DNA from: an uncultured Oscillospiraceae bacterium | GTDB lineage: Bacteria > Bacillota > Clostridia > Oscillospirales > Acutalibacteraceae | DNA: 64,000 nt | Reading direction: 5' to 3' | Assembly (NCBI GenBank): GCA_959601025.1 | Contig: CAUGOD010000002.1 | Coordinates: 6,173 to 70,172 of the forward strand | Part shown: in pieces, positions 1 through 64,000 of the stretch | How the letters are laid out: every line of letters starts with the position of its first letter | Numbering within the stretch: the stretch's first letter is position 1 | Notes under the pieces: generated by a model | What the model was told of the DNA's origin: nothing | Seen by the model: the letters and a program-made list of their open reading frames with translations, nothing else | The model's database searches: none | Position numbers and translations under genes: made by a program

Positions 1-812
1 TCCGGGGTTTCCATCGCTTTCGCGCCGTATTCCAGAATGGTCATGATCTGCAGCGTTTCCTCGGCGGGTACGCGTGGAACGCCGTCCCGGAAAAAGTCGG
101 TGAGAACATCCAGAAAATTTCGGTAAAAATCCGAATGGACGGTAACCTCGACCGGTCCCTTATCCGTGTAGTTGGCGCCGATGGAAAAGTCCCAGGTGAC
201 CGACTGGCTCATCACTGCGCTCCGTCCGTCCCGGAAACGAAGAACAAAGGAGGGAGCGGTGGGGGTGCCGACAAACTGTATCTTCTCAATGTGTGGCCCC
301 ATCAGGCAGACGATCGGCTCCAGCGAATGGATGCCGTAATTGCTGAATACACCGGGGGCGCGGCTGCACAGATGGCTGAGCCCTTCCTTTTCCAGCGCCA
401 TGTATTCCGTCGCGTACCGCAGGGCGGAGGTGGAAAAGAAGGGGGTGTGATGCCGGTTCGCGTGGTCGATGATCCGCTGGGCCGTAGCCCGCCCGACGGC
501 GAAGGTTTTATCCACATAGGTGGGCTTGCCGCTGGCGAGGGGCAGGGCGCAGAGCTCTTCGTGCATCTCTGGGTTGTCCGGGGACATGACAATCAGCCCG
601 TCGCATTCCTCGATCACGTCTTCCATCCGCTCCCGCAGAGGGAATCCGCCGGCCTCGCAGCACAGGCGGTTGGGCTTCCCATCCGGTTTGTCGATTTTAG
701 CCCAGGCGCAGGCGACCTGGATATCGCCGTGGGAGACCTCCTTGAGCCATTTGGGGTAATACTCTGCGTGGTATTGGTCCAGATAATAGTCAATCAGACC
801 GATTTTCATCAT
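1..812 (-). CDS. Gfo/Idh/MocA-like oxidoreductase, N-terminal part only (3' end beyond window start)
   Basis: Manual reverse-complement translation from the ATG (complement of 810-812, preceded by GGAGGAAAACGCC) reads MMKIGLIDYYLDQYHAEYYPKWLKEV... and stays open to position 1. Absent from the ORF track because it runs off the window. The 135..2270(+) track ORF is its antisense. Confidence 0.55.
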   Translation of the reverse strand, partial: MMKIGLIDYYLDQYHAEYYPKWLKEVSHGDIQVACAWAKIDKPDGKPNRLCCEAGGFPLRERMEDVIEECDGLIVMSPDNPEMHEELCALPLASGKPTYVDKTFAVGRATAQRIIDHANRHHTPFFSTSALRYATEYMALEKEGLSHLCSRAPGVFSNYGIHSLEPIVCLMGPHIEKIQFVGTPTAPSFVLRFRDGRSAVMSQSVTWDFSIGANYTDKGPVEVTVHSDFYRNFLDVLTDFFRDGVPRVPAEETLQIMTILEYGAKAMETP

Positions 813-836
813 GGCGTTTTCCTCCTTGTCCGGTCC

Positions 837-1910
837 TTACAGCCGGATTTCCTGGTGGGCTTCCGAAGAATCGTAGATCGCTTGCATGATCTGCGAGGAA
901 AGGATAGCGCAGTCGATATTCGCCGCCGTCTTTTCCCCGGTGCGGATGCAGTCGAGGAAGCTGCGGATTTCCGCCTCGTAATGATTCTCCATCGTGAAGG
1001 TATACTGCTCAGTGACAAGGGAACCGTTCTTCGCGGTGTACAGCTTAAAATCCTTGCCGTACTGCAGGCGGACGCCGGCCTTATCTCCCATGAAATCCAC
1101 GAACATTTCCTCTTCCCCGATATTCTGCGCCCACGCGCCGTTCAGGGTAATGACCGGCCCGGTTTCCCCGGCGGCCCGGCGGGTGCGGATCAGCGCGGTG
1201 ACCGAATCGTCCACGTCATAGGTGCCGTCCAGCTTGGGCGGGCCCGCCCACATGGAGGTGTAGGTATAGCCGGGAATATCCCGGCCCAGGCGGCAGAACG
1301 CTTCGCCGGTGACCGAAACGGGGGAAGGATCGCCGCAGCAGTACATGACCAGATCAAGGAAATGCACACCCCAGTCGATCAGCGCGCCGCCTCCCGCAAC
1401 CGCCTTGGTGGTGAAATCGCCGCCGAGGCCGGGGATGGAGCGGTGGGAGCGGAAGGATATGTAGACGTGGAACACATCGCCCAGCTCGCCGGCGTCGATC
1501 AGAGACTTGATCTTGTTTACCGCGGTGTTGAAGCGGTTGCAGACGCCGATATTGAGGACGCGGCCGGTTTCGTGCGCGGCCTTCTGCATTTCGAGGGCTT
1601 CGGGGCAGGTGCGCGCCGCGGGCTTTTCGCACAGCACGTCCTTGCCGGCGCGCAGGAAGTCGATTGCAATTTTGGCGTGCATGTGGTTTGGCGTGCAGAT
1701 GGAAACCGCGTCCACGTCCTCTTTGTCCAGCAGGGTGGTGTAGTCGGTGACCGCTTCGCCGCCAAAGGCCTCCGCCGCGGCCTTGGCCCGTTCGGGAAGG
1801 ATATCGCAGAAATAGGTGATCTGGGCGTCCGGCATCTTCTGATACGCGGGAATGTGGGCCGAGTTGGCAATGGTGCCGCAGCCAATGACGGCAATGCGTG
1901 TTTTTTCCAT
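837..1910 (-). CDS. Gfo/Idh/MocA family NAD(P)-dependent oxidoreductase
   Basis: 357-aa ORF: MEKTRIAVIGCGTIANSAHIP...CEKP motif region. Typical Rossmann N-terminus plus C-terminal alpha/beta domain of this family. Confidence 0.85.
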   Translation of the reverse strand: MEKTRIAVIGCGTIANSAHIPAYQKMPDAQITYFCDILPERAKAAAEAFGGEAVTDYTTLLDKEDVDAVSICTPNHMHAKIAIDFLRAGKDVLCEKPAARTCPEALEMQKAAHETGRVLNIGVCNRFNTAVNKIKSLIDAGELGDVFHVYISFRSHRSIPGLGGDFTTKAVAGGGALIDWGVHFLDLVMYCCGDPSPVSVTGEAFCRLGRDIPGYTYTSMWAGPPKLDGTYDVDDSVTALIRTRRAAGETGPVITLNGAWAQNIGEEEMFVDFMGDKAGVRLQYGKDFKLYTAKNGSLVTEQYTFTMENHYEAEIRSFLDCIRTGEKTAANIDCAILSSQIMQAIYDSSEAHQEIRL

Positions 1911-1941
1911 GGAGAGCGCTCCTTTCCGGTTTTGGGTGATG

Positions 1942-2814
1942 TTATCGTTCGATGCGGGCTTTCAGGAAGTCCGCGGCCAGCCGGATATCGGCCAGCGGAT
2001 TGGCGCCGACCTCCCGTTCGATGGTCAGGAAGCCGTGATAGCCGATTTCGTCCAGCGCGGCGAGATAGGCGTCAAAGTCCACCGAGCCCTGCCCGAGCGG
2101 GACCTCCTGGAAATATTCCTCCAGCCGCAGATCGCCGATCCCGCCGTCGGCGAAGAAGCCGTATACCTCGACCGGATCGGATTTTTTCAGCATCCGGCCG
2201 TCCTTCGCGTGGGTGTGGACGATGTACTTTTTCAGCCGGTGGACCGCGGCGACCGGGTCGTCGCCGGTGACCATCACCAGGTTGGCGGGGTCAAGGTTGA
2301 CCGCCACCCCGTCGGACGACAGGCTGTCCAGAAATCCGCCCAGACGTTCGGCGGGTTCGGGACCGGTTTCCACGGCGAAACGGACGCCGGCGCGGCAGGC
2401 GTACTCCGCCAGCTGGTTGCAGGCCTCCTGCATGATCTGGTACCGTTCGGCGTTCGGATCCGCCGGAATCACCCCGATGTGGGTGGTGACCACTGGCGCG
2501 CCGAGCTGTACGGCTAGGTCCACAATTCGTTTGGAGCGTTCGATTTTCGCCGGGTTTTCCTCCCGCCGCTCAAACCCGTGACCGCCAAGGTCGCCGCACA
2601 GAGCGGAAACCACCAGGCCGTTTTCCTCAAGGATACGGCGTTTCTCCGCGATGGCGGCGGGAGTCATGTTTTCCGGGGCCATTTCCCCCTCCACGGCATA
2701 CATCTGCACACCGTCGGCCCCCAGCTTCGCGCAGGCTGTCATGCTTTCCGCAAACGGAAGGCGCAGGCAGTCGGCAATCACGCCGATCTTCCATTTTTTC
2801 ATAAAAATCCCCAT
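1942..2814 (-). CDS. sugar phosphate isomerase/epimerase (xylose-isomerase-like TIM barrel)
   Basis: 290-aa ORF with the family pattern ...HTHAKDG...GFLTIE.... Start is ambiguous between the ATG at 2814 and 2802 (MKKWKIGVI); AAGGA RBS upstream. Confidence 0.8.
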   Translation of the reverse strand: MGIFMKKWKIGVIADCLRLPFAESMTACAKLGADGVQMYAVEGEMAPENMTPAAIAEKRRILEENGLVVSALCGDLGGHGFERREENPAKIERSKRIVDLAVQLGAPVVTTHIGVIPADPNAERYQIMQEACNQLAEYACRAGVRFAVETGPEPAERLGGFLDSLSSDGVAVNLDPANLVMVTGDDPVAAVHRLKKYIVHTHAKDGRMLKKSDPVEVYGFFADGGIGDLRLEEYFQEVPLGQGSVDFDAYLAALDEIGYHGFLTIEREVGANPLADIRLAADFLKARIER

Positions 2815-3064
2815 TCCTTATTCCTTGTTGAATTTGAGACGGTTTCGGCCAAGGGTCGAAATTGTCGCGGCGCTTTTTGCGGCAAAGGATCAAATTCCGG
2901 CGTGAAAAGGCTGAAAAATCGTATTTTTCAAACGAAAGCCTCCTCTCTTTATAAAGAACCTTGTTTAAGCTCATTATAAAAGAGAGGAGGCGATTCGGCT
3001 TTATCCGTTTTTTTAATGCTGTTTTGCAGAAGATGAGAAAATTCGATCGGCGGCGGAGCCGAGG

Positions 3065-3940
3065 CTATCGCCTGTTTTTTTCGCTTTGGCGGGCGGAGAG
3101 GTACCGGCTGGGAGAAACGCCGTAATAGCGGGAAAAGGCGCGGGAAAAGGTATGGATGGACTGGTATCCCAGCTGCTCGGCGGTTTCGGTCACGCTGACG
3201 CCGTTTTCCAGCAGGGAAACCGCCCGGCCGAACAGCCGCATCTGGAAATACTCCGAGATCGACATTCCCATCCGCCTGGAAAACAGCTGGGACAGATAGG
3301 CGTAGCTGTAGCCGAAGTCGTCGCCGATCCGGGACAGATGCTCCAGCCGCAGACCGGGAGAATCCAAGCGGCGGATGATCGCATACAGGGTATCCTCCGC
3401 CGAGCGGGGCGGGATGACGGGAGAATACCGCCGGTCTTCCTCCCGCCCCAGGAAACGCCGGTAGGATTTTACCACGAGCTCGGTCAGATAGGCGGCGATC
3501 ATGGGCAAACGGTATCCCGAATCCTGTTCCAGCTCGCTGAAGATGGAGAAAAAGAGGGCGGCGAGCTCGCCGCAGTCGGCGGTTATCCGTGTAGTGGCCG
3601 CGTCGAAAGCCTGCCGTACGGCGGTATACGATTGGTCCAGAAAGTCGAAGCCCACATACAGGTATCGTACGGGGTCGGCGTCGTCCGATTCGATGAAGTG
3701 GATATCCCCCGGACGGTTGAGTACGAGGTCGCCCGCCTGGACGGAAATCTCCGTTCCGCTGATACGGAACACCGAGTCTCCCGACAGAATCAGGGAAAGT
3801 TCATAGCAGTCCTGCTCGTGCTCCTCCACCGTGTGCCGGAGGCCACAGGAAAGATCCCCGATCTGGTGGAGAGAAAAGCTGCCGCAGAGCAGGGGGGAGG
3901 CGCAGAACTGGTTATCGTAATGAAAGCGCGCCTGTTCCAT
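3065..3940 (-). CDS. AraC family transcriptional regulator
   Basis: Cupin-like N-terminus plus C-terminal HTH (…YAYLSQLFSRRMGMSISEYFQMRLFGRAVSLL…GYQSIHTFSRAFSRYYGVSPSRY). Start MEQARFHY with AAGGAGG RBS 9 nt upstream. Confidence 0.8.
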   Translation of the reverse strand: MEQARFHYDNQFCASPLLCGSFSLHQIGDLSCGLRHTVEEHEQDCYELSLILSGDSVFRISGTEISVQAGDLVLNRPGDIHFIESDDADPVRYLYVGFDFLDQSYTAVRQAFDAATTRITADCGELAALFFSIFSELEQDSGYRLPMIAAYLTELVVKSYRRFLGREEDRRYSPVIPPRSAEDTLYAIIRRLDSPGLRLEHLSRIGDDFGYSYAYLSQLFSRRMGMSISEYFQMRLFGRAVSLLENGVSVTETAEQLGYQSIHTFSRAFSRYYGVSPSRYLSARQSEKNRR

Positions 3941-4033
3941 TGGTGCATCGCCTCCTTGGCGTCCGGCGGGGCGAAAAGGGACGCCCACGCGGATCCTGTA
4001 CCGGGCCGGCGCTTCCCGGCGGCCATTCTTCCG

Positions 4034-7000
4034 TTATTCCTTCTGTCCTTTCGACGGCTTGTTTACATGGACGATGATCGGCTGGGTGTAGCGGCGGTAA
4101 GGGCCGTAGGGAGAGCTGTTTTTATCGCACCGAAGGGCAGTAGACTGCTCGTACCACAGGAGGATGGCGCCATCGCCCGGCTCTTCCGCATACAGGCAAT
4201 TCCCCTCCGCACGGAGCCCGCCGCTCAGCACGGTGATCTGCGGGGAGACGAGGACGTCCGCCTGCGAGTAGGTGGTCATTACCGCCCGCAGCGGGCGGCT
4301 TTCCCCGACGCGGAGGTGAAGCTCCCCGCCGCCGGACCGGTCAAAGGACAGTTCCTTCATCCAGCCGCAGAAGGTGTGAACCTGATTGGTAAACAGCCCC
4401 GTCACGCCGGACAGGAAATACTCCCGGAAATCCATCCCGTTGTCAATGTAATACGTCCAGGAGGAAATGCCCCGGCACCACAGGTTATAAATAATATGGG
4501 AGAGGTTGGCGGAATGGTCATAGCGGGGGCTGAACTGGGTGGTGTGCAGCTGCAGGTTGGTCAGGATTTCGGAGAGGGAGAGGCGGCAGTCATGCCCGTA
4601 CAGACCGCGGGTAAAAACCGAGGCGCGGGGAATTTTCCGCCGGATGTGCTGTATCTGCGCGGTGCCGCCCACCACGTAGGAAACCCGATCCTCCATCCCG
4701 GCCTCTCGCGTCAGCTTTTCCAGCTGGTCGATGATCCGCTCCTCATCCTCGTAAACCACCAGAAACAGACGAAGGGACCGCGGGGCGAAAAAGCGGTAGA
4801 AGTCCTCCAGCAGGGCGGGATGGGTATCCAGGCATTCCAAATGCGGATTTTGATTATACCGGATTTTCCGAAGCTCCTCCCATGTATAATCCTCCACATT
4901 TCCCAATTTGTCAAGGGAGTGCCGTTCGATTTCCCGTTCCGGAAAGGCGATCAGCCGCCGATCCTTGGTAAAGAAAATATCCAGAATCGCAAATTCCGCG
5001 CCGCTGTCCTCGTACGCCGCGGCGGCCGCCTCCAGAGAATCCCAGGGATAGACCTGTTCATAGCCGTAGGAGATGACCCGCGGTGTGTGGAGCATTGTGC
5101 GGCCCCCATATTTTTCCACCGCCCCGGCCAGGCGTTCCGGATGATCCACCAGCAGTCCGGACGCGCCGCTGGTCAGCATACGGTGGTACCGGATATCCAG
5201 ATTCTCTTCCCCATGGAACTGCTGAAGCCAGACGGTGGTCTGCCGCAGCTGCAGCGCGGAGACGATGGAGCGGGGAGTATCCTCCGGCAGCATCAGGATG
5301 CGGATGTGGTTTTCGTTGCACAGCGCGTGCAGCTCGTCCGGAGAGGGAAGCTCATCCGTGAATTCCAGAATACCCCGCAGGCTGTAATACTGCTTATGGA
5401 CATGCCGGAGCAGGTCGGGCTTGGTGGACATCACGAAAACATCCTGAAAATTTTTCTCGTTCAGGTATCCCATCAGGGCGTCCACGGTTTCCTTATCCGA
5501 AACCGTGAATACCGGAAGAAGCTTCTGATAAATCTTTACAAACAGGCTGGAAAGCGTACCGAGAGGGGTTCCGGTCACACTGTACACGGTCAGGTTTTCA
5601 TGGAGCGCCAGCTGAACGCCTGTGGGATGCGAATCCCCCTGACAGAGACGGTTCAGCTCACTCTGGCTGCGGGGCCGGGCAATCACCGCCGGCGGCAGGA
5701 GGAAGGGGGACTCCGGCGGGGCGAATTCCAGCAGGTCGTTTTTGGAGGAGGACTCCGTCAGCATGGAGATGTCGGTATCGGTGAATTCCACATCGTCCAG
5801 AAACAGTCGCCCGATGGACGGCTTTTCCGTGTTGTTGATGCTGCGGAAAAAGAAATGCAGCCCCACGCCGGTGGTCAGCGATATCGTGTGGGTCTCGTCC
5901 TTGGGCACGAATTCGTCGAGCGGCAGACAGATGACCGCGCCGATGTTGCCGATGTCCACCGTTTTGGTGAACGTCTGCCACTGACTGTCCGTCAGGACAA
6001 TCTCTACTGTGACAAGGCTGGTGGCCTTCGCCCAGAAGGAAAGGTATTTCATCCCCTGGATGGAAAAATCCGGCCGGCGGCGCGCATAGCAGTCCACCCG
6101 CCAGTAGGAGGTAACGTTGAATTCCATTGCCAGAGAACGGGTGCCGCTGTGCCGGGGATAGGGTACCAGCTCAATGGTTTGCATGGAGCCATACACCCGG
6201 TCGGCCTCCCATTCCAGGCTGTCCCCCTCGAAATTGTCGAACACCCGGCGGAGAGGCTTTTGCCGGGTGACCTGCCGATCCTTCTGCTGGAAGCTGCCGG
6301 GGGAACGGCCGATCTGCCGGGTAAAGGCGCGGGAGAAGGAATGCACCGCCGCGTAGCCCAGCATATTGGAGACCTCGGTGATGCTCATATCGTCCTTGAG
6401 CAGCTCGATGGCCTTTTCAAACCGTTTGGTCAGGAAATAATCCCGCAGGGAGGTTCCGGTCGCTTCGGAAAAGGTGTGGGACAGGTAGGAATAGTTGTAG
6501 CCAAGCGCCTCGCTGATTTTGGAGACGTTCTTGAGATACAGGATGTTGGCGTCGATGTAGCGGATCACCTCGTCCACAACGCTTTCCCGGCCGCCGGCGG
6601 CGTGCGGCGCGGGCGCGGCTTCCCCCGCCCGGACGCAGCTGCGGTAAAAATAGATGAGAAGCAGCCGGAGCAGGAGCTCCAGCATGGACTCGTGAAACAC
6701 GTCCCCTGCGCGCAGTTCACCCGTCAGCGCGTTCCAGGCGCTGTAGGTATCGGCGCCGGTTTCCACGGGGGAGAGAAGGTAAAGGGGCAGGTTTTCCCGG
6801 ATAATCGCATCGTCCCCGATGGGGCGTCCGGATTCCTGGAAGGCGAACCGCACCTGAGAAAAGGACAGTCCGTTTTCAGCGTTCGGAACCAGCTCCACTC
6901 CGCTGTCTGAGAGGGCGAGAAAGGAGACGCCGCTTTTCAGCGGCTTCCGCTCGCCGGGAGCCCGCAGCTCCCCGCCGCCGGTGGCCACATAGAAAAGATC

Positions 7001-7147
7001 GTAGCTCTGCACCCGGTCGGCGGGAGGACGGTACGGTTTCCGGAGACGGCCGCTCCAAAGGCTGTGCAGGTGGAAAGCGGCGCCGACAGCCATGGGAGGG
7101 TGGAATTCTTTGGAAAAGATGAACGGATTTCTGTCTTTGGCAGGCAA
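4034..7147 (-). CDS. AraC-type regulator fused to a CBM-like beta-sandwich and a degenerate GDPD-like domain (1037 aa)
   Basis: Residues ~1-290 form an AraC cupin plus HTH (…YSYLSHTFSEATGTSLRDYFLTKRFEKAIELL…GYAAVHSFSRAFTRQIGRSPGSF). Then FDNFEGDSLEWEAD…YLSFWAKATSLVTVEIVL…FLDDVEFTD matches the module found in the secreted proteins at 9299 and 25385. The C-terminal region carries GDPD-like signatures (VISYGYEQVYPWDSLEAAAAAYEDSGAEFAILDIFFTKDRRLIAFPE … GVTGLFTNQ) with catalytic His/Asp positions substituted. TTG start with AAAAAGGAGGGG RBS. Confidence 0.75.
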   Translation of the reverse strand: MPAKDRNPFIFSKEFHPPMAVGAAFHLHSLWSGRLRKPYRPPADRVQSYDLFYVATGGGELRAPGERKPLKSGVSFLALSDSGVELVPNAENGLSFSQVRFAFQESGRPIGDDAIIRENLPLYLLSPVETGADTYSAWNALTGELRAGDVFHESMLELLLRLLLIYFYRSCVRAGEAAPAPHAAGGRESVVDEVIRYIDANILYLKNVSKISEALGYNYSYLSHTFSEATGTSLRDYFLTKRFEKAIELLKDDMSITEVSNMLGYAAVHSFSRAFTRQIGRSPGSFQQKDRQVTRQKPLRRVFDNFEGDSLEWEADRVYGSMQTIELVPYPRHSGTRSLAMEFNVTSYWRVDCYARRRPDFSIQGMKYLSFWAKATSLVTVEIVLTDSQWQTFTKTVDIGNIGAVICLPLDEFVPKDETHTISLTTGVGLHFFFRSINNTEKPSIGRLFLDDVEFTDTDISMLTESSSKNDLLEFAPPESPFLLPPAVIARPRSQSELNRLCQGDSHPTGVQLALHENLTVYSVTGTPLGTLSSLFVKIYQKLLPVFTVSDKETVDALMGYLNEKNFQDVFVMSTKPDLLRHVHKQYYSLRGILEFTDELPSPDELHALCNENHIRILMLPEDTPRSIVSALQLRQTTVWLQQFHGEENLDIRYHRMLTSGASGLLVDHPERLAGAVEKYGGRTMLHTPRVISYGYEQVYPWDSLEAAAAAYEDSGAEFAILDIFFTKDRRLIAFPEREIERHSLDKLGNVEDYTWEELRKIRYNQNPHLECLDTHPALLEDFYRFFAPRSLRLFLVVYEDEERIIDQLEKLTREAGMEDRVSYVVGGTAQIQHIRRKIPRASVFTRGLYGHDCRLSLSEILTNLQLHTTQFSPRYDHSANLSHIIYNLWCRGISSWTYYIDNGMDFREYFLSGVTGLFTNQVHTFCGWMKELSFDRSGGGELHLRVGESRPLRAVMTTYSQADVLVSPQITVLSGGLRAEGNCLYAEEPGDGAILLWYEQSTALRCDKNSSPYGPYRRYTQPIIVHVNKPSKGQKE

Positions 7148-7254
7148 ATTCAGCCCCTCCTTTTTCGTGCTTTCAGCGGATTTCCACCTTCATGGCCGCC
7201 TTTGTGGCCGCCTTTGTGGCCTCGTCTTAGGCTGACGGCTCTTCGCGCGCCGGG

Positions 7255-9216
7255 TCAGGCCAGTCCCTTTAGCTGCAGAGTGACCACGCCGTTTGAGGTG
7301 ATCTGGACGGTCAGGGCGCCGCTTGCTTCCTCCCAGGCGGTCTTGGCAACGGCGCTGTTGTTGCCCGCGACGGTGAGCTCCGGCCGGGCGGACAACCCTT
7401 CCAGCGTGATGGTGGTTGTGCGCAGGTCCTCCGGGCTGGTATCCCGGTTCCCTTCCAGATAATCGTCGATGAACATATCCCAGCGAATCTTTTTGTTCAG
7501 GAAATCCCGCGCGTCGTACCGGTAGTTGTAAAGCTCGATCTTCAGGGCGCCGCCGTCCTCATACAGCAGGGAATAGCTGTGTTCCGGCAGGTCGATCGCC
7601 ATTGTTTTCTGATTTTTCAGGGCAAAACGGGCGCTTTCATGCGCGTTGATGGTGGTGTTTTCATGGTTATTGAAGATAAGAGAGTAGTTTTCCATCGCAT
7701 ACATGGTCGCCGTGCCGGTGTAGGTTTCGGCGTATTTGCTGTTGAAGTACGCCTGCTTGGAGGCCGCATCGCTTCCCAGTAGGCTCTGGTAATTGCCGCT
7801 GTTCACGATGGCGGCGTCCGGCAGGACGGCGGAGGCGCTGACCTGCCGGAGCAGGGAGGGGACGATATAATACCGGCCGGTGGTGGGCAGCCATTTCTTG
7901 CTCACCCGCAGCTGGCGGTAGGTATTCATGTAGTCGAGGGTGGGACCGTACAGGTCGATCAGGAGGGGGGACTCATAGCCCGCGGTATCCTCGGCGTCAA
8001 TATCGCTGTACTGGTACGCCACCTTCACCTTGGATTTGACCTCGTCCCTGGTGGGGATCAGCCCGCCGGACACGATCTTCTGGTAAATGGGATACAGGAC
8101 GTTGTAGAAGGCCGGCGTCCACACGGTTTCGCCGTCCGCGTTGACGGCCGTCATGGTCAGGTCCTCAAAGGAATACACCGTCGCGCCCCCGACCGTGTCG
8201 TTCAGAGTGTCGATCCCCGCCATGGCGGCGGGATACTGCTTGATCAGGTCTTCCGACTCGCTGCGGAAGGTGCCGCCCATGTCGTCGTACTGACCGAAGC
8301 CCTCTTCCCACCAGAGCCAGCTTTCCACATTGGAGCCCCAGTTGCCGCACACGCCGGAGAGCCAGCAGCCCATCGCCGCGCTCTGGACGGCGAAATGGCG
8401 GCCCTGTCCGTTGTGCTTATCCACCAGGACGACGTTGTGGGCATAGGAGGACATCAGGCTGTACAGCTCCTCGTCCTCCAGAAAGCGAGCGAATACGTTG
8501 GTATTCTGGACGTATTCCATGTCGAGCCAGATGAAAAGCGCGTTGTTTTCCTTGCAGGCCCGCAGCGTGTTTTTGATGCGCTTGCTTTCCTCTTCCTCCG
8601 AATACATACAGCTCAGCTCGGTGTGGGCGTATCCCTTGAGGGAGGCGTGACGCTTCAGCAGGCCGGAGAGCTGCTCCTGCGTGAACATTTCCCGCTCGGA
8701 ATAGCTGTTCCAGTGCTCGACTTGCAGGACGACGGGAATATTCTGCGCATCGGCGACCGTTAATAGGTCATCGAAGTATTGTACCACGGTATCGTTGTCC
8801 TTAGTCGCGTCGTAGGAGGTCAGAATGGCGGAATACGCCCGGACGTCCTCCGGAAGCATCTTCCAGAGCTTGACGACCCCCTCCGCTTTTTCGGGAGTGG
8901 AGCTGCGAAAAAGAAAAAGGGGATTTTCCGTGTTGACCACCAGGCGGGTATTGCTGTCGGTCGCCCGGACCCCGGCGGACACGGGGGAAACGGCCGTCAT
9001 ATCCAGGGGGGCAACCGTTATGCCGTCGCCGTCGATCGAGGCGGGCGGAACGCCCTCCGACGCGGAGGAGGGGGGCGTGGAGGAGGGGGTGGAAGCGACG
9101 CTGCCGTCGGATCCTGCGGAGGAAGCATCCTCCGGAGAAGGGACGCAGCCGCTGAGCAGGGAGAGGGACAGCGCGCCTGCCAGCAGGAGGGATCGTATAG
9201 TACGCGGCGTTTTCAT
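7255..9216 (-). CDS. lipoprotein, putative TIM-barrel glycoside-hydrolase-like protein (family not assignable by eye); paralog of 23413..25038
   Basis: Start MKTPRTIRSLLLAGALSLSLLSGC (lipobox LSGC) with RBS AAAGGTG. Shares motifs with the 23413 protein (MGCWLSGVCGNWGSNVESWLWWEEGFG vs MGYWLTGLSPAWGINVEDFWWYEQGY; FIWLDMEYV vs YLLWEDMGY). The track ORF extends 69 codons upstream without a stop (high GC). Confidence 0.65.
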   Translation of the reverse strand: MKTPRTIRSLLLAGALSLSLLSGCVPSPEDASSAGSDGSVASTPSSTPPSSASEGVPPASIDGDGITVAPLDMTAVSPVSAGVRATDSNTRLVVNTENPLFLFRSSTPEKAEGVVKLWKMLPEDVRAYSAILTSYDATKDNDTVVQYFDDLLTVADAQNIPVVLQVEHWNSYSEREMFTQEQLSGLLKRHASLKGYAHTELSCMYSEEEESKRIKNTLRACKENNALFIWLDMEYVQNTNVFARFLEDEELYSLMSSYAHNVVLVDKHNGQGRHFAVQSAAMGCWLSGVCGNWGSNVESWLWWEEGFGQYDDMGGTFRSESEDLIKQYPAAMAGIDTLNDTVGGATVYSFEDLTMTAVNADGETVWTPAFYNVLYPIYQKIVSGGLIPTRDEVKSKVKVAYQYSDIDAEDTAGYESPLLIDLYGPTLDYMNTYRQLRVSKKWLPTTGRYYIVPSLLRQVSASAVLPDAAIVNSGNYQSLLGSDAASKQAYFNSKYAETYTGTATMYAMENYSLIFNNHENTTINAHESARFALKNQKTMAIDLPEHSYSLLYEDGGALKIELYNYRYDARDFLNKKIRWDMFIDDYLEGNRDTSPEDLRTTTITLEGLSARPELTVAGNNSAVAKTAWEEASGALTVQITSNGVVTLQLKGLA

Positions 9217-9298
9217 CCGCTTTTCACACCTTTCTTGTGAAGCGGCCGGCCGCAGGCATACGGATACGCGCGGCCGGCCGGATGAGGGCTTATGGTAT

Positions 9299-10264
9299 TT
9301 ACTGCTCTTTATCGGAAGGATCGCTGTCCGCCGGCGGCTCATCCGAAGCGTCGGGAGCAGGCGCTTTCTTTTTGCGGTACAGGACGAAGCCGACGATGCC
9401 GCCGACGATCGCCAGCACCACAATGGTCCCGATTACGCCGCCCAGCACATACAGCCCCGCGTTGGCGGCGGGTGCGGGTTCCGTCGGCTGGGTGGACGGC
9501 GCGGTGGTGTTCGGGTTGGTTGACTCCGACGCCTTGGCGTCGGACGTGCTGGGCGTGTCGGAGCCGGAGGGGGCGGCCGCCGTGGTCGTGGTGGGTTTCT
9601 TTGTGGTGGTGGGGGCATGCTTCATAGCCTCGGCTTCGGTGCTGAGGTCGGTCGGGTCGTCGCCCTGGAAGAAGTAAATATTATCATACCACACCGACCC
9701 GGTCCGCTGGAAGGCCTTCGGCTGATCTTCGCCGAAAATCACTGTGGAAAACCCGCTGAAATAGGCGGCGGAGAAAAAGTCGAAGGTTTCATCCTCCACC
9801 CCGACCAGATCCTCAAAGCGAATGGTGTATTCACGGGGCTCCGGAGAAGCGTAGATAAACATATGGCCGCTGACGTAGTCAAAAGAGGGGCTGCAGCGGA
9901 TGGCCATCGGGCAGGTGGCTTTTACCGTGAACTTGATGCCGTCGCAGTTGCTCGGCAGCGCTTCGCTGAAATGCTCCTGATCCGGGTAGTGGATGATGGT
10001 GGCCCAGCCGGGCTTTACGTTGAGGTTATAGTCGGTGCGCAGGGAGTTTTTCCCTTCCAGAACGCTGTTTGTGTCCAGCTCCAGGGAGACGGCGTCGCAG
10101 GCCCGCTGCGCGCCCCAATAAAGGATGAAATCGGAGGTTTCGTTATAGCTTTCGAAATCCTCCTGCATCTTGAACACGGTGGAGCTGGCGGACACATTGG
10201 CCGTCAGTCCCAGGGAGAGCAGAAGCGCGGCGAGAAGGGATACGGCTTTTTTCGCGTATTTCAT
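9299..10264 (-). CDS. type-I membrane-anchored protein with CBM-like beta-sandwich module and Thr/Pro-rich stalk
   Basis: Signal peptide MKYAKKAVSLLAALLLSLGLTANVSA and perfect AAGGAG RBS. Domain FESYNETSDF…GKNSLRTDY…IKFTVKA…VWYDNIYFF. Linker TTTKKPTTTTAAAPSGSDTPSTS…, then TM helix LYVLGGVIGTIVVLAIVGGIVGFVLY and a basic/acidic cytoplasmic tail. Confidence 0.7.
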   Translation of the reverse strand: MKYAKKAVSLLAALLLSLGLTANVSASSTVFKMQEDFESYNETSDFILYWGAQRACDAVSLELDTNSVLEGKNSLRTDYNLNVKPGWATIIHYPDQEHFSEALPSNCDGIKFTVKATCPMAIRCSPSFDYVSGHMFIYASPEPREYTIRFEDLVGVEDETFDFFSAAYFSGFSTVIFGEDQPKAFQRTGSVWYDNIYFFQGDDPTDLSTEAEAMKHAPTTTKKPTTTTAAAPSGSDTPSTSDAKASESTNPNTTAPSTQPTEPAPAANAGLYVLGGVIGTIVVLAIVGGIVGFVLYRKKKAPAPDASDEPPADSDPSDKEQ

Positions 10265-10338
10265 AATCAGGACTCCTTATTCATTATTTGAAAAGACGGG
10301 AGATTTTCCGCCGTTTTCCGGGGAAGCCGGCTGTCGTC

Positions 10339-11778
10339 TCAGCCGGTGATGGCGACGTCCTTCCAATGGTCCCGCAACGTGGCGTTCAGGGAATCAAACA
10401 GCTTGTCGACGGTGCTGCCGGGGGTGGACTGCCCGGTAAATATATTGCTGGCGATCGCATAGAGGCCCGGGTCGGTCCAGATAATGCCGGAATACTGATA
10501 GAGCTCGTATTTCTGGGCCTTGCGGGAGCGTTCCAGGAACGCGTTGTAGGAGGTTTCATCCGGAATCTTCAGCAGGTAGGTATCCTCAAATTTTTCCTCA
10601 AAGGAACGGGCGTCGCTGCGGTGGATCAGGTCGTCGATGAAAAGAAGCTGCTCCGCCTTATCCTTGTTGCAGGCGGGGATAAACCAATACCGGTAGTTCA
10701 TAGCGTAATCGGTCTGTCCGGAGGTGTTGGAGGGGCCGACCGGGAAGGTGATAATCCCGAAGTCATCCTTCATCCCGTTGGCGGAGGCCAGCGTCAGCAC
10801 CTCGTTGGTACCCAGCACAAAGGCGTATTTGCCGTCCACAAAATCGGACATGGTTTTCTGCCAGCCGCCCTCGCTGACGTTCGCCAGCTTGTCGACGTTG
10901 CACCAGCGGTACATGTATTCGAGAGCTTCGGTGGTTTTGCTGCTCTTCAGGTCCAGCTGGAACTGGTTTTTCTCATCCAGAGAAACTACGGTGCCGTCGT
11001 TGCCGTTGATGAGGGCGACCATCAGCTCATGGTTGGTCCAGGAGCCCAGGCCCCATTGGGTCACGGTGCCGTCGGGGTTGGTCTTCTTGCAGGCCTTGGC
11101 GTATTCCCCCAGCTTGTCAAAGGTCCATTCCCCTTTTTCCAGCAGGGTGTAAGGGTCCTCCAGATTGTTTTCCTGGAGGATGCGTTTATTGTAATACAGG
11201 CTGCAATAGACGCTGTAATCCTCGCCGTAGCCGAAGCCGTACTGGCCGTTATTTACATTGGAGTATTTCCGGATGTTCTGCTCGTATAGACTTTCGGTGA
11301 AATCAATGCCGAGCTTCTCGGCCGCCGGGGCAAGATCGGTCATGACGCCCGCCTTGAACCAGTCCGCGAAGTTCTCCTCCGGACACATCAGGATATCGCC
11401 GTAGGGCTTATTGGCCAGCAGGGAGGTCACCATGGCGTCGACGTAGTTGCCGCCGATCCCCTTGTCCCTGAAGGTGAAGCCATACTCCTCCTCCAGCTTT
11501 TTCAGCTGCTTGTAGCCCTCGTCCTCCGGATCGGGGTCTTCGACCTTCCAGGCGTAGACGCGGGTGACTTCCATCCCCCGCAGGCTTTCCAAAAACTCCT
11601 CCGAGACGTTTAGCTCCTTGGCGAAGCTGGAGGCGCCATCCCCACCGCCGCTGCTGTTGCCGGAGCCGCTTTGCGTACCGCCTTCCGAACAGGCCGTGAA
11701 GCCAAGCGCCAGAGCGCCTGCGAGCAACACGGCGGTGAATCTGCGTGCAAAACTTTTCATGCCTTTCTTGTCTTTCAT
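10339..11778 (-). CDS. ABC transporter substrate-binding lipoprotein (family-1 extracellular solute-binding protein, sugar type)
   Basis: Start MKDKKGMKSFARRFTAVLLAGALALGFTACSEGG (lipobox FTAC) with AGGAGG RBS. Overall SBP_bac_1-like composition. Confidence 0.85.
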   Translation of the reverse strand: MKDKKGMKSFARRFTAVLLAGALALGFTACSEGGTQSGSGNSSGGGDGASSFAKELNVSEEFLESLRGMEVTRVYAWKVEDPDPEDEGYKQLKKLEEEYGFTFRDKGIGGNYVDAMVTSLLANKPYGDILMCPEENFADWFKAGVMTDLAPAAEKLGIDFTESLYEQNIRKYSNVNNGQYGFGYGEDYSVYCSLYYNKRILQENNLEDPYTLLEKGEWTFDKLGEYAKACKKTNPDGTVTQWGLGSWTNHELMVALINGNDGTVVSLDEKNQFQLDLKSSKTTEALEYMYRWCNVDKLANVSEGGWQKTMSDFVDGKYAFVLGTNEVLTLASANGMKDDFGIITFPVGPSNTSGQTDYAMNYRYWFIPACNKDKAEQLLFIDDLIHRSDARSFEEKFEDTYLLKIPDETSYNAFLERSRKAQKYELYQYSGIIWTDPGLYAIASNIFTGQSTPGSTVDKLFDSLNATLRDHWKDVAITG

Positions 11779-11839
11779 GCTCTTTCCTCCTGTCTTGATG
11801 GCGGACGGCAAAGCCGTCCGCTTTATTTACGGGCCGCCG

Positions 11840-12805
11840 TCAGCCGACGAGTCCGCTCCGCTCAATGCTTTGTACAAAAAACCGCTGCGCCACAATGTAG
11901 AGAAGAACTAGGGGGAAGATGACCAGTACGATACCGGCGTCCTGCAGCAGGGCGCCGGTGAGGACCATCGTGTCCCCGGCGGCGGTCAGGTTGGTAAAAG
12001 GATTCAGAAGGTTTCCGAAGGTGGAGGGGATAACGTTCATGCCGCTGCACAGCACGGGGGTGTAGATTTCATCCAGCCACTGCCAGACGAAGGAGAACAG
12101 GAACACCGTCACCATCATGGAGGTGGCGCCGGGGAGGATGATCCGCACCAGCGTTTTCAGCGGGCCCGCGCCGTCCACATAGGCGGCCTCCTCCAGCTCC
12201 TTGGGCACCCCGCGGAAATACTGGCGCATGATGAAGATGTACAGGCCGTTTTTCAGTCCCGTGCAGGTGCAGCCCAGCAGCACAAAGGGCCAATAGGTAT
12301 CCAGCAGCATCAGCGGCTCGCCGGTGATCGCCCGGATGATCCCGAAAATATCGAAGCTGCGGAATTGCAGAAAGTAGGGGGCCATCAGCACGTCCGGCGG
12401 AATCAGCATCACCAGCAGCACCGCGCCGAACAGCACGCCGTTCAGACGGAACCGGAACCGGGCGAAGCCGTAGGCCACCAGCGTGCAGGAGCCGGTCTGG
12501 ATGAGGGAAACCACCGCGACCATCGCCAGGGTGTTCCACAGGGAAGAGGGAAAGCCCAGCAGGTCGGCGGCATTGCCATAATGTTCCAGGGTGAAATGCT
12601 TCGGTATGTAATTGACGCTGCTGTCGTAGATATCGGCCACGCTCATCACGCTGGAGGTGAGCTGGGTGAGCAGGGGATACAGCACCACGAAGCACAGCCC
12701 GCCGATGAACAGGCCCCGCAGAAGGGAGATCATCCCCTGGAAGGCGCGCTTTTTCAGCTTGATTTTCCGGGAAGCCGTGATGGACAGGCTCATTCGAACA
12801 ACCAT
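11840..12805 (-). CDS. carbohydrate ABC transporter permease (MalG-like)
   Basis: Six-TM permease with the EAA-like loop (…GAGPLKTLVRIILPGA…). Confidence 0.85.
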   Translation of the reverse strand: MVVRMSLSITASRKIKLKKRAFQGMISLLRGLFIGGLCFVVLYPLLTQLTSSVMSVADIYDSSVNYIPKHFTLEHYGNAADLLGFPSSLWNTLAMVAVVSLIQTGSCTLVAYGFARFRFRLNGVLFGAVLLVMLIPPDVLMAPYFLQFRSFDIFGIIRAITGEPLMLLDTYWPFVLLGCTCTGLKNGLYIFIMRQYFRGVPKELEEAAYVDGAGPLKTLVRIILPGATSMMVTVFLFSFVWQWLDEIYTPVLCSGMNVIPSTFGNLLNPFTNLTAAGDTMVLTGALLQDAGIVLVIFPLVLLYIVAQRFFVQSIERSGLVG

Positions 12806-12836
12806 TCCTTTCGTAATGTCCGCGGCGGGGTTCCCT

Positions 12837-13730
12837 TCAGCGGTCCTGATAGAAGACGAAGCGGGAAACCACGGTGTATACCACCAGCAGGATGATCCCC
12901 ATGATCGCCATATAGCTCAAGGCCATGGCGGCGCCGACGCCGAACTTGATGTTCTCAAACATCGTGCTGTGGACGGTGGAGATAACAGGGTTGCTGACGT
13001 TGGTAAAGGAGTCGATCACGCTGTACACGATGCAGACCAGAATCAGGGGGCTGACCATGGGCAGGCAGATTTTCCAGAAAACCTCCCATTTGGTCGCGCC
13101 CTCGATATAGGACGCCTCGAAGATCGAGGGGGAGATGGACTGCAGGCCCGCCAGAAAGATGACGATCGGCACGGCGGACATGGCGGTGATATCCGCGATG
13201 CGGTTGACCGTGTCCGAAATGAAGCCGACCAGCGAGGTATTCATGCTCATGCTGTTCATCAGGTTGACGATGGCCCCGGAAAGGCCCGCGCCCGCGGCGG
13301 ATTCGGTGGCGGCGGCCAGCGTTTCCATGGTATAGCCGTCGGTCAGCTTCTGCACCATGCCGGAGGATACGATGACCGGCAGGAACAGCACCACCCGGGA
13401 AAAGGATCGCCCGATGAATTTGGTATTCAGCAGGCTGGCCACAAAAAACGCGAACAGCACGCAGATCGGCACGTTGATGGCCATATCCCGCAGGGAGAAG
13501 AGCAGATCCTCCCGGTAATTGGGGTCGACCAGAAATATCTGCCGGTAATTTTCCAGCCCGACGAAATCCAGCCGGTACCCGGACTCGGTGATGGACAGGT
13601 TGCAGAAGCTGAAGGAGACCGCGCGGCAAAAGGGGATCACGACGAAGAACAGCAGCCCGATCAGGAAAGGGAGGACAAACAGCATCCCCCACCGCCGCTG
13701 GCGGCGTTCCAGGGAAATCATGCGCTTCAT
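12837..13730 (-). CDS. sugar ABC transporter permease (MalF-like)
   Basis: MKRMISLERRQRRWGMLFVLPFLIGLLFFVVIPF… Typical N-terminus of CUT1 permeases. Confidence 0.85.
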   Translation of the reverse strand: MKRMISLERRQRRWGMLFVLPFLIGLLFFVVIPFCRAVSFSFCNLSITESGYRLDFVGLENYRQIFLVDPNYREDLLFSLRDMAINVPICVLFAFFVASLLNTKFIGRSFSRVVLFLPVIVSSGMVQKLTDGYTMETLAAATESAAGAGLSGAIVNLMNSMSMNTSLVGFISDTVNRIADITAMSAVPIVIFLAGLQSISPSIFEASYIEGATKWEVFWKICLPMVSPLILVCIVYSVIDSFTNVSNPVISTVHSTMFENIKFGVGAAMALSYMAIMGIILLVVYTVVSRFVFYQDR

Positions 13731-13736
13731 ACCGGC

Positions 13737-16268
13737 TCAGCTCCTTTCGCTTATGTATTGCTGGGCCGGGATGGTGCGGCCGTCCGCCAGCGTCACATCG
13801 AAACGGTTGTAGTTGATGAGAATACGGGTTCCGCCCGCGTAGGTGGTCCGGACGACGCCCTCCGCCAGCCGTTCATGGCCGGTAATGGGCTGTCCCCAGC
13901 AGCCGTCCAGGGCTTCGGAAAGCCAGGCGTAGTCGTCGGCGATTTTCTGCTCGAGGTAGCGGTACTGGATGGCGTAGAAATCGCTGAAATCGGTGTTTCG
14001 CAGCTCTTCCGCGTTTTCGGCGCAGAGGAGGTAATAGGGGGCCGCGCCGTTTTCCAGCAGCCGGAGATAATCGTTCCGGTCGGCAAAATCCAGATTGATC
14101 CGCCCGCCGGTATACCGTACATAGCCGCTGAGCACCATGGCGGCAAAGGGAACGCTGTAGTCGGTGACGTCGTAATTGCTGGAGCTCAGCGGCAGGGACA
14201 GGAGAGAATCCGCCTGTACGGCGAAGGGGGCGATGCCGGTGGAAAGGATCAGGTTGTCGGTCGATTCCCGCAGCGCGGCAACCTGTTCCTCCAGCCGGAT
14301 CAGGGAGGTCTGCCGCTCCACCTCCCGTTTTTCGTTGTAGTCGCTGTTGACCTCCCGTCCGACGCTCCGCAGGGAAAGGCCGGTCAGTCCGGTATCCCTG
14401 AGCAGCCCGGACAGGGAAGCAAAGCCGGTCTCAATCCCCGCGGAATTCAGGATATAGGCGGGCAGCGCTTCGGCGTCGGCGCCGAAATAGGCGCGGTCGG
14501 CGGGGTAATACGCCCCCTGCTTCCGGCTGAGAAGCCGGGCGATCTGCCGGTTTCCCAGCCCGTCGAACAGCCCTTTGTCGTACGCATACTGTATTTCGGC
14601 GTCCAGCGCGTAGGAGACGCCCTTTTCCGTGAGGTAGCCGGCCAGCTCGGTCAGGCCCTTTTTTCCGCCCAGCCGGCCGGAGACCTCCGCCTTGTTGAGA
14701 TAGCCCTGCCGGTAACCGCCGTTCAGGCAGCCGCTCAGAATGATCTGGAGATTCCCTATGCCCTTGCCGAGCAGGCTGTCGACCAGCGCGCGGCCGTCCT
14801 CAAAGGAGGTGAGGATGAGCTGACGGCGGACGTTGAAACCCAGCACGTTTTTCTGGATGTCGGCTTCCCCCAGAAGGTTAACGTACAGCGGCAGGCCGCC
14901 CTCGTCATCCAGAGGGGCGCGGCCGCCCAGCAGCAGCTCCCGGTACAGCCCGGCCATCCCGTTGTAGGAGGCGTCCTCCCCGGTCAGGAAGTGGTAGGCC
15001 ACCCGGAATTCGCCGTCATAGCCTTCGGCCTGGTGGGTGACGAAATAGGAATCGGTGTTTTCCGTGGTGGACAGGGTGGCGATCTTCGCCTGCTGCAGAA
15101 CCGTGAAGGAAGCGCAGACCGAGGGAGGAACCGTATCGTCCCCGGGGGAGGCGTTCACCGTTGCCAGCGCGTCCCCGTCCTCGATCACCGCCAAATAGCC
15201 GTTGCCGTTATCCAGCGCGCAGCCGAAAATCGGAAAGATCGCCGTCTGGTCCCGGAAGGTGGTCTCGCCGGCGGCGATGGAACGGTCGGCGCCGTAGATT
15301 CCCACCGCGTACTCCTGCAGGTTGTTTTTCCCGTTGTAAAAGTTCATGATCGAGCCGGAGCCGTCCGGCAGCAGGAAATACCCGTCGGTTTCCCGGTCCG
15401 CCCGGCCGAAGTTGGGAAGGAGGCGGAGGGTTTCCAGCGGGAACTCCTCCGTCCAGGCGATTTCCTCGCAGGGAACGCGCACCCGCAGGGCGTCGCCCTC
15501 CAGCTCCAGGTAGAGGGAAACGCTGAACTGCGGCTCGGAGGCGGCGGCGAGCTCGCCGTTTTCCGCGTCGAGCGTCCGGTCCGCCTCGGTGTAGCCGGCG
15601 TTTCGCAGCGCGCTGTCCAGCTTGACTTTCACGCTCTTCTGCATGTTGGGGGTGAGGACATAGATGGGGCCGTCCTCCGCCAGCGGATATTCGGCGGCGG
15701 TCTTTTTTCGTTCCTCCCCCTCGTAATTGTTCAGGTCGATTTTGGAATACAGCTGCCGCATAAACCGCTGGTCGCCGGATTCCATCGCATCGTAAAATTT
15801 GAGGTAGCGCTCCTCGGTCAGAATAGCCGGCGCAAAGTACTGGGGTTCGATCTCCCCGAGGGAATACCGGAGCTTTACGCCGTTATCCAGCGGAATGATC
15901 TCATACTGTCCTTTTTTCACCGAATCGGTGTAGGAATTCATATACTGCGCCACACTGCCGGTCGCCATATAGGCCAGGGTAAAGGCCGCGTTATAGGAAT
16001 CCTGCTCGCCGTTTCCCGTTGTGGAGGACCAGACCCGCCCGGTCTCCTTGACCGTGACCCGGAAAGCGGTGGTATCCGGGTTTACCTCCAGCATGAGCGC
16101 GTCGGTTTCCGCCATTTTCTGAAAGTCGGGGGAAGCGACGTCGTTTTCCCTGGTTCCCTCAGCGATCAGGTCCAGCTCCCGCGGCGCCGCGGCCGTGCCC
16201 GAACAGCCGGTCAGCAGCAGGCCAGCGCAGAGCAGCAGGACCAGAGAAAGTGTCCCGAACCTTTTCAT
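13737..16268 (-). CDS. large lipoprotein (843 aa) of unknown function; paralog of 61773..>64000 (resembles proteins I recall as DUF5696, unverified)
   Basis: Start MKRFGTLSLVLLLCAGLLLTGCSG (lipobox) with RBS GGGAGAAAGG. Shares blocks with the cluster B paralog (YFLLPDGSGSIMNF vs YFLVPDGSGALIEF; FPIFG vs PVFGMKKG). Lies 25 nt downstream of the NHL/Yip1 gene. Confidence 0.7.
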   Translation of the reverse strand: MKRFGTLSLVLLLCAGLLLTGCSGTAAAPRELDLIAEGTRENDVASPDFQKMAETDALMLEVNPDTTAFRVTVKETGRVWSSTTGNGEQDSYNAAFTLAYMATGSVAQYMNSYTDSVKKGQYEIIPLDNGVKLRYSLGEIEPQYFAPAILTEERYLKFYDAMESGDQRFMRQLYSKIDLNNYEGEERKKTAAEYPLAEDGPIYVLTPNMQKSVKVKLDSALRNAGYTEADRTLDAENGELAAASEPQFSVSLYLELEGDALRVRVPCEEIAWTEEFPLETLRLLPNFGRADRETDGYFLLPDGSGSIMNFYNGKNNLQEYAVGIYGADRSIAAGETTFRDQTAIFPIFGCALDNGNGYLAVIEDGDALATVNASPGDDTVPPSVCASFTVLQQAKIATLSTTENTDSYFVTHQAEGYDGEFRVAYHFLTGEDASYNGMAGLYRELLLGGRAPLDDEGGLPLYVNLLGEADIQKNVLGFNVRRQLILTSFEDGRALVDSLLGKGIGNLQIILSGCLNGGYRQGYLNKAEVSGRLGGKKGLTELAGYLTEKGVSYALDAEIQYAYDKGLFDGLGNRQIARLLSRKQGAYYPADRAYFGADAEALPAYILNSAGIETGFASLSGLLRDTGLTGLSLRSVGREVNSDYNEKREVERQTSLIRLEEQVAALRESTDNLILSTGIAPFAVQADSLLSLPLSSSNYDVTDYSVPFAAMVLSGYVRYTGGRINLDFADRNDYLRLLENGAAPYYLLCAENAEELRNTDFSDFYAIQYRYLEQKIADDYAWLSEALDGCWGQPITGHERLAEGVVRTTYAGGTRILINYNRFDVTLADGRTIPAQQYISERS

Positions 16269-16293
16269 ACCGTCATCCTTTCTCCCGTCTTGC

Positions 16294-18426
16294 TTACAGG
16301 CGCATGGAAATTTCCGTTTGCAGGTCGCTGATGAAGGAAACAAACTGATTGGCCAGCGCAAAGGCCAGCACCGCCAAAAACAGGACGATCACCATCACCA
16401 GCAGGGTGATGAGAATGACCAGCAGGGTCTTCCCCATCGTGTAATCGTGAATCTGCCGGTTGGCGCAGATGACCAGCGCGATCGTCCAGCAGAAGGCCAG
16501 CGTCACCAGGAAGAGGAAGAAGTCGCCTTCGTCCTCCACCAGCACGTTGCTGAACAGGGTGGCGATCGGAAGAAGGATCACCAGCGGGGTCAGCGCGTAG
16601 GAGGAGGCCATAAAGATATCCCGGAAGCTCCCTTCGCCGTTCATCAGGGAGGTGACGCACCAGTTGCAGGCGCAGAACAGAAGCAGCGGGCCGGCCACCT
16701 TCATCGCTTCCAGCAGAAGGTTCACCTCGTCCGCGCTGGAGGAGCCGAAGGGGAAGCCGATGAACCGGCTGTAAACCGCCATAGCCGCGCAGGCCAGGGC
16801 GAGCAGCGTGACCGCCGCCTTCATGCTCCCCCGTTTCTCGCATTTCAGGTCCCAAAACCCGTCGAAGGGGTGGAAGATGACATACCGGGAATACCGGAGG
16901 GTACCGCGGTAGCTGTCGGCGGCGACCGGCCGAGCGGGATGGCGCTTCCGCCATCGGGAGAATACGAACCCGACCGCGCAGAGGACGACAAGCCCGGTCA
17001 TCACATAGGGGAAAACGTCCCCCATGGTTTCCATCCGGACCATTTTGAAGGCGGAAGAATAGTTGGAGCGGTCCTCCGCCAGCCGGAAATAGCGCAGGGC
17101 CTCCGAAAAGTTCTTGTTCCGGTAAGCGGCCTTTCCCAGCCCGCTGAGGGCGCTCGCGCTGTTGATATTCTGCCGGGCGATTTCCGCCCACAGCGCCGCC
17201 TCCTCATCGTACAGGCTCTGGTAGTGGCAGCGGGCGGTATCGTACAGCTTCTGCCCGTAATCACTCATGGCGTAGACCGTCAGGCTCATCTTGCCGGAAT
17301 CCAGCACATAGAACCGCCCGTCCCGGTATTCCAGGGCGGTGGGAACCTGCAGGCCGCCCTTGACGCTGCCCGGCGAGCCGAATTCAAACAGCAGCTCCCC
17401 GTCGGCGTTGTATACGAAGGCGCGGCACCGGTTGGAATCCAGCACGGCGTACATGCCGTATCCCATGGTGCACACATCCACCAGCGAGGACGCGCCGCGG
17501 TAGGAGCCGGTCGCCATCACCTTGGGGTCGCCGTACGGCTTGACCGCGCCGGTCGTCCGCAGAATATCGTTTCCCTTGGCGTTCAGCTTCCGTACAGGGC
17601 TGGCGGTTCCCGCCGAATATTCGGCGGGGGTGTAGCTGTTGCTGGTGACATAGATGAAATCGTCCTCGTCGATGTTGATATTGTTGTACTCCGTCGGGAC
17701 GAAGGAGGCCATCCGTTCGATCATCTCGTCGGTGGAGATCATCCGCAGGAAATAATCCCACGGGGTCACGGTCACGGCGTTTGCGCCGAGGCAGCCGACG
17801 AAATCGCCGTTTTTATCCATCTCGATCAGGCCCATGTTGAAGCCGGAGGAGGTGACAAAAATCCGCCCGGCCGTGTCCACCAGCACCTTGGTGGGCTTAT
17901 AGTCAAAGGTATCCGGCAGCGAGCTGGATTCCGGCGCGGCCAGAATACGGAGCAGCCGGTCTTCCCGGTCAAGCACCACGATCCGGGCGTTGTTGGTGTC
18001 CGCCACATAGATGCCGGTTTCGTGGATATAGATGCCCTGCGGCTTCTGAAAGGTGAGGGCTTCCTCCCCGTTCGAAACCGAAGCGATTTCCCGCACGAAT
18101 CTCCATTCCCGATCCACGATCACGATACGGTTGTTGTCGGTATCGACGATATAGATGTCGCCGTTTTCATCCACAAAGAGGTCGGAGGGATTCGCCAGGT
18201 TGGCCGTCCCCAGGGCGACGCCGGTCAGCACCACGTCCGCCGTCACGGCGTCCGGGGCGGCGACCACATTGCCGTCGTTGTCGTAGGTGTAGCTGTAGAA
18301 GGCCCCTTCCGCCGCGGCGGGCAGCGCAGCCGGCAGCAGGAAAAGAGCGGCGAGAAGAGAGGTAAGAGAGGTAAACAGTCCAATCAAGGGGGCTTTTCGT
18401 TTCAATCCAATTCCCTCCGCCCGCAT
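16294..18426 (-). CDS. NHL-repeat beta-propeller / TPR-like / Yip1-domain multipass membrane protein
   Basis: Signal peptide …LLAALFLLPAALPAAAEG. NHL-type repeats (DIYIVDTDNNRIVIVD, GIYVADTNNARIVVLD, GRFYVLDSGKMSLTVY). Helical region (…YFRLAEDRSNYSSAFK). C-terminal ~250 aa with 5+ TM helices typical of Yip1/DUF1282 proteins. Its ATG overlaps the upstream permease stop as TAATG (18424-18428); an alternative TTG at codon 8 has a GGAGGGA RBS. Confidence 0.75.
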   Translation of the reverse strand: MRAEGIGLKRKAPLIGLFTSLTSLLAALFLLPAALPAAAEGAFYSYTYDNDGNVVAAPDAVTADVVLTGVALGTANLANPSDLFVDENGDIYIVDTDNNRIVIVDREWRFVREIASVSNGEEALTFQKPQGIYIHETGIYVADTNNARIVVLDREDRLLRILAAPESSSLPDTFDYKPTKVLVDTAGRIFVTSSGFNMGLIEMDKNGDFVGCLGANAVTVTPWDYFLRMISTDEMIERMASFVPTEYNNINIDEDDFIYVTSNSYTPAEYSAGTASPVRKLNAKGNDILRTTGAVKPYGDPKVMATGSYRGASSLVDVCTMGYGMYAVLDSNRCRAFVYNADGELLFEFGSPGSVKGGLQVPTALEYRDGRFYVLDSGKMSLTVYAMSDYGQKLYDTARCHYQSLYDEEAALWAEIARQNINSASALSGLGKAAYRNKNFSEALRYFRLAEDRSNYSSAFKMVRMETMGDVFPYVMTGLVVLCAVGFVFSRWRKRHPARPVAADSYRGTLRYSRYVIFHPFDGFWDLKCEKRGSMKAAVTLLALACAAMAVYSRFIGFPFGSSSADEVNLLLEAMKVAGPLLLFCACNWCVTSLMNGEGSFRDIFMASSYALTPLVILLPIATLFSNVLVEDEGDFFLFLVTLAFCWTIALVICANRQIHDYTMGKTLLVILITLLVMVIVLFLAVLAFALANQFVSFISDLQTEISMRL

Positions 18427-19334
18427 TATTCTTTAATCCCCGAGGAGGCCATTGTCTGCAGAATGTTGCTCTGTGCCAGCACAAACACGGCGATCGGCGG
18501 GATAATCAGGAGCAGCGTAACGGCGGAACCGGCTCCGGTGCGGGCGACGCCGCCGTTCATGATCTGATTCAACGCATAGTTGAGGGGCTTGAGCTCCTCG
18601 GAAAAGATATAGGTACCGCCCGTCGCGCCCCACATGCTCTGAAAGCCGAAGATAATCAGGGTCAGCCAGGCCGGCTTGACCAGCGGCATGGCAATCTGGA
18701 AGAAGATGCGCAGCTCCGACGCGCCGTCGATCCGCGCGGCCTCCAGCAGGCTGTCGGGGATGTTGCACATGAACTGCTTCATCAGGAACAGCCCGAGCGA
18801 GGAGGCGATGGCCGGCACGATCAGGGAAGCCAAAGTATTGACCCAGCCGAGCCGGCTCATGATGATGTAGCTGGGGATGGCGGTAACCGTCGGGGAGAAC
18901 ATCAGGGACAGCACCACCACCTTAAAAATGAATTCCCGTCCCGGGAACCGCCGCTTTTCCAGCACATAGGCGGCCAGAGAGGCGACGATCAGCTGGCCGG
19001 CGACGGTCAGCGCGGTGATCAGCAGGGTGTTGAAGAAGTAGCGGGACATGGGCACCCAGGATTCGCCCATCAGCACCGACAGGTTTTTGAAGTTGTTCAG
19101 GGTCGGGTTGCGGACGAAGAACTGGGGCGGGAACATGAACAGCTCATCCAGCGGCTTGAAAGCGCTGTTGGCGATATAGACCAGAGGGAGGGCCATGAAT
19201 GCGCCCACCAGGCAGAGCATCAGGAAATTCCCGACCCGCCCGGCACGGCTCCGTCCCACCCGATAACCGCCCAGGCGGTGCTTTTTCCGGCGGACGGTCA
19301 TGTCCCGCCGCTTTTTTGCGGCTTCGGTTGTCAT
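18426..19334 (-). CDS. carbohydrate ABC transporter permease (MalG-like)
   Basis: Start MTTEAAKKRR with GGGAGG RBS. Permease signature (…AARIDGASELRIFFQIAMPLVKPA…). Confidence 0.85.
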   Translation of the reverse strand: MTTEAAKKRRDMTVRRKKHRLGGYRVGRSRAGRVGNFLMLCLVGAFMALPLVYIANSAFKPLDELFMFPPQFFVRNPTLNNFKNLSVLMGESWVPMSRYFFNTLLITALTVAGQLIVASLAAYVLEKRRFPGREFIFKVVVLSLMFSPTVTAIPSYIIMSRLGWVNTLASLIVPAIASSLGLFLMKQFMCNIPDSLLEAARIDGASELRIFFQIAMPLVKPAWLTLIIFGFQSMWGATGGTYIFSEELKPLNYALNQIMNGGVARTGAGSAVTLLLIIPPIAVFVLAQSNILQTMASSGIKE

Positions 19335-19427
19335 CGTGCTCCTCCCTTCTTTCCCCAAAGGCGGAAAATAGAAATTTTTTTACCTTTTAGGCTTTTCAAT
19401 CTTATCAAACTACTAAAACTACCCAAA

Positions 19428-20375
19428 CTATACCCCTACTTTCCGCAGGAGTTTCTGCACCAGCGAGTTGCTGCCCACCATCATGATGAACAGAATGGTC
19501 GCAATGGCGCAGGCGTAGCCCATCTCAAAACGGACGCCGCCGTAATCGTTCATGTGGTTGAGGATGGTATGGGTGGCGTAATCGGTGCTGGGGCTGCCGA
19601 ACATCACATCGTGCATGGCGCCGCAGGAGAAGGCCGAGGAAATGGACATAACCGCGCCGAACATCAGCTGGGGACGCATCATCGGCAGGGTGATGAACCA
19701 CAGCTCCTGCCAGCGGTTGCGGATTCCCTCCACATACCCCGCCTCGTACATCGAGCGGTCCACCGTCTGGAAGCCCGCGACGAAGGAAAGAAAACCGGAG
19801 CCGAGGCTCATCCAAAGGGTAACCACGATGGCGACTCCCATCATGCAGTTGGTGTCGGTCAGCCACTGGATCGGCTCATTAAGGAAGCCCAGATTCATCA
19901 GCACGCCGTTCAGATAGCCGTAGGCATCGCCGCTGAACAGCACCTTCCAGATCATGTACGCACCGCCGCAGATGGAGGGAGCGTACATAACGGTGACCAT
20001 CAGCGCCCGCAGGGGGGCGGACAGCTCGTTGATGCACCAAGCCATCAGCAGGGAAAGCAGATACCCCGCCGGTCCGGTGATCAGCGCGATCAGGAGGGTG
20101 TTTTTCAGCGCGGTAGTGAACACGCTGTCCGAAACGAAGAGGTTCAGGTAGTTCTGCCAGCCAATGAACTGGGGCGGCTGCAGCACGTTGTAATAGGTGA
20201 AGCTGTAGTAAATGGACATCAGAACCGGCGCGATGACGAACAGCGAGAAGATCGCCAGAAAGGGCAGCAGGAACACATAGCAATCCCAGTTTTTCGCCGC
20301 TTCCTTCCGCTTTTCGGCCAGGGAAGCCCGGCCCTTCGACGCACCGGTGGTTCCCGCCGTTCTTTTGTGCAACAT
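19428..20375 (-). CDS. sugar ABC transporter permease (MalF-like)
   Basis: Start MLHKRTAG… with RBS GAAAGGAAAGG. The track ORF is extended 85 codons upstream by high GC. Confidence 0.85.
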   Translation of the reverse strand: MLHKRTAGTTGASKGRASLAEKRKEAAKNWDCYVFLLPFLAIFSLFVIAPVLMSIYYSFTYYNVLQPPQFIGWQNYLNLFVSDSVFTTALKNTLLIALITGPAGYLLSLLMAWCINELSAPLRALMVTVMYAPSICGGAYMIWKVLFSGDAYGYLNGVLMNLGFLNEPIQWLTDTNCMMGVAIVVTLWMSLGSGFLSFVAGFQTVDRSMYEAGYVEGIRNRWQELWFITLPMMRPQLMFGAVMSISSAFSCGAMHDVMFGSPSTDYATHTILNHMNDYGGVRFEMGYACAIATILFIMMVGSNSLVQKLLRKVGV

Positions 20376-20413
20376 GGACACCTTTCCTTTCTTCGGCACA
20401 GGATCCCCCCGGC

Positions 20414-23299
20414 TCAGGATAAGTGGAATTCCTTGCGTTTGTTGGTGATTTCCTCGTTGATGATATACACGTAATCCAGCAGGGTGTCCTTCGCGTCCTT
20501 GTCGTGCAGCACCACCTGCCGGAAGGCGTTGGTGATATGGCGGGAGAGGTAATAGCTGCCGGGCACCTGTTCGATCCCCCGCGCGCTCTCCAGCTGGGCG
20601 CTCAGCTCCGCGTATTCCGCCGTGGACCACGGCAGGCGGGAGAAGGCTTCCAGATTGGCGGCGGGATACCGGGCGGATTCACCGAGAATGCTTTCCATCT
20701 CGGTGCCGTACCGGGTCTGGGTGTCGGCGGAGGTCCACCAGCGCAGGAACGACCAGGCCGCCTCCTTGTCCCCGGCGCCGTCCATGATTACGCAGGCGGT
20801 GGAGGACAGCACGGCGCTGTTGTCGATCGTCCCGTCGTCCCGTTCGGCGCCGGGGACGGGGGTGAAGGCCCAAAGGCCCTTGATTTCAGGGGCGGACACC
20901 TGCAGGGAGTTGTATAGCGAATAATCGGAAATGGCGATCGGAACCTCGCCCACCCGGAAGCGGTTGAGGATATCCATCTCCTGTGATACCTTGTAGTTCA
21001 CATAAAAGTTGGTCCACTGCTTGAAGGCGGAAACCGCCGCGTCCGAATCCAGCACGGTGGCGCTCTGCGCCTCGTTGTAAATGCTGCCGCCGTTCTGCAT
21101 CAGGAGCAGATAGAAGATGTTGACGTCCACCACATTGGACAGGCCGAATTCCATGTTCTGCTTATTGAGCACCGAGATGGCCGAGATGACCTCGTTCCAG
21201 GTGCGGGGGACGGACAGCCCCAGCTCCGCCAGGATATCGGCGCGGTAAAACAGCATGGGGAAGCTTTGGGTTTCCGGCAGTGCATAGACGCCGCCGGTCA
21301 GGCGATAGGGGACAAAGAGCTCGGGGTTGAACCACGCCTGCACCTCGCGGAAATCCTCAAACTGGCTGAGGTCCGCCAGCGCGCCGCGCAGGGCGTAGTT
21401 AACCGGGTCGCCCATGCCGACTCCCAGCGCCACGTCCGGGCCGATGCCCGCGATGGTCGCGGACAGCAGCGTATCCGCCGCCACCAGCTGCAGATCGGCC
21501 GAAATGCCGGTCTGCGGGACGAAGGAATCGTTGATGATAGACTTGAGTGTCTGGCACTGGTCGCGGCCGGAGGAAATCCATACGGTCACGCCGCGGGAGC
21601 CGGTCTCCGTGGACATGTTGCCGATAGCGTTGTAATCCACGATGAAGGAATCCAGGAAATTGCGGACGTGGAAGACCAGCATGTCGAAAAATCCGGCGTT
21701 GGGCTTTTTCAGGGTCTGGTCGGGGGAATAGACGGTTATGTAGTCGATCTCCAGCGGCTGCTCATGGTTGGTATTCAGCCAGGTGCCGAGGGAGCCGATA
21801 TTGGTCTTAAAGTAGCTGAATTTCCGGGCGATCTTATCCGGGTTTTCATACATGCTTTTCAGCTGCCGGGCGACGGTTTTCAGCACGCCGATATTGTCGT
21901 TGCTGGTCTCGCCGGTCAGCTCCTGTAGGGAGGCGATCAGCCCCATCAGCCGGTCGTATTGGGTATGGAGGTTTTCGATGGAGTCGGGAATCAGGTCATC
22001 CAGCTTGTAATCCCGGTAAAGGTCCGGGCTGGAGCCGGTAATAATCAAAATCTCCCGGTAGATCCGGTTCAGCTGGAGAAGGACGTCCTCCGCCTCCCGG
22101 AGCAGCTCGCCCATCTCTCCGAGCGCCACTTCCATACGCAGCTCGTGCGTCCCTTCCTCCAGATAGAAGAGGTAGGGCTCCTCCCCGCCGAGCACGACGC
22201 TCTGCCAGTCGGCGCCGTAGTGGAAGGAAACCGTGTCCATTTCCGCAAAAGGAACCTCGCCGTCGATCAGGATGCGGCGGCTGGAGACGATGCCGCTGGT
22301 GGTGTTCTGCCGGACCTTGAGCGCCAGACGGTAAAGCCCGCTTTTCGGAACCGTGAAGGTCCAGGTCAGAAATTCCCCGGGATAGGACCATCGGCTGCCG
22401 CCGATGGTGTTCAGTCTGGTCAGGGACGGTGTATACGGCTCGGTCGCGGGGGAGGTGCGGTCGGTCATGGGATACAGGGTCGCGGAGGATTTATACACGG
22501 CGTCCTCTCCCTGGATGGTGATGCATTCTCCCTGCGTTTCAGCCAGCCCCGCCGCTGTGTAATCCTCGGCCGTCTTTTCGTAAGAGGGCGGGCTTTCGGG
22601 CGGTGCAAAGGTCAGGGAATGAAGAAGCATCGGCTCGTTGACCGCTTCCAGTGCGATTGTGTTTTCCCCGGCTTCCAGATAAAAGGTCAGCGCGCCGGTG
22701 TAATAGCCGTTGCTGTCCCGGCAATACCGTTCCAGCCAGACGGGCGTTTCCTTCTGCGAAGGGCGAATGTCGTTGCCGTACACGTCGGTCTGGATTTCCT
22801 CCACCGCGTTTCCCCACACCCGGGGAAACAGCAGGTTCCCCGCCTCCTCATAAGGCAGGCTGCCATTCACGGTGAGCGAACGTTCCAGCTCCACGCCCTT
22901 TCCCTCCGCCGGGTAATACCGCAGCTTGAGGGTGTACAGGCCGGCGGTCTCCGCCGCGACATTCCACGCGACGGTGGTTCCCTCGGGCATATACAGGCTG
23001 TCGCCCTCCTGCCCAAAAGCGTCGGCCTGTACCTCGACGCCCTCGCCTTCCGCCGTGTAGTCCTCCGCTGCCGGGATGGTCAGGACGCCGGTCCCGATTC
23101 GGCCGGCATAGGTTTCCAGATATTCCTCGTAGGAGGGAACGGCGGAGTTGTTAGCGACGCCTGTTGTTTCGGCGGCGAAAACCGCCGCGGCTTCGTCTTC
23201 ATCCGCGGGCGCGGCCGACGCCGGCAGGACGGACAGCGCCAAAGCCGCCGCCAGAAGGAGGCTGATCCCCCGGTTTTTCCCTTCCGATGACAATCGCAT
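20414..23299 (-). CDS. giant extracellular solute-binding protein (961 aa): tandem CBM-like beta-sandwich modules + helical linker + family-1 SBP domain
   Basis: Signal peptide MRLSSEGKNRGISLLLAAALALSVLPASAA. Two ~150-aa modules (…YTLKLRYYPAEGKG… and …LYRLALKVRQNTTSG…). C-terminal half has SBP_bac_1-like motifs (…LFYRADILAELGLSVPRTWNEV…). Paralog of 54638..57562. Confidence 0.8.
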   Translation of the reverse strand: MRLSSEGKNRGISLLLAAALALSVLPASAAPADEDEAAAVFAAETTGVANNSAVPSYEEYLETYAGRIGTGVLTIPAAEDYTAEGEGVEVQADAFGQEGDSLYMPEGTTVAWNVAAETAGLYTLKLRYYPAEGKGVELERSLTVNGSLPYEEAGNLLFPRVWGNAVEEIQTDVYGNDIRPSQKETPVWLERYCRDSNGYYTGALTFYLEAGENTIALEAVNEPMLLHSLTFAPPESPPSYEKTAEDYTAAGLAETQGECITIQGEDAVYKSSATLYPMTDRTSPATEPYTPSLTRLNTIGGSRWSYPGEFLTWTFTVPKSGLYRLALKVRQNTTSGIVSSRRILIDGEVPFAEMDTVSFHYGADWQSVVLGGEEPYLFYLEEGTHELRMEVALGEMGELLREAEDVLLQLNRIYREILIITGSSPDLYRDYKLDDLIPDSIENLHTQYDRLMGLIASLQELTGETSNDNIGVLKTVARQLKSMYENPDKIARKFSYFKTNIGSLGTWLNTNHEQPLEIDYITVYSPDQTLKKPNAGFFDMLVFHVRNFLDSFIVDYNAIGNMSTETGSRGVTVWISSGRDQCQTLKSIINDSFVPQTGISADLQLVAADTLLSATIAGIGPDVALGVGMGDPVNYALRGALADLSQFEDFREVQAWFNPELFVPYRLTGGVYALPETQSFPMLFYRADILAELGLSVPRTWNEVISAISVLNKQNMEFGLSNVVDVNIFYLLLMQNGGSIYNEAQSATVLDSDAAVSAFKQWTNFYVNYKVSQEMDILNRFRVGEVPIAISDYSLYNSLQVSAPEIKGLWAFTPVPGAERDDGTIDNSAVLSSTACVIMDGAGDKEAAWSFLRWWTSADTQTRYGTEMESILGESARYPAANLEAFSRLPWSTAEYAELSAQLESARGIEQVPGSYYLSRHITNAFRQVVLHDKDAKDTLLDYVYIINEEITNKRKEFHLS

Positions 23300-23368
23300 G
23301 ATTCATCCCCATTCTTTCGCAGAAGCGGCGCGGCAGGCGGGAAAGCCCGCGCGCCTTCGATCCATCCG

Positions 23369-23386
23369 CCGGGTTCGCGAACCCGG
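23369..23386. promoter_or_regulatory. perfect 18-bp palindrome CCGGGTTCGCGAACCCGG in the 113-nt gap between the first gene of cluster A and the giant SBP gene
   Basis: Read directly in the sequence. No T-run follows, so probably an intercistronic stem-loop rather than a terminator. Confidence 0.3.
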
Positions 23387-23412
23387 CTGGCGGCTACGGC
23401 AGGAGTCCACCG

Positions 23413-25038
23413 TTAGCGAACCCGGATTTCCACCGGGCCGTTGTGGAGGATAGCCAGCTCGTAGCCGTCCGGACCCCGCCGGATGGTGACCTGTCCGCCG
23501 TCCACCTGTACGGAGTCGGCTCCGGCGATGGTCAGCCGGGTTTCCCGGTTTTCCCCGATAAAGGGGCAGGCGTCGTCGAGAATATAGCTGTCCAGATAGG
23601 AGCATCCGCTGAAATGCGGGTTGTTAAAGACCCCCTTGGCGGAATCGGAGCGGAAATTGTTCAGGTGGAGCCGCAGGCCGTCCGCCCGCGCGAAGCCCAC
23701 CATATAGGTGTGGGGAGCGAAGACGCCGGACAGGACCCATTTCCCGACCGGAACCTCCCGGAAATACTGGGTGGCGTCCCGGTTTTCGAGCGTGTGGGAA
23801 AACAGCCACCGTTCCTCCACATGGAATACGCAGGCATCGGTGTCCAGTTGTTCGGGATACCGCTCGTCAAACCATGCCTTTTTATCGGCCGGGACGGTTC
23901 GGCTGTCCAGCAGGGCGGGGAAGCGGGCTTCCGCTTCCGCGCGGGCGAAGCCGGGGACGACCGGGATGACGAAATACCGGCCGGAGCGCTGGAGGACGCT
24001 GCCGCTGGAATTGTCCTTTTTCACCTTTTCCAGCGCTTCCCGTGGGGCGTACAGATCGAGGAAGGGTTCCTCGGACGGCTCGCGGAACAAGGGGGAATCC
24101 CAGTCGTCCAGTATGTAGGCGGCCCTGATTTTCTTGAGCGCCTGTTCCCGGGTGGAGATCATCCCCTCCTCCAGTGCCATCCGGTGGAGAGGGAGGAGCA
24201 CCCGGCGGAACTGGGGCGTGAGGGTATTTTTATAGGCGATCATGCGGCCTTCGACTTCAAAGCTGACGATGCTTGCGCCCTGCAGAAGGGCGGGGGCCAG
24301 AATCTGGCCCATCAGCGCTTCCGGACAACCGAACTCCATCAGGGTGAGCCCAAGATTGAGGTAGAAATCCCCGAAGCGCTGCCGGAGCGCGTCGTGATAG
24401 GTGCGCCCCTCGCTTCCGCCGTAAAGGAAGGTGTAGCCCTGCTCATACCACCAGAAGTCCTCCACGTTGATGCCCCAGGCGGGAGACAGCCCCGTCAGCC
24501 AGTAGCCCATCGCCAGGCTGCGGGTCAGGTGGTACTGTCCCCATCCGTTCACCTTATCCTGGAAGATCACCGTGCCGGGATGCGCCCGCAGGAAAGCGCC
24601 GAAACGGGGATCTTCCGCCGCTTTGGCGAAAACGTGCTTCCGGTCCGGATAGCCCATGTCCTCCCACAGGAGATAGACGCCGTAACGGCTGCAGATTTCC
24701 GCCATGGCCATCAGGCGGTCCATCTGGATATCGTTGAGATCGAAGCAGGACATTTCCACTAGGGAAACCGCCACGATATTCTCATAATCGGCGAGCAGGC
24801 GTTCCAGCCGGTCGGGAGCGACCACCCAGTCCCGTAGAAAGCTGTCCCAGTATTCCGTCTGCAGCACCACCTGAATACCGCGCTCCCGGAAATCCGTCAG
24901 GCGTTCCATATGGTCGTCGTGCGCCGCGTCCACAGCCATGGAGGCGTGGGGACGCAGGTCCTCGGGAATCACATCGTAACTGCTGCATTTAAAATTGAAT
25001 AGCGGATGACGGCTGGAAATTTCTCTTCGTTGTTGCAT
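23413..25038 (-). CDS. cytoplasmic TIM-barrel glycoside-hydrolase-like protein (family unassigned); paralog of 7255..9216
   Basis: Start MQQRREISSRH… with RBS AGGACAGAGGGG. No signal peptide. Shares conserved blocks with the 7255 lipoprotein. Confidence 0.65.
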   Translation of the reverse strand: MQQRREISSRHPLFNFKCSSYDVIPEDLRPHASMAVDAAHDDHMERLTDFRERGIQVVLQTEYWDSFLRDWVVAPDRLERLLADYENIVAVSLVEMSCFDLNDIQMDRLMAMAEICSRYGVYLLWEDMGYPDRKHVFAKAAEDPRFGAFLRAHPGTVIFQDKVNGWGQYHLTRSLAMGYWLTGLSPAWGINVEDFWWYEQGYTFLYGGSEGRTYHDALRQRFGDFYLNLGLTLMEFGCPEALMGQILAPALLQGASIVSFEVEGRMIAYKNTLTPQFRRVLLPLHRMALEEGMISTREQALKKIRAAYILDDWDSPLFREPSEEPFLDLYAPREALEKVKKDNSSGSVLQRSGRYFVIPVVPGFARAEAEARFPALLDSRTVPADKKAWFDERYPEQLDTDACVFHVEERWLFSHTLENRDATQYFREVPVGKWVLSGVFAPHTYMVGFARADGLRLHLNNFRSDSAKGVFNNPHFSGCSYLDSYILDDACPFIGENRETRLTIAGADSVQVDGGQVTIRRGPDGYELAILHNGPVEIRVR

Positions 25039-25384
25039 GCGGCGTTCCCCTCTGTCCTTGAAAATAGGTGGCTCCGCCCCGGTCGGACGACACGGCTGCG
25101 GACTTTGCAGGCTGGAATTCCTTGTCAGAATTGCACTTAAAACATGTATTGGTTTGGTTCCTTTTGTATTGTAGCACAACAGGAAATGTTGGTATATCAC
25201 GGAACATGCGGTATGAGTAACAAAACGTGCTGTATTTGGTATGCAAATACTGGATGGTAAAAAGAGGGAGAGCGACCGGCGGCTCCCGTTTGCTCCGGGA
25301 CCGCTGACCGCCCTCCCTCTGTTGGCAGAAACTGTCGGCTGAAAGGTAAAAAAGTGAAGGTTCAGGATGAAAGGGATAAAGGGG
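25039..25384 (-). promoter_or_regulatory. AT-rich upstream region of cluster A (putative promoter/operator region)
   Basis: Local GC drop (…tgtattggtttggttccttttgtattgtagcacaacaggaaatgttggtatatcacggaacatgcggtatgagtaacaaaacgtgctgtatttggtatgcaaatactgg…) immediately upstream of the first gene of an ~18-kb co-directional array. Confidence 0.35.
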
Positions 25385-27901
25385 TTATTTCTTTTTCCTG
25401 CGCAGGGCCAGCAGGGTAACGCCGGCGGTCAGCAGCAGGGCCGCGGGGATTATCCGGACAGCCTCGCCGGTGTTCACCTGTCCGCCGCCCTCTCCGTCCA
25501 GAGTACGGGGCTCGGAACTAAACACGACCGAATCGACGTAGATGGTGCCCTTCCAGGCCTTGGTACTCTTATAATCCTCGGCGTTGAGCTGGAATTCCAC
25601 GCCGCGGGCCATCGCTTTTTCATAGGAGGAGATATCCACGTTGTACATGTGGGCGCCTTTTTTGATGCTGACCAGCTGGTACCAGCTCTCTCCCCAGTCG
25701 GGATCGCCCAGAATCACCCGCAGGACGCAGTCCACGTCGGAGTTCATCCAGAAGGAGAGGTAATTGGTGTCCTCGTTCAGGTAGAACCAGTCGTCATAGG
25801 AGGCGGGCTCCATCACCCACTGTGTTTTTGTCCAGTCGCCCTCCATGTTCACCATCATCTTCAGGCTCCGCTTTCCGCTGTATACGGGAGAGGTAACCAG
25901 ATCGAAATGCTTGCCCTGCTTCATATAGGGACCGACCTTCGGGGTGAGTTCCCCTTCCTCAAAATCGGTGATCGGCAGGATCACGACGGCGGGCTTGGTG
26001 GTTTCGGTCGCGGAGGGAGCGGTGGGCACGACCGGCTCCTCGCCCGGCAGGGCGCGGGGGGTATCGGTCAGGACGACCGAATCCATATACCCGAAGCCGG
26101 AGAAGGGCTTGGGCGCGGCGGCGTAGTATTCGCCCTTCAGCTGAATCAGAAGGCGGGAGAAACCGCGGAAGGCGGAGTCCGAAACGTCGATGTTGTACAT
26201 ATGCGTACCCGCCTTGATGGAAAGGTCATAGTATTCGTCGCCGTTCCAGTCGATATCGGCCAGCTGCAGCTTCGCCGTGCAGTCCACGTCGGAGCTCATC
26301 CAGAAGGAAAGGTACAGCTTGTCGCTGTCCGGAAAAACCGTGGCCTTGTCGATCATATAGGTGATGGTGGTGTATTGGTTCTCGTATTTCAGGGGCAGCT
26401 TCATGCTCTTGGAACCCTCAAACTTCAGATCGGACGCGGTTTCCACAGTAAGGCTGCCGTCCGTCGGCCAGCTGACTACGAACAGCGGGTCGCCGTCTTC
26501 AAAGCCGGTGATCGGGACGACCAGCGCTTCCGGCTCGGTGGGTTCGGTCTGGCTGGGCTGCGTGCTCTCGGAGGGCACGGTGGATTCCGTCGAGGGGGTG
26601 GTGGGCTGGTCGGCCGTTCCGCGCGGGGTGTCGGTGACGATTACGGAATCCAGATAGACATAGCCCGAATACGGGGCCTGCTCCGGAATGTTCCCGGACT
26701 TGCCGCCGTTGCTCCAGTTGTTGATCATGACGCCGCGGACGCCGGCAAAGGGGCAGTCGGAGATATCCACGTTGTACAGGCGCGCGCCCTGCTGGATGTT
26801 GACGATGTAGTATTTATCGCCGTTCCAGTTGCTGTCGCAGAGCTGGATTTCCACCGCGGCGTCCACTTCGGAATCCGCCCAGAAAGAGAGGTATTTCTTC
26901 GCCATGCCTTCGGGGAAGGTCACGGTGCTGCCGATTGCATAGGTGATTGTACTCCACTGGTTCTGGCTTTCGAGCTTCAGCTTCAGGCTGCCGGCGCCCT
27001 CGTATTTCGGGCTGGATGCGGCTTCCACGGTAACGCTGCCGTCATCGGGATAGTTTACCTTGATCTGTCCGGCATCCTCACAATCCGCGATCACGACGCT
27101 TTTGGCGCCGGTCTGCGTGGGCTCCGTGGTCGGTGTGGTTTCGGAGGAGGTCGTCTCCGTCGGCTGGGCGGACTGCGTGGCTTCGCTTGTCTGGGAGCTG
27201 GAAGAGCTTGCTGTGCTTGCCGTAGTGGCTTCCGTCGTGGTGGTTACGGCCGCTTCGCTGGTGGAGGTGGTCGTCTCGCTGGGAAGTTCGCGCGGGATGT
27301 CGGTGACGATTACGGAATCCAGATAGACATAGCCCGAATACGGGGCCTGCTCCGGAATGTTCCCGGACTTGCCGCCGTTGCTCCAGTTGTTGATCATGAC
27401 GCCGCGGACGCCGGCAAAGGGGCAGTCGGAGATATCCACGTTGTACAGGCGCGCGCCCTGCTGGATGTTGACGATGTAGTATTTATCGCCGTTCCAGTTG
27501 CTGTCGCAGAGCTGGATTTCCACCGCGGCGTCCACTTCGGAATCCGCCCAGAAAGAGAGGTATTTCTTCGCCATGCCTTCGGGGAAGGTCACGGTGCTGC
27601 CGATTGCATAGGTGATTGTACTCCACTGGTTCTGGCTTTCGAGCTTCAGCTTCAGGCTGCCGGCGCCCTCGTATTTCGGGCTGGATGCGGCTTCCACGGC
27701 AACGCTGCCGTCATCGGGATAGTTTACCTTGATCTGCCCGGCATCCTCACAATCCGCGATTACGACGCTTTTGGCGCTGGTCTGCGAGCCGTCGCCGAGC
27801 GCGGAAAACGCCGGCAGGGCGGTAACGGCAAACGAGAAAACGGCGCTGATCGCCAGTACGGCTTTCACCAGTTTGCGGGGCTTTTTTTCCAGTTTATCCA
27901 T
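25385..27901 (-). CDS. secreted membrane-anchored protein (838 aa) with four CBM-like beta-sandwich modules (two identical) separated by Thr/Ser/Pro/Glu linkers
   Basis: Start MDKLEKKPRKLVKAVLAISAVFSFAVTALPAFSA with RBS GGAAGGAG. Modules of ~160 aa (…YLSFWADSEVDAAVEIQLCDSNWNGDKYY…YVYLDSVIVTD). C-terminus …GQVNTGEAVRIIPAALLLTAGVTLLALRRKKK (hydrophobic anchor plus basic tail). The 25367..27931(+) track ORF is a Gly/Arg-rich antisense artefact. Confidence 0.75.
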   Translation of the reverse strand: MDKLEKKPRKLVKAVLAISAVFSFAVTALPAFSALGDGSQTSAKSVVIADCEDAGQIKVNYPDDGSVAVEAASSPKYEGAGSLKLKLESQNQWSTITYAIGSTVTFPEGMAKKYLSFWADSEVDAAVEIQLCDSNWNGDKYYIVNIQQGARLYNVDISDCPFAGVRGVMINNWSNGGKSGNIPEQAPYSGYVYLDSVIVTDIPRELPSETTTSTSEAAVTTTTEATTASTASSSSSQTSEATQSAQPTETTSSETTPTTEPTQTGAKSVVIADCEDAGQIKVNYPDDGSVTVEAASSPKYEGAGSLKLKLESQNQWSTITYAIGSTVTFPEGMAKKYLSFWADSEVDAAVEIQLCDSNWNGDKYYIVNIQQGARLYNVDISDCPFAGVRGVMINNWSNGGKSGNIPEQAPYSGYVYLDSVIVTDTPRGTADQPTTPSTESTVPSESTQPSQTEPTEPEALVVPITGFEDGDPLFVVSWPTDGSLTVETASDLKFEGSKSMKLPLKYENQYTTITYMIDKATVFPDSDKLYLSFWMSSDVDCTAKLQLADIDWNGDEYYDLSIKAGTHMYNIDVSDSAFRGFSRLLIQLKGEYYAAAPKPFSGFGYMDSVVLTDTPRALPGEEPVVPTAPSATETTKPAVVILPITDFEEGELTPKVGPYMKQGKHFDLVTSPVYSGKRSLKMMVNMEGDWTKTQWVMEPASYDDWFYLNEDTNYLSFWMNSDVDCVLRVILGDPDWGESWYQLVSIKKGAHMYNVDISSYEKAMARGVEFQLNAEDYKSTKAWKGTIYVDSVVFSSEPRTLDGEGGGQVNTGEAVRIIPAALLLTAGVTLLALRRKKK
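26627..27110. repeat. intragenic direct repeat, copy 1 (~480 bp)
   Basis: Near-identical to 27296..27790, offset 669 bp (223 codons, in frame). Only a handful of mismatches near the 3' end. Encodes the duplicated CBM-like module. Confidence 0.85.
27296..27790. repeat. intragenic direct repeat, copy 2 (~480 bp)
   Basis: See copy 1. Sequence identity read directly by comparing 26631-27110 with 27300-27780. Confidence 0.85.
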
Positions 27902-28478
27902 CCTTCGTACTCCTTCCTGTTCATCCCTTGAATAATATAAAGAGTTAAGCAAGCGGGAAGGACAGGGACGCGGCCCGTTCTCCCGTCCGGCGTCTCCGTT
28001 ATCCGCCCGACAGGATCCTTCCAGTGTCTTCAATATAGCACGAACGGAGAAAAGCGTCTTTGACAGATTGTGCGGTTCGGCGCTCCAAACATGCTTTTTT
28101 GGGGAATTAATTCAAAAATTATCCAATAAATTGATGGTCTGTTATTCAGCATTCCGCCTTTTTCGATTGTCCAAGGCGGAAAAGCGAGGCGATTTGCTCA
28201 AAGGACGCGCTGGCGGTGGGAGCCGCCAGACAGCCCGCCGAAATTTCCGGCATGGCCTCCCGCGCCCGCTGCAGTTGGGTGAGGTTGAGGGAAATGAGGG
28301 ATACCTGATCCGCTACCTCATACTCATCGATCCGCTCCCTGGGCTTTTCAATGATCGCCGCCTGACCGCTACAGCCTATATATAGCACGGATGGAGAGAA
28401 CCGTCTTTGCCAAAACATGCTGTTGTTTATGTAAATTAAGCGAAATATATGATACTTCTTGGCGAATCCTTTGATTTC

Positions 28479-29321
28479 TTATTCCGCATTCTGTTTTTTT
28501 CGATAGCCGGAGGCGGAAACCTGAAATTTCCGCTTAAACGCCCGAAAGAAGGCGGAATAGCTCTCAAAGCCGGAACGGTGGGCGATCTCCAGCAGGGGAA
28601 GGCGGGTTTCGTTCAGCAGCTTCTGCGCCCGTTCCAGCCGCAGGGAAAGAATATAGTCGGTCAGAGACAGTCCCACGGTTTCCTTAAACAGGGTAGAGAG
28701 ATAGCAGCGGTTGAGGTTCAACTGCTCCGCCAGCCCGGCGACCGAGAGGGGACCGGTGAAATTGGAGGCGATGAATTCCTTTGCCATGTGTACGTAGGCG
28801 TTTTCCGACCGGTACGCCGTCCGGTAATTTTTCTCCTCCGGCGCCGGCTGATAATACGCGCCCAGCAGCCGAAGGGAGCATTCCTCGCTTAGAAAGCCCA
28901 AAACCGGCGCGTCCAGCAGCTGCTCCCGCACCTGGCAGACCGTCCGGAGAAGGGGAACGTCTCCCAGCTCCGCCGTCCAGCGGCCCCCGGAGAAAACGGT
29001 CTTTTCCAGATAGCGCGGGACGTCCTGCCCCCGCAGGCCGAAATAGCAATAGGACCACGGCGTTTCCGGGTCCGCGCAGTAGACGACGGAGTCGCCCGGC
29101 CGGAGCAGGAAGCTCTTTCCCGCCGCCAGCCGCCGGACCGCGCCCTTCCGAGCGACCGTTCCGCAGCCGTCGAGGATGAAATGGAACAGGTAATAATCCC
29201 GCGCGGCCGGCCCGCAGCGCCAGCCCGGAGGGCACTGGTGCCAGCCGAGATGATCCAGATACAGCCTTCCCTCCTCCGGCGCGCGCAGGGGGAGAAATTC
29301 GTGAGCGGTGGGCGTTTTCAT
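28479..29321 (-). CDS. AraC family transcriptional regulator
   Basis: Start MKTPTAHEF with RBS AAGGGGG. C-terminal HTH (…NLNRCYLSTLFKETVGLSLTDYILSLRLERAQKLL…SGFESYSAFFRAFKRKF). Confidence 0.85.
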   Translation of the reverse strand: MKTPTAHEFLPLRAPEEGRLYLDHLGWHQCPPGWRCGPAARDYYLFHFILDGCGTVARKGAVRRLAAGKSFLLRPGDSVVYCADPETPWSYCYFGLRGQDVPRYLEKTVFSGGRWTAELGDVPLLRTVCQVREQLLDAPVLGFLSEECSLRLLGAYYQPAPEEKNYRTAYRSENAYVHMAKEFIASNFTGPLSVAGLAEQLNLNRCYLSTLFKETVGLSLTDYILSLRLERAQKLLNETRLPLLEIAHRSGFESYSAFFRAFKRKFQVSASGYRKKQNAE

Positions 29322-29596
29322 AAGGAGACCCCCTTACCGGCCGAAGCCGCGTCGGCCATGTGGTAGTTCCAGTATAGCGGAACGCCGGAGGATGTCAAAT
29401 ATTTTCTTTCTCAAGAGAATTCCCTGTAAAAAACTAACGAAACGCAATATTATGGCAACATCTGATGATGGAGGAAACGGGGCGGATGTGCTATGGTACA
29501 GGTGTCCGGCCGGTTCTGTACGCTCTGCCGCTCCGCTTTCAGGGATAGCAGATCCGGCCCGCTGTACGTCACATGGAATACAAGGATAAAGAAAGG

Positions 29597-31654
29597 ATGA
29601 AAATTACCGTGACCGCTATGACCGCAATGCCCGCATCGTTTGAAAAACCGGCCAACGGCCTGTACCGGCGCCGCTTCCCGGGCGAGGGCCCCCGGCTCCT
29701 GGACTATGCGCGGCCGCCGCGCTGGGAGGCGCTCGCCGCCCTGCCGGACGACGCCCTCCCCTTTGCGCTGGAGGAGATCGACATTTCCGTCGTCGGAAAC
29801 CGCACGGTGATCCGCGTCCCCTGTGAAGGGGATGAGATGCTCTTCGGGCTGGGGCTGCAGTTCAAGACCGTCAACCAGCGAGGGCGGGTGTTCCACCTGC
29901 GCACCGACCACTATACCGGGCTGGACAACGGCCGCGCCCATGCCCCCGCGCCGCTTTATATCGCGGAAAGCGGCTACGGGGTATTTCTGGACTGCGCCGA
30001 GGAGGTCTCGGTCTATGTCGGGACGGCCCAGCGGGCGGACGCCGCCCGCAAGGCCCCGGTCAAAAACCGGAACGCGGATAAAACCTGGGCGGCGGTCCCC
30101 GACAGCGGGTATGTGGAGATATCCTTCCCGGGGGACAGCGCCGATCTGTACCTGTTTACCGGGAAAAGGCCGCTGACCGCTGTCCAGCGGTACAATCTCC
30201 TGTGCGGCGGCGGCTGCCTGCCGCCCCGGTGGGGGTTGGGCTTCTGGCACCGCACCCATACCCTGTTCACAGCGGAGGACGCGCTGCGGGAAGCGGACGA
30301 GTTCGCCGCGCGGGATATCCCGCTGGACGTGCTCGGGCTGGAGCCGGGCTGGCAGAGCGCCGCCTACCCCTGCTCCTTCGTCTGGGACGAGGGCCGTTTC
30401 CCCGACCCGGCCGGCTTCCTGAAGGAGGCGGGGGAGCGCGGACTCCGGGTGAACCTGTGGACCCACGCCTACCTCTCTCCGGATTCGCCCCTTATGCCGG
30501 AGGTGGAGGACGGCTGTGGTTCCCACGAGGTCTGGTGCGGCCGTGTTCCCGACCTGTCCCTGCCCGCCGTGCGGGACGCGTACCGGGAATTCTTCCGGAA
30601 AACCCATGTCGCCCCGGGCGCGGCAGGGTATAAGCTGGACGAATGCGACGGCTTCGATTTTTATCTCTGGCCGGATCATGCCACTTTTCCGTCCGGGCTT
30701 TCGGGCGTGCAGATGCGCCAGCTTTACGCCCTGATGCTGGAAAGCCTGACGGATGAGCTGTTCCGGGAGGAAAACCGGCGAACCTATGGGCTGATCCGCG
30801 CCTCCAACGCCGGTTCCTCCGCCTATCCGTATGTGATTTACAGCGACTGCTACGACTTCCGGGAATTCCTTACCGCCCTGACCAACGCCTCCTTTATTGG
30901 GCAGCTCTGGGTTCCGGAGGTGCGCTCCGCGGATTCGGCGGAGGAATGGGTACGGCGCTTCCAGCTGGTCTGCCTGTCCCCGCTGGCGATGCTGAACGCG
31001 TGGTTCTCCTCCCTCAAGCCCTGGTCCTTCCCGGAGGTGACCGGCTGTGTCCGGGACGCGCTCCTTTTGCGGAAGGCGCTGGTCCCATACCTTTACGCCG
31101 CGTTTTATCGCTATTACTCCGAAGGGGTGCCGCCGGTGCGCTCCCTGCACCTGGATTTTGCCCTGCACGACGCGGGCAGCCGGCTTCGCGCGGGAGCGGA
31201 AGGGGATGTGTTCTATCCCACCGACAGCCTGCACGCGATCGACGACCAGTTTATGCTGGGGGACTGTCTGCTGGCCGCCCCGATGTTCCCAGGGACCTCT
31301 TCCCGGCGGGTGGCGCTGCCGGCCGGCCGGTGGTACGATTTCTATACCGGCGGCTATGCCGGCGGCGACGAGGTGATTACCGTCGAAGCCCCTTTGGAAA
31401 AGATTCCGCTTTTCGTGCGGGACGGCGGCGTCCTTCCCCTGCTGGAGGGGGAGAAGCTGGAGGTTCGGTATTACGGCCGGGCGGACGGCGCGATCGACCT
31501 GCTCTGCGACAACGACGAGACGTTTGACCTGGAAAAAGGCGCTTACCGGAAAATCCGCCTGACGGTGGAAAACGGGCAGCTGCGGGAGGAATGCCTCCAC
31601 GACGGCTACCCGGATACCCTTCCCCCGCGCGTTTTCCGCCCGATGGGGAAATAA
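29597..31654 (+). CDS. glycoside hydrolase family 31 (alpha-glucosidase/alpha-xylosidase type)
   Basis: GH31 motifs (…GLGFWHRTH…, WTHAYL, KLDECDGFD nucleophile-region pattern, …LWVPEV…). Start MKITVTAM is more plausible than the upstream ATG at 29573. The 29450..31789(-) ORF is its antisense. Confidence 0.85.
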   Translation: MKITVTAMTAMPASFEKPANGLYRRRFPGEGPRLLDYARPPRWEALAALPDDALPFALEEIDISVVGNRTVIRVPCEGDEMLFGLGLQFKTVNQRGRVFHLRTDHYTGLDNGRAHAPAPLYIAESGYGVFLDCAEEVSVYVGTAQRADAARKAPVKNRNADKTWAAVPDSGYVEISFPGDSADLYLFTGKRPLTAVQRYNLLCGGGCLPPRWGLGFWHRTHTLFTAEDALREADEFAARDIPLDVLGLEPGWQSAAYPCSFVWDEGRFPDPAGFLKEAGERGLRVNLWTHAYLSPDSPLMPEVEDGCGSHEVWCGRVPDLSLPAVRDAYREFFRKTHVAPGAAGYKLDECDGFDFYLWPDHATFPSGLSGVQMRQLYALMLESLTDELFREENRRTYGLIRASNAGSSAYPYVIYSDCYDFREFLTALTNASFIGQLWVPEVRSADSAEEWVRRFQLVCLSPLAMLNAWFSSLKPWSFPEVTGCVRDALLLRKALVPYLYAAFYRYYSEGVPPVRSLHLDFALHDAGSRLRAGAEGDVFYPTDSLHAIDDQFMLGDCLLAAPMFPGTSSRRVALPAGRWYDFYTGGYAGGDEVITVEAPLEKIPLFVRDGGVLPLLEGEKLEVRYYGRADGAIDLLCDNDETFDLEKGAYRKIRLTVENGQLREECLHDGYPDTLPPRVFRPMGK

Positions 31655-31718
31655 GGGCAGGAAAAGCCAAACAAAAAAGCAGGAGGCGGCATCCATTCGG
31701 ATGCGGCCTCCTGCCTGT

Positions 31719-32447
31719 CTATACCGTTGCCGCCGGGGAAAGAAGCACGGCCGGGTCGAGCGGCAGCGTCCGTGCGCCCTCCTCCACACAGGCGAGGACC
31801 GGCAGACCGGTCAGCCGTTCGATCATCCGCCGGTTGTCCTCGTGCATCGTGTCGCCGGGTCGAAAGCCGTTCAGGAAAAAGCCCACGGTTCGGAAGCCGT
31901 TTGCGCGGGCGTATTCCGCCGTCAGCACCGCCGCGTTGATGCTCCCCAGCCCGGAGGGGGCGACGATCAGGAGGGGGAAGCCGGTCAGGCGGATCACGTC
32001 GGCCAGCATCAGGAGCGCGTCCCCGTCCCGCAGGGGGCAGACGATCCCGCCGCTCCCCTCGGCCGCGACAAAGGGAAAGCGGGCCGCCGCCCGGCGGAAG
32101 GCGGCCTCCACCACGGCAAGCTCGACGGGCCGCCCCTCCAGCCGGGCGGCCAGATGGGGGGAGAGGGCTTCCCGGTAGATGTACGGCACGAATTCCGCCG
32201 GGTCGCCCGGAATACCCGCCGTGCGGTACACCTCCGCCGCGTCGCCGGGGATCAGCCGGCCGGAGCCGTCGTCCGCCGGTTCCGCCCCGCTGAGGGCGGC
32301 CTTAAAATAGCCCGCGTCGATCCCCTGCTCCCGCAGCCGCTTGACCAGCAGGGCGGTCACGTAGGTTTTCCCCACGTCGGTGCCGGTGCCGGTTACAAAA
32401 CCCCCCCGCGGCTGAGGGGAAAAGGCATTTTCGTTCATTTCGTGCAT
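31719..32447 (-). CDS. bioD: dethiobiotin synthase
   Basis: P-loop GFVTGTGTDVGKTYVTALL and overall BioD pattern. Start MHEMNENAF; its start overlaps the bioB stop by ~13 nt. The track ORF is N-terminally over-extended. Confidence 0.85.
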   Translation of the reverse strand: MHEMNENAFSPQPRGGFVTGTGTDVGKTYVTALLVKRLREQGIDAGYFKAALSGAEPADDGSGRLIPGDAAEVYRTAGIPGDPAEFVPYIYREALSPHLAARLEGRPVELAVVEAAFRRAAARFPFVAAEGSGGIVCPLRDGDALLMLADVIRLTGFPLLIVAPSGLGSINAAVLTAEYARANGFRTVGFFLNGFRPGDTMHEDNRRMIERLTGLPVLACVEEGARTLPLDPAVLLSPAATV

Positions 32448-33433
32448 ACCTTGCTCCCCTCGTCCGCCTCGGCTACCTCGAAGCCCAGCTCCCGCACCAT
32501 GGCTTTGTCCTCGTCGATCCCGACGCCGGCGGTGGTGAGCATATCCCCGGTGATGGCGGCGTTCGCTCCCGCGCGGAACACCCGCCGCCCCCGGTCGGGG
32601 AGCAGGCCCCGACCGCCCGCAAGGCGGATTTCCGCTTCCGGCAGAAGGAAGCGGAAAACGGCGGCGGCCCGGCAAACCTCCTCCTCGGAAAGGATGGGCC
32701 GTCCGGCGAGCGGGGTGCCGGGGATGGGATTCAGCACATTGAGCGGAACCGAGCGGATGCCCAGTTCCCGCAGCTCCAGCGCCAGGTCCACCCGGTCCTC
32801 CTCTGTTTCCCCCAGCCCGAGGATGCCGCCGCTGCATACCCGCAGCCCGGCCCGCTGCGCGTCCCGGATGGTACGGAGCTTATCATCGTAGGTGTGGGTG
32901 GTGCAGATGGAGGGAAAAAAGCGGCGGGAGGTCTCTAGGTTATTGTGGTACCGGGTGACGCCGGCTTCTTTCAGGGCGCGGAGCTGTTCGTAGGTCAGCA
33001 GGCCATGGGAGGCGCAGAGCGCGATGCCGCCCGCGTCCCGCATCCGGCGGTAGCTTTCGCACAGCGTGGCGGTTTCCCCGTCGCTCAGGCGGCGGCCGGA
33101 GGTGACCACCGAATACCGCAGAACCCCTTTGCGGGCGTTGTATGCCGCGCCCTCCAGCAGCTGGTCCCCGTCCAGCAGGGGATAGCTTTCCACCCCGGCG
33201 GGGTAATGACAGGACTGGGCGCAGTACCGGCAATCCTCCGTACACCGACCGCTTTTGCCGTTGACGATGGTGCACAGGTCGAAGCGGTTCCCGCAGAAGC
33301 GCGCCCGCAGCTCGTCCGCCGCCGAGAAAAGCGCGTCCGGTTCTCCCGTCCGCAGCAGGGCGAGCGCATCGTCCCGGGTCAGGGATTCCCCGTCCAGCAC
33401 CTTGTTTTTACAGGCCGTGATCGTATTCGTCAT
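32435..33433 (-). CDS. bioB: biotin synthase (radical SAM)
   Basis: CxxxCxxC radical-SAM motif (CTEDCRYCAQS) and BioB-like C-terminal half. Start MTNTITACKNK with RBS AAGGGAG. Confidence 0.9.
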   Translation of the reverse strand: MTNTITACKNKVLDGESLTRDDALALLRTGEPDALFSAADELRARFCGNRFDLCTIVNGKSGRCTEDCRYCAQSCHYPAGVESYPLLDGDQLLEGAAYNARKGVLRYSVVTSGRRLSDGETATLCESYRRMRDAGGIALCASHGLLTYEQLRALKEAGVTRYHNNLETSRRFFPSICTTHTYDDKLRTIRDAQRAGLRVCSGGILGLGETEEDRVDLALELRELGIRSVPLNVLNPIPGTPLAGRPILSEEEVCRAAAVFRFLLPEAEIRLAGGRGLLPDRGRRVFRAGANAAITGDMLTTAGVGIDEDKAMVRELGFEVAEADEGSKVCTK

Positions 33434-33461
33434 AGCGTTTTCTCCCTTTCCGCGTGGGTGT

Positions 33462-34049
33462 TCAGCCGAGATACCGGCCGATTTTCGCCCGGTCCAGCTG
33501 GCGGCCGGCCAGCGCGGCCACCGCGCAGAGCAGGAGGTCGCCCGGCATATCCAGCGGGAAGCAGGACAGCAGGATGATCCACAGGGAGGCGGGCGTGCCA
33601 AGATAGAAGTTCAGGATACAGTATTTATACGCGATCCCGATTGCATAGGTCACGACAAAGCCGCCGAGGGCCGCCAGAAAAAAGGAAAGCCAGGTTGATT
33701 TCCGCATCCGGCGGCGGAGGACGCCGGTGACGAAAGCGGCGGCAATGAAACCGAGCAGGTAGCCGAAGCTGGGACGGACGACATACCCGATCCCGCCGCC
33801 CGCGGCGAAGATCGGCGCCCCGACCAGCCCCAGCGCGACATAGACCGCGACCGACAGCGCGCCCAGCTTCGGGCCGAGCAGTATCCCCGCGAGCACCACG
33901 AAGAAAAACTGCAGGGTAAAATAATCCATAAAGGGTACCGGAATCTGGATGAACGCGCCCACCGCCACCAGCGCGGTGAACAGGGCGCAGAGCGCGAGAT
34001 GGACGGTGGAAAGCCGTCGGCTGGATTTTTTAACAGCGTTGTTTTCCAT
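33462..34049 (-). CDS. bioY: biotin transporter, ECF-type S component
   Basis: 195-aa polytopic membrane protein. BioY-like (…FIQIPVPFMDYFTLQ…GYLLGF…). Confidence 0.85.
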   Translation of the reverse strand: MENNAVKKSSRRLSTVHLALCALFTALVAVGAFIQIPVPFMDYFTLQFFFVVLAGILLGPKLGALSVAVYVALGLVGAPIFAAGGGIGYVVRPSFGYLLGFIAAAFVTGVLRRRMRKSTWLSFFLAALGGFVVTYAIGIAYKYCILNFYLGTPASLWIILLSCFPLDMPGDLLLCAVAALAGRQLDRAKIGRYLG

Positions 34050-34091
34050 AACGAAGCGTTCCTTTCTATTGAGCTTTCCGAGGACGGGCCG

Positions 34092-35057
34092 TCACAGGGC
34101 GGAACCGACGACCGAGACCTCCCCGGCCTTCAGGACGATCCGCCCGCCGCCGGTTTCCACCAGCAGACGGCCCTCGTCGTCGATCGCCGCGGCCCGGCCG
34201 CGCCGCAGCGCGTCCCCCTGCCGGAAGGCGATCTCTTTTCCGAGGATCAGGGAGCGGGCGCGGTATTCCTCCATCAGGGCGGGGGAGGACAGATTCTCCG
34301 CCAGCCGGAAAAGCTCCGCGGCGATGCGGGCGGCCAGCTCGTTGCGGGTGATCTGTCCCGGCTGCAGGGAGCCGGCGACGCCGGCCAGCTCATCGGGGAA
34401 ATCCGTCGTCCGGAGGTTGACGCCGATGCCCACGATCACCGCCTCCGCCATCCCGCTTTCAAAATCGCTGATCGCTTCGGTGAGAATGCCGCTGATCTTC
34501 CGCCCATCCAGAAACAGGTCGTTTACCCACTTGATCTCCGGGCGCTTGCCGGTCAGCGCTTCCGCCGCGCGGCAGACGGCCACCGCCGCCGCCACGGTTA
34601 CCGGCAGCGCGTCCTGCAGGGTGCTGTCCGGACGCAGCAGGACGCTCATATACAGGCCGGTCCCCGCGGGGGAGTAAAAGCTCCGGCCCCGGCGGCCCCG
34701 TCCGGCGGTCTGCTTCTCCGCCAGCACCAGCGTGCGGTGGGGCGCTCCCTCGGCCGCCAGCCGTTTAGCGGCGGAATTGGTGGAATCCACCGTTTGCAGC
34801 ACCGTGACCGGGCTGTCCCGGTATTTCTCCGGCAGGTAGAGCGCCACTCCCTGCGCCGAGAGTACGTCGGTATCCGGCGCCAGCCGGTATCCCCGGTTCC
34901 GCACCGCCTCGATGCGGTAGCCGTCCTCCTGCAGGCTGCGGACCGCTTTCCATACCGCCGCGCGGGTAATATGCAGCGTGTCGGCCAGTTCCTGGCCCGA
35001 AACCGCCCGGTCCCGGTTTTCCTCCAGTACCCGGATCAATACGTCCTTTGTCGACAT
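34092..35057 (-). CDS. birA: bifunctional biotin--[acetyl-CoA-carboxylase] ligase / biotin operon repressor
   Basis: N-terminal wHTH (…LEENRDRAVSGQELADTLHITRAAVWKAV…) plus BPL catalytic domain (…GRGRRGRSFYSPAGTGLYMSVLL…KWVNDL…). Confidence 0.85.
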   Translation of the reverse strand: MSTKDVLIRVLEENRDRAVSGQELADTLHITRAAVWKAVRSLQEDGYRIEAVRNRGYRLAPDTDVLSAQGVALYLPEKYRDSPVTVLQTVDSTNSAAKRLAAEGAPHRTLVLAEKQTAGRGRRGRSFYSPAGTGLYMSVLLRPDSTLQDALPVTVAAAVAVCRAAEALTGKRPEIKWVNDLFLDGRKISGILTEAISDFESGMAEAVIVGIGVNLRTTDFPDELAGVAGSLQPGQITRNELAARIAAELFRLAENLSSPALMEEYRARSLILGKEIAFRQGDALRRGRAAAIDDEGRLLVETGGGRIVLKAGEVSVVGSAL

Positions 35058-35101
35058 GCCCGCGCCCCCTTTCCGGGAAAGTATACCACCTTTCCACTTA
35101 T

Positions 35102-35133
35102 TTGTAAACCATTTTTAAAAATCAAGTTTACAA
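35102..35133. promoter_or_regulatory. BirA operator (bio box) upstream of birA
   Basis: TTGTAAACC-N14-AGTTTACAA inverted repeat, matching the canonical Firmicutes BirA site TTGTAAACC…GGTTTACAA. Lies ~45 bp upstream of the birA start. Confidence 0.6.
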
Positions 35134-35238
35134 TAAGGCGGAACGGCGGATTTCCAACCGATGCAGCGGCATATTTTTCTGCAAAAAAAGCGACATGGAA
35201 ACCTCCATGCCGCTCAGCTTCTATATGGTTTACGTTCG

Positions 35239-35670
35239 TTACATCGCGTAAATGCGGTCGCTGTCCAGAATTTCTATCCCGTTTTTCCGCAGGACCTCGA
35301 TCGCCGCGTCATTGTTCTCCACCCGGAGGATGACGCAGGCGCGCCCCTCGTCCCGGGAGATAAAGGCGTACATGTACTCCACGTCGATCGCCGCGTTGGC
35401 CAGCGCCTTCATCGCGACGGCGAATCCGCCGGGCTGGTCGGGAATGCCGACGGCAATCACGTTGGTCAGGGAAACGGTCAGGCCGGCGGCCTTTAGCGCG
35501 GCTTCCGCTTCATCGGGCTTATTTACGATCAGGCGGAGGATGCCAAAATCCGTGGTGTCCGCAATAGACAGGGCGCGGATGTCGATCCCCGCGGCGGCGA
35601 TCACAGCGGTGATTTCCGCCAGCCGGCCGGATTTATTTTCCACAAAAATGGAGATTTGCTTAATGGACAT
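35239..35670 (-). CDS. ACT domain-containing protein (two ACT modules)
   Basis: 143 aa: MSIKQISIFVENKSGRLAEITAVIAAAGIDIRALSIADTTDFGILRLIV… ACT fold signature. RBS GGGAGG. Confidence 0.75.
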   Translation of the reverse strand: MSIKQISIFVENKSGRLAEITAVIAAAGIDIRALSIADTTDFGILRLIVNKPDEAEAALKAAGLTVSLTNVIAVGIPDQPGGFAVAMKALANAAIDVEYMYAFISRDEGRACVILRVENNDAAIEVLRKNGIEILDSDRIYAM

Positions 35671-35821
35671 ACAAAAAGCCTCCCTTTGTCAGTTTTTTAT
35701 TTTTCCGGGCGGCGCTCCGGCGCAGCAGAAGATTCTGTGCGTAAAGCGCGGCTTTTCCAGACATACTAAAACGATGCAGCCGGCCGTCCCGCTGAAACGC
35801 GGGAGACGACGCGGGGGCCAA

Positions 35822-36010
35822 GCGCCGCCTGGCCTGCTTCTCTGCCAGCGCTCTCCGGCGGCGCTTTTGAGAAATGCTGTCGCATTTCTCCGAAACGTCT
35901 GCATACCGTAACGCCGCCTGGCCGGGTTCTCTGCCAACGCTTTCCGGCGGCGCTTTTGAGAAATACCTGCCGGTATTTCTCCTTGCTGTCATTATATCAT
36001 AGCGCCGCGG
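35822..36010. repeat. intergenic palindromic repeat array (two ~90-bp units) upstream of the ADH gene
   Basis: Each unit has AGCGCCGCC…CCGGGTTCTCTGCC…TTTCCGGCGGCGCT (outer inverted repeat) followed by the perfect palindrome GAGAAATGCTGTCGCATTTCTC / GAGAAATACCTGCCGGTATTTCTC, then CATTATAYCATAGCGCCGC. Confidence 0.7.
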
Positions 36011-36041
36011 GGCGGACAAGAGGGAGATTGAACGCCCCGGA

Positions 36042-37148
36042 CTATTTCACGAAAAGAGAGCGGAACAGCGCGGCGGCGTTATCCGGTGTGAAGCCGCCGG
36101 GGGTGCGGGTGAAATTTTTCAGTCCTTCCCAGCGTTCGGCATACCCGGCGATCTGTTCCTCCGTCATGGTCACGTCGTACCGGATCAGCGCGTCCAGCGA
36201 GGCGAACAGACGATCCCGGCCGCCGCAGAGAGCGAAAAGCCGCTCCGCCCGGTCGGGGGCGTATTTCTCCGCCCGGCGGAGAAGGGCGGGCAGGAAGGCC
36301 GCGCAGGCCATCCCATGGGGAACGCCGTATTCCTCTGTAAGAATGTAACCCAGCGGATGGGGAAAGGCCGTGCCGCAGGCGTTGAGTACCATCCCGGCCC
36401 AAAGGGAGCCGTAGTACAGCCTCTCCCGCATCCCGGCGCCGGGGAGTCCGTCGTTTTCCGCCAGCCAGTGCAGGCCGCCTGAGACCATGGTCAGCGCCCG
36501 CTCCCCAAAGGCGGCGCTTACGTCGCCGCAGCCGGGGGAAAGCCAGCCCTCCGCCACATGGGAGAAAGCGTCCAGCGCGGTGGAAACCGTGGTTTCCCGG
36601 GAAGAGGAGTGGGTATAGCGGGGATCGGCGAACACATACCGGGCATAGCACTGCGGGTGGGTGACGCTCTTCTTGCGTTTCTCCCGGTCCAGCGTGAGGA
36701 CGGCGACCGCGCTTACCTCGCTGCCGGTGCCGGCGGTGGTTCCCACCAGCGCCAGGGGAAGGGAGGGACGGCGGAGCTGTCCCGCCATCAGCTCATAGCC
36801 CTTGGTGGCATTGTTGCCGGCGAGCCAGGCGGCCGCCTTGGCCGCGTCCATCACGGAGCCGCCGCCGATGCCGACGATAAACTCGGATCGGCAGGTTTCC
36901 GCCGTGAAGGCCGCGGCCTGGCACTGGGAAAGCAGCGGATTGGCGCTGACACCGGGAAAAACCGTCGCGTCTACGCCGGCGGCTTCCAGCGTGTTCAGCA
37001 TATCGTCCAGCGCGCCGCTCTCTTTGGCGGCATGGGCGCCGGTGATCACCAGGCAGCGCCGCCCCAGCCCCCGCAGCCGGGAGCCCTCCTTTTTGACGCA
37101 GCCCTCGCCGCTGAAAGCCTGTACCGGCATGTGGAATGTAAAATCCAT
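36042..37148 (-). CDS. iron-containing alcohol dehydrogenase family protein
   Basis: 368 aa; GGGS-type nucleotide-binding motif (VGIGGGSVMDAAKA) and Fe-ADH-like His cluster region. RBS AGGAAGGA. Confidence 0.85.
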   Translation of the reverse strand: MDFTFHMPVQAFSGEGCVKKEGSRLRGLGRRCLVITGAHAAKESGALDDMLNTLEAAGVDATVFPGVSANPLLSQCQAAAFTAETCRSEFIVGIGGGSVMDAAKAAAWLAGNNATKGYELMAGQLRRPSLPLALVGTTAGTGSEVSAVAVLTLDREKRKKSVTHPQCYARYVFADPRYTHSSSRETTVSTALDAFSHVAEGWLSPGCGDVSAAFGERALTMVSGGLHWLAENDGLPGAGMRERLYYGSLWAGMVLNACGTAFPHPLGYILTEEYGVPHGMACAAFLPALLRRAEKYAPDRAERLFALCGGRDRLFASLDALIRYDVTMTEEQIAGYAERWEGLKNFTRTPGGFTPDNAAALFRSLFVK

Positions 37149-37309
37149 CTGTTTTCATCCTTCCTGACGGGGAGAAACAGCAAAGCACGGCAAAGGAAGC
37201 CGATTCCTGACACAGGAAGCCACTTCCCGGAACAGGAAGCCACTTCCCCCCTTGTTTTTTAAAAAGAAATAGTCTATATTATTAACGTTGTTCTGGATCC
37301 TGTGCCGGT

Positions 37310-37440
37310 CGTTTGCTTGCGGCGCAATTGAGAAATACCGATCGGTATTTCTCCCAACCGACATTATACCATAGCGCCGCCCAACCGGGTTCTCTGCCGG
37401 CGTTTTCCGGCGGCGCCTAACGACATTATACCATAAAGAT
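37310..37440. repeat. third copy of the palindromic repeat family, on the other side of the ADH gene
   Basis: GCGGCGCAATTGAGAAATACCGATCGGTATTTCTCCCAACCGACATTATACCATAGCGCCGCCCAACCGGGTTCTCTGCCGGCGTTTTCCGGCGGCGCC…ACATTATACCATAAAG. Same modules as 35822..36010. Confidence 0.7.
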
Positions 37441-37475
37441 TGCTTTTTTGGGCGAAAGATTCTCGGGAGGAGCTC

Positions 37476-37865
37476 ATGGACGGAAAAAAGCCGCGCGTTC
37501 TCGGTCTGCGCCGGGGGGATATTCTTCTGGCGGCCGGACTCTGTGCCGTCGTCGTCCTCCTGTTCGGCGGCCGTGCCCTTTGGACTAAGCCGGGGACACA
37601 GGCGGTTTTGACCACCCCGGCGGGGGAGCGGACGCTCGACCTGTCGGCGGACGCTTCCTTTTCCGTCGAGGGGAAGGGGGGGATCGCCGTGGTGATCCGG
37701 GTGGAAAACGGCGCGGTGCGGTTTGAAAGCAGCGGCTGTCCCGACCAGATATGCGTACACAGCGGTTGGCTGAGGGACGCGGGGGATGCTGCCGCCTGTC
37801 TGCCGGCGGGGGTGGCGCTCCGGGTCGCCGGCGGGGAACAGCCGGTGGATGCGGTCGCCGGATAA
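37476..37865 (+). CDS. NusG domain II-containing protein (small membrane-anchored beta-domain protein)
   Basis: Start MDGKKPRVLGLRRGDILLAAGLCAVVVLLF with GGGAGG RBS. …VENGAVRFESSGCPDQICVHSGWL… is typical of NusG_II proteins that pair with Gx transporters. Confidence 0.6.
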   Translation: MDGKKPRVLGLRRGDILLAAGLCAVVVLLFGGRALWTKPGTQAVLTTPAGERTLDLSADASFSVEGKGGIAVVIRVENGAVRFESSGCPDQICVHSGWLRDAGDAAACLPAGVALRVAGGEQPVDAVAG

Positions 37866-37914
37866 CCGCTCCGCCTGTCGGGCGGAAATACGGATAAGCG
37901 AGGGGAACGCGGGA

Positions 37915-38430
37915 TTGGAACCGATCAAAAAGAACAGCCCGGCGAAGCGGGCGGCCCTGCTCGGCATCCTGTGTGCGCTGGCCGTGGCCCTGTCGTTTCT
38001 GGAAGGGCTGCTGCCCTCCCTGCCGGTTCCCGGCGCGCGGCTGGGGCTTTCCAACATCGTGACGATGTTCGCGCTCTCCACACCCGGTCTCGGCCTGCCG
38101 GCGGCGCTGGTCATCACCCTGGCGAAAGCGCTGTTCGCGCTGCTGCGGGGCGGAACCGCCTTCTTTATGAGCCTGTCGGGCGGCCTGCTCAGCACGCTGG
38201 TCATGGCGCTGGCATGGCGGGTTTTCCGCCGGCGCCTGAGCTTTGTCGGGATCGGCGTGCTCGGGGCGATCGCTCATAACGGGGGACAGCTTGGCGCGGC
38301 CATGCTGCTGTTAGGCCCCGCGCTTCTGGCCTACGCGCCCTGGCTGCTGCTCGCGGCGCTGTTCGCCGGCGCGGCGACGGGGATTACCCTGAACGTGGTC
38401 ATGCCCGCCTTGGAGCGGATGAATATATAA
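37915..38430 (+). CDS. Gx transporter family protein (heptaprenyl diphosphate synthase component-I-like membrane protein)
   Basis: Polytopic membrane protein …LLGILCALAVALSFLEG…GLSNIVTMFAL…GAIAHNGGQLGAAMLL…. Start uncertain; proposed TTG at 37915 with GAGGGGAA RBS. The track ORF begins upstream inside the previous gene. Confidence 0.55.
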   Translation: MEPIKKNSPAKRAALLGILCALAVALSFLEGLLPSLPVPGARLGLSNIVTMFALSTPGLGLPAALVITLAKALFALLRGGTAFFMSLSGGLLSTLVMALAWRVFRRRLSFVGIGVLGAIAHNGGQLGAAMLLLGPALLAYAPWLLLAALFAGAATGITLNVVMPALERMNI

Positions 38431-38527
38431 TAAAGGAAAAGAAGCGGCGCTTTCCCAGGGACGGGCTCCTTGCGGGGCTTCCCGGTGGGATGCGGCGCGC
38501 GATGATCCAGAAAGGCATGGTAATCCT

Positions 38528-39910
38528 ATGGCAACAGCGGAATTTGGCGGACCGGTCGGAAAGCCGATCGGGAACGCGAAGCGTCTGTGGCAGTCCCGGA
38601 CGCGGGGCGGCGTCCACGCTCCTCACCGGAAGAACACGGCGGAGAGTGAAACCGTGGTGATGCCGCCGCCCGAAAAGATTATTCTGGCGATGTCCCAGCA
38701 TCTCGGCGCGCCCTGTGTCCCGACTGTGAAGGTGGGGGACACGGTGGAGGTCGGCCAGGTGGTCGGGGACAGCGACAAGCCGGTTTCCGCCCCCGTCCAC
38801 AGCGGGGTTTCGGGAAAGGTGACGGCCATTACCGAGCTGCTCCTCCCCGGCGGACGGAAAACGCCGGCGGTGGTAATCGAATCGGACGGCGAGGGTCGCG
38901 TCCATGAGAGCGTGAAGCCGCCGGTGATCGAAAGCCACGACGACTTCCTCCGGGCGGTGCGGGCCTCCGGCCTGGTCGGCTTGGGCGGTGCGGGCTTCCC
39001 CACCCATATCAAGCTGAACCCGCGGGACGTGGACGCGATCGACACCCTCATTATCAACGCAGCGGAATGCGAGCCGTACATAACCGCCGACTATCGCGAA
39101 TGCATGGAGAATTCCTGGGATATTATCTCCGGCGTACAGTCGGTCATGGAATTCCTGGACGCCGCCCACGTCGTTATCGCGGTGGAGAGGAACAAGCCCG
39201 CCGCCATTGCCGAGCTGTCCAAGATCGCCCGCGGGGTCTCCACCCCGGAACGGACGGTGCGGGTGAAGGCGCTGCCGGCCCGGTATCCGCAGGGGGCGGA
39301 GAAGGTGCTGATTCAGGCCTGTACCGGCCGCCGGGTCCCGCCTGGCAAGCTTCCCTCCGACGTGGGCTGCGTGGTGATGAACGTGACCTCCGTCGCCTTC
39401 CTCTCCCGGTACTTCAAAACCGGGATGCCCCTGATCGACAAGCGGCTGACGGTGGACGGCTCGGCCGTCGCCTATCCCAAGAACGTGCGGGTCACGGTCG
39501 GCACCCCGATCCAGGACGTGCTCTCCTTCTGCGGCGGCCTCAAGCGGGAGGTTCGCAAGCTCCTGATGGGCGGCCCGATGATGGGGCTGGCGCTGATGGA
39601 CGCCGCCCTGCCGGTACTCAAGCAGAACAACGCCATTCTTGCTTTTGCGGAGGAGGACGCGCAGAGCGTTCCCGCTTCGGTCTGCATCCGCTGCGGCCGG
39701 TGCGTGGAGGCCTGCCCCATGCATCTGGTTCCTCCCTCCATCGCCGCGGCGTATAAGAACGGCGATACCGCCGCCATGGCGAAGCTCGGCGTGATGACCT
39801 GTATGGAATGCGGCTGCTGTTCCTTCTCCTGCCCCGCCCACCGCTATATCGTGCAGACGATGCGGATGGCGAAGGAGGCGGTCCGCAATGCGCCGAAGGA
39901 CGGAAAATGA
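38528..39910 (+). CDS. rnfC: Rnf electron-transport complex subunit C
   Basis: GGVHAPHRKNTAE N-terminal motif, NADH/FMN-binding region, two 4Fe-4S ferredoxin motifs (CIRCGRCVEACP, CMECGCCSFSCP). The start may lie downstream of 38528. Confidence 0.9.
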   Translation: MATAEFGGPVGKPIGNAKRLWQSRTRGGVHAPHRKNTAESETVVMPPPEKIILAMSQHLGAPCVPTVKVGDTVEVGQVVGDSDKPVSAPVHSGVSGKVTAITELLLPGGRKTPAVVIESDGEGRVHESVKPPVIESHDDFLRAVRASGLVGLGGAGFPTHIKLNPRDVDAIDTLIINAAECEPYITADYRECMENSWDIISGVQSVMEFLDAAHVVIAVERNKPAAIAELSKIARGVSTPERTVRVKALPARYPQGAEKVLIQACTGRRVPPGKLPSDVGCVVMNVTSVAFLSRYFKTGMPLIDKRLTVDGSAVAYPKNVRVTVGTPIQDVLSFCGGLKREVRKLLMGGPMMGLALMDAALPVLKQNNAILAFAEEDAQSVPASVCIRCGRCVEACPMHLVPPSIAAAYKNGDTAAMAKLGVMTCMECGCCSFSCPAHRYIVQTMRMAKEAVRNAPKDGK

Positions 39911-39940
39911 CCGCCCGGCCGTGTTGAGGGAGGAATCCGG

Positions 39941-40615
39941 ATGGGACTTTTTGATAAACGAAAAAGCCGGAAAAGGCAGCGGCGGGAATGCGGCGGCCCC
40001 GTGTGCTATGACGAGAACGACTGCGCGGCGCTGGAGGAATACATAGGAAATACCTTCGGATCGTTCTCCAACGTGTTCCATGAGATTGTTTCACCGGATA
40101 TCCATGTGGATATCGCCGTTGTCGAGCCTAACGAGCGGTTTGACGGCTATACGCTGGTGACGATGGGCATGGGCGCCCGCCGCATGAATATACCGGACGA
40201 CGCGCCGGAATCGCTGGCGTACGTCGAGCTGGCGGCCTACCTGCCGAAGGACTGGAATCTGAAGAGCGGGGAGGAGAGCTGGTATTGGCCGATCCGCTGG
40301 CTCAAGCTTCTGGCCCGGCTGCCCCTGAACGAGGATTCCTGGCTGGGCGCCGGCCATACGGTCGCCAACGGAGGCCCTTTCGCGGAGGATACCGCCCTGG
40401 ACAGCGTTCTTCTGATCGACGCCATAGCCCCGGGGAATGAGCTGGTTCTCCCCGGCGGAAGAAAGATCAATTTTTACACCATGGTTCCTCTGTATGAGGA
40501 GGAATCGGTGTACAAGCAGCGGTACGGCGCGGAGGCGCTGCTGTCCCTGTTTGAGGAAAAGCAGCTGCCGTTTCCCCCGGTTATTGACAAGAACCGACGA
40601 AACGTTTGCCAATGA
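39941..40615 (+). CDS. suppressor-of-fused (SUFU)-like domain protein inserted between rnfC and rnfD
   Basis: 224 aa: MGLFDKRKSRKRQ… …GYTLVTMGMGARRMN…WYWPIRWLKLLARLPLNEDSWLGAGHTVANGGPF… pattern of bacterial SUFU-like proteins. Strong RBS GAGGGAGGAA; 30 nt after the rnfC stop. Confidence 0.7.
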   Translation: MGLFDKRKSRKRQRRECGGPVCYDENDCAALEEYIGNTFGSFSNVFHEIVSPDIHVDIAVVEPNERFDGYTLVTMGMGARRMNIPDDAPESLAYVELAAYLPKDWNLKSGEESWYWPIRWLKLLARLPLNEDSWLGAGHTVANGGPFAEDTALDSVLLIDAIAPGNELVLPGGRKINFYTMVPLYEEESVYKQRYGAEALLSLFEEKQLPFPPVIDKNRRNVCQ

Positions 40616-40681
40616 ATTTGGCGTTCGGATACTTCCTGCCCGGATCGGGCCGGAAAAGCATAAAAAGGAGTGAACGGGTCG

Positions 40682-41623
40682 ATGGCTTCGACGGAAAAGC
40701 CTTTGATGATAACCTCGTCCCCCCACCTGCACTGCGGGATGAATACCCGCGGGGTGATGCTGGACGTGCTGATCGCCCTGCTGCCGGCGGCGGTAGCCTC
40801 CGTGCTGCTGTTCGGATGGCGCGCACTGGCGGTGGAGCTGGTCTGTGTCGCCTCCTGCATGGCGGCGGAGGTGCTCAGCCGCGCGGCGATGAAGCGGGAC
40901 CAGACGGTGGGCGACCTTTCCTGCGTCGTGACCGGGCTGCTGCTCGCCTTCAACCTGCCGGCGACTATGCCGCTGTGGCAGGCCGCCCTTGGCGGGGTGG
41001 TGGCGATCGTGGTCGCCAAGCAGATGTTCGGCGGGCTGGGGCAGAATTTTGTGAACCCGGCGCTGGCAGGCCGCATCGTGCTGATGGCGAGCTTCCCGGA
41101 AGCGATGAACAATTGGGTGGTGCCCCTGACCGGCACCGGCGCGGACGCCGTGACCGGCGCGACCCCTCTTGCCGGCGGGACGTATTCCCTGACCGAAATG
41201 TTTTTCGGTATCCGGGGCGGCTGCCTCGGCGAAACCTGCGCCATGGCGCTGATCCTCGGCGGGCTGTATCTGGTTATCCGCCGGGTGATTTCCCCGGTGA
41301 CGCCGCTGGTCTATATTGGTACGGTGTTCGTCCTCTCCTGGCTGTTGGGGGAGGATCCGGTGCGCCAGATTCTTTCCGGCGGTCTGATGCTCGGCGCGAT
41401 CTTTATGGCGACTGATTATACCACCTCCCCAATCAACAAGGCGGGCAAGGTGGTGTTCGCGCTTGGCTGCGGGGCGCTGACGGTGCTGATCCGCCGGTTC
41501 GGTTCCCTGCCGGAGGGCGTGTCCTTCGCCATTGTGATCATGAACATTCTGGTCCCCCTGATCGAGCGGGCGACCCGTCCCATCCCCTTTGGGGAGAAAC
41601 GGAGGCTGCGCCGTGAACAGTAA
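40682..41623 (+). CDS. rnfD: Rnf complex subunit D
   Basis: Polytopic; RnfD/NqrB-like (…SSPHLH…, …TGATPLA… FMN-attachment region). AAGGAG RBS 12 nt upstream of the ATG at 40682. Confidence 0.85.
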   Translation: MASTEKPLMITSSPHLHCGMNTRGVMLDVLIALLPAAVASVLLFGWRALAVELVCVASCMAAEVLSRAAMKRDQTVGDLSCVVTGLLLAFNLPATMPLWQAALGGVVAIVVAKQMFGGLGQNFVNPALAGRIVLMASFPEAMNNWVVPLTGTGADAVTGATPLAGGTYSLTEMFFGIRGGCLGETCAMALILGGLYLVIRRVISPVTPLVYIGTVFVLSWLLGEDPVRQILSGGLMLGAIFMATDYTTSPINKAGKVVFALGCGALTVLIRRFGSLPEGVSFAIVIMNILVPLIERATRPIPFGEKRRLRREQ

Positions 41624-42191
41624 GAGCCGAAAGAACATAAAGGATATTCTGATTTCCGCCGGTTCTCTTGCGTTGATCGCGGGCGTTGTAACGGCGGCTT
41701 TGGCCGGCACCAACGCGTTGACCAAGGACACCATCGCCCAGCGGAACGAGCAGGCTGAAACCGAGGCGAGACTTCAGGTGATCGATGCGGAAGCCTTTGA
41801 AAAGCAGACTTTGACCGACACGGACGGCAAGGAAGTCGTCTATTACGCCGCCAAAAAAGGAGAGGAAACGGTGGGCTATGTGTTCACCGTGAGCTCGACC
41901 GGCAAAAGCTCCGGGCTGGTGGTGATGACCGGCATCGCCGCCGACGGGAAGGTGACCGGCGTGACTGTCACCGACGACAACGAAACCGCCGGTTATGTGG
42001 ACAAGGTGAAAAAGGGCGGACTGTTTGACGCGTTCCGGGAAAAGGCCGCGGCGGACGGCGGCTTCACCCTCGGGGAGGATGTCGACGGTATCTCGCAGGC
42101 CACCAAAACCTCCCGCGGCGTGACCGACGGGGTCAATAAAGCGGTCGCCTATTATCGGCAGATTACCGGCGGGACAGGGGGAGAGGAATAA
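41613..42191 (+). CDS. rnfG: Rnf complex subunit G (FMN-binding)
   Basis: GTG start after GGAGG. N-terminal TM segment plus FMN-binding domain (…GYVFTVSSTGKSSGLVVMTGIAADGKVTGVTV…DGISQATKTSRGV…). Confidence 0.8.
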   Translation: MNSKSRKNIKDILISAGSLALIAGVVTAALAGTNALTKDTIAQRNEQAETEARLQVIDAEAFEKQTLTDTDGKEVVYYAAKKGEETVGYVFTVSSTGKSSGLVVMTGIAADGKVTGVTVTDDNETAGYVDKVKKGGLFDAFREKAAADGGFTLGEDVDGISQATKTSRGVTDGVNKAVAYYRQITGGTGGEE

Positions 42192-42887
42192 ATGGCAAAA
42201 GCATACTTACAGACCTTTACCAAGGGGCTTGTCCGGGAAAACCCGGTCCTCCGTCTGGTGCTGGGCACCTGCCCCACCCTCGCGGTCACAACGGCGGCGA
42301 TGAACGGGCTGGGGATGGGTGCGGCCGCCACCTTCGTACTGGTCTGCTCCAACATCGTGATTTCCCTGCTCCGCAAGGTGATCCCCGGCAAGGTGCGGCT
42401 TCCCGCCTTTATCGTGGTCATTGCCGGCTTCACCACCATCGTGCAGATGCTGGTGAAGGCTTACCTGCCGGATATCGACAAGGCGCTGGGCATCTACCTG
42501 CCCCTGATCGTGGTTAACTGTATCATCCTCGGCCGGGCGGAGGCGTTCGCCAGCAAGAACAGCGTCGGGCTTGCGGCGCTGGACGGACTGGGGATGGGCG
42601 CGGGCTTTACTGCCGCGCTGATCATCATGGGCGGCATCCGTGAATTTCTGGGCAACGGCACCCTCTTCGGCTGGCCGGAAGGCGGACTGATCCCGCCGAT
42701 CACGATTTTTATCCTGCCGGCTGGCGGATTCTTTGTGTTCGGAATGCTGATCTGGCTGACCAACAAGCTCTCGGTACGGATGGAGCGCGGCGAGACCCGC
42801 CGCGAGACGGCGTCCTCCGTCTGCGCCGTCTGCCCGAGTGCGGCTGCCTGCGGACGGAGCGGGAAGGAGGGCGGCTGCCATGAATAA
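42192..42887 (+). CDS. rnfE: Rnf complex subunit E
   Basis: MAKAYLQTFTKGLVRENPVLRLVLGTCPTLAVTT…, canonical RnfE/NqrD. Its 3' end overlaps the rnfA start. Confidence 0.85.
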   Translation: MAKAYLQTFTKGLVRENPVLRLVLGTCPTLAVTTAAMNGLGMGAAATFVLVCSNIVISLLRKVIPGKVRLPAFIVVIAGFTTIVQMLVKAYLPDIDKALGIYLPLIVVNCIILGRAEAFASKNSVGLAALDGLGMGAGFTAALIIMGGIREFLGNGTLFGWPEGGLIPPITIFILPAGGFFVFGMLIWLTNKLSVRMERGETRRETASSVCAVCPSAAACGRSGKEGGCHE

Positions 42888-43467
42888 CACCGGCCTGTTT
42901 GCCATTCTGATCGGCGGGCTGCTGGTCAACAATTTTGTGCTGTCCCAGTTCCTCGGCATCTGCCCCTTCCTCGGGGTGTCCAAAAAGCTGAACTCGGCGG
43001 TCGGCATGTCCCTCGCGGTCATCTTCGTCATGCTGATGGCGACGGCTGCGACCTGGCCGATCTATACCTACATCCTCGTGCCGAACGACCTGACCTATTT
43101 ACAAACCATCGTCTTTATCCTGATTATCGCGGCGCTGGTACAGCTGGTGGAGATCGCCCTCAAGCGCTTCGTACCGCCGCTTTACAATTCGCTGGGCATT
43201 TACCTGCCCCTGATCACCACCAACTGCGCCGTGCTGGGCGTGACCATCCTGAACATCGACAGCGGGTACGGCTTTGTGCAGTCGCTGGTCAACGCGCTGG
43301 GCGCGGGCGGCGGTTTCCTGCTGGCAATGGTGATGTTCGCCGGGGTGCGGGAACGGCTGGAAAGCGCGGATATTCCAGAAGGGCTGAAGGGGCTGCCGAT
43401 CACGCTGGTGTCGGCGTCCCTGGTGTCGGTGTCCTTCCTCGGCTTTCAGGGCCTGTTCGGCCTGTAA
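42880..43467 (+). CDS. rnfA: Rnf complex subunit A
   Basis: MNNTGLFAILIGGLLVNNFVLSQFLGICPFLGVS…, canonical RnfA/NqrE. The track ORF is N-extended by 14 codons. Confidence 0.85.
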   Translation: MNNTGLFAILIGGLLVNNFVLSQFLGICPFLGVSKKLNSAVGMSLAVIFVMLMATAATWPIYTYILVPNDLTYLQTIVFILIIAALVQLVEIALKRFVPPLYNSLGIYLPLITTNCAVLGVTILNIDSGYGFVQSLVNALGAGGGFLLAMVMFAGVRERLESADIPEGLKGLPITLVSASLVSVSFLGFQGLFGL

Positions 43468-43522
43468 TCCCCCGGTCCGGGCCGGAACGCGGCCCGTGTC
43501 TGCGAAAGGATGAACGATTTCT

Positions 43523-44335
43523 ATGAATTCGATTATACTGGCAATTTTGATCCTCGCGGGGCTGGGGCTGGCCGCGGGCCTGGTACTCGCGGTCGCTTCG
43601 GTCGTGATGGCGGTGCCGCGGGACGAGAAGGCGGAGGCGCTGCGGGACGTGCTCCCGGGCGCGAACTGCGGCGCGTGCGGCTATTCCGGCTGCGACGGCT
43701 ACGCCAAGGCGATGGCCAACGAGGGCGCGGCAGTCGGCCTCTGCTCCCCCGGCGGCGCGGCGGTGGCTCAGGCGACGGCGAAGATTCTCGGTGTGAAAAG
43801 CGACGGGGTGGAAACCCGCACCGCGCTGGTCCGCTGCGGCGGCTGTGAGGAGTTCACCGCCCGGAAGCTGGAATACCGCGGACTGAGCTCCTGCGTGGCG
43901 GCGAACCAGTTCTACGGCGGCGACTGGCTGTGCATGTACGGCTGTCTCGGCCATGGGGACTGCAAGGCGGTGTGCGAATACGGCGCGATCTCGGTGGAAA
44001 ACGGGTTGGCGCGGATCGACCCGGCCCTCTGCCGCGGCTGCGGGCTGTGCGTGAAGGCCTGCCCCAAGCATTTGATCGAGCTGGTGCCCGGATCAGCCAA
44101 AGGCGTGGTGCGCTGCTCCAGCCACGATAAGGGCGCGGCGGTGCGGAAAGCCTGCTCCAAGGGTTGCATCGGCTGTATGAAGTGCACCAAGGTCTGCGAG
44201 CACGACGCGATCCATGTGGAGAACTTCCTCGCCTCCATCGACAAGACGAAATGCGTCGGCTGCGGCGCGTGCGCCGATACCTGTCCGGTGGGCTGCATCA
44301 CGATTTTTGGCAGGGAACCGGCTGCGGCGGAATAA
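43523..44335 (+). CDS. rnfB: Rnf complex subunit B (ferredoxin-type)
   Basis: N-terminal TM helix, Cys-rich region (CGACGYSGCDGYA) and multiple 4Fe-4S motifs (CRGCGLCVKACP, CIGCMKCTKVCE, CVGCGACADTCP). Confidence 0.85.
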   Translation: MNSIILAILILAGLGLAAGLVLAVASVVMAVPRDEKAEALRDVLPGANCGACGYSGCDGYAKAMANEGAAVGLCSPGGAAVAQATAKILGVKSDGVETRTALVRCGGCEEFTARKLEYRGLSSCVAANQFYGGDWLCMYGCLGHGDCKAVCEYGAISVENGLARIDPALCRGCGLCVKACPKHLIELVPGSAKGVVRCSSHDKGAAVRKACSKGCIGCMKCTKVCEHDAIHVENFLASIDKTKCVGCGACADTCPVGCITIFGREPAAAE

Positions 44336-44410
44336 GACGCGCTTTGCGGTTTTGTTCCGGCCTTTTCCCGGGAAATCAAGCGGAAAAATCCGAAAATCTC
44401 AATTTTAATC

Positions 44411-44440
44411 TTGACAAATCCATGGCCCATACTATATAAT
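44411..44440 (+). promoter_or_regulatory. sigma-70-type promoter for the tRNA cluster
   Basis: TTGACA (44411-44416), 16-18 nt spacer, TATATAAT (44433-44440). Lies ~35 nt upstream of the first tRNA. Confidence 0.55.
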
Positions 44441-44472
44441 AAACTGCGCCTTGGTTAAAGGCGCTTTTTATG

Positions 44473-44549
44473 GCGGTATAGCTCAGTTGGCTAGAGCATG
44501 CGGTTCATACCCGCAGTGTCGTTGGTTCAAATCCGACTACCGCTACCAT
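44473..44549 (+). tRNA. tRNA-Met (CAT), elongator type
   Basis: GGCGGTATAGCTCAGTTGGCTAGAGCATGCGGTTCATACCCGCAG…CGCTACCA. Anticodon loop TTCATAC. Cloverleaf consistent; closely resembles Bacillus elongator tRNA-Met. Encoded CCA. Confidence 0.85.
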
Positions 44550-44553
44550 TTTG

Positions 44554-44627
44554 GCCCGATGGTCAAGCGGTTAAGACACCGCCCTTTCACGGCGGTAACA
44601 CGGGTTCGATTCCCGTTCGGGTCACCA
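44554..44627 (+). tRNA. tRNA-Glu (TTC)
   Basis: GGCCCGATGGTCAAGCGGTTAAGACACCGCCCTTTCACGGCGGTAACACGGGTTCGATTCCCGTTCGGGTCACCA. Nearly identical to Bacillus tRNA-Glu. Confidence 0.9.
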
Positions 44628-44647
44628 CGCAGCGGCGCTGCGTTTAC

Positions 44648-44724
44648 GGGCGTATAGCTCAGCTGGTTAGAGCGCTTGCTTCACACGCAAGAGGTCAGCG
44701 GTTCGAGTCCGTTTACGCCCACCA
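44648..44724 (+). tRNA. tRNA-Val (CAC)
   Basis: GGGCGTATAGCTCAGCTGGTTAGAGCGCTTGCTTCACACGCAAGAGGTCAGCGGTTCGAGTCCGTTTACGCCCACCA. Anticodon loop TTCACAC. Confidence 0.85.
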
Positions 44725-44729
44725 AAAAA

Positions 44730-44761
44730 GCAGCCCACACAAACCGTGTGGGCTGCTTTTT
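44730..44761 (+). terminator. Rho-independent terminator after the tRNA cluster
   Basis: GCAGCCCACAC-AAACC-GTGTGGGCTGC followed by TTTTT. Confidence 0.75.
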
Positions 44762-44966
44762 CGCGTGCGGAGACGGATTCACGGCGAGGGCATTAACGGC
44801 CTGCGGAGCAGGAAGCCGGGGACCGGCCATTCGAGTCTGCTGTCTTTTCTCTTTGGAAGCCTGGGTTGCTTTGTGCGAATTCTCCGCGGTGTGGAACGGT
44901 TTGCTTCGCCCGACGTGAAAGGATAACCGCAAGGGAATCCCGGCCGGCAGGCCCTGAGTCGTCCCC

Positions 44967-46061
44967 TCAGCGCACAACCTCCGTAATCGTTCCCCCGCCG
45001 AGTACGGTATCCCCATCATACAGCACAACCGCCTGTCCCACGGTGATGGCCCTCTGCGGCTCGTCAAATTCCACGTGTATCGTACCGTCGTCCAATGGCC
45101 GGACGGTTGCCCATTGCTCCGCCTGGCGGTAGCGAATTTTGGCTTTTGTCCGCAGGGAAGGCGCTGGGGCGTCAAAGGCAATCCAATTCACATCCCCGGC
45201 AATCAGCCCTTTGGAATACAGCAGGTGTTCATCGCCCACCGATACGGTGTTTTTCTCCATATCCTTGTCATACACATAGACAGGCTTTCCCATGGACAGC
45301 CCAAGGCCCTTGCGCTGTCCAATGGTATATCCAACGGCGCCGCTGTGTTTCCCGACAGCGGCGCCGTTTTCGTCAAGGAAGACGCCGTCGGGATAGGGTT
45401 TGCCCCTATACTGCTCCATAAACTTACCATAATCGCCGTCCGGCACAAAGCAGATATCTTGGCTGTCCGGCTTATCGCAATTCAGAAACCCCTGCTGCCG
45501 GGCGATCCGCCGGGTTTCCCTTTTATACATCGTACCGAGGGGAAACAGGGTGTGTCTCAGCTGATCCTGTGTCATGGCGTAGAGGACATAGCTCTGATCC
45601 TTTGACGAATCCAAAGCCTTTTTTAAAAGGAACCGGCCGTCCTGCTCTTCAATCCGGGCATAATGGCCGGTAACGACATAGGTATATCCCAATTCTCTGG
45701 CCCGGCGGTAAAGACGATCAAACTTCAGATAGCGATTGCAGTCTATACACGGATTCGGCGTCGCCCCGGACTCATATGCCGCAATAAAACGGCGGATAAC
45801 CTGTTTCCTGAAATCAGCGGAAAAATTAAAGACATAGTAAGGGATACCCAGCCGAAACGCCACGCTTCTTGCGTTTTCAACATCCTCCAGAGAACAGCAG
45901 GCTTTTTGCCTGTCCATTCCCATATCTTCGTTGTAAAACAGCTTCATCGTAGCGCCGATGCAATCGTATCCCTGCGTTATCATCAAATAAGCGGCAACGC
46001 TGGAATCCACGCCGCCGCTCATGGCGATAATGGCCGATTTCGTATTCTTGTCCATAGGCAT
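44967..46061 (-). CDS. mnmA: tRNA 2-thiouridine(34) synthase
   Basis: PP-loop SGGVDSS and MnmA-wide similarity (…CIDCNRYLKFDRL…, …DQSYVLY…). Confidence 0.9.
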   Translation of the reverse strand: MPMDKNTKSAIIAMSGGVDSSVAAYLMITQGYDCIGATMKLFYNEDMGMDRQKACCSLEDVENARSVAFRLGIPYYVFNFSADFRKQVIRRFIAAYESGATPNPCIDCNRYLKFDRLYRRARELGYTYVVTGHYARIEEQDGRFLLKKALDSSKDQSYVLYAMTQDQLRHTLFPLGTMYKRETRRIARQQGFLNCDKPDSQDICFVPDGDYGKFMEQYRGKPYPDGVFLDENGAAVGKHSGAVGYTIGQRKGLGLSMGKPVYVYDKDMEKNTVSVGDEHLLYSKGLIAGDVNWIAFDAPAPSLRTKAKIRYRQAEQWATVRPLDDGTIHVEFDEPQRAITVGQAVVLYDGDTVLGGGTITEVVR

Positions 46062-46211
46062 CGTTCCAAACCATCTTTAATTTAAAATATTGGTCTGTCA
46101 ATTCGGACGGAAGGCAGGGATAAGCGGCCTTTCTGCGCTGCGGGGCGTTTCCCCTTTGGAGCTCCCTTTGACGCCGGCAGCCGTATACGGCGGTTCGGCT
46201 GACAAACTCTT

Positions 46212-47129
46212 TTATCCAAGCTCGATCATCCGGTCGATACAAACGCGGGCCCTTTTTATGGTGTCGGCGTCCAGACGGATTTCTTCCGTGACCGTTCCCG
46301 TTAATGTGCGGTATACATCCATCAGGGAGGTCATCTTCATATTCGGGCATAGCAGGTTTTTCGAAAGCGGATAAAAGAATTTGTCCGGACAGCGGTAGGA
46401 AAGATGCTGCGCGATGCTGATTTCCGTACCAATGATAAACTCTTTTTCGGGAGAGCTTTCCGCATATTCCATGATGGCGGAGGTGGAGCCGACAAAGTCG
46501 GCAAGGGCCAGAACGTCCGGCGTACACTCGGGATGCGCCAAAACGGCCGCTTTTGGATGGGCAGCCCGCGCCTGCTGCACTTCCGCCACCGAGACACGCG
46601 CGTGAATGGGACAGCCTCCCTGAAGCAGCTTGAAATTTTTATCCGGTATTTGCTTTGCCACATAGTCGCCCAAATTGCAGTCGGGGATAAAAAGGATATT
46701 TTTGTCCGGCAGCTTTTTCACGATGTTTACCGCTGAGGAGGAGGTTACGCAGACATCACATACCGTTTTCAGTTCGGCGGTCGTGTTGATATACGCGACG
46801 ACCGTATAATCCGGAAAGCGCGCCCGGACGTTTTCCATCAGTTCCCGGTCCATCTGTTCCGCCATAGGACATCCGGCGTTCGCATTGGCGAGGAACACCC
46901 GCTTTTCGGGGGACAGGATTTTCACCGTCTCCGCCATAAAACGGACGCCGCACAGAATAACCGTGCTTTGCGGCGCTTTGCTCGCTTGGACGCTTAGCTG
47001 GAAGGAATCGCCGGTAAAATCCGCAATTTCCGTGACTTCACAGGACTGGTAGCTGTGCGCGAGAATACAGACGTCCTTTTCTCTTTTCAGCCGCCGTATT
47101 TCGTTTTGAATTTTGTTGATGGATAACAT
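46212..47129 (-). CDS. nadA: quinolinate synthase
   Basis: MLSINKIQNEIRRLKREKDVCILAHSYQ… plus three-Cys cluster pattern typical of NadA. Confidence 0.9.
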   Translation of the reverse strand: MLSINKIQNEIRRLKREKDVCILAHSYQSCEVTEIADFTGDSFQLSVQASKAPQSTVILCGVRFMAETVKILSPEKRVFLANANAGCPMAEQMDRELMENVRARFPDYTVVAYINTTAELKTVCDVCVTSSSAVNIVKKLPDKNILFIPDCNLGDYVAKQIPDKNFKLLQGGCPIHARVSVAEVQQARAAHPKAAVLAHPECTPDVLALADFVGSTSAIMEYAESSPEKEFIIGTEISIAQHLSYRCPDKFFYPLSKNLLCPNMKMTSLMDVYRTLTGTVTEEIRLDADTIKRARVCIDRMIELG

Positions 47130-47552
47130 CGTTCAACGCCTCAAATCCTCATCGTTTTTTCCATATTGTTACGCTACATACCATCAGACCGCTATATTGA
47201 TTTACAGCTTTTAGCAAATCCCGGGGCTGCATCCCTTTAATGAATATCATATAAATTAAATAGGATTAATAGATTATACCGCTGGTTATTTTCCTTGTCA
47301 AGTGGAATAAAGCCCTTGAAATTTATCTGTTTTTTGCCTTTTGACAAAAGATTGGGAAAAGCTGACGGGGAAATAGACAAAAAATGCGCGTGGACGTTTC
47401 CGATTTTCTTTCCGATTTTCTCCTCTTTTGCGGCGCAGAGGGACAAAATAGATAAAATACCAAAATGCAGACTATCGAATAGAAAATTTGAAACGAAGAT
47501 ATTGGATTTGTTTGGTTGTATAATTATTTCAACAGAAATGGAGGGATTTTAT
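47130..47552. promoter_or_regulatory. AT-rich divergent promoter region between nadA and the surface phosphoesterase gene
   Basis: GC drop; extended -10 like TGTATAAT at ~47524-47531; 13-bp palindrome CTTTTGACAAAAG at ~47336-47348. Function of the palindrome unknown. Confidence 0.3.
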
Positions 47553-50147
47553 ATGAAAAGTCTAGGGAAACGGACGCTGGCCCTGCTGATGGGTACGGCT
47601 ATGCTGCTTTTCACGCTGATTACGACATCGGTTTTATGCGCGGCGTCGTCCGGTAACAGCGACACGGAAACCGCCTATTCGTCCCTGCAGGTGGGTATCA
47701 TGAGCGACATCCACCTGTACGATACGGTGACCGGCGCGGACGATAACCTGAAGAAGATGCTGGAGCTGTATAAGGAAAAGAACGTTGACGCCATCCTGGT
47801 AACAGGCGATATCGCCAATACCAACACCGTGGCGCAGTATCAGAAATTCAATCGTATCTGGGACGAGGCGTTTCCAAACCCGGATGAAGCGCCGGTGCGT
47901 CTGACTTTGATGGGAAATCACGATTATGAATCGTCCATCAATGCGGAACAGAACACGGTCGAGCAGGCGCAGCAGCGGTTTATCGATCAGCTGGGCGGAG
48001 AACTGAACTTCAATCGTGTGGTAAACGGCTATCATTTTATCGGCATGAGCGGCGAGGGCTCGGCGGTCTACGGGAAATTCACGGAAAAGACGGTAAGCTG
48101 GCTGAAGGAACAACTGGACGCCGCCGTGAGCGAGGATCCCGATAAACCAATTTTTGTAGCGGCCCATCAACCGATTTCCAACACCACCTATGGCAGCGAT
48201 CAGGAAGGGAACACCGCCTTTGCCGATCTGCTGAAGGATTACCCTCAGGTGGTGTTTTTCGCCGGTCACTGTCACCGCCCGGCGGAAAATGAACGCTCAA
48301 TATATCAGAAAGATTTCACGGCGGTAGCGGTTCCTTCCCTGCAATATGTAACCGTGGAAACGGGAACTGCGCCGGAAGCTTTTGCTTCGCAGGAAGCATT
48401 GCTTTTGTCGGTGAAGTCGGCGGAACAGAGCATTCATATCGCACGGTATAAAGTGCAGACCATGGATACCTTAAAAGAGGATTGGGTTCTCAGCCTTCCG
48501 CTCTCCACGGAGACCTTCACGTATACGGACGCCCGGGTCAATGACCGCACCGCGCCGGTTTTCCCGGAGAACGCGGCGGTTGCCGTATCCGCTGTAACCT
48601 CCAACTCCTGCAGTATTTCCTTTCCCTCTGCCACGCATGACGATTATGTCCAGGGCTATACCGTTCGGGTAATCGACAGAGCGACGGGCGAGGCGGCGTT
48701 CAGCCGGTTCTTTATCTCGGATTTTTACATCGACCATACAAACATGGCAAAGACGCAGAAGATAGACATTAAGGGCCTGCAGGCGGGAACGGAATATACC
48801 ATTGAGGTAACCGCCTCCGAATCCTTCGGGCTGACCAGTGCACCGCTGACGGAGGAGCTGGAGACCTTCGCCTACAACACGGCGCCGGACGGGATTTCCC
48901 GCGCGGATATTCTGGATGTGGATGGTCATGTGGGCTTTATGGACAATTCCCCCTATCGGGCTCCTTATGAGCTGTACAGCAGCGGTTTCCATCCCACGCT
49001 GGTTTTCGACGAGACGCTGGGACGTCAGGTCATTCAAATCAATCGCTGGATTAACTATCCTACCAGCGCGGGTCTGCTGAAAAAAATCGGCCAGACGGTG
49101 TCGATGGAGGCGGCGTTCCGGGTGGATACGCTGACCGGCCGCCTGACCATCCTGAGCAACCGGGAATCCGGGGGCATCGGGCTGGAAGTGAAGGACGGCG
49201 TGCTGAAGGCGGCGATCCGCCTGGAAAGCGGCGACATCACGGCGGCGTATTCCCTGTCGTCTATTGAGCAGTATTATCATGCGCTGGCAACGTATGACGG
49301 CCAAGCGCTCCGGCTGTATGTGAACGGCGAACTGGCGGATGAAACCGCCGCTTCCGGAACGATCTATTACAACCCGGCAATGTCGCTGATTACCATAGGC
49401 GCGAATCCGGTGCCGGACGGAAATGCCGCGTATGTTTTTAAGGGCAATATTGCGCTGGCCCGCATCTACAGCACCGCGCTGGACGAGGCGGCTGTGGCCA
49501 GGGCGTACGAGTATTATCTCCATGATCCGCAGTATGTGGCGGTGTACAAAAACACGACCATCCTGAAGAATCTGGATGTCAACAATCCCGCGTATTTCCC
49601 GACCGCCTCCACGCTGAACGCGATCAGCCGCCTGATTCAGCAGGGCGAGCAGCTGGACGCGGATGCGGCGATCACGCAGGAAGCCGCCAACGCCTTTGTC
49701 GATGAATCCAATCGGGTGATCGCCGCTTTCTTTGAGGAGATTGGGGAGGAAAATCCGAACCCCGCCACCCCGACCACGGCGATTACGACGCCGGGCGAAT
49801 CCACTTCTTCGTCTACGGAAGGCACTTCTACGGAATCCACCGAGCCGACCTCCTCCGAATCCACCGAGCCGTCTTCACCGACTGAACCGGTTGAAACGAC
49901 TTCGTCGGCCGGGTCCACGGAATCCGCCAAGCCGGGCGAATCGACGGGAGCCCCGGTGGCAACGGAGCCTGTCGTCTCCGGGGAATCCGCCGCGACGACG
50001 GACGGTACGGCGATTCCCACGGACACGGTAACAGCGCCAGCCTCCCCGTCCACCGGGGACAGCGGCGCGGCCTCCCTGCTGTTGCTGGCACTCGCCGCCG
50101 TGAGCGGCAGCGCGGTCGTGCTGCTGAAGAAGCGCGCCCACCTTTGA
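47553..50147 (+). CDS. cell-surface calcineurin-like metallophosphoesterase with FN3-like and LamG/concanavalin-like domains; (S/P)PXTG sortase substrate
   Basis: Start MKSLGKRTLALLMGTAMLLF with RBS AATGGAGGG. MPP motifs (MSDIHLYD, GDIANT, GNHDYE, AAHQP, GHCHR). LamG-like region (…LRLYVNGELADE…). Thr/Ser/Glu-rich stalk. C-terminus …SPSTGDSGAASLLLLALAAVSGSAVVLLKKRAHL. Confidence 0.8.
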   Translation: MKSLGKRTLALLMGTAMLLFTLITTSVLCAASSGNSDTETAYSSLQVGIMSDIHLYDTVTGADDNLKKMLELYKEKNVDAILVTGDIANTNTVAQYQKFNRIWDEAFPNPDEAPVRLTLMGNHDYESSINAEQNTVEQAQQRFIDQLGGELNFNRVVNGYHFIGMSGEGSAVYGKFTEKTVSWLKEQLDAAVSEDPDKPIFVAAHQPISNTTYGSDQEGNTAFADLLKDYPQVVFFAGHCHRPAENERSIYQKDFTAVAVPSLQYVTVETGTAPEAFASQEALLLSVKSAEQSIHIARYKVQTMDTLKEDWVLSLPLSTETFTYTDARVNDRTAPVFPENAAVAVSAVTSNSCSISFPSATHDDYVQGYTVRVIDRATGEAAFSRFFISDFYIDHTNMAKTQKIDIKGLQAGTEYTIEVTASESFGLTSAPLTEELETFAYNTAPDGISRADILDVDGHVGFMDNSPYRAPYELYSSGFHPTLVFDETLGRQVIQINRWINYPTSAGLLKKIGQTVSMEAAFRVDTLTGRLTILSNRESGGIGLEVKDGVLKAAIRLESGDITAAYSLSSIEQYYHALATYDGQALRLYVNGELADETAASGTIYYNPAMSLITIGANPVPDGNAAYVFKGNIALARIYSTALDEAAVARAYEYYLHDPQYVAVYKNTTILKNLDVNNPAYFPTASTLNAISRLIQQGEQLDADAAITQEAANAFVDESNRVIAAFFEEIGEENPNPATPTTAITTPGESTSSSTEGTSTESTEPTSSESTEPSSPTEPVETTSSAGSTESAKPGESTGAPVATEPVVSGESAATTDGTAIPTDTVTAPASPSTGDSGAASLLLLALAAVSGSAVVLLKKRAHL

Positions 50148-50538
50148 AAACCGCCGTTTTTTGGGAACGGTTGGCTTTCCGACAGCCCCCCCTGTACGCC
50201 GGACGTTTGAAGCGGCCGTGTTTTCGCCGCCGTTCCCGCCCTTTGGATTCGGACAGGGGACGGCAAATGACAGCGAAAGAGAGAAAAAGAAGGAAAGGCG
50301 GGAAAAGCCAAAACACGGATAACGACATCCCGAAGGATGGACATAGCCGATTTTCGGATTGGATGGTAGAATACAGGAAGAAGCCCATAAGAAAAGCGTA
50401 AAAAAAGCGTGGCAGTTTATTCAATTTCACAAGGCCATAGGATAACGGCGCCGCCGGGCCCGGGCGTTCCTAAAATTTGATTAAGCTGGACTTACTTTGC
50501 GCTTTGAGGATTTACCGGAATTTTAAGGAGGAGAAAGC

Positions 50539-51906
50539 ATGAAAAAGGCAGTAACCTTAGTAGTAGCGGTTGCCATGCTAATGAGCTGCATCCTGCTGAA
50601 CACCGCGGCGGCGGCGAACGTCTTCGTCGACGAAGCGACAAAGGATTTCGCAGGCGTATTCGAGTACAGCCAGGATACCTGGCAGTTCGAGCAAAACAAT
50701 GACATTGAGGCGACGCTCTATTCCAAGAAAAATATCAACGAGGCATATCTTACGTATAAAGTGGACGGAGCAATCACCAATTTTCGGGTTCTCGCGCATA
50801 TCGCCACCGGATTCGGCGATTTCAGCCTGGATGCGGAAATCTATCTGTCCACCGATAACGAAACCTGGAACCAGGTCGAATTCGACTGCACCAAGCCGGT
50901 TTATAACAGCCACTATCCGACGGAGTCGACAGCCTACTGGTGGGATCAGACGGCAACGGCCAAGGAGAGCCTTTCCGGCAGCTATTCCTATCTGAAAATC
51001 GTTCTCAAGAAATTCGATCAGGTGCCATGGCGTACGGTTATTGACCAGGTGACGATCCAGTATCAGCCGGACGGCTCCACCCCGAGCACCTCCAGCTCGA
51101 CGGCGTCTACTGAGACGACGGCTTCAACCACCGAGTCCACCGCCGCTTCGACCACCGAATCCTCGGCGGCCACGACAGAACCCACCGCCGCCCCGACCAC
51201 GCCCGCGCCGGCGGCTGGGCAGCTGGTCGACGATACCGACGCGAGCTTCTCCAAAACGTTTGACGTTTCCGACAATATCCAGTATGAGGAGAATCCGGAT
51301 CTAAACCGGAACCTGTTCTCCAAAAAGCGCCCGACCAGCCTGCCGGATCCCGACGGCTATGTGATTTACAAGCTGGACGGCGACGTGACCGCGTTCACGA
51401 TCAACGCGGTGGTCTGCAACGCGGACCAGGGGAACAACGGCGTTGTGGACCGCGACCTGTCTGTGTACGTTTCCAAGGACGGCGAGAACTGGGTCAAGGC
51501 GGATATGGAATTCACCGATCCGGCGGTTATCGAAGGCACCAACAACTATTGGATGGACAGCACGGTGACCGGCGCGGTGGATGCGGCTGCGGGCTACCGG
51601 TATGTAAAGGTGCAGCTCAACAGCGTCGATATTGTCGCGGGTATCCCGACTTGGGCGGTTATGCTCGATAAGATCACGATCGACTATCAGACGAACGGCA
51701 CTGCGGAACCCACCGCGACCCCGACGGGAGCGGCTACGGAGGCCCCGGCCAAGATGTCTTCCACGGAAGCTCCGGCAACCACTGCCGCGTCGAAGGATTC
51801 GCCGGTCACGGGCGAGGGCGGCGCTGGAATGGCGGCGGCCCTGATGAGCGTCGCCGTGCTGAGCGCCGGCACTCTGGCGGTCCTGAAAAAGCGGTCCGGC
51901 CGCTGA
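50539..51906 (+). CDS. secreted protein with two beta-sandwich (CBM-like) modules and SPVTG sorting signal
   Basis: RBS AAGGAGG. Signal peptide MKKAVTLVVAVAMLMSCILLNTAAAA. Two related ~150-aa modules (…YLKIVLKKFD…, …YRYVKVQLNSVD…). Ser/Thr/Pro linker. C-terminus …DSPVTGEGGAGMAAALMSVAVLSAGTLAVLKKRSGR. Confidence 0.75.
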   Translation: MKKAVTLVVAVAMLMSCILLNTAAAANVFVDEATKDFAGVFEYSQDTWQFEQNNDIEATLYSKKNINEAYLTYKVDGAITNFRVLAHIATGFGDFSLDAEIYLSTDNETWNQVEFDCTKPVYNSHYPTESTAYWWDQTATAKESLSGSYSYLKIVLKKFDQVPWRTVIDQVTIQYQPDGSTPSTSSSTASTETTASTTESTAASTTESSAATTEPTAAPTTPAPAAGQLVDDTDASFSKTFDVSDNIQYEENPDLNRNLFSKKRPTSLPDPDGYVIYKLDGDVTAFTINAVVCNADQGNNGVVDRDLSVYVSKDGENWVKADMEFTDPAVIEGTNNYWMDSTVTGAVDAAAGYRYVKVQLNSVDIVAGIPTWAVMLDKITIDYQTNGTAEPTATPTGAATEAPAKMSSTEAPATTAASKDSPVTGEGGAGMAAALMSVAVLSAGTLAVLKKRSGR

Positions 51907-51920
51907 TTCCCGGTTTAAAA

Positions 51921-51969
51921 AAGAGCGGTCTCCCGTTCCCCCGCAAAGGATACGGGCACCGCTCTTTTT
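51921..51969 (+). terminator. Rho-independent terminator
   Basis: AGAGCGGT…(inner CCCGTTCCCCCGCAAAGGATACGGG)…ACCGCTCT followed by TTTTT. Confidence 0.6.
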
Positions 51970-52175
51970 AAACGGGGCTGCCGGAAATCCAAAATAAGGA
52001 TAAGTATTTGCCGGGATTTATACATAGCGCGGATTCCGGCCCGATGATACAATAAATCCAGTGAAACAAATCGAAATCGTGTGGGATGACAGCGGGTGGC
52101 TTGATATATTTTTACACCCCCGATTTTGGCATCTTACAGAACCACAAAACAGGGAAACGGGAGGAATTGTTTATG

Positions 52176-52919
52176 AAGAAGATGTTGGCAACAGCGGCTG
52201 CGGCGGTCTTGCTGGTGAGCAGTCTTACGTTCGGCGCGGCTGCGGCGACGGTGGACATCGTACCCAACGCCGAATTCAGCAACGTAGACTCCAAATCCGA
52301 CAACTGGCAGTATGAGAAAAACGCCGACACCCAATATGACTTGTATGTCCGGAACCAAGCGGGCGATCAGGAGATCGTGTTCAAGGCGGACGGAAAAATT
52401 ACCGGTTTTACCGTCGGGCTGCAGATGTGCGCAGGCTTCTTTGAGGAAGGCAACGCGAACCGCGACGTGAAGTTCTATGTATCGGCCGATAAGAGCGACT
52501 GGGAAGAGGTCGGCGTGACGCAGGGGGCGACCACCTTCCGCGAAGATATCTATTTCCTGGAAAATCTGGCCTATTGGTTTGAGACCGACGTAACGTCCAA
52601 GTCCATCTCGGGTACGCCGTCTTATCTGAAGATTGTTATCAAGGATTCGCCGGTCAATGGCGCGCCCTCATGGAATATGGCGATCGACAGCGTCAAGTTG
52701 GAGGTGGAGCCGACCTCCTCCGGCGGCAATGACAACAACAACGACAACAACGGTGACGGTGACAAAGACAATAATAACAGCGGCAGCAGCGGCGGTTCCA
52801 ACAATGGAGGCAGCAGTTCTCCGGCCACCGGCGAGAACAGCGCGGCGGCTTCGGTGGCTGTCCTCTCTGTTATGAGTCTGGGCGTTCTGCTGACGGTCAA
52901 AGCGAAGAAAGCGAAATAG
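52176..52919 (+). CDS. secreted beta-sandwich (CBM-like) protein with SPATG sorting signal; paralog of the 50539 modules
   Basis: Start MKKMLATAAAAVLLVSSLTFGAAAA with GGGAGG RBS. Module …YLKIVIKDSPVNGAPSWNMAIDSVKLEVEP. Low-complexity N/D/G/S linker. C-terminus …SSPATGENSAAASVAVLSVMSLGVLLTVKAKKAK. Confidence 0.7.
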   Translation, partial: KKMLATAAAAVLLVSSLTFGAAAATVDIVPNAEFSNVDSKSDNWQYEKNADTQYDLYVRNQAGDQEIVFKADGKITGFTVGLQMCAGFFEEGNANRDVKFYVSADKSDWEEVGVTQGATTFREDIYFLENLAYWFETDVTSKSISGTPSYLKIVIKDSPVNGAPSWNMAIDSVKLEVEPTSSGGNDNNNDNNGDGDKDNNNSGSSGGSNNGGSSSPATGENSAAASVAVLSVMSLGVLLTVKAKKAK

Positions 52920-52970
52920 GAGATTTTCCGCGGCATCGCCAGGAAATCCGTACAAAGTCGTACCGGAAAA

Positions 52971-53006
52971 CTCCGAGCCAACGTTCTGCTGGCTCGGAGT
53001 TTTTTC
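52971..53006 (+). terminator. Rho-independent terminator
   Basis: CTCCGAGCC-AACGTTCTGCT-GGCTCGGAG followed by TTTTTTC. Confidence 0.7.
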
Positions 53007-53591
53007 TTTCATGACTTTCTGGCGGTTCAGCGGCGGGTTTGCCGTTTTCGTATTCGGTTTGTGGTATTCCCGATTTTGGCTTTCTCCGACGCCGGGAAGA
53101 GGAAAGCGGAACTTATCCCGATTTTCCCGGATTGGCGAGGATTCTCCGTGAGCAGGGCGGTCCCCTGTGGATATTCAATAAGGAAGACCGGAAAAAGGTA
53201 TGGCTTCTTCGTCGGGATATCGACCTCGGCTTTTGGCTTGTCCGAAAAGGGGGGGATTCCTTCTGCTTTCCGGATAAGCTGGAATATGGAAAATATTTGT
53301 ATTTCTCCACGGCGTTTTCCTGCCGGACCACCCGGAAAACTGCGAAAAGCCAAAATTGGGATAAGCAGCAGGAGAAACCCGTACATTGTGCAAAATATAG
53401 TGCGATGTTACAATTTACACAGAGAAAAAACGCCGGCTTTTATAAAAGGCGGCGGCATTCTTTCTTTGCGTAAAGTTCGCATTCCCCTATTACAGATTTT
53501 TTGATGGGCAGCAGCAAACAGCCGTATTTTCATGTCAGGCGCAAACCGGCGCGGTCCGGCAAAGCGCTTTTTCGGAAAGGGAGCGAACGAG

Positions 53592-54557
53592 ATGTTGGTT
53601 CCGGGCAAGCAATTTGAATTTGACAATCTGTTTAACGGCGAGCATCGCAAGTTTGGCCCCTTCAATTTGTACCAGGCGGGTGAACTGAGCTGTGTTAACG
53701 GCTATGAGGTGCCGCCGCATAAGCAGTGGTGCCATGAAATTAGCTACGTTGTCAGCGGCGAAGGATTGTTCACCACCAATGGGGAAACCGACCTGCTGAT
53801 TGAAGGCGACATCCATATCTGCCCAATGGATTCCATCCATGCAATCAAGACCGTCAACGACTCGGATCTCCGGTATGCCTATATCGGCTTTGAGTTCAAC
53901 GAGGATGCGGACAGTGAAAGCTTTCAGTATCTGAAGGATTTTTTCAAAAACATTTCGGTGTATAAGGCGAGCGACCGCAACAGCCTGCTGATCCCGCTGT
54001 TCCGCAACCTCGACGAGCTGTACAACAAAGCGATGTTTTATCCGCTGATGGTGGAGACCTACCTGACGCAGATTGCGATTACCTGCTGCCGGTCGTTTGT
54101 CCTGAACCCGATGCCGGTCTACTTCCCGTCGCTGTCGGTGGATTCGGTGGGGCGGTCGGTTTACATGGTGATCAAATACATCGAGAACAACATTTTTGAA
54201 AAGATCGACGTTAAGATCATCGCAAGGGAAGTCGGTTACAACTACTCCTACATATCCGACATGTTCAAGAAAAAAACCGGCATTACTATTCAGCGGTATA
54301 TCAGCAACAAGAAGATACAGAAGGCAATCGAGCTGCTGAAATACGGCAAGCTGAACATTACCCAGGTGGCCCAGCGCCTGAATTATGCGAATATCCAGTC
54401 CTTTAACAAAGCCTTCAAGCGGACTATGGGCTGCGCGCCGACCGATTTCCTCAAAAACTGCAACGAGCAGAACGCGCCGCTGAACGGCGGCTTTGCCGAC
54501 GAGGAGACGGCGCGTCCGGAGGATGACGGCCCGTCCGCATCGGATTCCGCTTTATAG
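53592..54557 (+). CDS. AraC family transcriptional regulator (cluster B)
   Basis: Start MLVPGKQFEF with RBS GGAAAGGGAG. Cupin-like N-terminus; C-terminal HTH (…GYNYSYISDMFKKKTGITIQRYISNKKIQKAIELL…NYANIQSFNKAFKRTMGCAPTDF). Confidence 0.85.
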   Translation: MLVPGKQFEFDNLFNGEHRKFGPFNLYQAGELSCVNGYEVPPHKQWCHEISYVVSGEGLFTTNGETDLLIEGDIHICPMDSIHAIKTVNDSDLRYAYIGFEFNEDADSESFQYLKDFFKNISVYKASDRNSLLIPLFRNLDELYNKAMFYPLMVETYLTQIAITCCRSFVLNPMPVYFPSLSVDSVGRSVYMVIKYIENNIFEKIDVKIIAREVGYNYSYISDMFKKKTGITIQRYISNKKIQKAIELLKYGKLNITQVAQRLNYANIQSFNKAFKRTMGCAPTDFLKNCNEQNAPLNGGFADEETARPEDDGPSASDSAL

Positions 54558-54558
54558 C

Positions 54559-54592
54559 CCGTTATCGGCTCGTTACCGGCCCGTCATCGGCC
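54559..54592. promoter_or_regulatory. three tandem ~11-12-bp direct repeats (CGTTATCGGCT / CGTTACCGGCC / CGTCATCGGCC) between the AraC gene and the cluster B SBP gene
   Basis: Read directly. Lies immediately after the AraC stop and ~45 nt before the SBP start. Confidence 0.3.
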
Positions 54593-54637
54593 GGCCCATC
54601 AACGATTGAGAAGCTTGGGAGTGAGACTGTGCGTAAT

Positions 54638-57562
54638 ATGAGCACCAATGGTTCCAAACGATGGAGAAGAATCCTCGCCGCCCTTGCGGCAGGTATGCTG
54701 CTGGTCTCGGCCGCGCCCTGGGGCGCTCTGGCGGAAAAGGCGGATAAAGCGGGCGAAACGGGAAGGCTGCCGGAGGCGGCGGAGGGCGCCGCTTCGGATA
54801 TTCCGGACTATTTCGGCTACACCCAGGTGCATGGAGAGCAGCCGCGGGCGAAGATGCCGGTCACCCTTCCGGCCAAGGAAGGCGCGCTTTCCGAAAACGA
54901 CGCGGAACGCCGGGCGGAGTACGAGGGAGAGACGGACGTTGCCATCCTTCAAAACGGCGGCTGGATCGAATGGAGCTTTACCTTATCGGAATCCGCCCTG
55001 TATACCCTGGATCTGCGGTATATCGCTCTTCCAGGGACTGGCCGCGACCTGAAAGCGGCATTCGCCCTGGATGGAGCGGCCCCCTTCTTTGGCGCGTCAG
55101 AGCTGGTGCTGAACCGCGTCTGGAAGGACGAGGAAAAGGGGGAGATGGCGCAGGATAAGCAGGGCAACGACCTGATTCCCAATCAGGTCGAGGTGTTTGA
55201 ATACCAGAACCTGCTGCTGACCGACAACTCGGGCTTCCTTTCCGGGGCCTTTGAGGTATATCTGGAGGCGGGAGAGCACACCATCCGTCTGACCAATAAC
55301 GACGATGCGATGGGCGTCGCCTCCCTGACACTGGCCGGGAAGGAGGAGCTCCCCTCCTACGCCGAGGTGAAGGCGGAATACGACGAGATGGGTTACCGGC
55401 CGGTGGGCGGGGCGTACGTCGAACAGCAGGCGGAAAAGACGGAAAAGAAGTCGAGCCAGATTCTGTATCCGGTGTACGACCACACCGAAGCCGCCACCGT
55501 CCCCAACGATCCGGCCAAAATCCGCCGGAATGTCATCGGCCAGTCCAACTGGTCGGATTCCGGCATGTGGATCACTTACCAGGTGGAGGCGCCGGAGGAG
55601 GGGCTTTACCTTCTTTCAATAAAATACCGGCAGAATTCTCAGCTGGGGATGTCCACCTACCGCAATATTTACGTCAACGGAGAAATTCCCTTCCGGGAAT
55701 TTGAGAACGTGTCCTTTCCCTTCAACTTCAACTGGCGGAACATGACTGTTTCCGACGCGGAGGGCAACCCCTGCTATGTCTACCTGAGGAAGGGGACGAA
55801 CGAGATCCGGCTGGAAGCGACGGTCGGCAAATGGACCGATATCCTGCAGGAGGTCAACGCCCTCAACACGGAGATGAACAACCTTTACCGCCGGATTATC
55901 GTGGTGACCAGCACCAGCCCGGACACCTACCGCGATTATCAGCTGGACGTGGAGATCGACGGGCTGGTGGATACGCTGCAGCGCCTGTCGGACTCCCTGT
56001 CCTCCCTGGCGGATACCTTTGACGCGGTCAACGGGGAAAAATCCACCCAGTCCGAAACCCTTCGCCGGGTGGCGGAGCAGCTCCAGAGCTTTGCGGAGGA
56101 CCCGGACGAGATTCCGTCCCGTCTGGGAAATTTCCGGGATAATATCGGCACCATTTCCACCTGGCTGCTGAACAATGTGAAGCAGCCGCTGGAGATTGAT
56201 TACTTCGTGTTCCGCTCCACGGATCAGGAGCTTCCCGCCGCAAAGGCCGGCTTCTTCCAGAGTCTCTGGTTCGGGGTGCGGCAGTTCTTGGCGACCTTCA
56301 GCAGCGATTACAACAGCATGGATGACTGGGAGACGGACGAGGCGATTACGGTATGGTCGACCGACGGCCGAGACCAGGTGCAGGTGCTGAAGGACCTGAT
56401 TACCAACGAATTCACGCCCCAGACCGGTATCCGCGTCAATCTGAACGTGGTACAGACCGGCTTTATTGAAGCAACCCTCGCCGGGCTCGCTCCGGACGTC
56501 GGCATCGGCATGGCCCGCGGCCAGCCCGTCAACCTGGCCTGCCGCGGCGCGCTGGTGGACCTCAGCCAGTTTGATACCTTCGGCGAGGTGATGGCCCGCT
56601 TTTCGGAGGACGCGGCCGTACCCTATCAGTACGACGGCGCGACATACGCCCTGCCGGTTACCCAGCTTTTCTTCATGATGTTCTACCGCACCGATATTTT
56701 CGGGGAGCTGGGCTTGGCCGTTCCCCAGACCTGGGACGAGGTGGACGACGTGGTCGCGGTGCTCCAGCGGAAGAACATGACCATGGGCCTGCCTTATACC
56801 ACCGTTACCGCCCAGACGGCGGTGGATACCGGCGTAGGCGCGAAGGACCTGTTCTCCCTCCTCCTGCTCCAGTATGGCGGGACCTATTACAACGAGGATC
56901 AGACCGCCACCGCGCTGGATTCCCGCGTGGCGCTGGACGCGTTTAAGCGGTGGACGGGATACTATACCGAATTGGGCTTCGACCTGACCTACGATTTCAA
57001 CACCCGCTTCCGTACCGGCGAAATGCCCCTCGCCATCCAGAGCGTGGGTATGTACAGCACCCTGCAGGCCGCCGCTCCGGAAATCCGGGGACAGTGGGCG
57101 ATGGCGCCGGTTCCCGGCATCGAGCGGGGGGATGGGAGCATCGACCGCTCGGTCGGCGCTTCCGGCACGGCCGGCGTAATCTTTGAAAAGGCGGAAAACA
57201 AGGAGGCCTGCTGGAGGTTCCTCGACTGGTACACCAGCACCGAAACCCAGAAGGAGTTCGGCGCCCGGGTGGAAAACCTGCTCGGCCCGGCCGCCCGGTA
57301 TCAGACCGCCAACATCGAGGCCTTCAACGACCTGCCCTGGAGCAGCGCCGAACTGGAGAACCTCGAGTTTCAGCGGAGCTTTGTGAAGGAGATTCCGGAG
57401 GTTCCCGGCAGTTATTTCGTCGCCCGCTGTCTCGACAACGCTTTCCGCGACGTGTTGTACAGCAGTAAGAATCCCCGGACGGCGCTGGAGGCGGAAAACG
57501 AGAACATCAACCGGGAGCTCGAGCGCAAGCGTATCGAGCTGCGCTCCCGGAAAACGCGCTGA
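54638..57562 (+). CDS. giant extracellular solute-binding protein (cluster B paralog of 20414..23299)
   Basis: Start MSTNGSKRWRRILAALAAGMLLVSAAPWGALA (a GTG at 54629 is also possible). Same architecture and many shared blocks with the cluster A SBP (…YRDYQLD…, …QPLEIDY…, …FYRTDIFGELGLAVPQTWDEV…). Confidence 0.8.
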   Translation: MSTNGSKRWRRILAALAAGMLLVSAAPWGALAEKADKAGETGRLPEAAEGAASDIPDYFGYTQVHGEQPRAKMPVTLPAKEGALSENDAERRAEYEGETDVAILQNGGWIEWSFTLSESALYTLDLRYIALPGTGRDLKAAFALDGAAPFFGASELVLNRVWKDEEKGEMAQDKQGNDLIPNQVEVFEYQNLLLTDNSGFLSGAFEVYLEAGEHTIRLTNNDDAMGVASLTLAGKEELPSYAEVKAEYDEMGYRPVGGAYVEQQAEKTEKKSSQILYPVYDHTEAATVPNDPAKIRRNVIGQSNWSDSGMWITYQVEAPEEGLYLLSIKYRQNSQLGMSTYRNIYVNGEIPFREFENVSFPFNFNWRNMTVSDAEGNPCYVYLRKGTNEIRLEATVGKWTDILQEVNALNTEMNNLYRRIIVVTSTSPDTYRDYQLDVEIDGLVDTLQRLSDSLSSLADTFDAVNGEKSTQSETLRRVAEQLQSFAEDPDEIPSRLGNFRDNIGTISTWLLNNVKQPLEIDYFVFRSTDQELPAAKAGFFQSLWFGVRQFLATFSSDYNSMDDWETDEAITVWSTDGRDQVQVLKDLITNEFTPQTGIRVNLNVVQTGFIEATLAGLAPDVGIGMARGQPVNLACRGALVDLSQFDTFGEVMARFSEDAAVPYQYDGATYALPVTQLFFMMFYRTDIFGELGLAVPQTWDEVDDVVAVLQRKNMTMGLPYTTVTAQTAVDTGVGAKDLFSLLLLQYGGTYYNEDQTATALDSRVALDAFKRWTGYYTELGFDLTYDFNTRFRTGEMPLAIQSVGMYSTLQAAAPEIRGQWAMAPVPGIERGDGSIDRSVGASGTAGVIFEKAENKEACWRFLDWYTSTETQKEFGARVENLLGPAARYQTANIEAFNDLPWSSAELENLEFQRSFVKEIPEVPGSYFVARCLDNAFRDVLYSSKNPRTALEAENENINRELERKRIELRSRKTR

Positions 57563-57621
57563 AAACCAACGAAACAAAGCCGTTCGCCTGCCGGCGGACG
57601 GCGTGCGGGAAGGGCTTGATT

Positions 57622-58557
57622 ATGACTATGCACCATCTGCATCGGAGGAAACGCTATCCGCGCGGCTATCTTCGGCAGGAACTGAAAAGGGCCCGCGTCA
57701 GCTATCTGCTGATGGCGCCGTTTCTGTTTTTCTTTATCCTGCTTACGGTGATCCCGGTGCTGGCGTCCATCTTTTTCAGCTTTACCTATTTCAATATGCT
57801 GGAGCCGCCGACCTTCGTGGGCCTGATGAACTACGAGCGGATGTTCCTGGACGACGGCACCTTCCTGATTGTCCTGAAAAATACCCTGCTGTTCGCCTTT
57901 GTCACCGGGCCGATCAGCTACCTGATTTCCTTTTTCTGCGCGTGGCTGATCAATGAGTTCGGGCCGAAGCTCCGCTCGGTCTTCACCCTGGCGTTTTATG
58001 CGCCGGTGCTGACCGGCAATCTCTTCTTCATCTGGACCTACCTGTTCAGCGGCGACCAGTACGGCATCGTGAACAGCACCCTGATGAACCTGGGCATTCT
58101 GGGCGACCCGGTTCAGTGGCTTAGCGACCCGAAAACCGTGCTGCCCGTGCTGATGATTGTCCAGCTTTGGGCAAGCCTTGGCACCGGCTTTCTCGCCTTT
58201 ATCGCCGGGTTCCAGAGCATGGACAAAAGCCTGTTCGAAGCGGCTTCGATCGACGGGATCAAGAACCGCTGGCAGGAGCTGTGGTACGTCACCATCCCGT
58301 CGATGGCTCCCCAGCTGATGTTCTCCGCCGTGATGCAGATCGCCGCCTCCTTCGGCGTGCGGGAGATTATCCAGATGCTCGCCGGCTTCCCCACCACCCA
58401 GTACAGCGCCGACACCATCGTGACCTATATCCTCGATATCGGCACCGTGCGGTTTGAGATGGGATACGCCTCCGCGATCGCGGTGTTCCTGTTTCTGCTG
58501 ATGCTGCTGACCAATTTCATCATAACCCACGCGCTGAAGAGGTTCAGCGTGGATTGA
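57622..58557 (+). CDS. sugar ABC transporter permease (MalF-like), cluster B
   Basis: Start MTMHHLHRRKRY with RBS GGGAAGG. Paralog of 19428..20375. Confidence 0.85.
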   Translation: MTMHHLHRRKRYPRGYLRQELKRARVSYLLMAPFLFFFILLTVIPVLASIFFSFTYFNMLEPPTFVGLMNYERMFLDDGTFLIVLKNTLLFAFVTGPISYLISFFCAWLINEFGPKLRSVFTLAFYAPVLTGNLFFIWTYLFSGDQYGIVNSTLMNLGILGDPVQWLSDPKTVLPVLMIVQLWASLGTGFLAFIAGFQSMDKSLFEAASIDGIKNRWQELWYVTIPSMAPQLMFSAVMQIAASFGVREIIQMLAGFPTTQYSADTIVTYILDIGTVRFEMGYASAIAVFLFLLMLLTNFIITHALKRFSVD

Positions 58558-58622
58558 CGCCGCAGGCCCCTTCTCCGGCTGGATGGAGCGGGGCCGCCGA
58601 ATGAAACGCAAAGGGTGATTCT

Positions 58623-59480
58623 GTGACCAAGGGACTCTTTAAAAAGAACATCAATCGTTCGATAGGCGGCAATCTGCTGGTGTTTTTGGTTGTACTGCTC
58701 CTGGCATGCTTTATGCTGCTGCCGATTGTGTATGCCGTGAGCTCCGCTTTCAAGCCGCTGGATGAAATATTCATTTTTCCGCCGCGGATGTTCGTGCGCA
58801 AGCCCACGCTGGACAATTTCGTCCAGCTTGCGCAGATAACCAGCTCCTCCTGGGTTCCGCTCAGCCGGTACATATTCAACTCCCTGTTTGTCAGCGCGGC
58901 AGGCACCGTCGGCCATATGCTGATGGCCAGCATGGCGGCCTATCCGCTCGCCAAGCATCACTTCATCGGGCAGCGGACCATTTCCGGCGTGGTGAAGCTC
59001 TCCCTGCTGTTCACCTCGGCGGTCACGGCGATCCCGCAGTATATCGTGATGTCCAGCATCGGGATCGTCAATACCTACTGGGCGCTGATCTTTCCGGCTT
59101 TTCAGGCGGCGCTCGGCCTGTACCTGATGCAGAGCTTCATGGGCCAGATTCCGGAGGAGATGCTGGAGGCGGCCCGGATCGACGGCGCGGGCGAGCTGCG
59201 GATATTTTGGCGGATTGTGATGCCGAACGTCAAGCCCGCTTGGCTGACCGTGATTATTTTTTCCTTCCAGACGGTATGGAACAACGTCGGCTCCAGCGTG
59301 ATTTATGATGAAAAGATCAAGCTGCTGGGTTCCCTGTTGACCCAGGTGACGGCCGCCGGCACCGCCCGCGCGGGCGCGGGCGCGGCGCTGGGCCTGATCC
59401 TGATGATCCCGCCGATCCTGCTGTTCGTTCTCTCGCAGCGCCGGGTCATCGAAACCATGTCCACCTCGGGCATGAAGTAG
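58623..59480 (+). CDS. carbohydrate ABC transporter permease (MalG-like), cluster B
   Basis: GTG start with AAAGGG RBS. …AARIDGAGELRIFWRIVMPNVKPA… Paralog of 18426..19334. Confidence 0.85.
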   Translation: MTKGLFKKNINRSIGGNLLVFLVVLLLACFMLLPIVYAVSSAFKPLDEIFIFPPRMFVRKPTLDNFVQLAQITSSSWVPLSRYIFNSLFVSAAGTVGHMLMASMAAYPLAKHHFIGQRTISGVVKLSLLFTSAVTAIPQYIVMSSIGIVNTYWALIFPAFQAALGLYLMQSFMGQIPEEMLEAARIDGAGELRIFWRIVMPNVKPAWLTVIIFSFQTVWNNVGSSVIYDEKIKLLGSLLTQVTAAGTARAGAGAALGLILMIPPILLFVLSQRRVIETMSTSGMK

Positions 59481-59568
59481 GAGGGGCGCCCGTTCCCGTC
59501 CAGAATTTTGCGATCTTCGGGGCGAAACCGCCTCGTCAGAAAGCCGGAAAGGCGTGATTTGGATTACC

Positions 59569-61671
59569 ATGAAGGCGATGAAGAAAAAGCGGCGCGGCGC
59601 CGGCGGTCCAGCGCTGCTGGCGGCACTACTGGCCTCCCTGCTTTGTTTTCCCGGCGCGGCCGAGGGAACGTCTTTCAGCTATACCTACGATTACTGGAAG
59701 AATTCGGTGGAGGTTCCCACTCCCTATACGGCGGAAAAGCCGGTCACCGGCGAAGCACTGGGGCAGGGGAGTCTCAGCACGCCGCAGGACCTGTACGTTA
59801 CCAAAGCGGGAGATATATATATCCTCGATTCCGGCAACAGCCGGATCCTGAAGCTGGACGGCGCGCTTCAGTGTCAGGAGACGATCACCCTGAAAGACGC
59901 GGCCGGAACGCCGATTGAATTTCAGGATGCGCAGGGAATTTTTGTCGAGGAGAGCGGGCGGCTTTATGTGGCGGACAAAAAGGCCCGGACGGTATATGTC
60001 GCGGAAAGCGGCGGCTCGGTCGTTCAGCAGATCGGCGCGCCCCCGGCCGACAAGGTGACCGACGATTTCGACTATACCCCCGCGAAGGTGGCGGTGAATT
60101 CGGCCGGCATTATCTATGTGATTTCCGCCAACACCTATTCCGGCGCGCTGATGTACGAGCCAAACGGCCAGTTCATCGGCTTCTATGGTGCGGAACGGGT
60201 GGCGGTTACGCCGCAGCTGCTGCTCCAGCGCTTCTGGAAAAGCATTCTGAGCGAGGAAGCGGCCTCCGGTATTATGCGGAGCGTTCCGACCTCCTTCATC
60301 AACTTTGACCTGGACGACGGCAATTTCGTGTACACCATCAAGGGCGGCACGGCCCGCGGGGTCGGCCAGGTCCGGAAGCTGAATTCCCTTGGCGAGAACA
60401 TCCTGTTCAACGAGGAGGGGGCGCAGGCGGCCTTTGGGGACCTCGACACCTATTACGACAACCAGACCAACAGCGATATCACCACCACCCTCAACGACAT
60501 TTCGGTGGATGAGGACGGCTTCATCACTGTGACCGACAGCACCCGGGCCAGGGTTTTCCAGTACGACCAGAACAGCAACCTGCTTTACGCCTTCGGCGGG
60601 CAGGCCAACCAGTACGGCACCTTCCAGTCCCCGGTGGCGGTGGATTCGGTCGGGGATCGGCTGCTGGTGCTGGACGCAGGGGCGAACTGCCTCCATGTGT
60701 TCACCCCCACCTCCTTTGGCGCGAACGTCCGCCGGGCTATCCTGCTGTACAACGACGGTCAGTATGAAGAAGCGCTGGAGCCGTGGGAAGCCATCCTGGC
60801 TGAGGACGCCAACTATGAGCTGGCCAACGTCGGCATGGGCAAAATCTACGAGCAGACCGGCGAGTACGACAAGGCGATGGAGTATTACCGCCGCGGCAAC
60901 TACCGTACGGGCTATTCCGATACCTTCAAGGAGGAACGGGCGGATTTCATCCGCGGAGCCTTCCCGGTCATTCTGGCTCTGATCGTTCTGCTGGTGCTCG
61001 GCATGGTGCTCTATACCCGCTATAAAGAGAAGCGCCGGAAGAGCGATTATGAAGTCACCTTCAGCAAATGGCGGTACCCTTTCCAGGTCAGCCTGCATCC
61101 TTTCAAGTCGTATTACGATCTGAAGGTGGAGAAGAAGGGCTCTGTCCTGATGGCGAACCTGATCGTTTTCGCCTTTTTTGTCACCAGCATTGTCCACAGC
61201 CAGCTGACCGGCTTCCATTTCAACGAAAACCGCACCGACCAGTTCAATGTCTTCGTATCCCTGGCGACTACCGTCGGCGTGTTCGTCGTCTGGGTGGTGT
61301 GTAACTGGGCGGTCAGCACCCTGGCCGACGGCGAAGGAACCTTTAAGGAAATTTGGATTTTCACGGCTTACGCGATCCTGCCCTATGTGATCGGCCTGAT
61401 CGTCCTGACGGTCCTCAGCAACGCCTTCACGCTGGAGGAAGCGAGCTTCTATCAAATCGCGCAGGCGATCGTATATATCTGGACCGGCGCGAACCTGCTG
61501 ATGGCGACCCGGGAGGTCCACCAGTATTCGATGGCGAAAACCATTGCGATCATGCTGGGTACCCTGCTGGGAATTTTCCTGGTGCTGCTTTTCGTAACCA
61601 TCGCCTACAGCATGTTTACCCAGCTGGTCAGCTTTATCGGTATGATTTATAACGAAATCCGCCTGAAATAG
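59569..61671 (+). CDS. NHL-repeat / Yip1-domain membrane protein, cluster B paralog
   Basis: Signal peptide MKAMKKKRRGAGGPALLAALLASLLCFPGAAEG. NHL-type repeats (DIYILDSGNSRILKLD, RLYVADKKARTVYVAE). C-terminal Yip1-like TM bundle. Start uncertain (GTG 59554 / ATG 59569 / ATG 59578). Confidence 0.75.
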   Translation: MKAMKKKRRGAGGPALLAALLASLLCFPGAAEGTSFSYTYDYWKNSVEVPTPYTAEKPVTGEALGQGSLSTPQDLYVTKAGDIYILDSGNSRILKLDGALQCQETITLKDAAGTPIEFQDAQGIFVEESGRLYVADKKARTVYVAESGGSVVQQIGAPPADKVTDDFDYTPAKVAVNSAGIIYVISANTYSGALMYEPNGQFIGFYGAERVAVTPQLLLQRFWKSILSEEAASGIMRSVPTSFINFDLDDGNFVYTIKGGTARGVGQVRKLNSLGENILFNEEGAQAAFGDLDTYYDNQTNSDITTTLNDISVDEDGFITVTDSTRARVFQYDQNSNLLYAFGGQANQYGTFQSPVAVDSVGDRLLVLDAGANCLHVFTPTSFGANVRRAILLYNDGQYEEALEPWEAILAEDANYELANVGMGKIYEQTGEYDKAMEYYRRGNYRTGYSDTFKEERADFIRGAFPVILALIVLLVLGMVLYTRYKEKRRKSDYEVTFSKWRYPFQVSLHPFKSYYDLKVEKKGSVLMANLIVFAFFVTSIVHSQLTGFHFNENRTDQFNVFVSLATTVGVFVVWVVCNWAVSTLADGEGTFKEIWIFTAYAILPYVIGLIVLTVLSNAFTLEEASFYQIAQAIVYIWTGANLLMATREVHQYSMAKTIAIMLGTLLGIFLVLLFVTIAYSMFTQLVSFIGMIYNEIRLK

Positions 61672-61772
61672 CGGAGCGACGGGCGGACTCTCTCCGCCAA
61701 CCAGCGCGGGCGGCGTATCGCCCTTTTTCAAGAAGGATGTTCGTCCCAGCGGGCGGAAAATCCGGAAAGGAC

Positions 61773-64000
61773 ATGGATTTTGTTATGAAGAAAGGGAAAG
61801 TCATTCTGAGCGCCGCCGTTTCCCTGGCGGCGGTGGCGGCGATTGTCCTGCTGTTCATTACCATCGCCCGGCCGTCCCAGTCCGCCGGATCGGGGACGGG
61901 AGAGGGGGAGGGGACGAGCGGGACGAATATCCAGTTTACCCCCTCCAACAACCACGAGGACGGGTTCACGGTGGTGGCGGAAAACGCCTCTCTGCGGCTG
62001 AGCGCGAACATGAAGCAGGGGTATATCCGGCTGGAGGATAAGGAAAGCGGAGCGGTCTGGGACAGCTCTCCCGATGGTTACGACACGGACGAGAATTTGA
62101 AGGGCGCGGCCAAGGTGTCGCTCGGTTCCCTGCTGAACATCAAGTACGCCGACCGCGATTCCAATACCACCACCCAGAACGCCCGTGCGGGCGTAGTGCT
62201 CAAGGATAACCTGAACGCCGAACCGATTGCAAACGGCGTGCGGTTCGAGCTGTATTTTGAAAAGGAAGGCTTTCTGATCCCGGTGGAGATCACATTGGAG
62301 GAAACCGGCCTGAAGGTGAACGTCCCAATCCAGGAGATTGAGGAGGAGTCCGACGACCTGAAGCTGACCGGGATTATCCCGCTGCCGAACTTTGGTGCGG
62401 CCGGCGCGGAGGAGGAAGGCTACTTCCTTGTTCCGGACGGTTCGGGCGCGCTGATTGAATTCAATCAGCGCGGTTCCTTCGCCGAGTATTCGCAGGAAAT
62501 CTATGGCAGAGACCTCGCGGTGATTGACGCGACCCGGAAGACAAAGACACAGACCGCCCGTCTGCCGGTGTTCGGCATGAAGAAGGGAGATGCGGCGTTC
62601 CTGGCGATCATCACCGAGGGGGACGCCCGCGCGGCGGTGAACGCCGCGGTCCGCAGCAGCAAAAGCCCCTATAACGTGGGAAACGTGGAGTTTACCTATC
62701 GTGACAGCGCGACGGTGGAGGTCAGCCAGAAAACCTTTGAGTCCACCAAGGTGAATATGTTCGAACCCGCCCGCTCCCAGTTGGAGTCCTTTACGGTGGA
62801 ATACCGTTTCCTCAGCGGCGGGGAAGCCGATTATGTGGGGATGGCGCAGGCCTACCGGCGGTATCTTGCCGAGGAAGAAGGGGTGGAACCGGTGGAGACC
62901 GGGGAGACCACGCCGCTTACCCTGTCCCTGCTGGGCGGCGTGATGCGGCAGGAAAGCGTGCTCGGCATCCCGGTCAACCAGGTGGCGCCGATCACCTCTT
63001 ACGAGGACGTCCGTACCCTGGCTCAGACCCTGCTTGACAGCGGGGTGAAGGACGTGACCTTCCAGTACCTCAGCTGGGGAAAGGGTGGAACTCAGAACCG
63101 CATCCCGGTCGGTCTCTCGGCCGAGGGAGGGCTCGGCGGCATGAGCCAGCTGAAAAAGACCCTCTCTCTGCTTCAGGAAAACGGCATGGAGATGTATCTG
63201 GACGTCAACCTCACCGACATCCAAAAAAGCATCTGGGGCTTCAACGGAAATTATGATTCCGCCAAGTCGGTGCAGAAGGAACCGGCTATCGAATACCAGT
63301 ACAAGATGAGCACCTTTCAGCAGGATTCGCTGGGGACCATGACCTTCCTGCTCAGTCCGCGGAAGATTCTGGAGGCCAGCCAAAGGATCGCGGCCAAAGC
63401 GCAGAAGCTGGAATTCGCCGGTTTTTCCGCCGCCACCCTTTCGGAGAAGATGTATTCCGATTTCGGCGACAGCCACGTTGATCGGGGCAGCGGGGAAGCG
63501 ATCTGGCGGCAGGCGATGGAAAATCTGGCGGGGGCGAAGGGGGCGCTGATGGCGTCCGAGCCGAACGCCTACGCCTTTTCGAGCGCTACGCTGCTCACCG
63601 ACGTACCGATCGATACCAGCGACTTCACGGCCCAGACCGAGGCGGTCCCCTTCTACCAGATCGCCCTGCACGGGCTGATCCCGATGACCACGCCGTCGGT
63701 GAACAGTTTCACCGACGAACGGTTCTGCGTGCTGAAGGCGGTGGAAACCGGCATCGGCCTGAAATACACGCTGGGGATGCAAAACATTGAAAAGCTGCGG
63801 GAAACCGACGCGGCCGGCCTGTATTATATTGATGCAAAGAGGTGGACGGAACAGGCGATCGACGATTACAAAGAGGTGTCCGCCGTCATCTCCCGCTTTG
63901 CCGGGGAGGAAATCCGGAACCACGAGAAGCTGGCGGACGGCGTTTACAGGACCACCTTTGAATCCGGCGCGGTGGTCGTCAATTATACCGATGCGGACGT
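61773..64000 (+). CDS. large membrane-anchored protein, paralog of 13737..16268 (3' end beyond window)
   Basis: Manual translation MDFVMKKGKVILSAAVSLAAVAAIVLLFITIARP… (N-terminal signal anchor) continues open to 64000. Not in the ORF track because it runs off the end. The 61728..63923(-) track ORF is its antisense. Start 61773 or 61785. Confidence 0.7.
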   Translation, partial: MDFVMKKGKVILSAAVSLAAVAAIVLLFITIARPSQSAGSGTGEGEGTSGTNIQFTPSNNHEDGFTVVAENASLRLSANMKQGYIRLEDKESGAVWDSSPDGYDTDENLKGAAKVSLGSLLNIKYADRDSNTTTQNARAGVVLKDNLNAEPIANGVRFELYFEKEGFLIPVEITLEETGLKVNVPIQEIEEESDDLKLTGIIPLPNFGAAGAEEEGYFLVPDGSGALIEFNQRGSFAEYSQEIYGRDLAVIDATRKTKTQTARLPVFGMKKGDAAFLAIITEGDARAAVNAAVRSSKSPYNVGNVEFTYRDSATVEVSQKTFESTKVNMFEPARSQLESFTVEYRFLSGGEADYVGMAQAYRRYLAEEEGVEPVETGETTPLTLSLLGGVMRQESVLGIPVNQVAPITSYEDVRTLAQTLLDSGVKDVTFQYLSWGKGGTQNRIPVGLSAEGGLGGMSQLKKTLSLLQENGMEMYLDVNLTDIQKSIWGFNGNYDSAKSVQKEPAIEYQYKMSTFQQDSLGTMTFLLSPRKILEASQRIAAKAQKLEFAGFSAATLSEKMYSDFGDSHVDRGSGEAIWRQAMENLAGAKGALMASEPNAYAFSSATLLTDVPIDTSDFTAQTEAVPFYQIALHGLIPMTTPSVNSFTDERFCVLKAVETGIGLKYTLGMQNIEKLRETDAAGLYYIDAKRWTEQAIDDYKEVSAVISRFAGEEIRNHEKLADGVYRTTFESGAVVVNYTDAD

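Follow-up and report, generated by a model that had tools for sequence, protein, structure and literature searches.

A probable non-catalytic glycan-fragment sensor, derived from a secreted-enzyme ectodomain, in an AraC/XylS one-component regulator

What would an AraC-type regulator do with a further 740 residues beyond its DNA-binding domain? The question is raised by a 1037-aa reading frame on the minus strand of the window, the 64,000-nucleotide stretch of an uncultured Oscillospiraceae genome analysed here. The original prediction gave this frame a strong ribosome-binding site and a TTG start, and both hold, with the RBS-TTG layout and the N-terminal peptide kept in the ortholog L009 (86% identity). 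The gene and its parts, with the evidence for each, are:

4034..7147, minus strand: whole gene of the proposed AraC-ectodomain fusion regulator, 1037 aa (ORF; stop codon at 4034-4036)
7156..7162, minus strand: Shine-Dalgarno sequence AAGGAGG, 8 nt upstream of the TTG start codon (7147) (sequence; also in L009)
6617..7126, minus strand: AraC-type cupin and helical linker, the classical AraC sensor/dimerisation module, aa 8-177 (hhalign, cupin structures, first model)
6275..6592, minus strand: AraC/XylS double helix-turn-helix (HTH) DNA-binding domain, aa 186-291 (PF12833, PF00165)
5762..6250, minus strand: CBM11-like beta-jelly-roll module, aa 300-462 (motifs WRVD.Y, KYLSFWAKAT and VEI.L.DS)
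5096..5695, minus strand: domain X, a degenerate GDPD-type beta/alpha barrel without the catalytic N-terminal motifs, aa 485-684 (hhalign, model)
4358..5086, minus strand: second barrel, a GDPD-fold TIM barrel with its active site destroyed, aa 688-930 (substitutions against the secreted consensus)
4058..4357, minus strand: C-terminal all-beta Ig-like domain, part of a conserved X-GDPD-Ig unit, aa 931-1030 (model, family alignment)

A conserved GH98/DUF5696/ABC-transporter cluster always ends with the regulator gene; it runs NHL/Yip1, DUF5696, two permeases, SBP, an unknown gene, GH98 and regulator (54-86% identity), with a downstream context that varies. Its immediate neighbours in the window are:

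7255..9423, minus strand: upstream co-directional GH98 lipoprotein gene (PF08306 E=1.3e-30, PF08307 E=1.2e-16)
3065..3988, minus strand: canonical 307-aa AraC (cupin and HTH), 45 bp downstream of the regulator (AraC_binding E=2.8e-14, HTH_18 E=1.7e-18)

The GH98 gene, whose true start is probably near 9216, at MKTPRTIRSLL..., also adjoins the regulator in L001, L002 and L009. The 45-bp gap to the canonical AraC holds no minus-strand terminator-like site, and the two genes are possibly co-transcribed. No operator motif was identified, the repeats in the intergenic regions of the window being short, weak and not assignable among the three AraC genes of the locus; a ATCAAATT-N13-ATCAAATT repeat pair seen in L008 is absent from the window, and the 86% ortholog lacks the 12-mer tandem repeat that the window has at 7193-7221. 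A PADLOC search, made for a defence-system reading, gave no match.

The first ~290 residues are, as originally supposed, a standard AraC regulator. The two consecutive HTH motifs (about 100 aa) of the AraC/XylS family are recognised by HTH_18 (PF12833; E=1.7e-17, 63.9 bits, GA 33.6) and, in two stretches, by HTH_AraC (PF00165; E=2.2e-10, 40.8 bits, GA 26.6). The profile search with Pfam AraC_binding gave no match in the 1037-aa regulator; the N-terminal cupin of the sugar-responsive subgroup emerges from the alignment of aa 8-177 with the canonical AraC at 3065..3988 (hhalign 95%, E=3.7e-8, 161 columns) and from matches to cupin structures in the PDB (E about 4e-6), with beta-strands at pLDDT about 80 in the first AF2 model. 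Sequence-specific DNA binding and effector-dependent transcriptional control are predicted from the family. Hydropathy and sequence revealed neither TM segment nor signal peptide, in agreement with the original prediction: the highest Kyte-Doolittle 19-residue window is 1.36, and at most 1.68, inside beta-strands, in homologs. No HisKA, HATPase or receiver domain was matched in a Pfam profile search, and the protein lacks the TM segment that separates outside sensor from inside output in RsgI- and HTCS-type systems. Its layout is that of a one-component system, with input and output in one cytoplasmic polypeptide free of phosphotransfer domains, in which the C-terminal part would be the input domain.

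Beyond the HTH, aa 300-462 adopt the beta-jelly-roll fold of CBM11, and this beta-sandwich lies nearest to bona fide carbohydrate-binding modules. Since no Pfam CBM model matches the regulator at E<=1 and identity to 1v0a is 15%, we regard the module as CBM11-like and not as a CBM11 member, and its carbohydrate binding as putative. It had been placed in one family with modules at 9299 and 25385. The latter kinship stands, the four repeats of the protein at 25385 matching by BLASTP at 1e-9, 4e-9, 1e-5 and 0.013 and by HMM at 6e-22; kinship with ORF 9299..10264 was rejected (E=1.3, without an HMM match).

25385..28033, minus strand: secreted protein of 882 aa, anchored at its C-terminus and bearing the CBM11-like module four times (BLASTP, HMM, translation)

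A signal peptide and a TM tail are visible in the translation of this ORF, the predicted product of which is the extracellular counterpart of the regulator's beta-sandwich.

What follows had been read as one GDPD-like region of ~450 aa with its catalytic positions substituted. The substitution of His, Glu and Asp positions is confirmed; the one region is in fact two barrels (485-684 and 688-930), and the Ig-like domain at 931-1030 had been overlooked. The folds are based on an AF2 model of the C-terminal part from a 52-sequence alignment (pLDDT 89, pTM 0.79), the full-length model from only six sequences (pLDDT 52) having been left out of fold assignment. Domain X matches the GDPD profile (hhalign 96.2%, E=2.6e-9, 146 columns), shows alternating beta/alpha elements at pLDDT above 90, and is present in all secreted relatives, where it co-occurs with GDPD. 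The Ig-like domain has beta-strands at pLDDT above 90 and, as far as profile position 730, is aligned in almost every family member.

The second barrel has the GDPD TIM-barrel fold and misses the gathering threshold of Pfam GDPD (PF03009; 22.1 bits against GA 23.6, profile positions 3-94 of 244). Six of its eight catalytic or metal-binding positions are replaced. Where the catalytic columns of the secreted consensus read H/E/N/E/D/H/D/E/K (85-100% conserved), the target has Y/W/D/I/D/P/E/V/Y: Y694 (for His), W702 (Glu), I721 (Glu), P736 (His), E737 (Asp), V797 (Glu) and Y799 (Lys), with only D723 kept. The catalytic histidines of the HRG and HD motifs, found in 140/148 and 141/148 secreted relatives, are thus Y694 and P736, while I721, V797 and W702 stand for the Glu of Glu-x-Asp, the third Glu and the PEN(T) Glu, found in 148/148, 138/148 and 139/148. 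Neither the two catalytic histidines nor the metal-binding set that mark a working GDPD are retained, and the alignment with the 148 relatives bears out the suspected loss of catalytic residues.

These relatives disclose where the C-terminal 740 aa come from. A profile search with X-GDPD-Ig gave 1426 matches, 220 of them (cluster representatives) at E<=1e-30, and among the best 150 of the 1426 only P0002 and P0008 carry an HTH. Of the 148 proteins in this best 150 that have no AraC part, a hydropathy heuristic gives at least 122 a signal-peptide-like N-terminus. Ten sampled secreted relatives contain full GDPD domains (93-151 bits), and in their sources they go by the name 'glycerophosphodiester phosphodiesterase family protein'. 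One of them, P0051, encoded in L008, matches the target from its beta-sandwich through to the C-terminus (E=4e-48) and shares with it a CBM11-like module upstream of X-GDPD-Ig. Like the target, the secreted tandem-barrel GDPD proteins of Firmicutes (for instance Paenibacillus WP_076314718.1, Pseudobacteroides WP_331918615.1 and P0051) combine contiguous X-barrel, GDPD barrel and Ig-like domain; unlike it, they have signal peptides, some have C-terminal anchors, their catalytic residues are kept and a DNA-binding domain is absent. The X-GDPD-Ig unit, newly recognised here, is the defining feature of a large secreted family of glycerophosphodiester phosphodiesterases, with catalytic residues conserved at 93-100%. 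On this evidence the whole C-terminal 740 aa is a relocated ectodomain. The proposal that a carbohydrate-binding fold used outside the cell is reused inside it holds for the module shared with the protein at 25385 and was too narrow: the borrowing extends beyond the CBM to all 740 residues, whose domain layout is that of a secreted or surface-anchored enzyme family.

In a tree built without the catalytic columns, the AraC-fused proteins group as one clade in 100/100 bootstraps, which shows a single origin of the AraC-ectodomain fusion. The clade has three deep branches, with catalytic columns YWDIDPEVY, YENVEYDDI and QENSDQFKK, and each has been inactivated differently. P0051 was rejected as direct sister or donor of the fused clade (0/100 bootstraps). 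The sister regulator in L008 forms a divergent pair, 231 bp apart, with a secreted enzyme of the same architecture and a near-intact active site.

Selection bears on what the relocated module now does. The dN/dS of the whole gene against L009 is 0.139, and values by domain (0.03-0.19) indicate purifying selection in every domain, at codon level across all junctions, with 0.027 in the double HTH. As the active site is lost and the whole module remains under purifying selection, the C-terminal part is most likely a non-catalytic binding, or sensor, module. In the model that we favour, and consider probable, a single event would have joined a complete AraC regulator (cupin and double HTH) to part of a secreted, glycan-directed glycerophosphodiesterase. 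The acquired part would be the ectodomain minus the signal peptide, with the CBM11-like module, two GDPD-type barrels, the first of them already degenerate and the second catalytic, and the Ig-like domain. In the fused protein the catalytic barrel would then have been stripped of both general acid/base histidines and of most metal ligands. The protein would now be a cytoplasmic AraC/XylS one-component regulator whose ex-ectodomain binds a glycan fragment imported by the adjacent ABC transporters, and the occupied site would alter how the AraC part binds DNA or activates transcription at the GH98/DUF5696/ABC cluster promoters; the regulator being the last member of that cluster, this would imply autoregulation. 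We infer ligand sensing by the C-terminal part and, with it, the identity of the ligand, the promoters regulated and the direction of control, activation or repression. This proposal is made more plausible by the purifying selection on every domain, by synteny with a glycan-utilisation cluster and by the sister regulator divergently paired with its active secreted counterpart.

It is conceivable, and we advance it only tentatively, that the same glycan-recognition hardware operates on both sides of the membrane: surface CBM11-like modules and a GDPD-type barrel would capture or process a host- or diet-derived, possibly phosphodiester-decorated glycan, and the dead, AraC-fused copy of the ectodomain would read the imported fragment. 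If true, this reading would be the founding example of secreted CAZyme-type ectodomains (CBM, enzyme barrel and Ig) turned wholesale into cytoplasmic transcription-factor sensors, and regulator specificity would be predictable from secreted paralogs.

Against the sensor model counts, besides the failure to identify an operator motif, that the 64-kb window has no GDPD-type enzyme or obvious phosphodiester-related gene, and no X-GDPD-Ig gene other than the regulator, so that nothing explains how a GDPD-derived pocket would relate to a GH98-type substrate. Nor must sensing fall to the C-terminal 740 aa, or to them alone, since an effector could also bind at the N-terminal cupin. The C-terminal part could instead be a scaffold for protein-protein interaction or oligomerisation, for instance in higher-order assembly and DNA looping, or in docking to either the ABC transporter or a different protein of the cytoplasm, with the cupin as true effector site. 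The complete cupin and linker make the AraC part self-sufficient in principle, the C-terminal unit is conserved as a single rigid block (pTM 0.79), and Ig-like and beta-sandwich domains frequently mediate protein contacts. We nevertheless consider this unlikely: besides the affinity of the beta-sandwich to carbohydrate-binding modules, its aromatic and charged residues W313, W349, R350, D352, Y354, W372 and K374 are invariant in fused proteins merely 30-35% identical to the target, and the two barrels (dN/dS 0.11-0.12) are more constrained than the cupin (0.19).

That constraint, together with the invariance in the close clade of Y694, G695, W702, D723, E737, V797 and Y799, which include the substituted positions, and new acidic clusters (PEREIE 736-741, YEDEE 799-803), could also suit a bifunctional 'trigger enzyme', whose remodelled barrel would perform a different catalysis on an imported metabolite and couple turnover to regulation. 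We judge this improbable, since the barrel retains neither general acid/base histidine and only one of three metal-binding carboxylates, and the differing residues of the three deep branches fit relaxed catalytic constraint better than one new conserved chemistry.

The C-terminal region might, finally, be a regulatory passenger, either a module that binds or sequesters glycans in the cytoplasm or an evolutionary remnant, without effect on transcription. The AraC-fused family is indeed rare, with eight sequence clusters in a handful of gut MAGs; a scan of metagenome contigs found mostly generic AraC genes and L010 as the sole further fused member, and a word-indexed protein search with an 8-member profile, which recovered the close clade only, missed P0008 and the L008 regulator and was swamped by AraC HTH candidates, is no gauge of family size. 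The fusion is nonetheless intact in three branches down to 30-35% identity, with every domain under purifying selection, and a useless 740-aa appendage would be unlikely to last through such divergence, making this reading highly improbable. An assembly chimera or a frameshift joining two genes is scarcely credible, and was rejected, although the gene is split into two ORFs in one MAG, L005 (UMGS1487): the architecture is unbroken in the window, L001-L004, L006, L007, L008, L009, L010 and six protein clusters (111 member sequences), the ORF is uninterrupted in about 10 independent assemblies, and selection spans all junctions. The frameshift against which the original prediction had warned was thus not found, full-length homologs (53-86% identity) being conserved in 6 protein clusters and 7 further loci.

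As a probable sensor, the relocated ectodomain would have a traceable evolutionary source, namely a family of secreted enzymes whose relatives include intact ones, among them one encoded divergently beside a sister regulator. This offers a concrete handle for guessing which ligand induces an uncharacterised GH98/DUF5696 cluster of uncultured Ruminococcaceae. The clade is also a clean natural example of the birth of a pseudoenzyme, in which one fusion was followed by three ways of dismantling one active site with the fold under selection throughout, and it shows that 'extracellular' CBM and Ig-like modules can be redeployed in the cytoplasm. Annotation pipelines would give only the label 'AraC family' or 'GDPD' and would overlook both the relationship and the loss of activity.

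Our literature search on AraC-GDPD fusions, pseudoenzyme AraC sensors and DUF5696 found no description of such a protein. Classical AraC/XylS sugar regulators (AraC, RhaS/RhaR, MelR) share with it the N-terminal cupin sensor/dimerisation domain, the double HTH and a place among the sugar-utilisation genes under their control, but end past the HTH at about 290 aa, whereas the target adds 740 residues and four domains. Btr of Bacillus subtilis, which Gaballa and Helmann are said to have described in 2007, reportedly fuses an AraC-type HTH to a substrate-binding-protein-like siderophore-binding domain, and thus places an extracytoplasmic-type binding fold C-terminal to the HTH as cytoplasmic sensor of an imported ligand, the logic proposed here. 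The two sensor folds have no kinship, and the match of the NCBIfam Btr model to the target is confined to the HTH; to our knowledge, Btr has neither enzyme ancestry nor a cupin. The AraC-GATase1-like regulators FtrA and GbdR use an inactivated enzyme fold as sensor and, like the long staphylococcal AraC proteins Rsp and AryK, join an AraC HTH to a large non-canonical domain; the NCBIfam models of all four align to the target's HTH only, and folds, domain order and ancestry all differ.

The regulation of glycan foraging is far less understood in gut Firmicutes than in Bacteroides. The RsgI anti-sigma-I factors of Clostridium thermocellum employ CBM, PA14 and GH-like CAZyme modules as polysaccharide sensors controlling CAZyme genes, with sensors outside the cell and a signal that crosses the membrane by proteolysis to release the sigma factor (PMC10328401, PMC6852018). 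The reuse of CAZyme-type modules as sensors in Clostridia would be common to both systems, but the target has no TM segment and its output would be direct, through the AraC HTH. In Bacteroides, polysaccharide utilisation loci contain hybrid two-component systems that pair the sensing of glycan fragments with an AraC-type HTH as output. They use a sensor in the periplasm, membrane-spanning helices and a phosphorelay of histidine kinase and receiver (PMC3404733); the target possesses none of these. Among known systems, the regulator described here would fall with the one-component regulators that have a pseudoenzyme as their putative sensor.

Our preferred reading of the regulator, which we hold to be rather better than an even bet, is that of a cytoplasmic one-component AraC protein in which a former ectodomain would bind an imported glycan fragment non-catalytically and so modulate the AraC part at promoters in the neighbouring cluster. 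The features concerned are as follows.

4034..7147, minus strand: regulator ORF, 1037 aa, TTG start
3065-3988 and 28479-29321, minus strand: canonical AraC regulators (cupin + HTH), the former 45 bp downstream of the fusion gene
13737-16361, minus strand: DUF5696 gene of the conserved cluster (501 bits)
16294-18426, minus strand: NHL-repeat/Yip1 membrane protein of the conserved cluster
23413-25200, minus strand: second GH98-like gene of the conserved cluster, divergent (41 bits)
25385..28033, minus strand: four-CBM surface protein, 882 aa, four CBM11-like modules with Ser/Thr/Pro linkers between

The original prediction of a standard AraC regulator in the N-terminal ~290 residues agrees with our analysis. 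Pfam finds the AraC double HTH (HTH_18 E=1.7e-17), and residues 8-177 form an AraC-type cupin and helical linker, similar to the canonical AraC protein encoded 45 bp downstream (hhalign 95%, E=3.7e-8) and matched by cupin structures at E about 4e-6; the first 290 residues thus amount to a complete AraC regulator. The protein carries the membership features of the AraC/XylS family. Were this cupin the real sensor, the C-terminal part would be a protein-interaction or oligomerisation scaffold, a reading that we regard as unlikely.

For the glycan-binding module that we favor, an AlphaFold model of residues 295-1037 (52-sequence alignment; mean pLDDT 89.3, pTM 0.79) resolved four domains: a beta-sandwich that is CBM11-like by fold only, a beta/alpha domain X (485-684), a GDPD barrel and an all-beta Ig-like domain (931-1030). 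Domain X resembles the C-terminal two-thirds of a GDPD barrel, and is homologous to it by profile-profile comparison (96%, E=2.6e-9). Of the CBM and GDPD similarities originally proposed, HMM searching recovered the second, as a partial, sub-threshold Pfam match at residues 695-786 (22.1 bits vs 23.6), while no Pfam CBM model matched. The reported lack of a signal peptide or TM segment holds: no 19-residue Kyte-Doolittle mean exceeds 1.36 and the N-terminus is hydrophilic, on which basis the protein is predicted to be cytoplasmic.

Searched exhaustively with HMMER, the profile built on residues 295-1037 matched 1426 cluster representatives, of which 674 reach E<=1e-10 and 220 reach E<=1e-30. 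Almost all of the 1426 cover profile positions about 175-730 in one stretch, corresponding to the X-GDPD-Ig unit. Among the best 150 of these 1426 matches, an AraC HTH occurs only in P0002, which represents the regulator's own cluster, and in the distant P0008; of the 148 others, at least 122 have a signal-peptide-like N-terminus by a hydropathy heuristic, and several of the remainder are fragments. Ten sampled members, publicly named 'glycerophosphodiester phosphodiesterase family protein', contain full-length GDPD domains (93-151 bits), often with a DUF1080/3-keto-disaccharide-hydrolase beta-sandwich ahead of them and, in one member, Big_6 Ig domains behind. P0051, a secreted GDPD protein of this family, comprises a signal peptide, two copies of the regulator's 'YLSFW' beta-sandwich, the X-GDPD-Ig unit and, at the C-terminus, a membrane anchor; it aligns continuously with the regulator from beta-sandwich to C-terminus (690 columns, E=4e-48). 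In architecture, then, all of the C-terminal 740 residues correspond to a surface enzyme, the CBM not being the sole borrowed part.

The regulator and the 148 secreted relatives were compared at the catalytic positions in a common HMM register.

Catalytic positions, conservation in secreted relatives and regulator residue
694, first His: 140/148 (HRG register allowed); Y694
702, PEN(T) Glu: 139/148; W702
703, PEN(T) Asn: 147/148; D703
721, ExD Glu: 148/148; I721
723, ExD Asp: 148/148; D723, kept
736, HD His: 141/148; P736
737, HD Asp: 126/148; E737
797, IEIK Glu: 138/148; V797
799, IEIK Lys: 145/148; Y799

The proposed substitution of the catalytic His/Asp residues is thus seen at Y694, P736 and E737, and most other catalytic positions are also replaced. 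Canonical GDPD chemistry is excluded, since neither general acid/base histidine remains and only one of the three metal carboxylates does. With a GDPD fold that falls short in both Pfam score and catalytic residues, the protein is best described as a GDPD-derived pseudoenzyme, and a trigger enzyme with new chemistry seems improbable. At the same nine positions the AraC-fused P0008 (1020 aa, 30% identity) reads Y-E-N-V-E-Y-D-D-I and the sister regulator of locus L008 (1010 aa, 34% identity over 1031 columns) Q-E-N-S-D-Q-F-K-K; both share the regulator's end-to-end architecture but differ in their replacements. Several substituted positions are invariant within the regulator's close clade.

Neighbour-joining on the shared unit (59 taxa; 521 columns; catalytic columns left out) placed the eight AraC-fused proteins in an exclusive bipartition in 100/100 bootstraps; the fusion thus has a single origin, with deep divergence afterwards. 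The L008 regulator grouped with the regulator's clade in 97/100; P0051 was sister to the fused proteins in no bootstrap tree. At codon level, comparing the gene with its 86% ortholog (dS about 0.5) gave the following values.

dN/dS by region
Whole gene: 0.139
HTH: 0.027
X barrel: 0.111
Pseudo-GDPD barrel: 0.119
Ig-like domain: 0.173
CBM11-like module: 0.183
Cupin: 0.187

By these ratios the dead enzyme part is maintained rather than decaying; that it is an inert passenger we consider the least probable of the functional alternatives.

An artefactual fusion is refuted. Homologs in six protein clusters (1012-1037 aa, 53-100% identity, 111 member sequences) can be aligned over their full length without a break, and the gene is uninterrupted in loci L001-L004, L006, L009 and L010, so a frameshift or chimera, the error against which the original prediction was to be checked, is excluded. 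The strong RBS and TTG start were likewise upheld: AAGGAGG lies 8 nt upstream, L009 (the 86% ortholog) keeps the AGGAGG-spacer-TTG arrangement and an identical N-terminal peptide, and distant homologs' N-termini line up with this start. The relatives derive from uncultured human-gut Ruminococcaceae MAGs, and the fused proteins had no name in any source checked. Only in L005 (9851-13112, MAG UMGS1487) is the ortholog split, into overlapping ORFs of 798 and 312 aa, through either an assembly/sequencing frameshift or genuine pseudogenisation. Antisense to the regulator, a 1274-aa ORF (3086-6910, plus strand) has a Gly/Arg/Pro/Ala-rich translation typical of a shadow ORF in 60% GC DNA, and nothing supports it as a gene.

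In gene content the window is a glycan-utilisation region of Gram-positive type: it encodes the four-CBM surface protein, the NHL/Yip1 membrane protein and DUF5696, along with two GH98-type genes and two sets of ABC transporter genes. Nothing evident within its 64 kb has a phosphodiester-related function. Gene order is conserved in relatives at 54-86% identity: NHL/Yip1, DUF5696, two permeases, SBP, one or two unannotated genes of ~300 aa, GH98 and, at the end in every case and in the same direction, the regulator; the genes past it differ. There is no terminator-like site between GH98 and the regulator in the window, making co-transcription and autoregulation likely. The P0008 gene follows a GH16 gene. 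The L008 regulator is divergently transcribed from P0051, 231 bp apart, a classical regulator-target layout pairing dead and near-intact versions of one architecture.

The beta-sandwich was originally said to recur at 9299 and 25385; the latter stands, with four copies, and the ORF at 9299 has no detectable kinship, leaving the secreted/anchored 882-aa product of 25385..28033 as the family's only other member in the window. Its modules 1-2, together with their linkers, arose by a recent tandem duplication of 669 bp (repeats 26570-26869 and 27239-27538; DNA 93% identical across at least 300 nt, protein nearly identical). It ends in a hydrophobic segment and RRKKK without an LPXTG motif, similar to the P0051 tail.

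The glycan locus has three AraC-type regulators in about 26 kb, which probably makes for layered regulation and complicates the assignment of operators. A search of the L008 divergent region and the window's intergenic regions identified no operator. In AT-rich L008 9770-10000, between the 1010-aa fusion (minus) and P0051 (plus), ATCAAATT occurs twice with a 21-bp period, a spacing typical of AraC-family half-sites, and overlaps a TCAAATTTTGA palindrome; this repeat has no counterpart in the window. The window also has, at 7193-7221, 2.4 perfect tandem copies of a 12-bp unit (GGCCACAAAGGC as read on the gene strand), placed after the stop codon of GH98 and before the RBS of the regulator; this repeat is probably incidental, as it is missing from the 86% ortholog. 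A direct repeat at 28307-28340, GATCCGCTACCT / GATCCGCTCCCT with 22-bp spacing, within the 445 bp that precede the four-CBM gene, is a short candidate AraC-type operator.

No account of an AraC-GDPD fusion or of DUF5696 came up in full-text literature searches, and alignments of the NCBIfam models Btr, FtrA, GbdR, Rsp and AryK to the regulator are confined to the HTH. The AraC-ectodomain fusion is rare, well defined and open to experiment. B. subtilis Btr, reportedly an AraC HTH with an SBP-type sensor, follows similar logic, as do other transcription factors with enzyme-derived sensors. RsgI anti-sigma factors have CBM/GH-like sensors (PMC10328401, PMC6852018), and these, together with Bacteroides HTCS (PMC3404733), are alike in logic too. 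The regulator is set apart from all of them by its fold, its ancestry and its topology, there being no membrane step.

Follow-up and report, generated by a model that had tools for sequence, protein, structure and literature searches.

The window analysed here, a stretch of 64,000 nucleotides, carries the same set of genes twice in opposite orientation. This raises the question of whether the repeat is a duplicated group of ordinary sugar transporters or two copies of a dedicated apparatus, and what such an apparatus would do. We lean, without great confidence, towards each copy being an operon that encodes a conserved apparatus with which Gram-positive bacteria capture and import glycans; this function is inferred, and no experiment supports it. 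What the data do show is the domain content of the genes, predicted extracytoplasmic binding and enzyme-like parts, EAA loops in the permeases, tight gene packing and near-universal synteny across Bacillota.

An earlier note, made from the sequence alone, had proposed a five-gene cassette duplicated in inverted orientation, and this held: clusters A and B have identical gene order on opposite strands, at the positions the note gave (Table 1), and all five protein pairs align colinearly. By blastp, the giant solute-binding proteins (SBPs; A1 and B1) share 41% identity over 924 aa (E = 0), the F permeases (A2 and B2) 47% (E 9e-108), the G permeases (A3 and B3) 53% (E 6e-96), the NHL/Yip1 proteins (A4 and B4) 31% over 682 aa (E 3e-115) and the DUF5696 proteins (A5 and B5) 28% over 670 aa (E 1e-59). 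This colinear similarity of 28-53% is well above chance. The predicted range of 30-60% mostly held, with the DUF5696 pair slightly below it, and the Pfam families guessed for the components (SBP_bac_1, BPD_transp_1, NHL, Yip1 and DUF5696) were all confirmed.

Table 1. Positions of clusters A and B, their genes and adjoining genes in the window.
Feature	Position	Strand	Basis
GH98 family protein, lipoprotein-like N-terminus, distal end of A array	7255..9423	-	98M E 1e-30, 98C E 1e-16
A9, surface protein, 321 aa	9299..10264	-	no Pfam match; topology from sequence
A8, conventional lipoprotein SBP, ~480 aa	10339..11811	-	SBP_bac_1/8; lipobox LGFTAC
A7, MalG-type permease, pair 2	11840..12805	-	BPD_transp_1 E 1e-11; EAA loop
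A6, MalF-type permease, pair 2 (outside the cassette of the earlier note)	12837..13730	-	BPD_transp_1; EAA loop EASYIEGATKWEVFWKICLP
Cluster A, five-gene part (A1-A5)	23299 to 13737	-	
A5, DUF5696 lipoprotein, 843 aa, GH129-like	13737..16268	-	DUF5696 Pfam match
A4, NHL/TPR/Yip1 membrane protein, 710 aa	16294..18426	-	Yip1 E 5e-16, NHL 5e-14, TPR weak (Pfam)
A3, MalG-type permease, pair 1	18426..19358	-	BPD_transp_1 E 8e-14; EAA loop EAARIDGASELRIFFQIAMP; 53% to B3
A2, MalF-type permease, pair 1	19428..20357	-	BPD_transp_1 E 3e-11; 47% to B2
A1, giant SBP, 961 aa	20414..23299	-	Pfam SBP_bac_1/8, AF2, Foldseek
GH98-like protein, directly upstream of A1	23413..25200	-	Glyco_hydro_98M E 1.5e-10, 98C E 6.5e-5
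Unknown 882-aa protein, first gene of cluster A array	25385..28033	-	N-/C-terminal hydrophobic segments
AraC-family regulator, upstream of cluster A	28479..29321	-	HTH_18, AraC_binding
AraC-family regulator, directly upstream of cluster B	53532..54557	+	HTH_18, AraC_binding, Cupin_2
Cluster B (B1-B5; B5 runs off window end)	54638 to beyond 64000	+	
B1, giant SBP, A1 paralogue	54638..57562	+	SBP_bac_8 E 7e-24, CBM_6 weak; 41% to A1
B2, permease F, pair 1	57622..58557	+	BPD_transp_1; gene call from identical contig L087
B3, permease G, pair 1	58623..59480	+	BPD_transp_1; EAA loop
B4, NHL/TPR/Yip1 membrane protein, 700 aa	59569..61671	+	Yip1 E 3.5e-18, NHL 2.8e-17, TPR
B5, DUF5696 protein, cut by window end	61773..64000	+	DUF5696 E 4e-172

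At the DNA level, A and B share only patches of 64-75% identity, each of at most 162 nt, and the longest exact stretch common to both is 22 nt. Orthologues of the A-type parts, 60-76% identical, occur in loci L007, L008 and L009, and those of the B-type parts, 50-69% identical, in L065, L069 and L073 (57-58% for B1 in L073 and L065). Each of two MAGs holds both types, and the closest species-level relatives are uncultured Ruminococcaceae MAGs at ~60-76% protein identity. Since A- and B-type orthologues are each found in other species, the duplication is older than those species, and A and B are ancient, diverged paralogues, as the earlier note had read them. A recent repeat or an assembly artefact was rejected on the short and patchy DNA similarity and the separate orthologues. 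The housekeeping island reported between the copies (bio, rnf and tRNA genes) was confirmed as BioB, BioY, BirA, rnf genes and tRNA-Met/Glu/Val. The caveat that nucleotide identity is too low for its inversion also held: with exact matches of no more than 22 nt, inversion by recombination is not expected.

The proposed five-gene extent proved too small; the conserved unit is seven genes, including a second permease pair, or eight counting a conventional SBP. In cluster A, the second pair begins with A6, 6 nt past the A5 stop codon. A6 shares only 25% identity with A2, and A7 is 23% identical to A3 and 34% to its cluster B counterpart. A8 is the presumed partner of this pair. A9 consists of a signal peptide and a ~200-aa domain, joined by a linker rich in Thr and Pro to a transmembrane anchor at the C-terminus; with homologues in the same position in L001, L007 and L009-L012, it is an accessory of A-type clusters, and the cluster A unit extends to about 9299. 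The rest of cluster B is carried by two contigs (L087/L088) that are 100% identical to window positions 49569-64000. On these, the complete B5 measures 761 aa and has its transmembrane or signal anchor at the N-terminus. Next come two permeases (313 and 317 aa), then two unknown proteins, an SBP of 435 aa and a DUF4434 protein. An exact copy of the B4 sequence occurs in 22 public contigs. When cluster A was scanned for promoters and terminators, the counts were at the level of shuffled sequence.

The accessory genes of the two copies differ, with two GH98-like proteins and the unknown 882-aa protein flanking A, and DUF4434 and two unknown paralogues flanking B. The distal GH98 protein (Glyco_hydro_98M/98C) and the 882-aa protein are both kept with A-type clusters in L007, L009, L010 and L012, and the GH98-like accessory enzyme next to A1 also precedes the cassette in L007 and L009. 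The 882-aa protein has no match in Pfam, NCBIfam or PDB sequences, and NCBIfam holds no family for it, the giant SBP, DUF5696 or A9. The locus meets the published definition of a Gram-positive polysaccharide utilization locus (gpPUL; PMC5320581). Cluster A has two GH98 family proteins, ABC systems and an AraC regulator. Cluster B likewise has an AraC regulator with ABC systems, but DUF4434 and DUF5696 are the only candidates for an enzyme there. Because their accessory enzymes differ, A and B probably act on different glycans. The earlier suggestion of different substrates thus fits the flanking enzymes, which are indirect evidence only.

Beyond the window, the core order is giant SBP, permease, permease, NHL/TPR/Yip1, DUF5696, permease, permease. 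Among informative public loci, 56 of 57 have the giant SBP, two permeases and NHL/Yip1 ahead of DUF5696, and 67 of 71 have the second permease pair after it. The core genes are co-directional and tightly packed, with neighbours that abut or overlap. The NHL/TPR and Yip1 parts are separate genes in 15 of 80 loci. A conventional lipoprotein SBP often joins the seven-gene core: in a refined scan, roughly two-thirds of complete loci had a small SBP no more than 10 kb away, located either behind pair 2 or ahead of the giant SBP, and about one third (~20 of ~60) had no conventional SBP within that distance. An earlier scan had placed the small SBP downstream in 22 of 80 loci and upstream in 14 of 80.

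The core was found in Clostridia, Bacilli, one Acholeplasmataceae MAG and one Dictyoglomota MAG. Its carriers are gut Oscillospiraceae, Ruminococcaceae and Acutalibacteraceae, in which it is multicopy, and also Butyrivibrio, Paenibacillus and Bacillus relatives; single MAGs hold three to four or more diverged paralogues, a pattern typical of polysaccharide utilization loci. Among the carriers, Paenibacillus, Alkalihalobacillus trypoxylicola and Butyrivibrio sp. LC3010 are cultivable, and the cassette of the last adjoins GH10/GH43 genes. Giant-SBP seeds reach the core in Butyrivibrio, Alkalihalobacillus and the Acholeplasmataceae MAG, and NHL/Yip1 seeds and one distant DUF5696 seed reach it too. 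Every sampled homologue of NHL/Yip1, the giant SBP and DUF5696 sat in a cassette context. Order and content are kept in ~90 loci while the flanks change completely.

These data bear on one alternative, namely that the cassette is two ordinary, independent CUT1 importers beside unrelated surface proteins, with the window repeat a duplicated segment and no functional integration. In its favour, each permease pair with an SBP makes a complete conventional importer, and clustering is very common among sugar ABC operons (PMC5320581). Against it stand the retention of gene order across Clostridia, Bacilli and the Acholeplasmataceae and Dictyoglomota MAGs despite differing flanks, the confinement of all sampled homologues of the three components to the cassette, and the abutting or overlapping genes. 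We regard this alternative as very unlikely. The earlier note would have been refuted had the component pairs failed to align or the neighbourhood not been conserved elsewhere; both were checked and neither came true, conservation being seen in ~90 independent loci reached with seeds from three different components. Its proposal of a candidate new glycan capture and import system is supported, the role itself being inferred from domain content and context, not shown.

The giant SBP has a distinctive layout. A1 consists of a signal or anchor helix, two CBM35/CBM6-like beta-sandwiches (residues ~70-232 and 259-392), a four-helix bundle (396-512) and a MalE-like SBP domain (516-957), of which Pfam recognises only SBP_bac_1/8 at residues 597-866, in the C-terminal third. 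The AF2 model (pLDDT 87.6) confirms the two N-terminal beta-sandwich modules that had been read from the sequence. Foldseek returned only oligosaccharide SBPs (E 1e-21 to 1e-18), and comparison with MalE and oligosaccharide SBPs gave TM scores of 0.75-0.83. The N-terminal profile matches the CBM35 of CITase 5x7g (E 2e-7). Of 14 members, 10-13 carry CBM_35 or Golvesin_C. No lipobox was found in A1. Across loci, the protein is 950-1020 aa long, with 40-46% identity across classes and 67 invariant columns. Conservation this strong is unusual, and would be odd if many different substrates were recognised.

BPD_transp_1 was found in A2, A3, A6, A7, B2, B3 and cluster B pair 2, and EAA-type motifs, which are ATPase-docking motifs, in both permease pairs. 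The best NCBIfam matches of A2, UgpA and GlcT, both fell under the cut-off. A1, B1, A8 and the 435-aa SBP of cluster B all scored above the gathering threshold for SBP_bac_1/8. No ABC_tran ATPase gene was present among the Pfam-scanned window genes or beside the cassette in the loci examined; the ABC_tran gene in L004-L006 is part of an adjacent ABC-2 system on the opposite strand.

A4 begins with a signal peptide and an extracellular NHL beta-propeller followed by a TPR region; a single transmembrane helix and a basic cytoplasmic loop then lead to a Yip1 domain of five helices. Its hydropathy profile shows a signal-peptide segment at 13-31 and then six segments of transmembrane length within residues 471-686; at the same threshold, the Yip1 domain has five segments in A4 and four in B4. 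The Yip1 match (PF04893) scores 59.5 bits in A4 and 66.5 bits in B4 against a cut-off of 28.6, and the PDB sequences matched by A4 are the NHL propellers of TRIM71, Thin and PknD. A scaffold role for this protein is pure inference.

The DUF5696 proteins match their Pfam family strongly (E 4e-150 and 4e-172 for A5 and B5), a family of ~4,000-7,000 clusters at 50% identity (~5,400 at E <= 1e-10). The earlier description of A5 as membrane-anchored failed in part, as A5 is a lipoprotein without a transmembrane anchor. A5 has the three-domain fold of the GH129 enzyme NagBb, in which an N-terminal beta-sandwich, here with a helical insert, is followed by a TIM barrel (~436-760) and a beta domain at the C-terminus. 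Identity to solved GH129-type structures is 15-17%, and similarity to GH129 is detectable only at profile level (E 4e-9 and 2e-6). The GH129 Pfam family gave no match to A5 or B5 at E <= 0.01, DUF5696 alone being returned; by sequence DUF5696 does not belong to GH129, and it is best treated as a separate, remotely related family. A barrel sub-profile searched against PDB sequences gave only spurious helical matches.

Among 200 DUF5696 sequences, D303 is conserved in 96%, D235 in 94%, D644 in 90% and D704 in 88%, and the most conserved motif, GYxLLPDGSG, contains D303. Asn replaces D644 in 9% of sequences, and B5 has Thr at the position of D704. D644 and D704 were proposed as candidate acids from offsets and strand positions only, without a residue-level structural alignment. 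As the barrel has no invariant acidic pair, catalysis remains unproven.

This leaves room for a second alternative, in which DUF5696 is a catalytically dead, GH129-fold glycan receptor that serves as the binding protein for pair 2, and the cassette consists of two sets in tandem, each with a binding protein and permeases F and G, linked through the Yip1 scaffold gene. DUF5696 does fill the SBP slot before pair 2, with gaps of 0-6 nt or an overlap (6 nt in the window; also L001, L004, L091 and L092), and is lipid-anchored as Gram-positive SBPs are. The loci lacking a conventional SBP within 10 kb (~20 of ~60) and the merely 88-90% conservation of the candidate acids, one of them missing in B5, point the same way. 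Against this, D303 of the GYxLLPDGSG motif together with D235, D644 and D704 resembles an active-site constellation, and an Asp in the N-domain of the GH129-like enzyme DagB likewise takes part in catalysis (PMC5698469). Moreover, no GH-fold protein is known to us that docks on a type I ABC importer, and a conventional SBP is nearby in most loci. We consider the receptor model unlikely.

Cassette flanks carry genes for GH98, GH31, GH32/43, SASA, GH10, GH43, GH76, GH20, NamZ and DUF4434 proteins, and AraC or LacI regulators accompany the carbohydrate-active genes. This variety was taken from called genes, as stop-to-stop ORFs in GC-rich genomes pick wrong-strand shadow ORFs. The flanks of L092 hold NamZ, which belongs to an exo-MurNAc-ase family, together with an Amidase_2 protein, and L094 has neither a carbohydrate-active enzyme nor a regulator nearby, its surroundings being housekeeping genes. 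These two loci, together with the strong cross-class conservation of the giant SBP, which suggests a common ligand, favour a third alternative: that the cassette recycles the cell's own envelope glycopolymers (peptidoglycan, teichoic acid or capsule) and not external glycans. Three to four or more diverged paralogues per genome speak against it, as does the placement of most copies beside enzymes for plant or host glycans (GH10, GH43, GH98, GH32, GH76 and GH20) and AraC/LacI sugar regulators. This alternative, too, appears very unlikely.

In the reading we prefer, the two CBM35-like modules of the giant SBP would hold polymeric glycan at the cell surface, and its MalE-like domain would pass oligosaccharides to permease pair 1. 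DUF5696, as a lipid-tethered remote GH129 homologue, may trim or cleave the captured glycan, and a second class of products would enter through pair 2 with the small SBP. The Yip1-anchored NHL/TPR ectodomain is a putative scaffold that would hold together the enzyme, both translocators and the giant SBP, which has no tether of its own, and energy would come from a shared MsmX/MsiK-type ATPase encoded elsewhere. A conventional lipoprotein SBP usually joins the core, which is accompanied by glycoside hydrolases that vary with the lineage and by a regulator of the AraC or LacI type. A bolder version, possible but no more than that, is that the seven-gene core forms one physical surface machine, a utilisome counterpart, in which Yip1 and NHL/TPR assemble two translocators, the non-lipidated giant SBP and the lipid-anchored enzyme, with DUF5696 founding a new GH129-related glycoside hydrolase family.

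Several observations count against a glycan apparatus. There is no experiment of any kind on the system, no examined locus has its own ATPase gene, and about a third of complete loci lack a small SBP within 10 kb. L094 is without a carbohydrate-active enzyme or regulator, and the giant SBP is oddly well conserved.

The cassette resembles CUT1 importers in gpPULs (Sheridan et al. 2016, PMC5320581) in its SBP_bac_1/8 proteins and MalF/MalG-like permeases with EAA loops, an ATPase outside the operon, glycoside hydrolases and AraC/LacI regulators nearby, and many paralogous loci per genome. It differs in its fixed seven-gene core, two permease pairs and 950-1020-aa SBP with a CBM35-like pair and four-helix bundle, and in its obligatory NHL/TPR/Yip1 and DUF5696 components, which are in no described gpPUL. 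DUF5696 shares its three-domain fold with GH129 and GH129-like enzymes, namely the alpha-N-acetylgalactosaminidase NagBb (5WZN) and the Zobellia 3,6-anhydro-D-galactosidase DagB (5OPQ), whose catalytic Asp nucleophiles are D435 and D486, respectively. Unlike these enzymes, to which it is 15-17% identical, it is lipid-anchored, is encoded inside a transporter operon and lacks an invariant barrel acid pair.

Bacteroidota Sus-like PULs and utilisomes follow a similar logic: a dedicated transporter is encoded alongside modules that bind glycan at the surface and an enzyme-like surface protein with a lipid anchor, and the loci are multiplied into paralogues with differing accessory enzymes. In contrast, the cassette encodes an ABC importer for a cell with a single membrane and lacks a TonB-dependent transporter and SusD, and its components have no sequence relationship to those of the Sus-like systems; no Pfam match to SusC (the TonB-dependent transporter) or SusD was found in the window genes or the locus neighbours examined. 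In Bacillus subtilis YknWXYZ, a polytopic Yip1-family protein serves as accessory to the ABC transporter encoded beside it. YknYZ, however, is a MacB-type exporter, YknW has no NHL/TPR ectodomain, and there is no carbohydrate context.

In the searchable literature, which does not cover subscription journals, we found no paper on DUF5696 (PF18952) and nothing relevant on Yip1 with a PUL, an SBP, or a permease and glycoside hydrolase. The cassette itself was likewise not found described there, although such absence is not proof.

Polysaccharide capture at the surface of Gram-positive gut and soil bacteria is far less understood than the Sus paradigm of Bacteroidota. The cassette is a fixed and widespread module that pairs ABC importers with three conserved components undescribed in the searchable literature. 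If the proposed function is correct, the cassette would be a recognisable marker of glycan-utilisation loci in Bacillota, a large domain of unknown function would gain a function and suggest a new GH129-related family, and bacterial NHL/Yip1 proteins would have their first role in nutrient uptake. It would also provide cultivable models for testing cassette function.

Both clusters in the window carry the same genes in the same order, in opposite orientation. Genes were chosen by codon-position G+C (window G+C ~60%) and verified with Pfam. All five protein pairs of the cassette proposed in the earlier note align colinearly, at 28-53% identity and far beyond chance, supporting its claim of an inverted five-gene repeat. 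Every protein family it predicted was also recovered. SBP_bac_1/8 falls only within the C-terminal third of the giant solute-binding proteins (SBPs), BPD_transp_1 occurs twice in permease pair 1 of the clusters, A4 and B4 carry NHL, TPR and Yip1, and DUF5696 was matched at E-values of 4e-150 and 4e-172.

Coordinates of the features (window positions unless L087, a contig identical to the window's end, is named), with identities between cluster A and B proteins
Feature	Position	Strand	Description	A vs B identity (E)
A1	20414-23299	-	giant SBP, 961 aa	41% (0)
A2	19428-20357	-	permease F, pair 1	47% (9e-108)
A3	18426-19358	-	permease G, pair 1	53% (6e-96)
A4	16294-18426	-	NHL/TPR/Yip1	31% (3e-115)
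A5	13737-16268	-	DUF5696	28% (1e-59)
A6	12837-13730	-	second MalF-like permease, 6 nt past A5 stop	
A7	11840-12805	-	second MalG-like permease	
A8	10339-11811	-	conventional lipoprotein SBP	
A9	9299-10264	-	surface-anchored protein, 321 aa	
B1	54638-57562	+	giant SBP	as A1
B2	57622-58557	+	permease F, pair 1	as A2
B3	58623-59480	+	permease G, pair 1	as A3
B4	59569-61671	+	NHL/TPR/Yip1	as A4
B5	61773 to beyond 64000 (window end)	+	DUF5696	as A5
Cluster B paralogue	L087 16486-17982		unknown, 498 aa	
Cluster B paralogue	L087 18073-19245		unknown, 390 aa	
First gene of array	25385-28033	-	unknown, 882 aa	
Regulator fusion	4034-7147	-	1037 aa	
AraC gene	3065-3988		normal AraC regulator	
Metabolic pair	837-2814	-	GFO/IDH/MocA oxidoreductase and xylose-isomerase-like TIM-barrel protein	
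RnfC	38528-39910			
SUFU gene	39941-40615	+	224 aa	
RnfD	40670-41623			
LPXTG protein	47295-50147	+	950 aa	

The conserved unit is larger than the five genes proposed. Four further same-strand genes follow A5 with short gaps, beginning with a second permease pair. The rest of cluster B was read from public contigs 100% identical to window positions 49569-64000. On these contigs B5 has 761 aa, and after it come two permeases (313 and 317 aa), two unknown paralogues, a lipoprotein SBP of 435 aa and a DUF4434 protein. Identity between pair 2 and pair 1 reaches only 22-25%, indicating an ancient separation of the pairs; EAA-type coupling loops are retained in both. The two paralogues, lying just past the window end between pair 2 and the small SBP, are 38% identical to each other and have no Pfam match. 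Bu498, the 498-aa protein, has a homologue in the orthologous loci L069 and L073.

To assess conservation, we scanned one genome per species with the DUF5696 profile and annotated the open reading frames of the resulting 80 loci with the window proteins. The giant SBP, two permeases and the NHL/Yip1 gene precede DUF5696 in 56 of the 57 loci with enough flank, the sole exception being a locus in which a permease is split. Of 71 loci, 67 have a second permease pair downstream; among the other four, L038 has permease F2 only, and L074, L075 and L080 have the five-gene form. These last three are B-type loci of Acutalibacteraceae MAGs that stop after DUF5696, with no pair 2 in 8-10 kb of downstream sequence. 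About two-thirds of the complete loci also have an adjacent conventional SBP, which follows pair 2 or precedes the giant SBP. In 15 loci the NHL/TPR and Yip1 parts are separate genes, the break falling within the predicted cytoplasmic loop.

Other seeds led to the same neighbourhood. Giant-SBP homologues of Butyrivibrio sp. LC3010, Alkalihalobacillus trypoxylicola and an Acholeplasmataceae MAG all lie in the same seven-gene core, as do two distant NHL/Yip1 homologues, and a distant DUF5696 homologue, whose contig is short, is accompanied by the five upstream genes at least. Thus the neighbourhood is not a juxtaposition peculiar to this genome. Among the hosts are MAGs of gut Oscillospiraceae, Ruminococcaceae and Acutalibacteraceae, together with Lachnospiraceae, Paenibacillus, Bacillus relatives, Mageeibacillus and one Dictyoglomota MAG, and several MAGs hold three or four or more copies. 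L002 and L003 (locus 1-393 and 2929-12538) hold a second DUF5696 gene (841 aa), and the giant SBP of the next cassette lies ~2.5 kb downstream of its end; tandem cassettes therefore exist in other genomes too. When 1.84 billion cluster representatives were searched with the profile, DUF5696 proteins numbered 7,004 at E <= 1e-3, of which 5,437 passed E <= 1e-10 and 3,994 passed E <= 1e-30.

The earlier note's view of an old duplication, rather than a recent repeat, was upheld. Cluster A components have 60-76% identical orthologues in L007, L008 and L009, and those of cluster B 50-69% identical orthologues in L065, L069 and L073, in each case with the same accessory genes. Because each type has orthologues of its own elsewhere, and both types occur in MGYG-HGUT-04159 and in MGYG-HGUT-00388, the duplication predates these species. 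Conservation between A and B is highest in module 1 (the giant SBP and pair 1, 41%, 47% and 53%); elsewhere in the cassette, DUF5696 stands at 28%, pair 2 at 32% and 34%, and the small SBP at ~30%. In nucleotide terms, the strongest inverted match covers 162 nt at 75% identity, and no exact match exceeds 22 nt. Recombination-driven inversion of the intervening island is therefore not expected, in keeping with the proviso that it would need higher nucleotide identity. The island's bio, rnf and tRNA content was likewise confirmed (BioB, BioY, BirA, rnf genes, tRNA-Met/Glu/Val, MnmA and NadA). Between RnfC and RnfD, a gene for a SUFU (Suppressor of fused) domain protein (Pfam E 1e-37) interrupts an otherwise rnf-operon-like run. 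Separately, an LPXTG-anchored surface protein combines calcineurin-like metallophosphoesterase, fn3 and Laminin_G_3 domains; in its region G+C falls to ~0.49-0.51 (46-48 kb and 52-54 kb) from ~0.60 elsewhere.

Cluster A lies within a 13-gene co-directional array (in order, an unknown 882-aa protein, a GH98-like protein, A1-A9 and a GH98 protein) with AraC regulators on both sides and a GH31 protein close by. An AraC regulator also lies directly upstream of cluster B. Elsewhere the flanks vary, with different enzymes (GH10 and GH43; GH76; GH20; SASA and GH32/43; NamZ and an amidase) or none. In L094 (ERZ28566519 scaffold_126, 4978-17067), the seven-gene core has only housekeeping neighbours (alanine racemase, ribosomal proteins S6 and S18, SSB); CAZymes, regulators and small SBPs are all absent within 10 kb.

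The 882-aa protein has hydrophobic segments at both ends and no match in Pfam, NCBIfam or PDB sequences. It is the first gene of A-type clusters, conserved in L007, L009, L010 and L012, and could represent an overlooked surface or carbohydrate-active protein. The distal end of cluster A's locus carries, beside a normal AraC gene, an unusual regulator fusion: an AraC-type HTH_18 domain (residues 212-288) is followed by a long C-terminal stretch whose sole match is weak and GDPD-like. The oxidoreductase and isomerase-like pair at the locus's far end is reminiscent of side pathways for sugar oxidation/isomerisation and could be a clue to the substrate.

The AlphaFold2 (AF2) model of the giant SBP (pLDDT 87.6) shows five regions: an N-terminal hydrophobic helix, two beta-sandwiches (~70-232 and ~259-392), a long four-helix bundle (396-512) and a MalE-type SBP domain. 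Foldseek matched only oligosaccharide SBPs. A profile of the N-terminal region found CBM35 modules, with CITase 5x7g at E 2e-7 and weaker matches to 2w47 and 2vzp (~5e-3), and of 14 members, Pfam assigned Golvesin_C to 13 and CBM_35 to 10. In contrast to normal Gram-positive SBPs, a lipobox is missing from most members, and the protein is well conserved across taxa despite the differing flanking enzymes. In the NHL/TPR/Yip1 protein, a signal peptide precedes an extracellular NHL propeller and TPR region; a single transmembrane helix and a basic loop then lead to the five-helix Yip1 domain.

For DUF5696 (AF2 pLDDT 88.5), the three-domain layout is like that described for DagB (PMC5698469), and the family profile, using sequence alone, also finds two GH129-related proteins (E 4e-9 and 2e-6). 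No sequence-based alignment of its barrel to GH129 was obtained. A lipobox is present in ~33 of 39 members. Across 200 sequences, the acids with the highest conservation are D303 (96%), within a near-invariant GYxLLPDGSG motif of the N-terminal domain, D235 (94%), D644 (90%, with Asn in 9%) and D704 (88%, Thr in B5); no catalytic role could be assigned among them. Alternatively, DUF5696 could be a non-catalytic receptor for pair 2, whose SBP slot it occupies.

On balance, we favour the reading that the cassette is a conserved Gram-positive apparatus for glycan capture and import, the glycan role being inferred from domain content and context. In this reading, the giant SBP would unite CBM-bearing and MalE-like binding in one protein, and lipid-anchored, GH129-related DUF5696 may process the substrate, catalysis being inferred. 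Uptake would proceed via two CUT1-type translocators powered by an ATPase encoded elsewhere, and the Yip1-anchored NHL/TPR ectodomain, again by inference, probably organises the other components. The locus meets the definition of a Gram-positive polysaccharide utilisation locus (PMC5320581) but differs in its fixed, multi-component core, of which we found no description in the searchable literature. In kind, the cassette is an ABC-based polysaccharide utilisation locus with an apparently undescribed core. The chance is substantial that it is both a previously unrecognised surface machine and the source of a new GH129-related family, although we rate this joint claim as less likely than not.

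Follow-up and report, generated by a model that had tools for sequence, protein, structure and literature searches.

A fixed seven-gene core of importer-type genes surrounds an NHL/TPR/Yip1 membrane protein in Bacillota

The NHL-TPR-Yip1 gene of the window (the whole 64,000-nucleotide stretch of an uncultured Oscillospiraceae genome analysed here) belongs to a fixed seven-gene core that encodes, in order: a giant CBM-bearing solute-binding protein (SBP), two permeases, the NHL/TPR/Yip1 protein, a DUF5696 lipoprotein and two further permeases. This core and the origin of the window protein by fusion are the new results. No description of the cassette or of the protein architecture was found in the literature searched, in keeping with the initial annotation, which did not know the architecture to be characterised. 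That annotation missed the location of the gene between two permease pairs, the presence of DUF5696 always next to it, and the fusion of genes that are separate elsewhere.

Gene order was counted in genome loci obtained from a genome scan with a narrow alignment. The triad of giant SBP and two permeases was located directly upstream of the NHL/TPR/Yip1 gene in 30 of the 31 genome loci, and DUF5696 followed by two permeases directly downstream of it in 36/36. The core order was also present in eight further contexts (including Paenibacillus sp. JDR-2, P. cellulosilyticus and Butyrivibrio fibrisolvens D1), and was kept around relatives at 26% identity and around the most distant DUF5696 relatives. 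The hosts span Oscillospirales, Lachnospirales and Paenibacillaceae, and the cassette occurs commonly among Firmicutes of the gut and of soil. Importer genes lie beside the family in essentially every locus examined, so that the co-occurrence with ABC genes expected by the initial annotation holds in other genomes. The existence of hundreds of homologs with the same architecture (about 105 clusters share that of the cluster A protein in the database search), combined with the invariant gene order, excludes chance. It is thus extremely improbable that a generic Yip1 membrane protein sits in the operon with no functional link to it: its position is retained in all these loci but one, and in all eight further contexts, across three lineages; the gaps to its neighbours are tight or overlapping (medians of 13.5 nt on the permease 2 side and 16 nt on the DUF5696 side); and its divergence runs in step with that of the other proteins of the cassette.

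The gene itself (16294..18426, minus strand, as are all the cluster A features below) is an ATG open reading frame of 710 amino acids (stop codon 16294-16296) with Pfam matches to NHL and Yip1, whose product is 100% identical to the database protein P0001. Its start overlaps the stop of permease 2 as TAATG (18424..18428; the forward strand reads CATTA), an overlap already annotated and here read directly from the sequence. The protein is composed of a cleavable signal peptide, a six-bladed NHL propeller, two TPR-like hairpins, a transmembrane helix (TM1), a basic cytosolic linker and a five-TM Yip1 domain; Pfam, hydropathy and the AF2 model agree on the order initially proposed (signal peptide, NHL, TPR-like stretch, C-terminal Yip1), except that about five blades had been described and the propeller has six. 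The signal peptide (residues 1-39, 18310..18426) was recognised by hydropathy, and has a K/R-rich n-region, an h-region at 13-31 and a cleavage site at A37-A38-A39, before E40, without lipobox cysteine; in the homologs (41 loci) the AxA site immediately precedes a conserved SYxYD motif. The propeller (residues 44-388, 17263..18297) is predicted to be extracellular, and carries a helical insert peculiar to the family at 222-239 and a loop at 283-314. The match to NHL (PF01436) reaches 52 bits in this copy (cutoff 20, E 4.8e-14), and the model closes as a six-bladed propeller, both as expected for NHL-repeat propellers.

An extracellular propeller anchored in the membrane might be catalytic (lyase, lactonase or esterase type), acting on the substrate, or on a decoration of it, before DUF5696 and the importers. 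We consider this improbable: the closest structural matches of the propeller are non-catalytic NHL domains; the conserved acidic residues correspond mostly to the Asp with a structural role in each NHL repeat; and neither a conserved His nor another metal-ligand set was evident among the invariant columns. Membership of the SGL-type lactonases (PF08450, SMP-30/gluconolactonase/LRE-like) was rejected, the scores falling under the Pfam cutoff (17.3 bits vs 26.3 in the paralog, copy B, and no match in copy A).

In the AF2 model, the stretch following the propeller (residues 389-452, 17071..17262) folds into four helices between 389 and 450; it matches CTPR chains in the PDB profile search. The TPR models of Pfam did not reach their gathering scores (17-18 bits vs cutoffs of 27-33 in copy A; 26.4 vs 27 in copy B), and "TPR-like" is therefore the right term. 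Next come a juxtamembrane helix and TM1 (residues 453-489, 16960..17070), in which a conserved NYS..F..R motif precedes the membrane anchor (TM1 at 471-489), and the cytosolic linker (residues 490-532, 16831..16959), with 11 K+R among its 43 residues and a conserved HPFDGFWDLK motif. The Yip1 domain (residues 533-710, 16297..16830; Pfam match 515-684) scores 59.5 bits for PF04893, where the cutoff is 28.6 (E 4.9e-16), and spans positions 2-172 of the 173-position model, with 66.5 bits in the paralog; the HMM check suggested with the initial annotation thus gave scores above the curated cutoffs for both NHL and Yip1. Five hydrophobic helices are predicted at 533-686, after the K/R-rich loop, in agreement with the AF2 model helices, and the predicted arrangement of five TM helices behind a cytosolic N-terminal segment is that of the Yip1 family. 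Given the signal peptide, TM1 and the K/R-rich loop, hydropathy and charge place the propeller outside the cell and the Yip1 domain in the membrane; this predicted topology, with which the AF2 model is consistent, is the extracytoplasmic one initially put forward.

The linker is also the point at which the gene is split in other genomes. In several of them, Paenibacillus sp. JDR-2 included, the NHL/TPR region and Yip1 are encoded by two neighbouring genes; the split falls exactly in the cytosolic linker, and the NHL/TPR protein stays anchored by TM1 at its C-terminus. What are two partners there, a bitopic surface protein with NHL and TPR and a Yip1 membrane protein, are thus fused in the window protein, and this natural fusion implies that both parts act as a complex. 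Conservation is even across the propeller, the TPR-like region and Yip1, with invariant residues in the propeller, and its level lies between that of the permeases and that of DUF5696. The similar conservation of all the cassette proteins singles out no partner.

The CAZymes beside the cassette vary: GH98 in the window, GH10 in JDR-2, GH76 in locus L044 and GH43 in Butyrivibrio. Since conservation is even despite these varying neighbours, a constant protein partner fits better than a variable glycan ligand. The same observation bears on the proposal of the initial annotation that the propeller captures surface glycans, binding a poly- or oligosaccharide and passing it to the SBPs, with Yip1 as a mere anchor. 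Such a role would resemble that of the auxiliary binding lipoproteins with NHL/beta-propellers in Bacteroides PULs (for example BT_3476, PDB 3tc9). These are lipid-anchored on the outer membrane beside SusC/D, whereas the window protein is integral to the cytoplasmic membrane, lies beside ABC importers and belongs to monoderm Bacillota (identity about 10%). Glycan capture is unlikely and somewhat disfavoured: across cassettes with different CAZymes, propeller and Yip1 domain are equally conserved, contrary to what a substrate-specific binder would lead one to expect; the adjoining giant SBP has CBM35-like modules of its own; and a conserved five-helix Yip1 domain far exceeds the needs of an anchor, TM1 alone anchoring the propeller in the split forms.

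The partners in cluster A are those of the proposed dual sugar importer. The giant SBP (961 amino acids, 20414..23299; Pfam, PDB search and signal analysis) consists of an N-terminal region of about 560 amino acids with weak CBM35-like modules and a C-terminal half that is a CUT1 SBP, matching Lin1841 in the PDB (2e-15 with the single sequence, 5e-30 with the profile). It lacks a lipobox, and most of its orthologs have an AxA-type signal, also without lipobox. It might conceivably be anchorless and tethered by the propeller; the N-terminus of the Paenibacillus sp. JDR-2 protein, however, is probably an uncleaved membrane anchor, and the tether idea was downgraded to one possibility. Permease 1 (MalF/UgpA-like, about 315 amino acids, 19428..20375; NCBIfam UgpA/GlcT-like) and permease 2 (MalG/UgpE-like, about 302 amino acids, 18426..19334; NCBIfam UgpE-like) are BPD_transp_1 proteins whose starts were refined. 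Permeases 3 (12837..13730, position kept in 36/36 loci) and 4 (11840..12805, position conserved) form the second importer pair, likewise with BPD_transp_1 domains. An SBP lipoprotein of ordinary size (SBP2, 10339..11778, SBP_bac_1 in Pfam, start refined) is an accessory cassette part whose position differs among genomes, and about 20 of 22 orthologs have a lipobox. The cluster is flanked by two GH98-like genes, one upstream (23413..25200, Glyco_hydro_98M/C in Pfam) and one downstream (7255..9423, Glyco_hydro_98M in Pfam, 1.3e-30). A promoter and terminator scan detected promoters no better than in shuffled sequences and no convincing internal terminator.

The SBP_bac_1/8 and BPD_transp_1 domains are those of CUT1 importers, defined by a family-1 SBP and two BPD_transp_1 permeases with an ATPase in cis or shared. 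The likeness to MalEFGK2, MsmEFGK and UgpABCE lies in the family-1 SBPs and in the MalF/MalG-like permeases flanking the window gene. The ATPase of Firmicutes CUT1 systems is usually encoded elsewhere; no ATPase gene adjoins either of the two clusters of the window, and P. cellulosilyticus has a UgpC/MsmX-type ATPase gene within the operon, directly ahead of the giant SBP. We know of no characterised CUT1 system with a Yip1 subunit, an SBP of about 960 amino acids bearing CBM-like modules or two pairs of permeases in a single fixed operon, and none with any of these features was found in the literature searched.

The DUF5696 lipoprotein (843 amino acids, 13737..16268, lipobox LLTGC) starts 25 nt past the NHL-Yip1 stop and matches PF18952 with an E-value of 4.6e-150. 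It models as a GH129/GH101-like glycosidase fold: the AF2 model (pLDDT 87.8) retrieves 5opq (3e-30) and 5wzn (2e-25) with Foldseek, at only 13% identity. The candidate catalytic acids are mostly conserved (D556, D or E in 32 of 36; D643, 29 D and 6 N), and both are present in the two DUF5696 copies of the window.

There is precedent for Yip1 proteins beside ABC transporters. YknW of Bacillus, which the initial annotation had correctly named as accompanying YknXYZ, is a Yip1-family protein of the YknWXYZ operon that is reported to modulate YknXYZ assembly (PMC4887032). Like the window protein, YknW (B. subtilis/amyloliquefaciens) is polytopic and encoded in an ABC transporter operon. It is, however, small and Yip1-only, and its partners are the MacB-type exporter YknYZ and the membrane-fusion protein YknX, involved in peptide-toxin resistance, whereas the Yip1 domain of the window is fused or adjacent to NHL and TPR and is accompanied by importer permeases, SBPs and a glycosidase-like lipoprotein. 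No MacB/FtsX or membrane-fusion protein genes were found among the partner genes, and the window gene does not fall in the YknW-type arrangement of a Yip1 protein encoded with such an exporter and a membrane-fusion protein. Eukaryotic YIPF (Yip1/Yif1) proteins share the Pfam domain and the layout predicted for the window Yip1, a cytosolic N-terminus followed by five TM helices; they function in ER-Golgi trafficking with Rab GTPases, a context the window protein does not have.

For the propeller, the closest known systems include the eukaryotic TRIM-NHL domains and the NHL domain of Mycobacterium tuberculosis PknD (PDB 1rwi), an extracellular sensor coupled to a cytoplasmic kinase. By analogy with PknD, the window propeller could sense a ligand, with Yip1 gating the transporters or signalling to adjacent AraC or two-component regulators. 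This is quite improbable: the window protein has Yip1 in place of a kinase and no cytoplasmic output domain, only the 43-residue linker; it is encoded within a transport operon, between permease genes, a place typical of a subunit; and the cassettes of loci L046 and L047 have no neighbouring regulator.

On the basis of the gene neighbourhood, the fusion and the analogy with YknW, we give a nearly even chance to the NHL-TPR-Yip1 protein being a membrane organiser that links extracellular parts of the cassette to the ABC translocators. The seven genes together would constitute a Bacillota apparatus for dual, binding-protein-dependent import of sugars, in which the Yip1 domain would pack against the membrane-spanning domains of the permeases in the manner of YknW with YknYZ, and the ectodomain of propeller and TPR would hold constant partners (the giant SBP and/or the DUF5696 enzyme) at the translocators. 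Trimming of surface glycans would thereby be coupled to uptake, the protein acting as an organiser and not as a specificity determinant. Several points were counted against this organiser role: the YknW partner is a MacB-type exporter, another class of ABC transporter; NHL propellers also occur as enzymes and ligand sensors; the idea of a tethered giant SBP is weak; at locus L018 the permeases are set apart from the NHL-Yip1 gene by about 6 kb that other genes occupy; and conservation does not point to one partner. More tentatively, the core may be an undescribed glycan capture-and-import machine of Gram-positives, whose Yip1-anchored propeller/TPR subunit bridges the two ABC translocons, the giant CBM-bearing SBP and, in DUF5696, a new GH129-like family of glycosidases.

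An SBP, two permeases and an ATPase are regarded as all that a binding-protein-dependent sugar importer requires. The genes analysed here add a further membrane subunit, in about 680 cluster representatives (Yip1 module, E<=1e-30, clusters at 50% identity), located between permease pairs and beside an uncharacterised glycosidase-like family. If this subunit is an obligatory organiser, the cassette would be a new modular glycan-foraging unit of gut Oscillospiraceae and Lachnospiraceae and of soil Paenibacillus, reused with GH98, GH10, GH76 and GH43; bacterial Yip1 function would extend past the single case of YknW; and DUF5696 would stand out as a probable new family of glycoside hydrolases. 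If the capture-and-import machine is real, it would be the monoderm counterpart of the Sus-like outer-membrane complexes, and bacterial Yip1 proteins would have a general part in organising ABC transporter complexes, for import and export alike. The role is testable in cultured hosts of the cassette (B. fibrisolvens D1, with pNP243 WAA20_RS20525/20530; Paenibacillus sp. JDR-2; P. cellulosilyticus). The JDR-2 cassette is absent from the xylan-induced transporters listed in PMC4765114, whose genome-wide table was covered to about Pjdr2_0900.

The window carries a second cluster of this kind, cluster B, on the plus strand. Its NHL-TPR-Yip1 gene (700 amino acids, 59569..61671), initially annotated as a paralog in the same position, has indeed the same Pfam domains and the same neighbours as copy A, and the two proteins are 31% identical over 682 residues (E 3e-115). 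It is preceded by a giant SBP (54629-57562) and two permeases (57616-58557 and 58623-59480; 54629..59480 in all, Pfam), an AraC regulator (53532-54557, Pfam) preceding the giant SBP. It is followed by a DUF5696 paralog with an N-terminal TM anchor (61773..64000), an open frame truncated at the window edge, with 28% identity to its cluster A counterpart (E 7e-60). The upstream permease and the NHL-Yip1 gene of cluster B are separated by an 88-nt spacer, with no overlap.

The ORF at 16294..18426(-) is a real gene, despite the numerous spurious overlapping ORFs called in the window (G+C about 60%): its 710-aa product is 100% identical to one database protein, and about 105 clusters (90% identity) match it in length and domain content. 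The NHL and Yip1 domains proposed in the initial annotation both exceeded their Pfam cutoffs (NHL, 52 bits, cutoff 20; Yip1, residues 515-684, nearly the full model, 59.5 bits, cutoff 28.6), and by sequence the product is a bona fide member of both families; the TPR matches were sub-threshold and failed the curated cutoffs. The TAATG in which the upstream permease stop overlaps the ATG of this gene (NHL-TPR-Yip1) was read directly on the minus strand (18424-18428). The paralog claimed for the same position in the second importer array, cluster B (59569..61671(+)), was borne out by Pfam (a result identical in kind), by alignment (31% identity over 682 residues, E 3e-115) and by gene order; an 88-nt spacer, with no overlap, separates it from its upstream permease.

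Cluster A is a tight array, all on the minus strand: a GH98-like gene (Glyco_hydro_98M/C; 23413-25200); a 961-aa solute-binding protein (the giant SBP; 20414-23299); a MalF-like (19428-20375) and a MalG-like permease (18426-19334); the NHL-TPR-Yip1 gene; 25 nt downstream, the glycosidase-like lipoprotein DUF5696 (13737-16268; PF18952, E 4.6e-150; lipobox LLTGC); a second permease pair (12837-13730 and 11840-12805); and an ordinary SBP lipoprotein (SBP2; 10339-11778). Downstream lies a second GH98-like gene (7255-9423(-); Glyco_hydro_98M, E 1.3e-30), and the bracketing of the cluster by two such genes is shared with the closest related loci (L001, L003, L004). Cluster B has the same layout (AraC, giant SBP at 54629-57562(+), permease, permease, NHL-TPR-Yip1, DUF5696 at 61773-64000(+)), the window end falling inside its DUF5696 gene. 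The genomes nearest to the window are uncultured Ruminococcaceae/Oscillospiraceae MAGs.

The ORFs of 41 genome loci were searched with the window proteins. The giant SBP-permease-permease genes lie immediately upstream of the NHL-TPR-Yip1 gene in 30/31 loci with sufficient flank, and DUF5696-permease-permease immediately downstream in 36/36; two apparent upstream misses were stop-to-stop ORF artefacts, the genes being present in the window-protein search. The sole locus with the permease pair separated from the NHL-Yip1 gene is that of Candidatus Avimonas caecicola (L018), where about 6.3 kb (3668-9929) holds several secreted or lipoprotein-like ORFs. The core order is kept around a 26%-identity relative (adjoined by GH76 genes), a 1020-aa split variant and the most distant DUF5696 relatives sampled. 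The gene belongs to a fixed seven-gene core, and its proposed ABC importer operon setting holds as far as these distant relatives; chance adjacency to the importer genes is excluded by this invariant synteny. The median spacer measures 13.5 nt on the upstream side of the gene and 16 nt on its downstream side, and the gene is directly predicted to belong to one closely packed operon. The seven-gene import cassette is widespread and uncharacterised, and larger than first described, and we are highly confident that the NHL-TPR-Yip1 protein is one of its subunits.

In two of the distant genomes, L046 (GCA_012837425.1) and L047 (GCA_965338575.1), at about 2400-16400, the neighbours of the core are housekeeping loci (nifU/mnmA, and either alaS or the ATP synthase operon), without other CAZymes and with a larger DUF5696 (1270-1440 aa); since a second SBP is absent, one giant SBP appears to be common to the two permease pairs. 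Cultured carriers include Paenibacillus sp. JDR-2 (GH10 genes beside the cassette), Butyrivibrio fibrisolvens D1 (on plasmid pNP243, beside GH43 and two-component-system genes) and P. cellulosilyticus (L050, plasmid NZ_CP054609.1), whose cassette is the only one seen with an ABC ATPase in cis (UgpC/MsmX-type, 5888-6997, immediately 5' of the giant SBP). Downstream in L050 are several flavin oxidoreductases of the LLM class and more SBPs.

The signal peptide noted initially is supported by hydropathy and charge (K/R-rich start, hydrophobic 13-31, A37-A38-A39/E40) and lacks a lipobox Cys; in homologs from the 41 loci an AxA site falls immediately N-terminal to a conserved SYxYD motif. In the AlphaFold2 model (32 homologs as input, pLDDT 83.6, pTM 0.72) beta-strands span residues 46-387, residues 389-450 form four helices, TM1 (471-489) lies within a single long helix (453-495), and the C-terminal part consists of five long helices. 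The 43-residue loop after TM1 carries 11 K+R and two short helices. The positive-inside rule directly predicts that TM1 runs inward, with the propeller and TPR-like hairpins outside the cell, as first proposed, and the Yip1 N-terminus cytoplasmic, an orientation that agrees with the accepted YIPF topology. The Yip1 module had no match among solved structures. A PknD-like sensor role is argued against by the lack of an output domain in this protein and by the absence of regulators from some cassettes.

NHL/TPR (~490 aa) and Yip1 (~205-240 aa) are separate, overlapping genes in JDR-2, B. fibrisolvens, L045 and L048, the split falling exactly within the cytosolic linker: the JDR-2 NHL/TPR protein ends in a TM1 equivalent followed by KYRKWKGGKK, and its Yip1 protein starts with the conserved cytosolic HPFNGFWELKYE motif. 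This Rosetta-stone relation implies that a bitopic propeller protein and a Yip1 protein function together; the window protein is the fused form of this two-protein membrane module. At E<=1e-30 a TM1 + Yip1 profile matched 680 representatives of 50%-identity clusters, a number that rose to 1853 with the limit at E<=1e-3; among the best 150 matches, 117 were full-length fusions (at least 600 aa) and the remainder Yip1-only genes (205-240 aa) or fragments.

The DUF5696 model (pLDDT 87.8, pTM 0.85) is predicted with high confidence to have a GH129/GH101/GH36/GH31-like fold: the top Foldseek match was a GH129 3,6-anhydro-D-galactosidase (5opq, E 3e-30), the Bifidobacterium alpha-GalNAc-ase NagBb (GH129) scored E 2e-25, and GH101, GH36 and GH31 ranked lower. 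Two barrel carboxylates (D556, D643) are conserved in most orthologs and present in both window copies; DUF5696 probably represents a glycoside hydrolase family that has gone unrecognised. The GH98-like pair and this GH129-like protein together give a hint that cluster A acts on a host glycan or a complex xylan. DUF5696 is the fastest-evolving protein of the cassette (0.52 bits per residue; NHL-Yip1 protein 0.83, giant SBP 0.91, permeases 1.3-1.5). An invariant LPDGSG motif (300-305) marks its N-terminal domain. The C-terminal half of the giant SBP is a CUT1 binding protein (best match, the Listeria sophoro-oligosaccharide binder Lin1841), and its N-terminal ~560 residues gave weak CBM35-like matches in 11/22 orthologs and Golvesin_C in 9/22. 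Weak CBM6 matches and a possible coiled-coil (about profile position 430-490) were also seen in this extension. The giant SBP has an AxA-type signal and, in almost all orthologs, no clear lipobox, the JDR-2 ortholog having by appearance an N-terminal membrane anchor; SBP2 and DUF5696 carry a lipobox in nearly every locus.

Glycan capture by the propeller, the role suggested initially, is supported by its predicted outside location and by an analogue, Bacteroides BT_3476. A protein partner is nevertheless the favoured ligand of the ectodomain, because conservation is even over propeller, TPR and Yip1 although the neighbouring CAZymes vary (GH98, GH10, GH76, GH43), and because the giant SBP has its own CBM-like modules. 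Tentatively, and with slightly less than even confidence, we infer a structural subunit organising the import apparatus (a scaffold), in which the Yip1 domain would contact the permease transmembrane domains and the ectodomain of propeller and TPR would serve as a docking site for constant partners outside the cell. To our knowledge, YknW is the only characterised bacterial Yip1 protein. The precedent named in the initial annotation was confirmed: YknW modulates assembly of the ABC transporter YknXYZ (PMC4887032). By analogy, the NHL-TPR-Yip1 protein may resemble YknW most in its working; however, YknW is partnered by a fusion protein and an exporter of the MacB type, whereas here it is a type I importer, and the protein is not a YknW-system member. 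What is new is a putative Yip1 accessory subunit that bears a propeller and goes with a sugar importer; the overall reading of a real gene joining both domains within an importer operon is upheld. No paper on DUF5696, PF18952 or NHL + Yip1 in transport or glycan loci was found among 7.7 million PMC papers and bioRxiv, and the RefSeq product names go no further than 'YIP1 family protein', 'NHL repeat-containing protein' and 'DUF5696 domain-containing protein'.

In the metagenomic cassette L045, the downstream pair has a second permease (17392-19908) of 838 aa, with BPD_transp_1 at 697-827 only and no confident Pfam match in its N-terminal extension (~690 residues). A 1037-aa ORF at 4034-7147(-) in the window (AraC-type HTH at 212-288, weak GDPD-like match at 695-786) is either an unusually long AraC-family protein or an ORF-calling merger of two genes. 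Between the clusters, 47295-50147(+) encodes an LPXTG-anchored surface protein of 950 aa that has a metallophosphoesterase domain as well as fn3 and Laminin_G_3, evidence that fits a sortase-bearing monoderm host.
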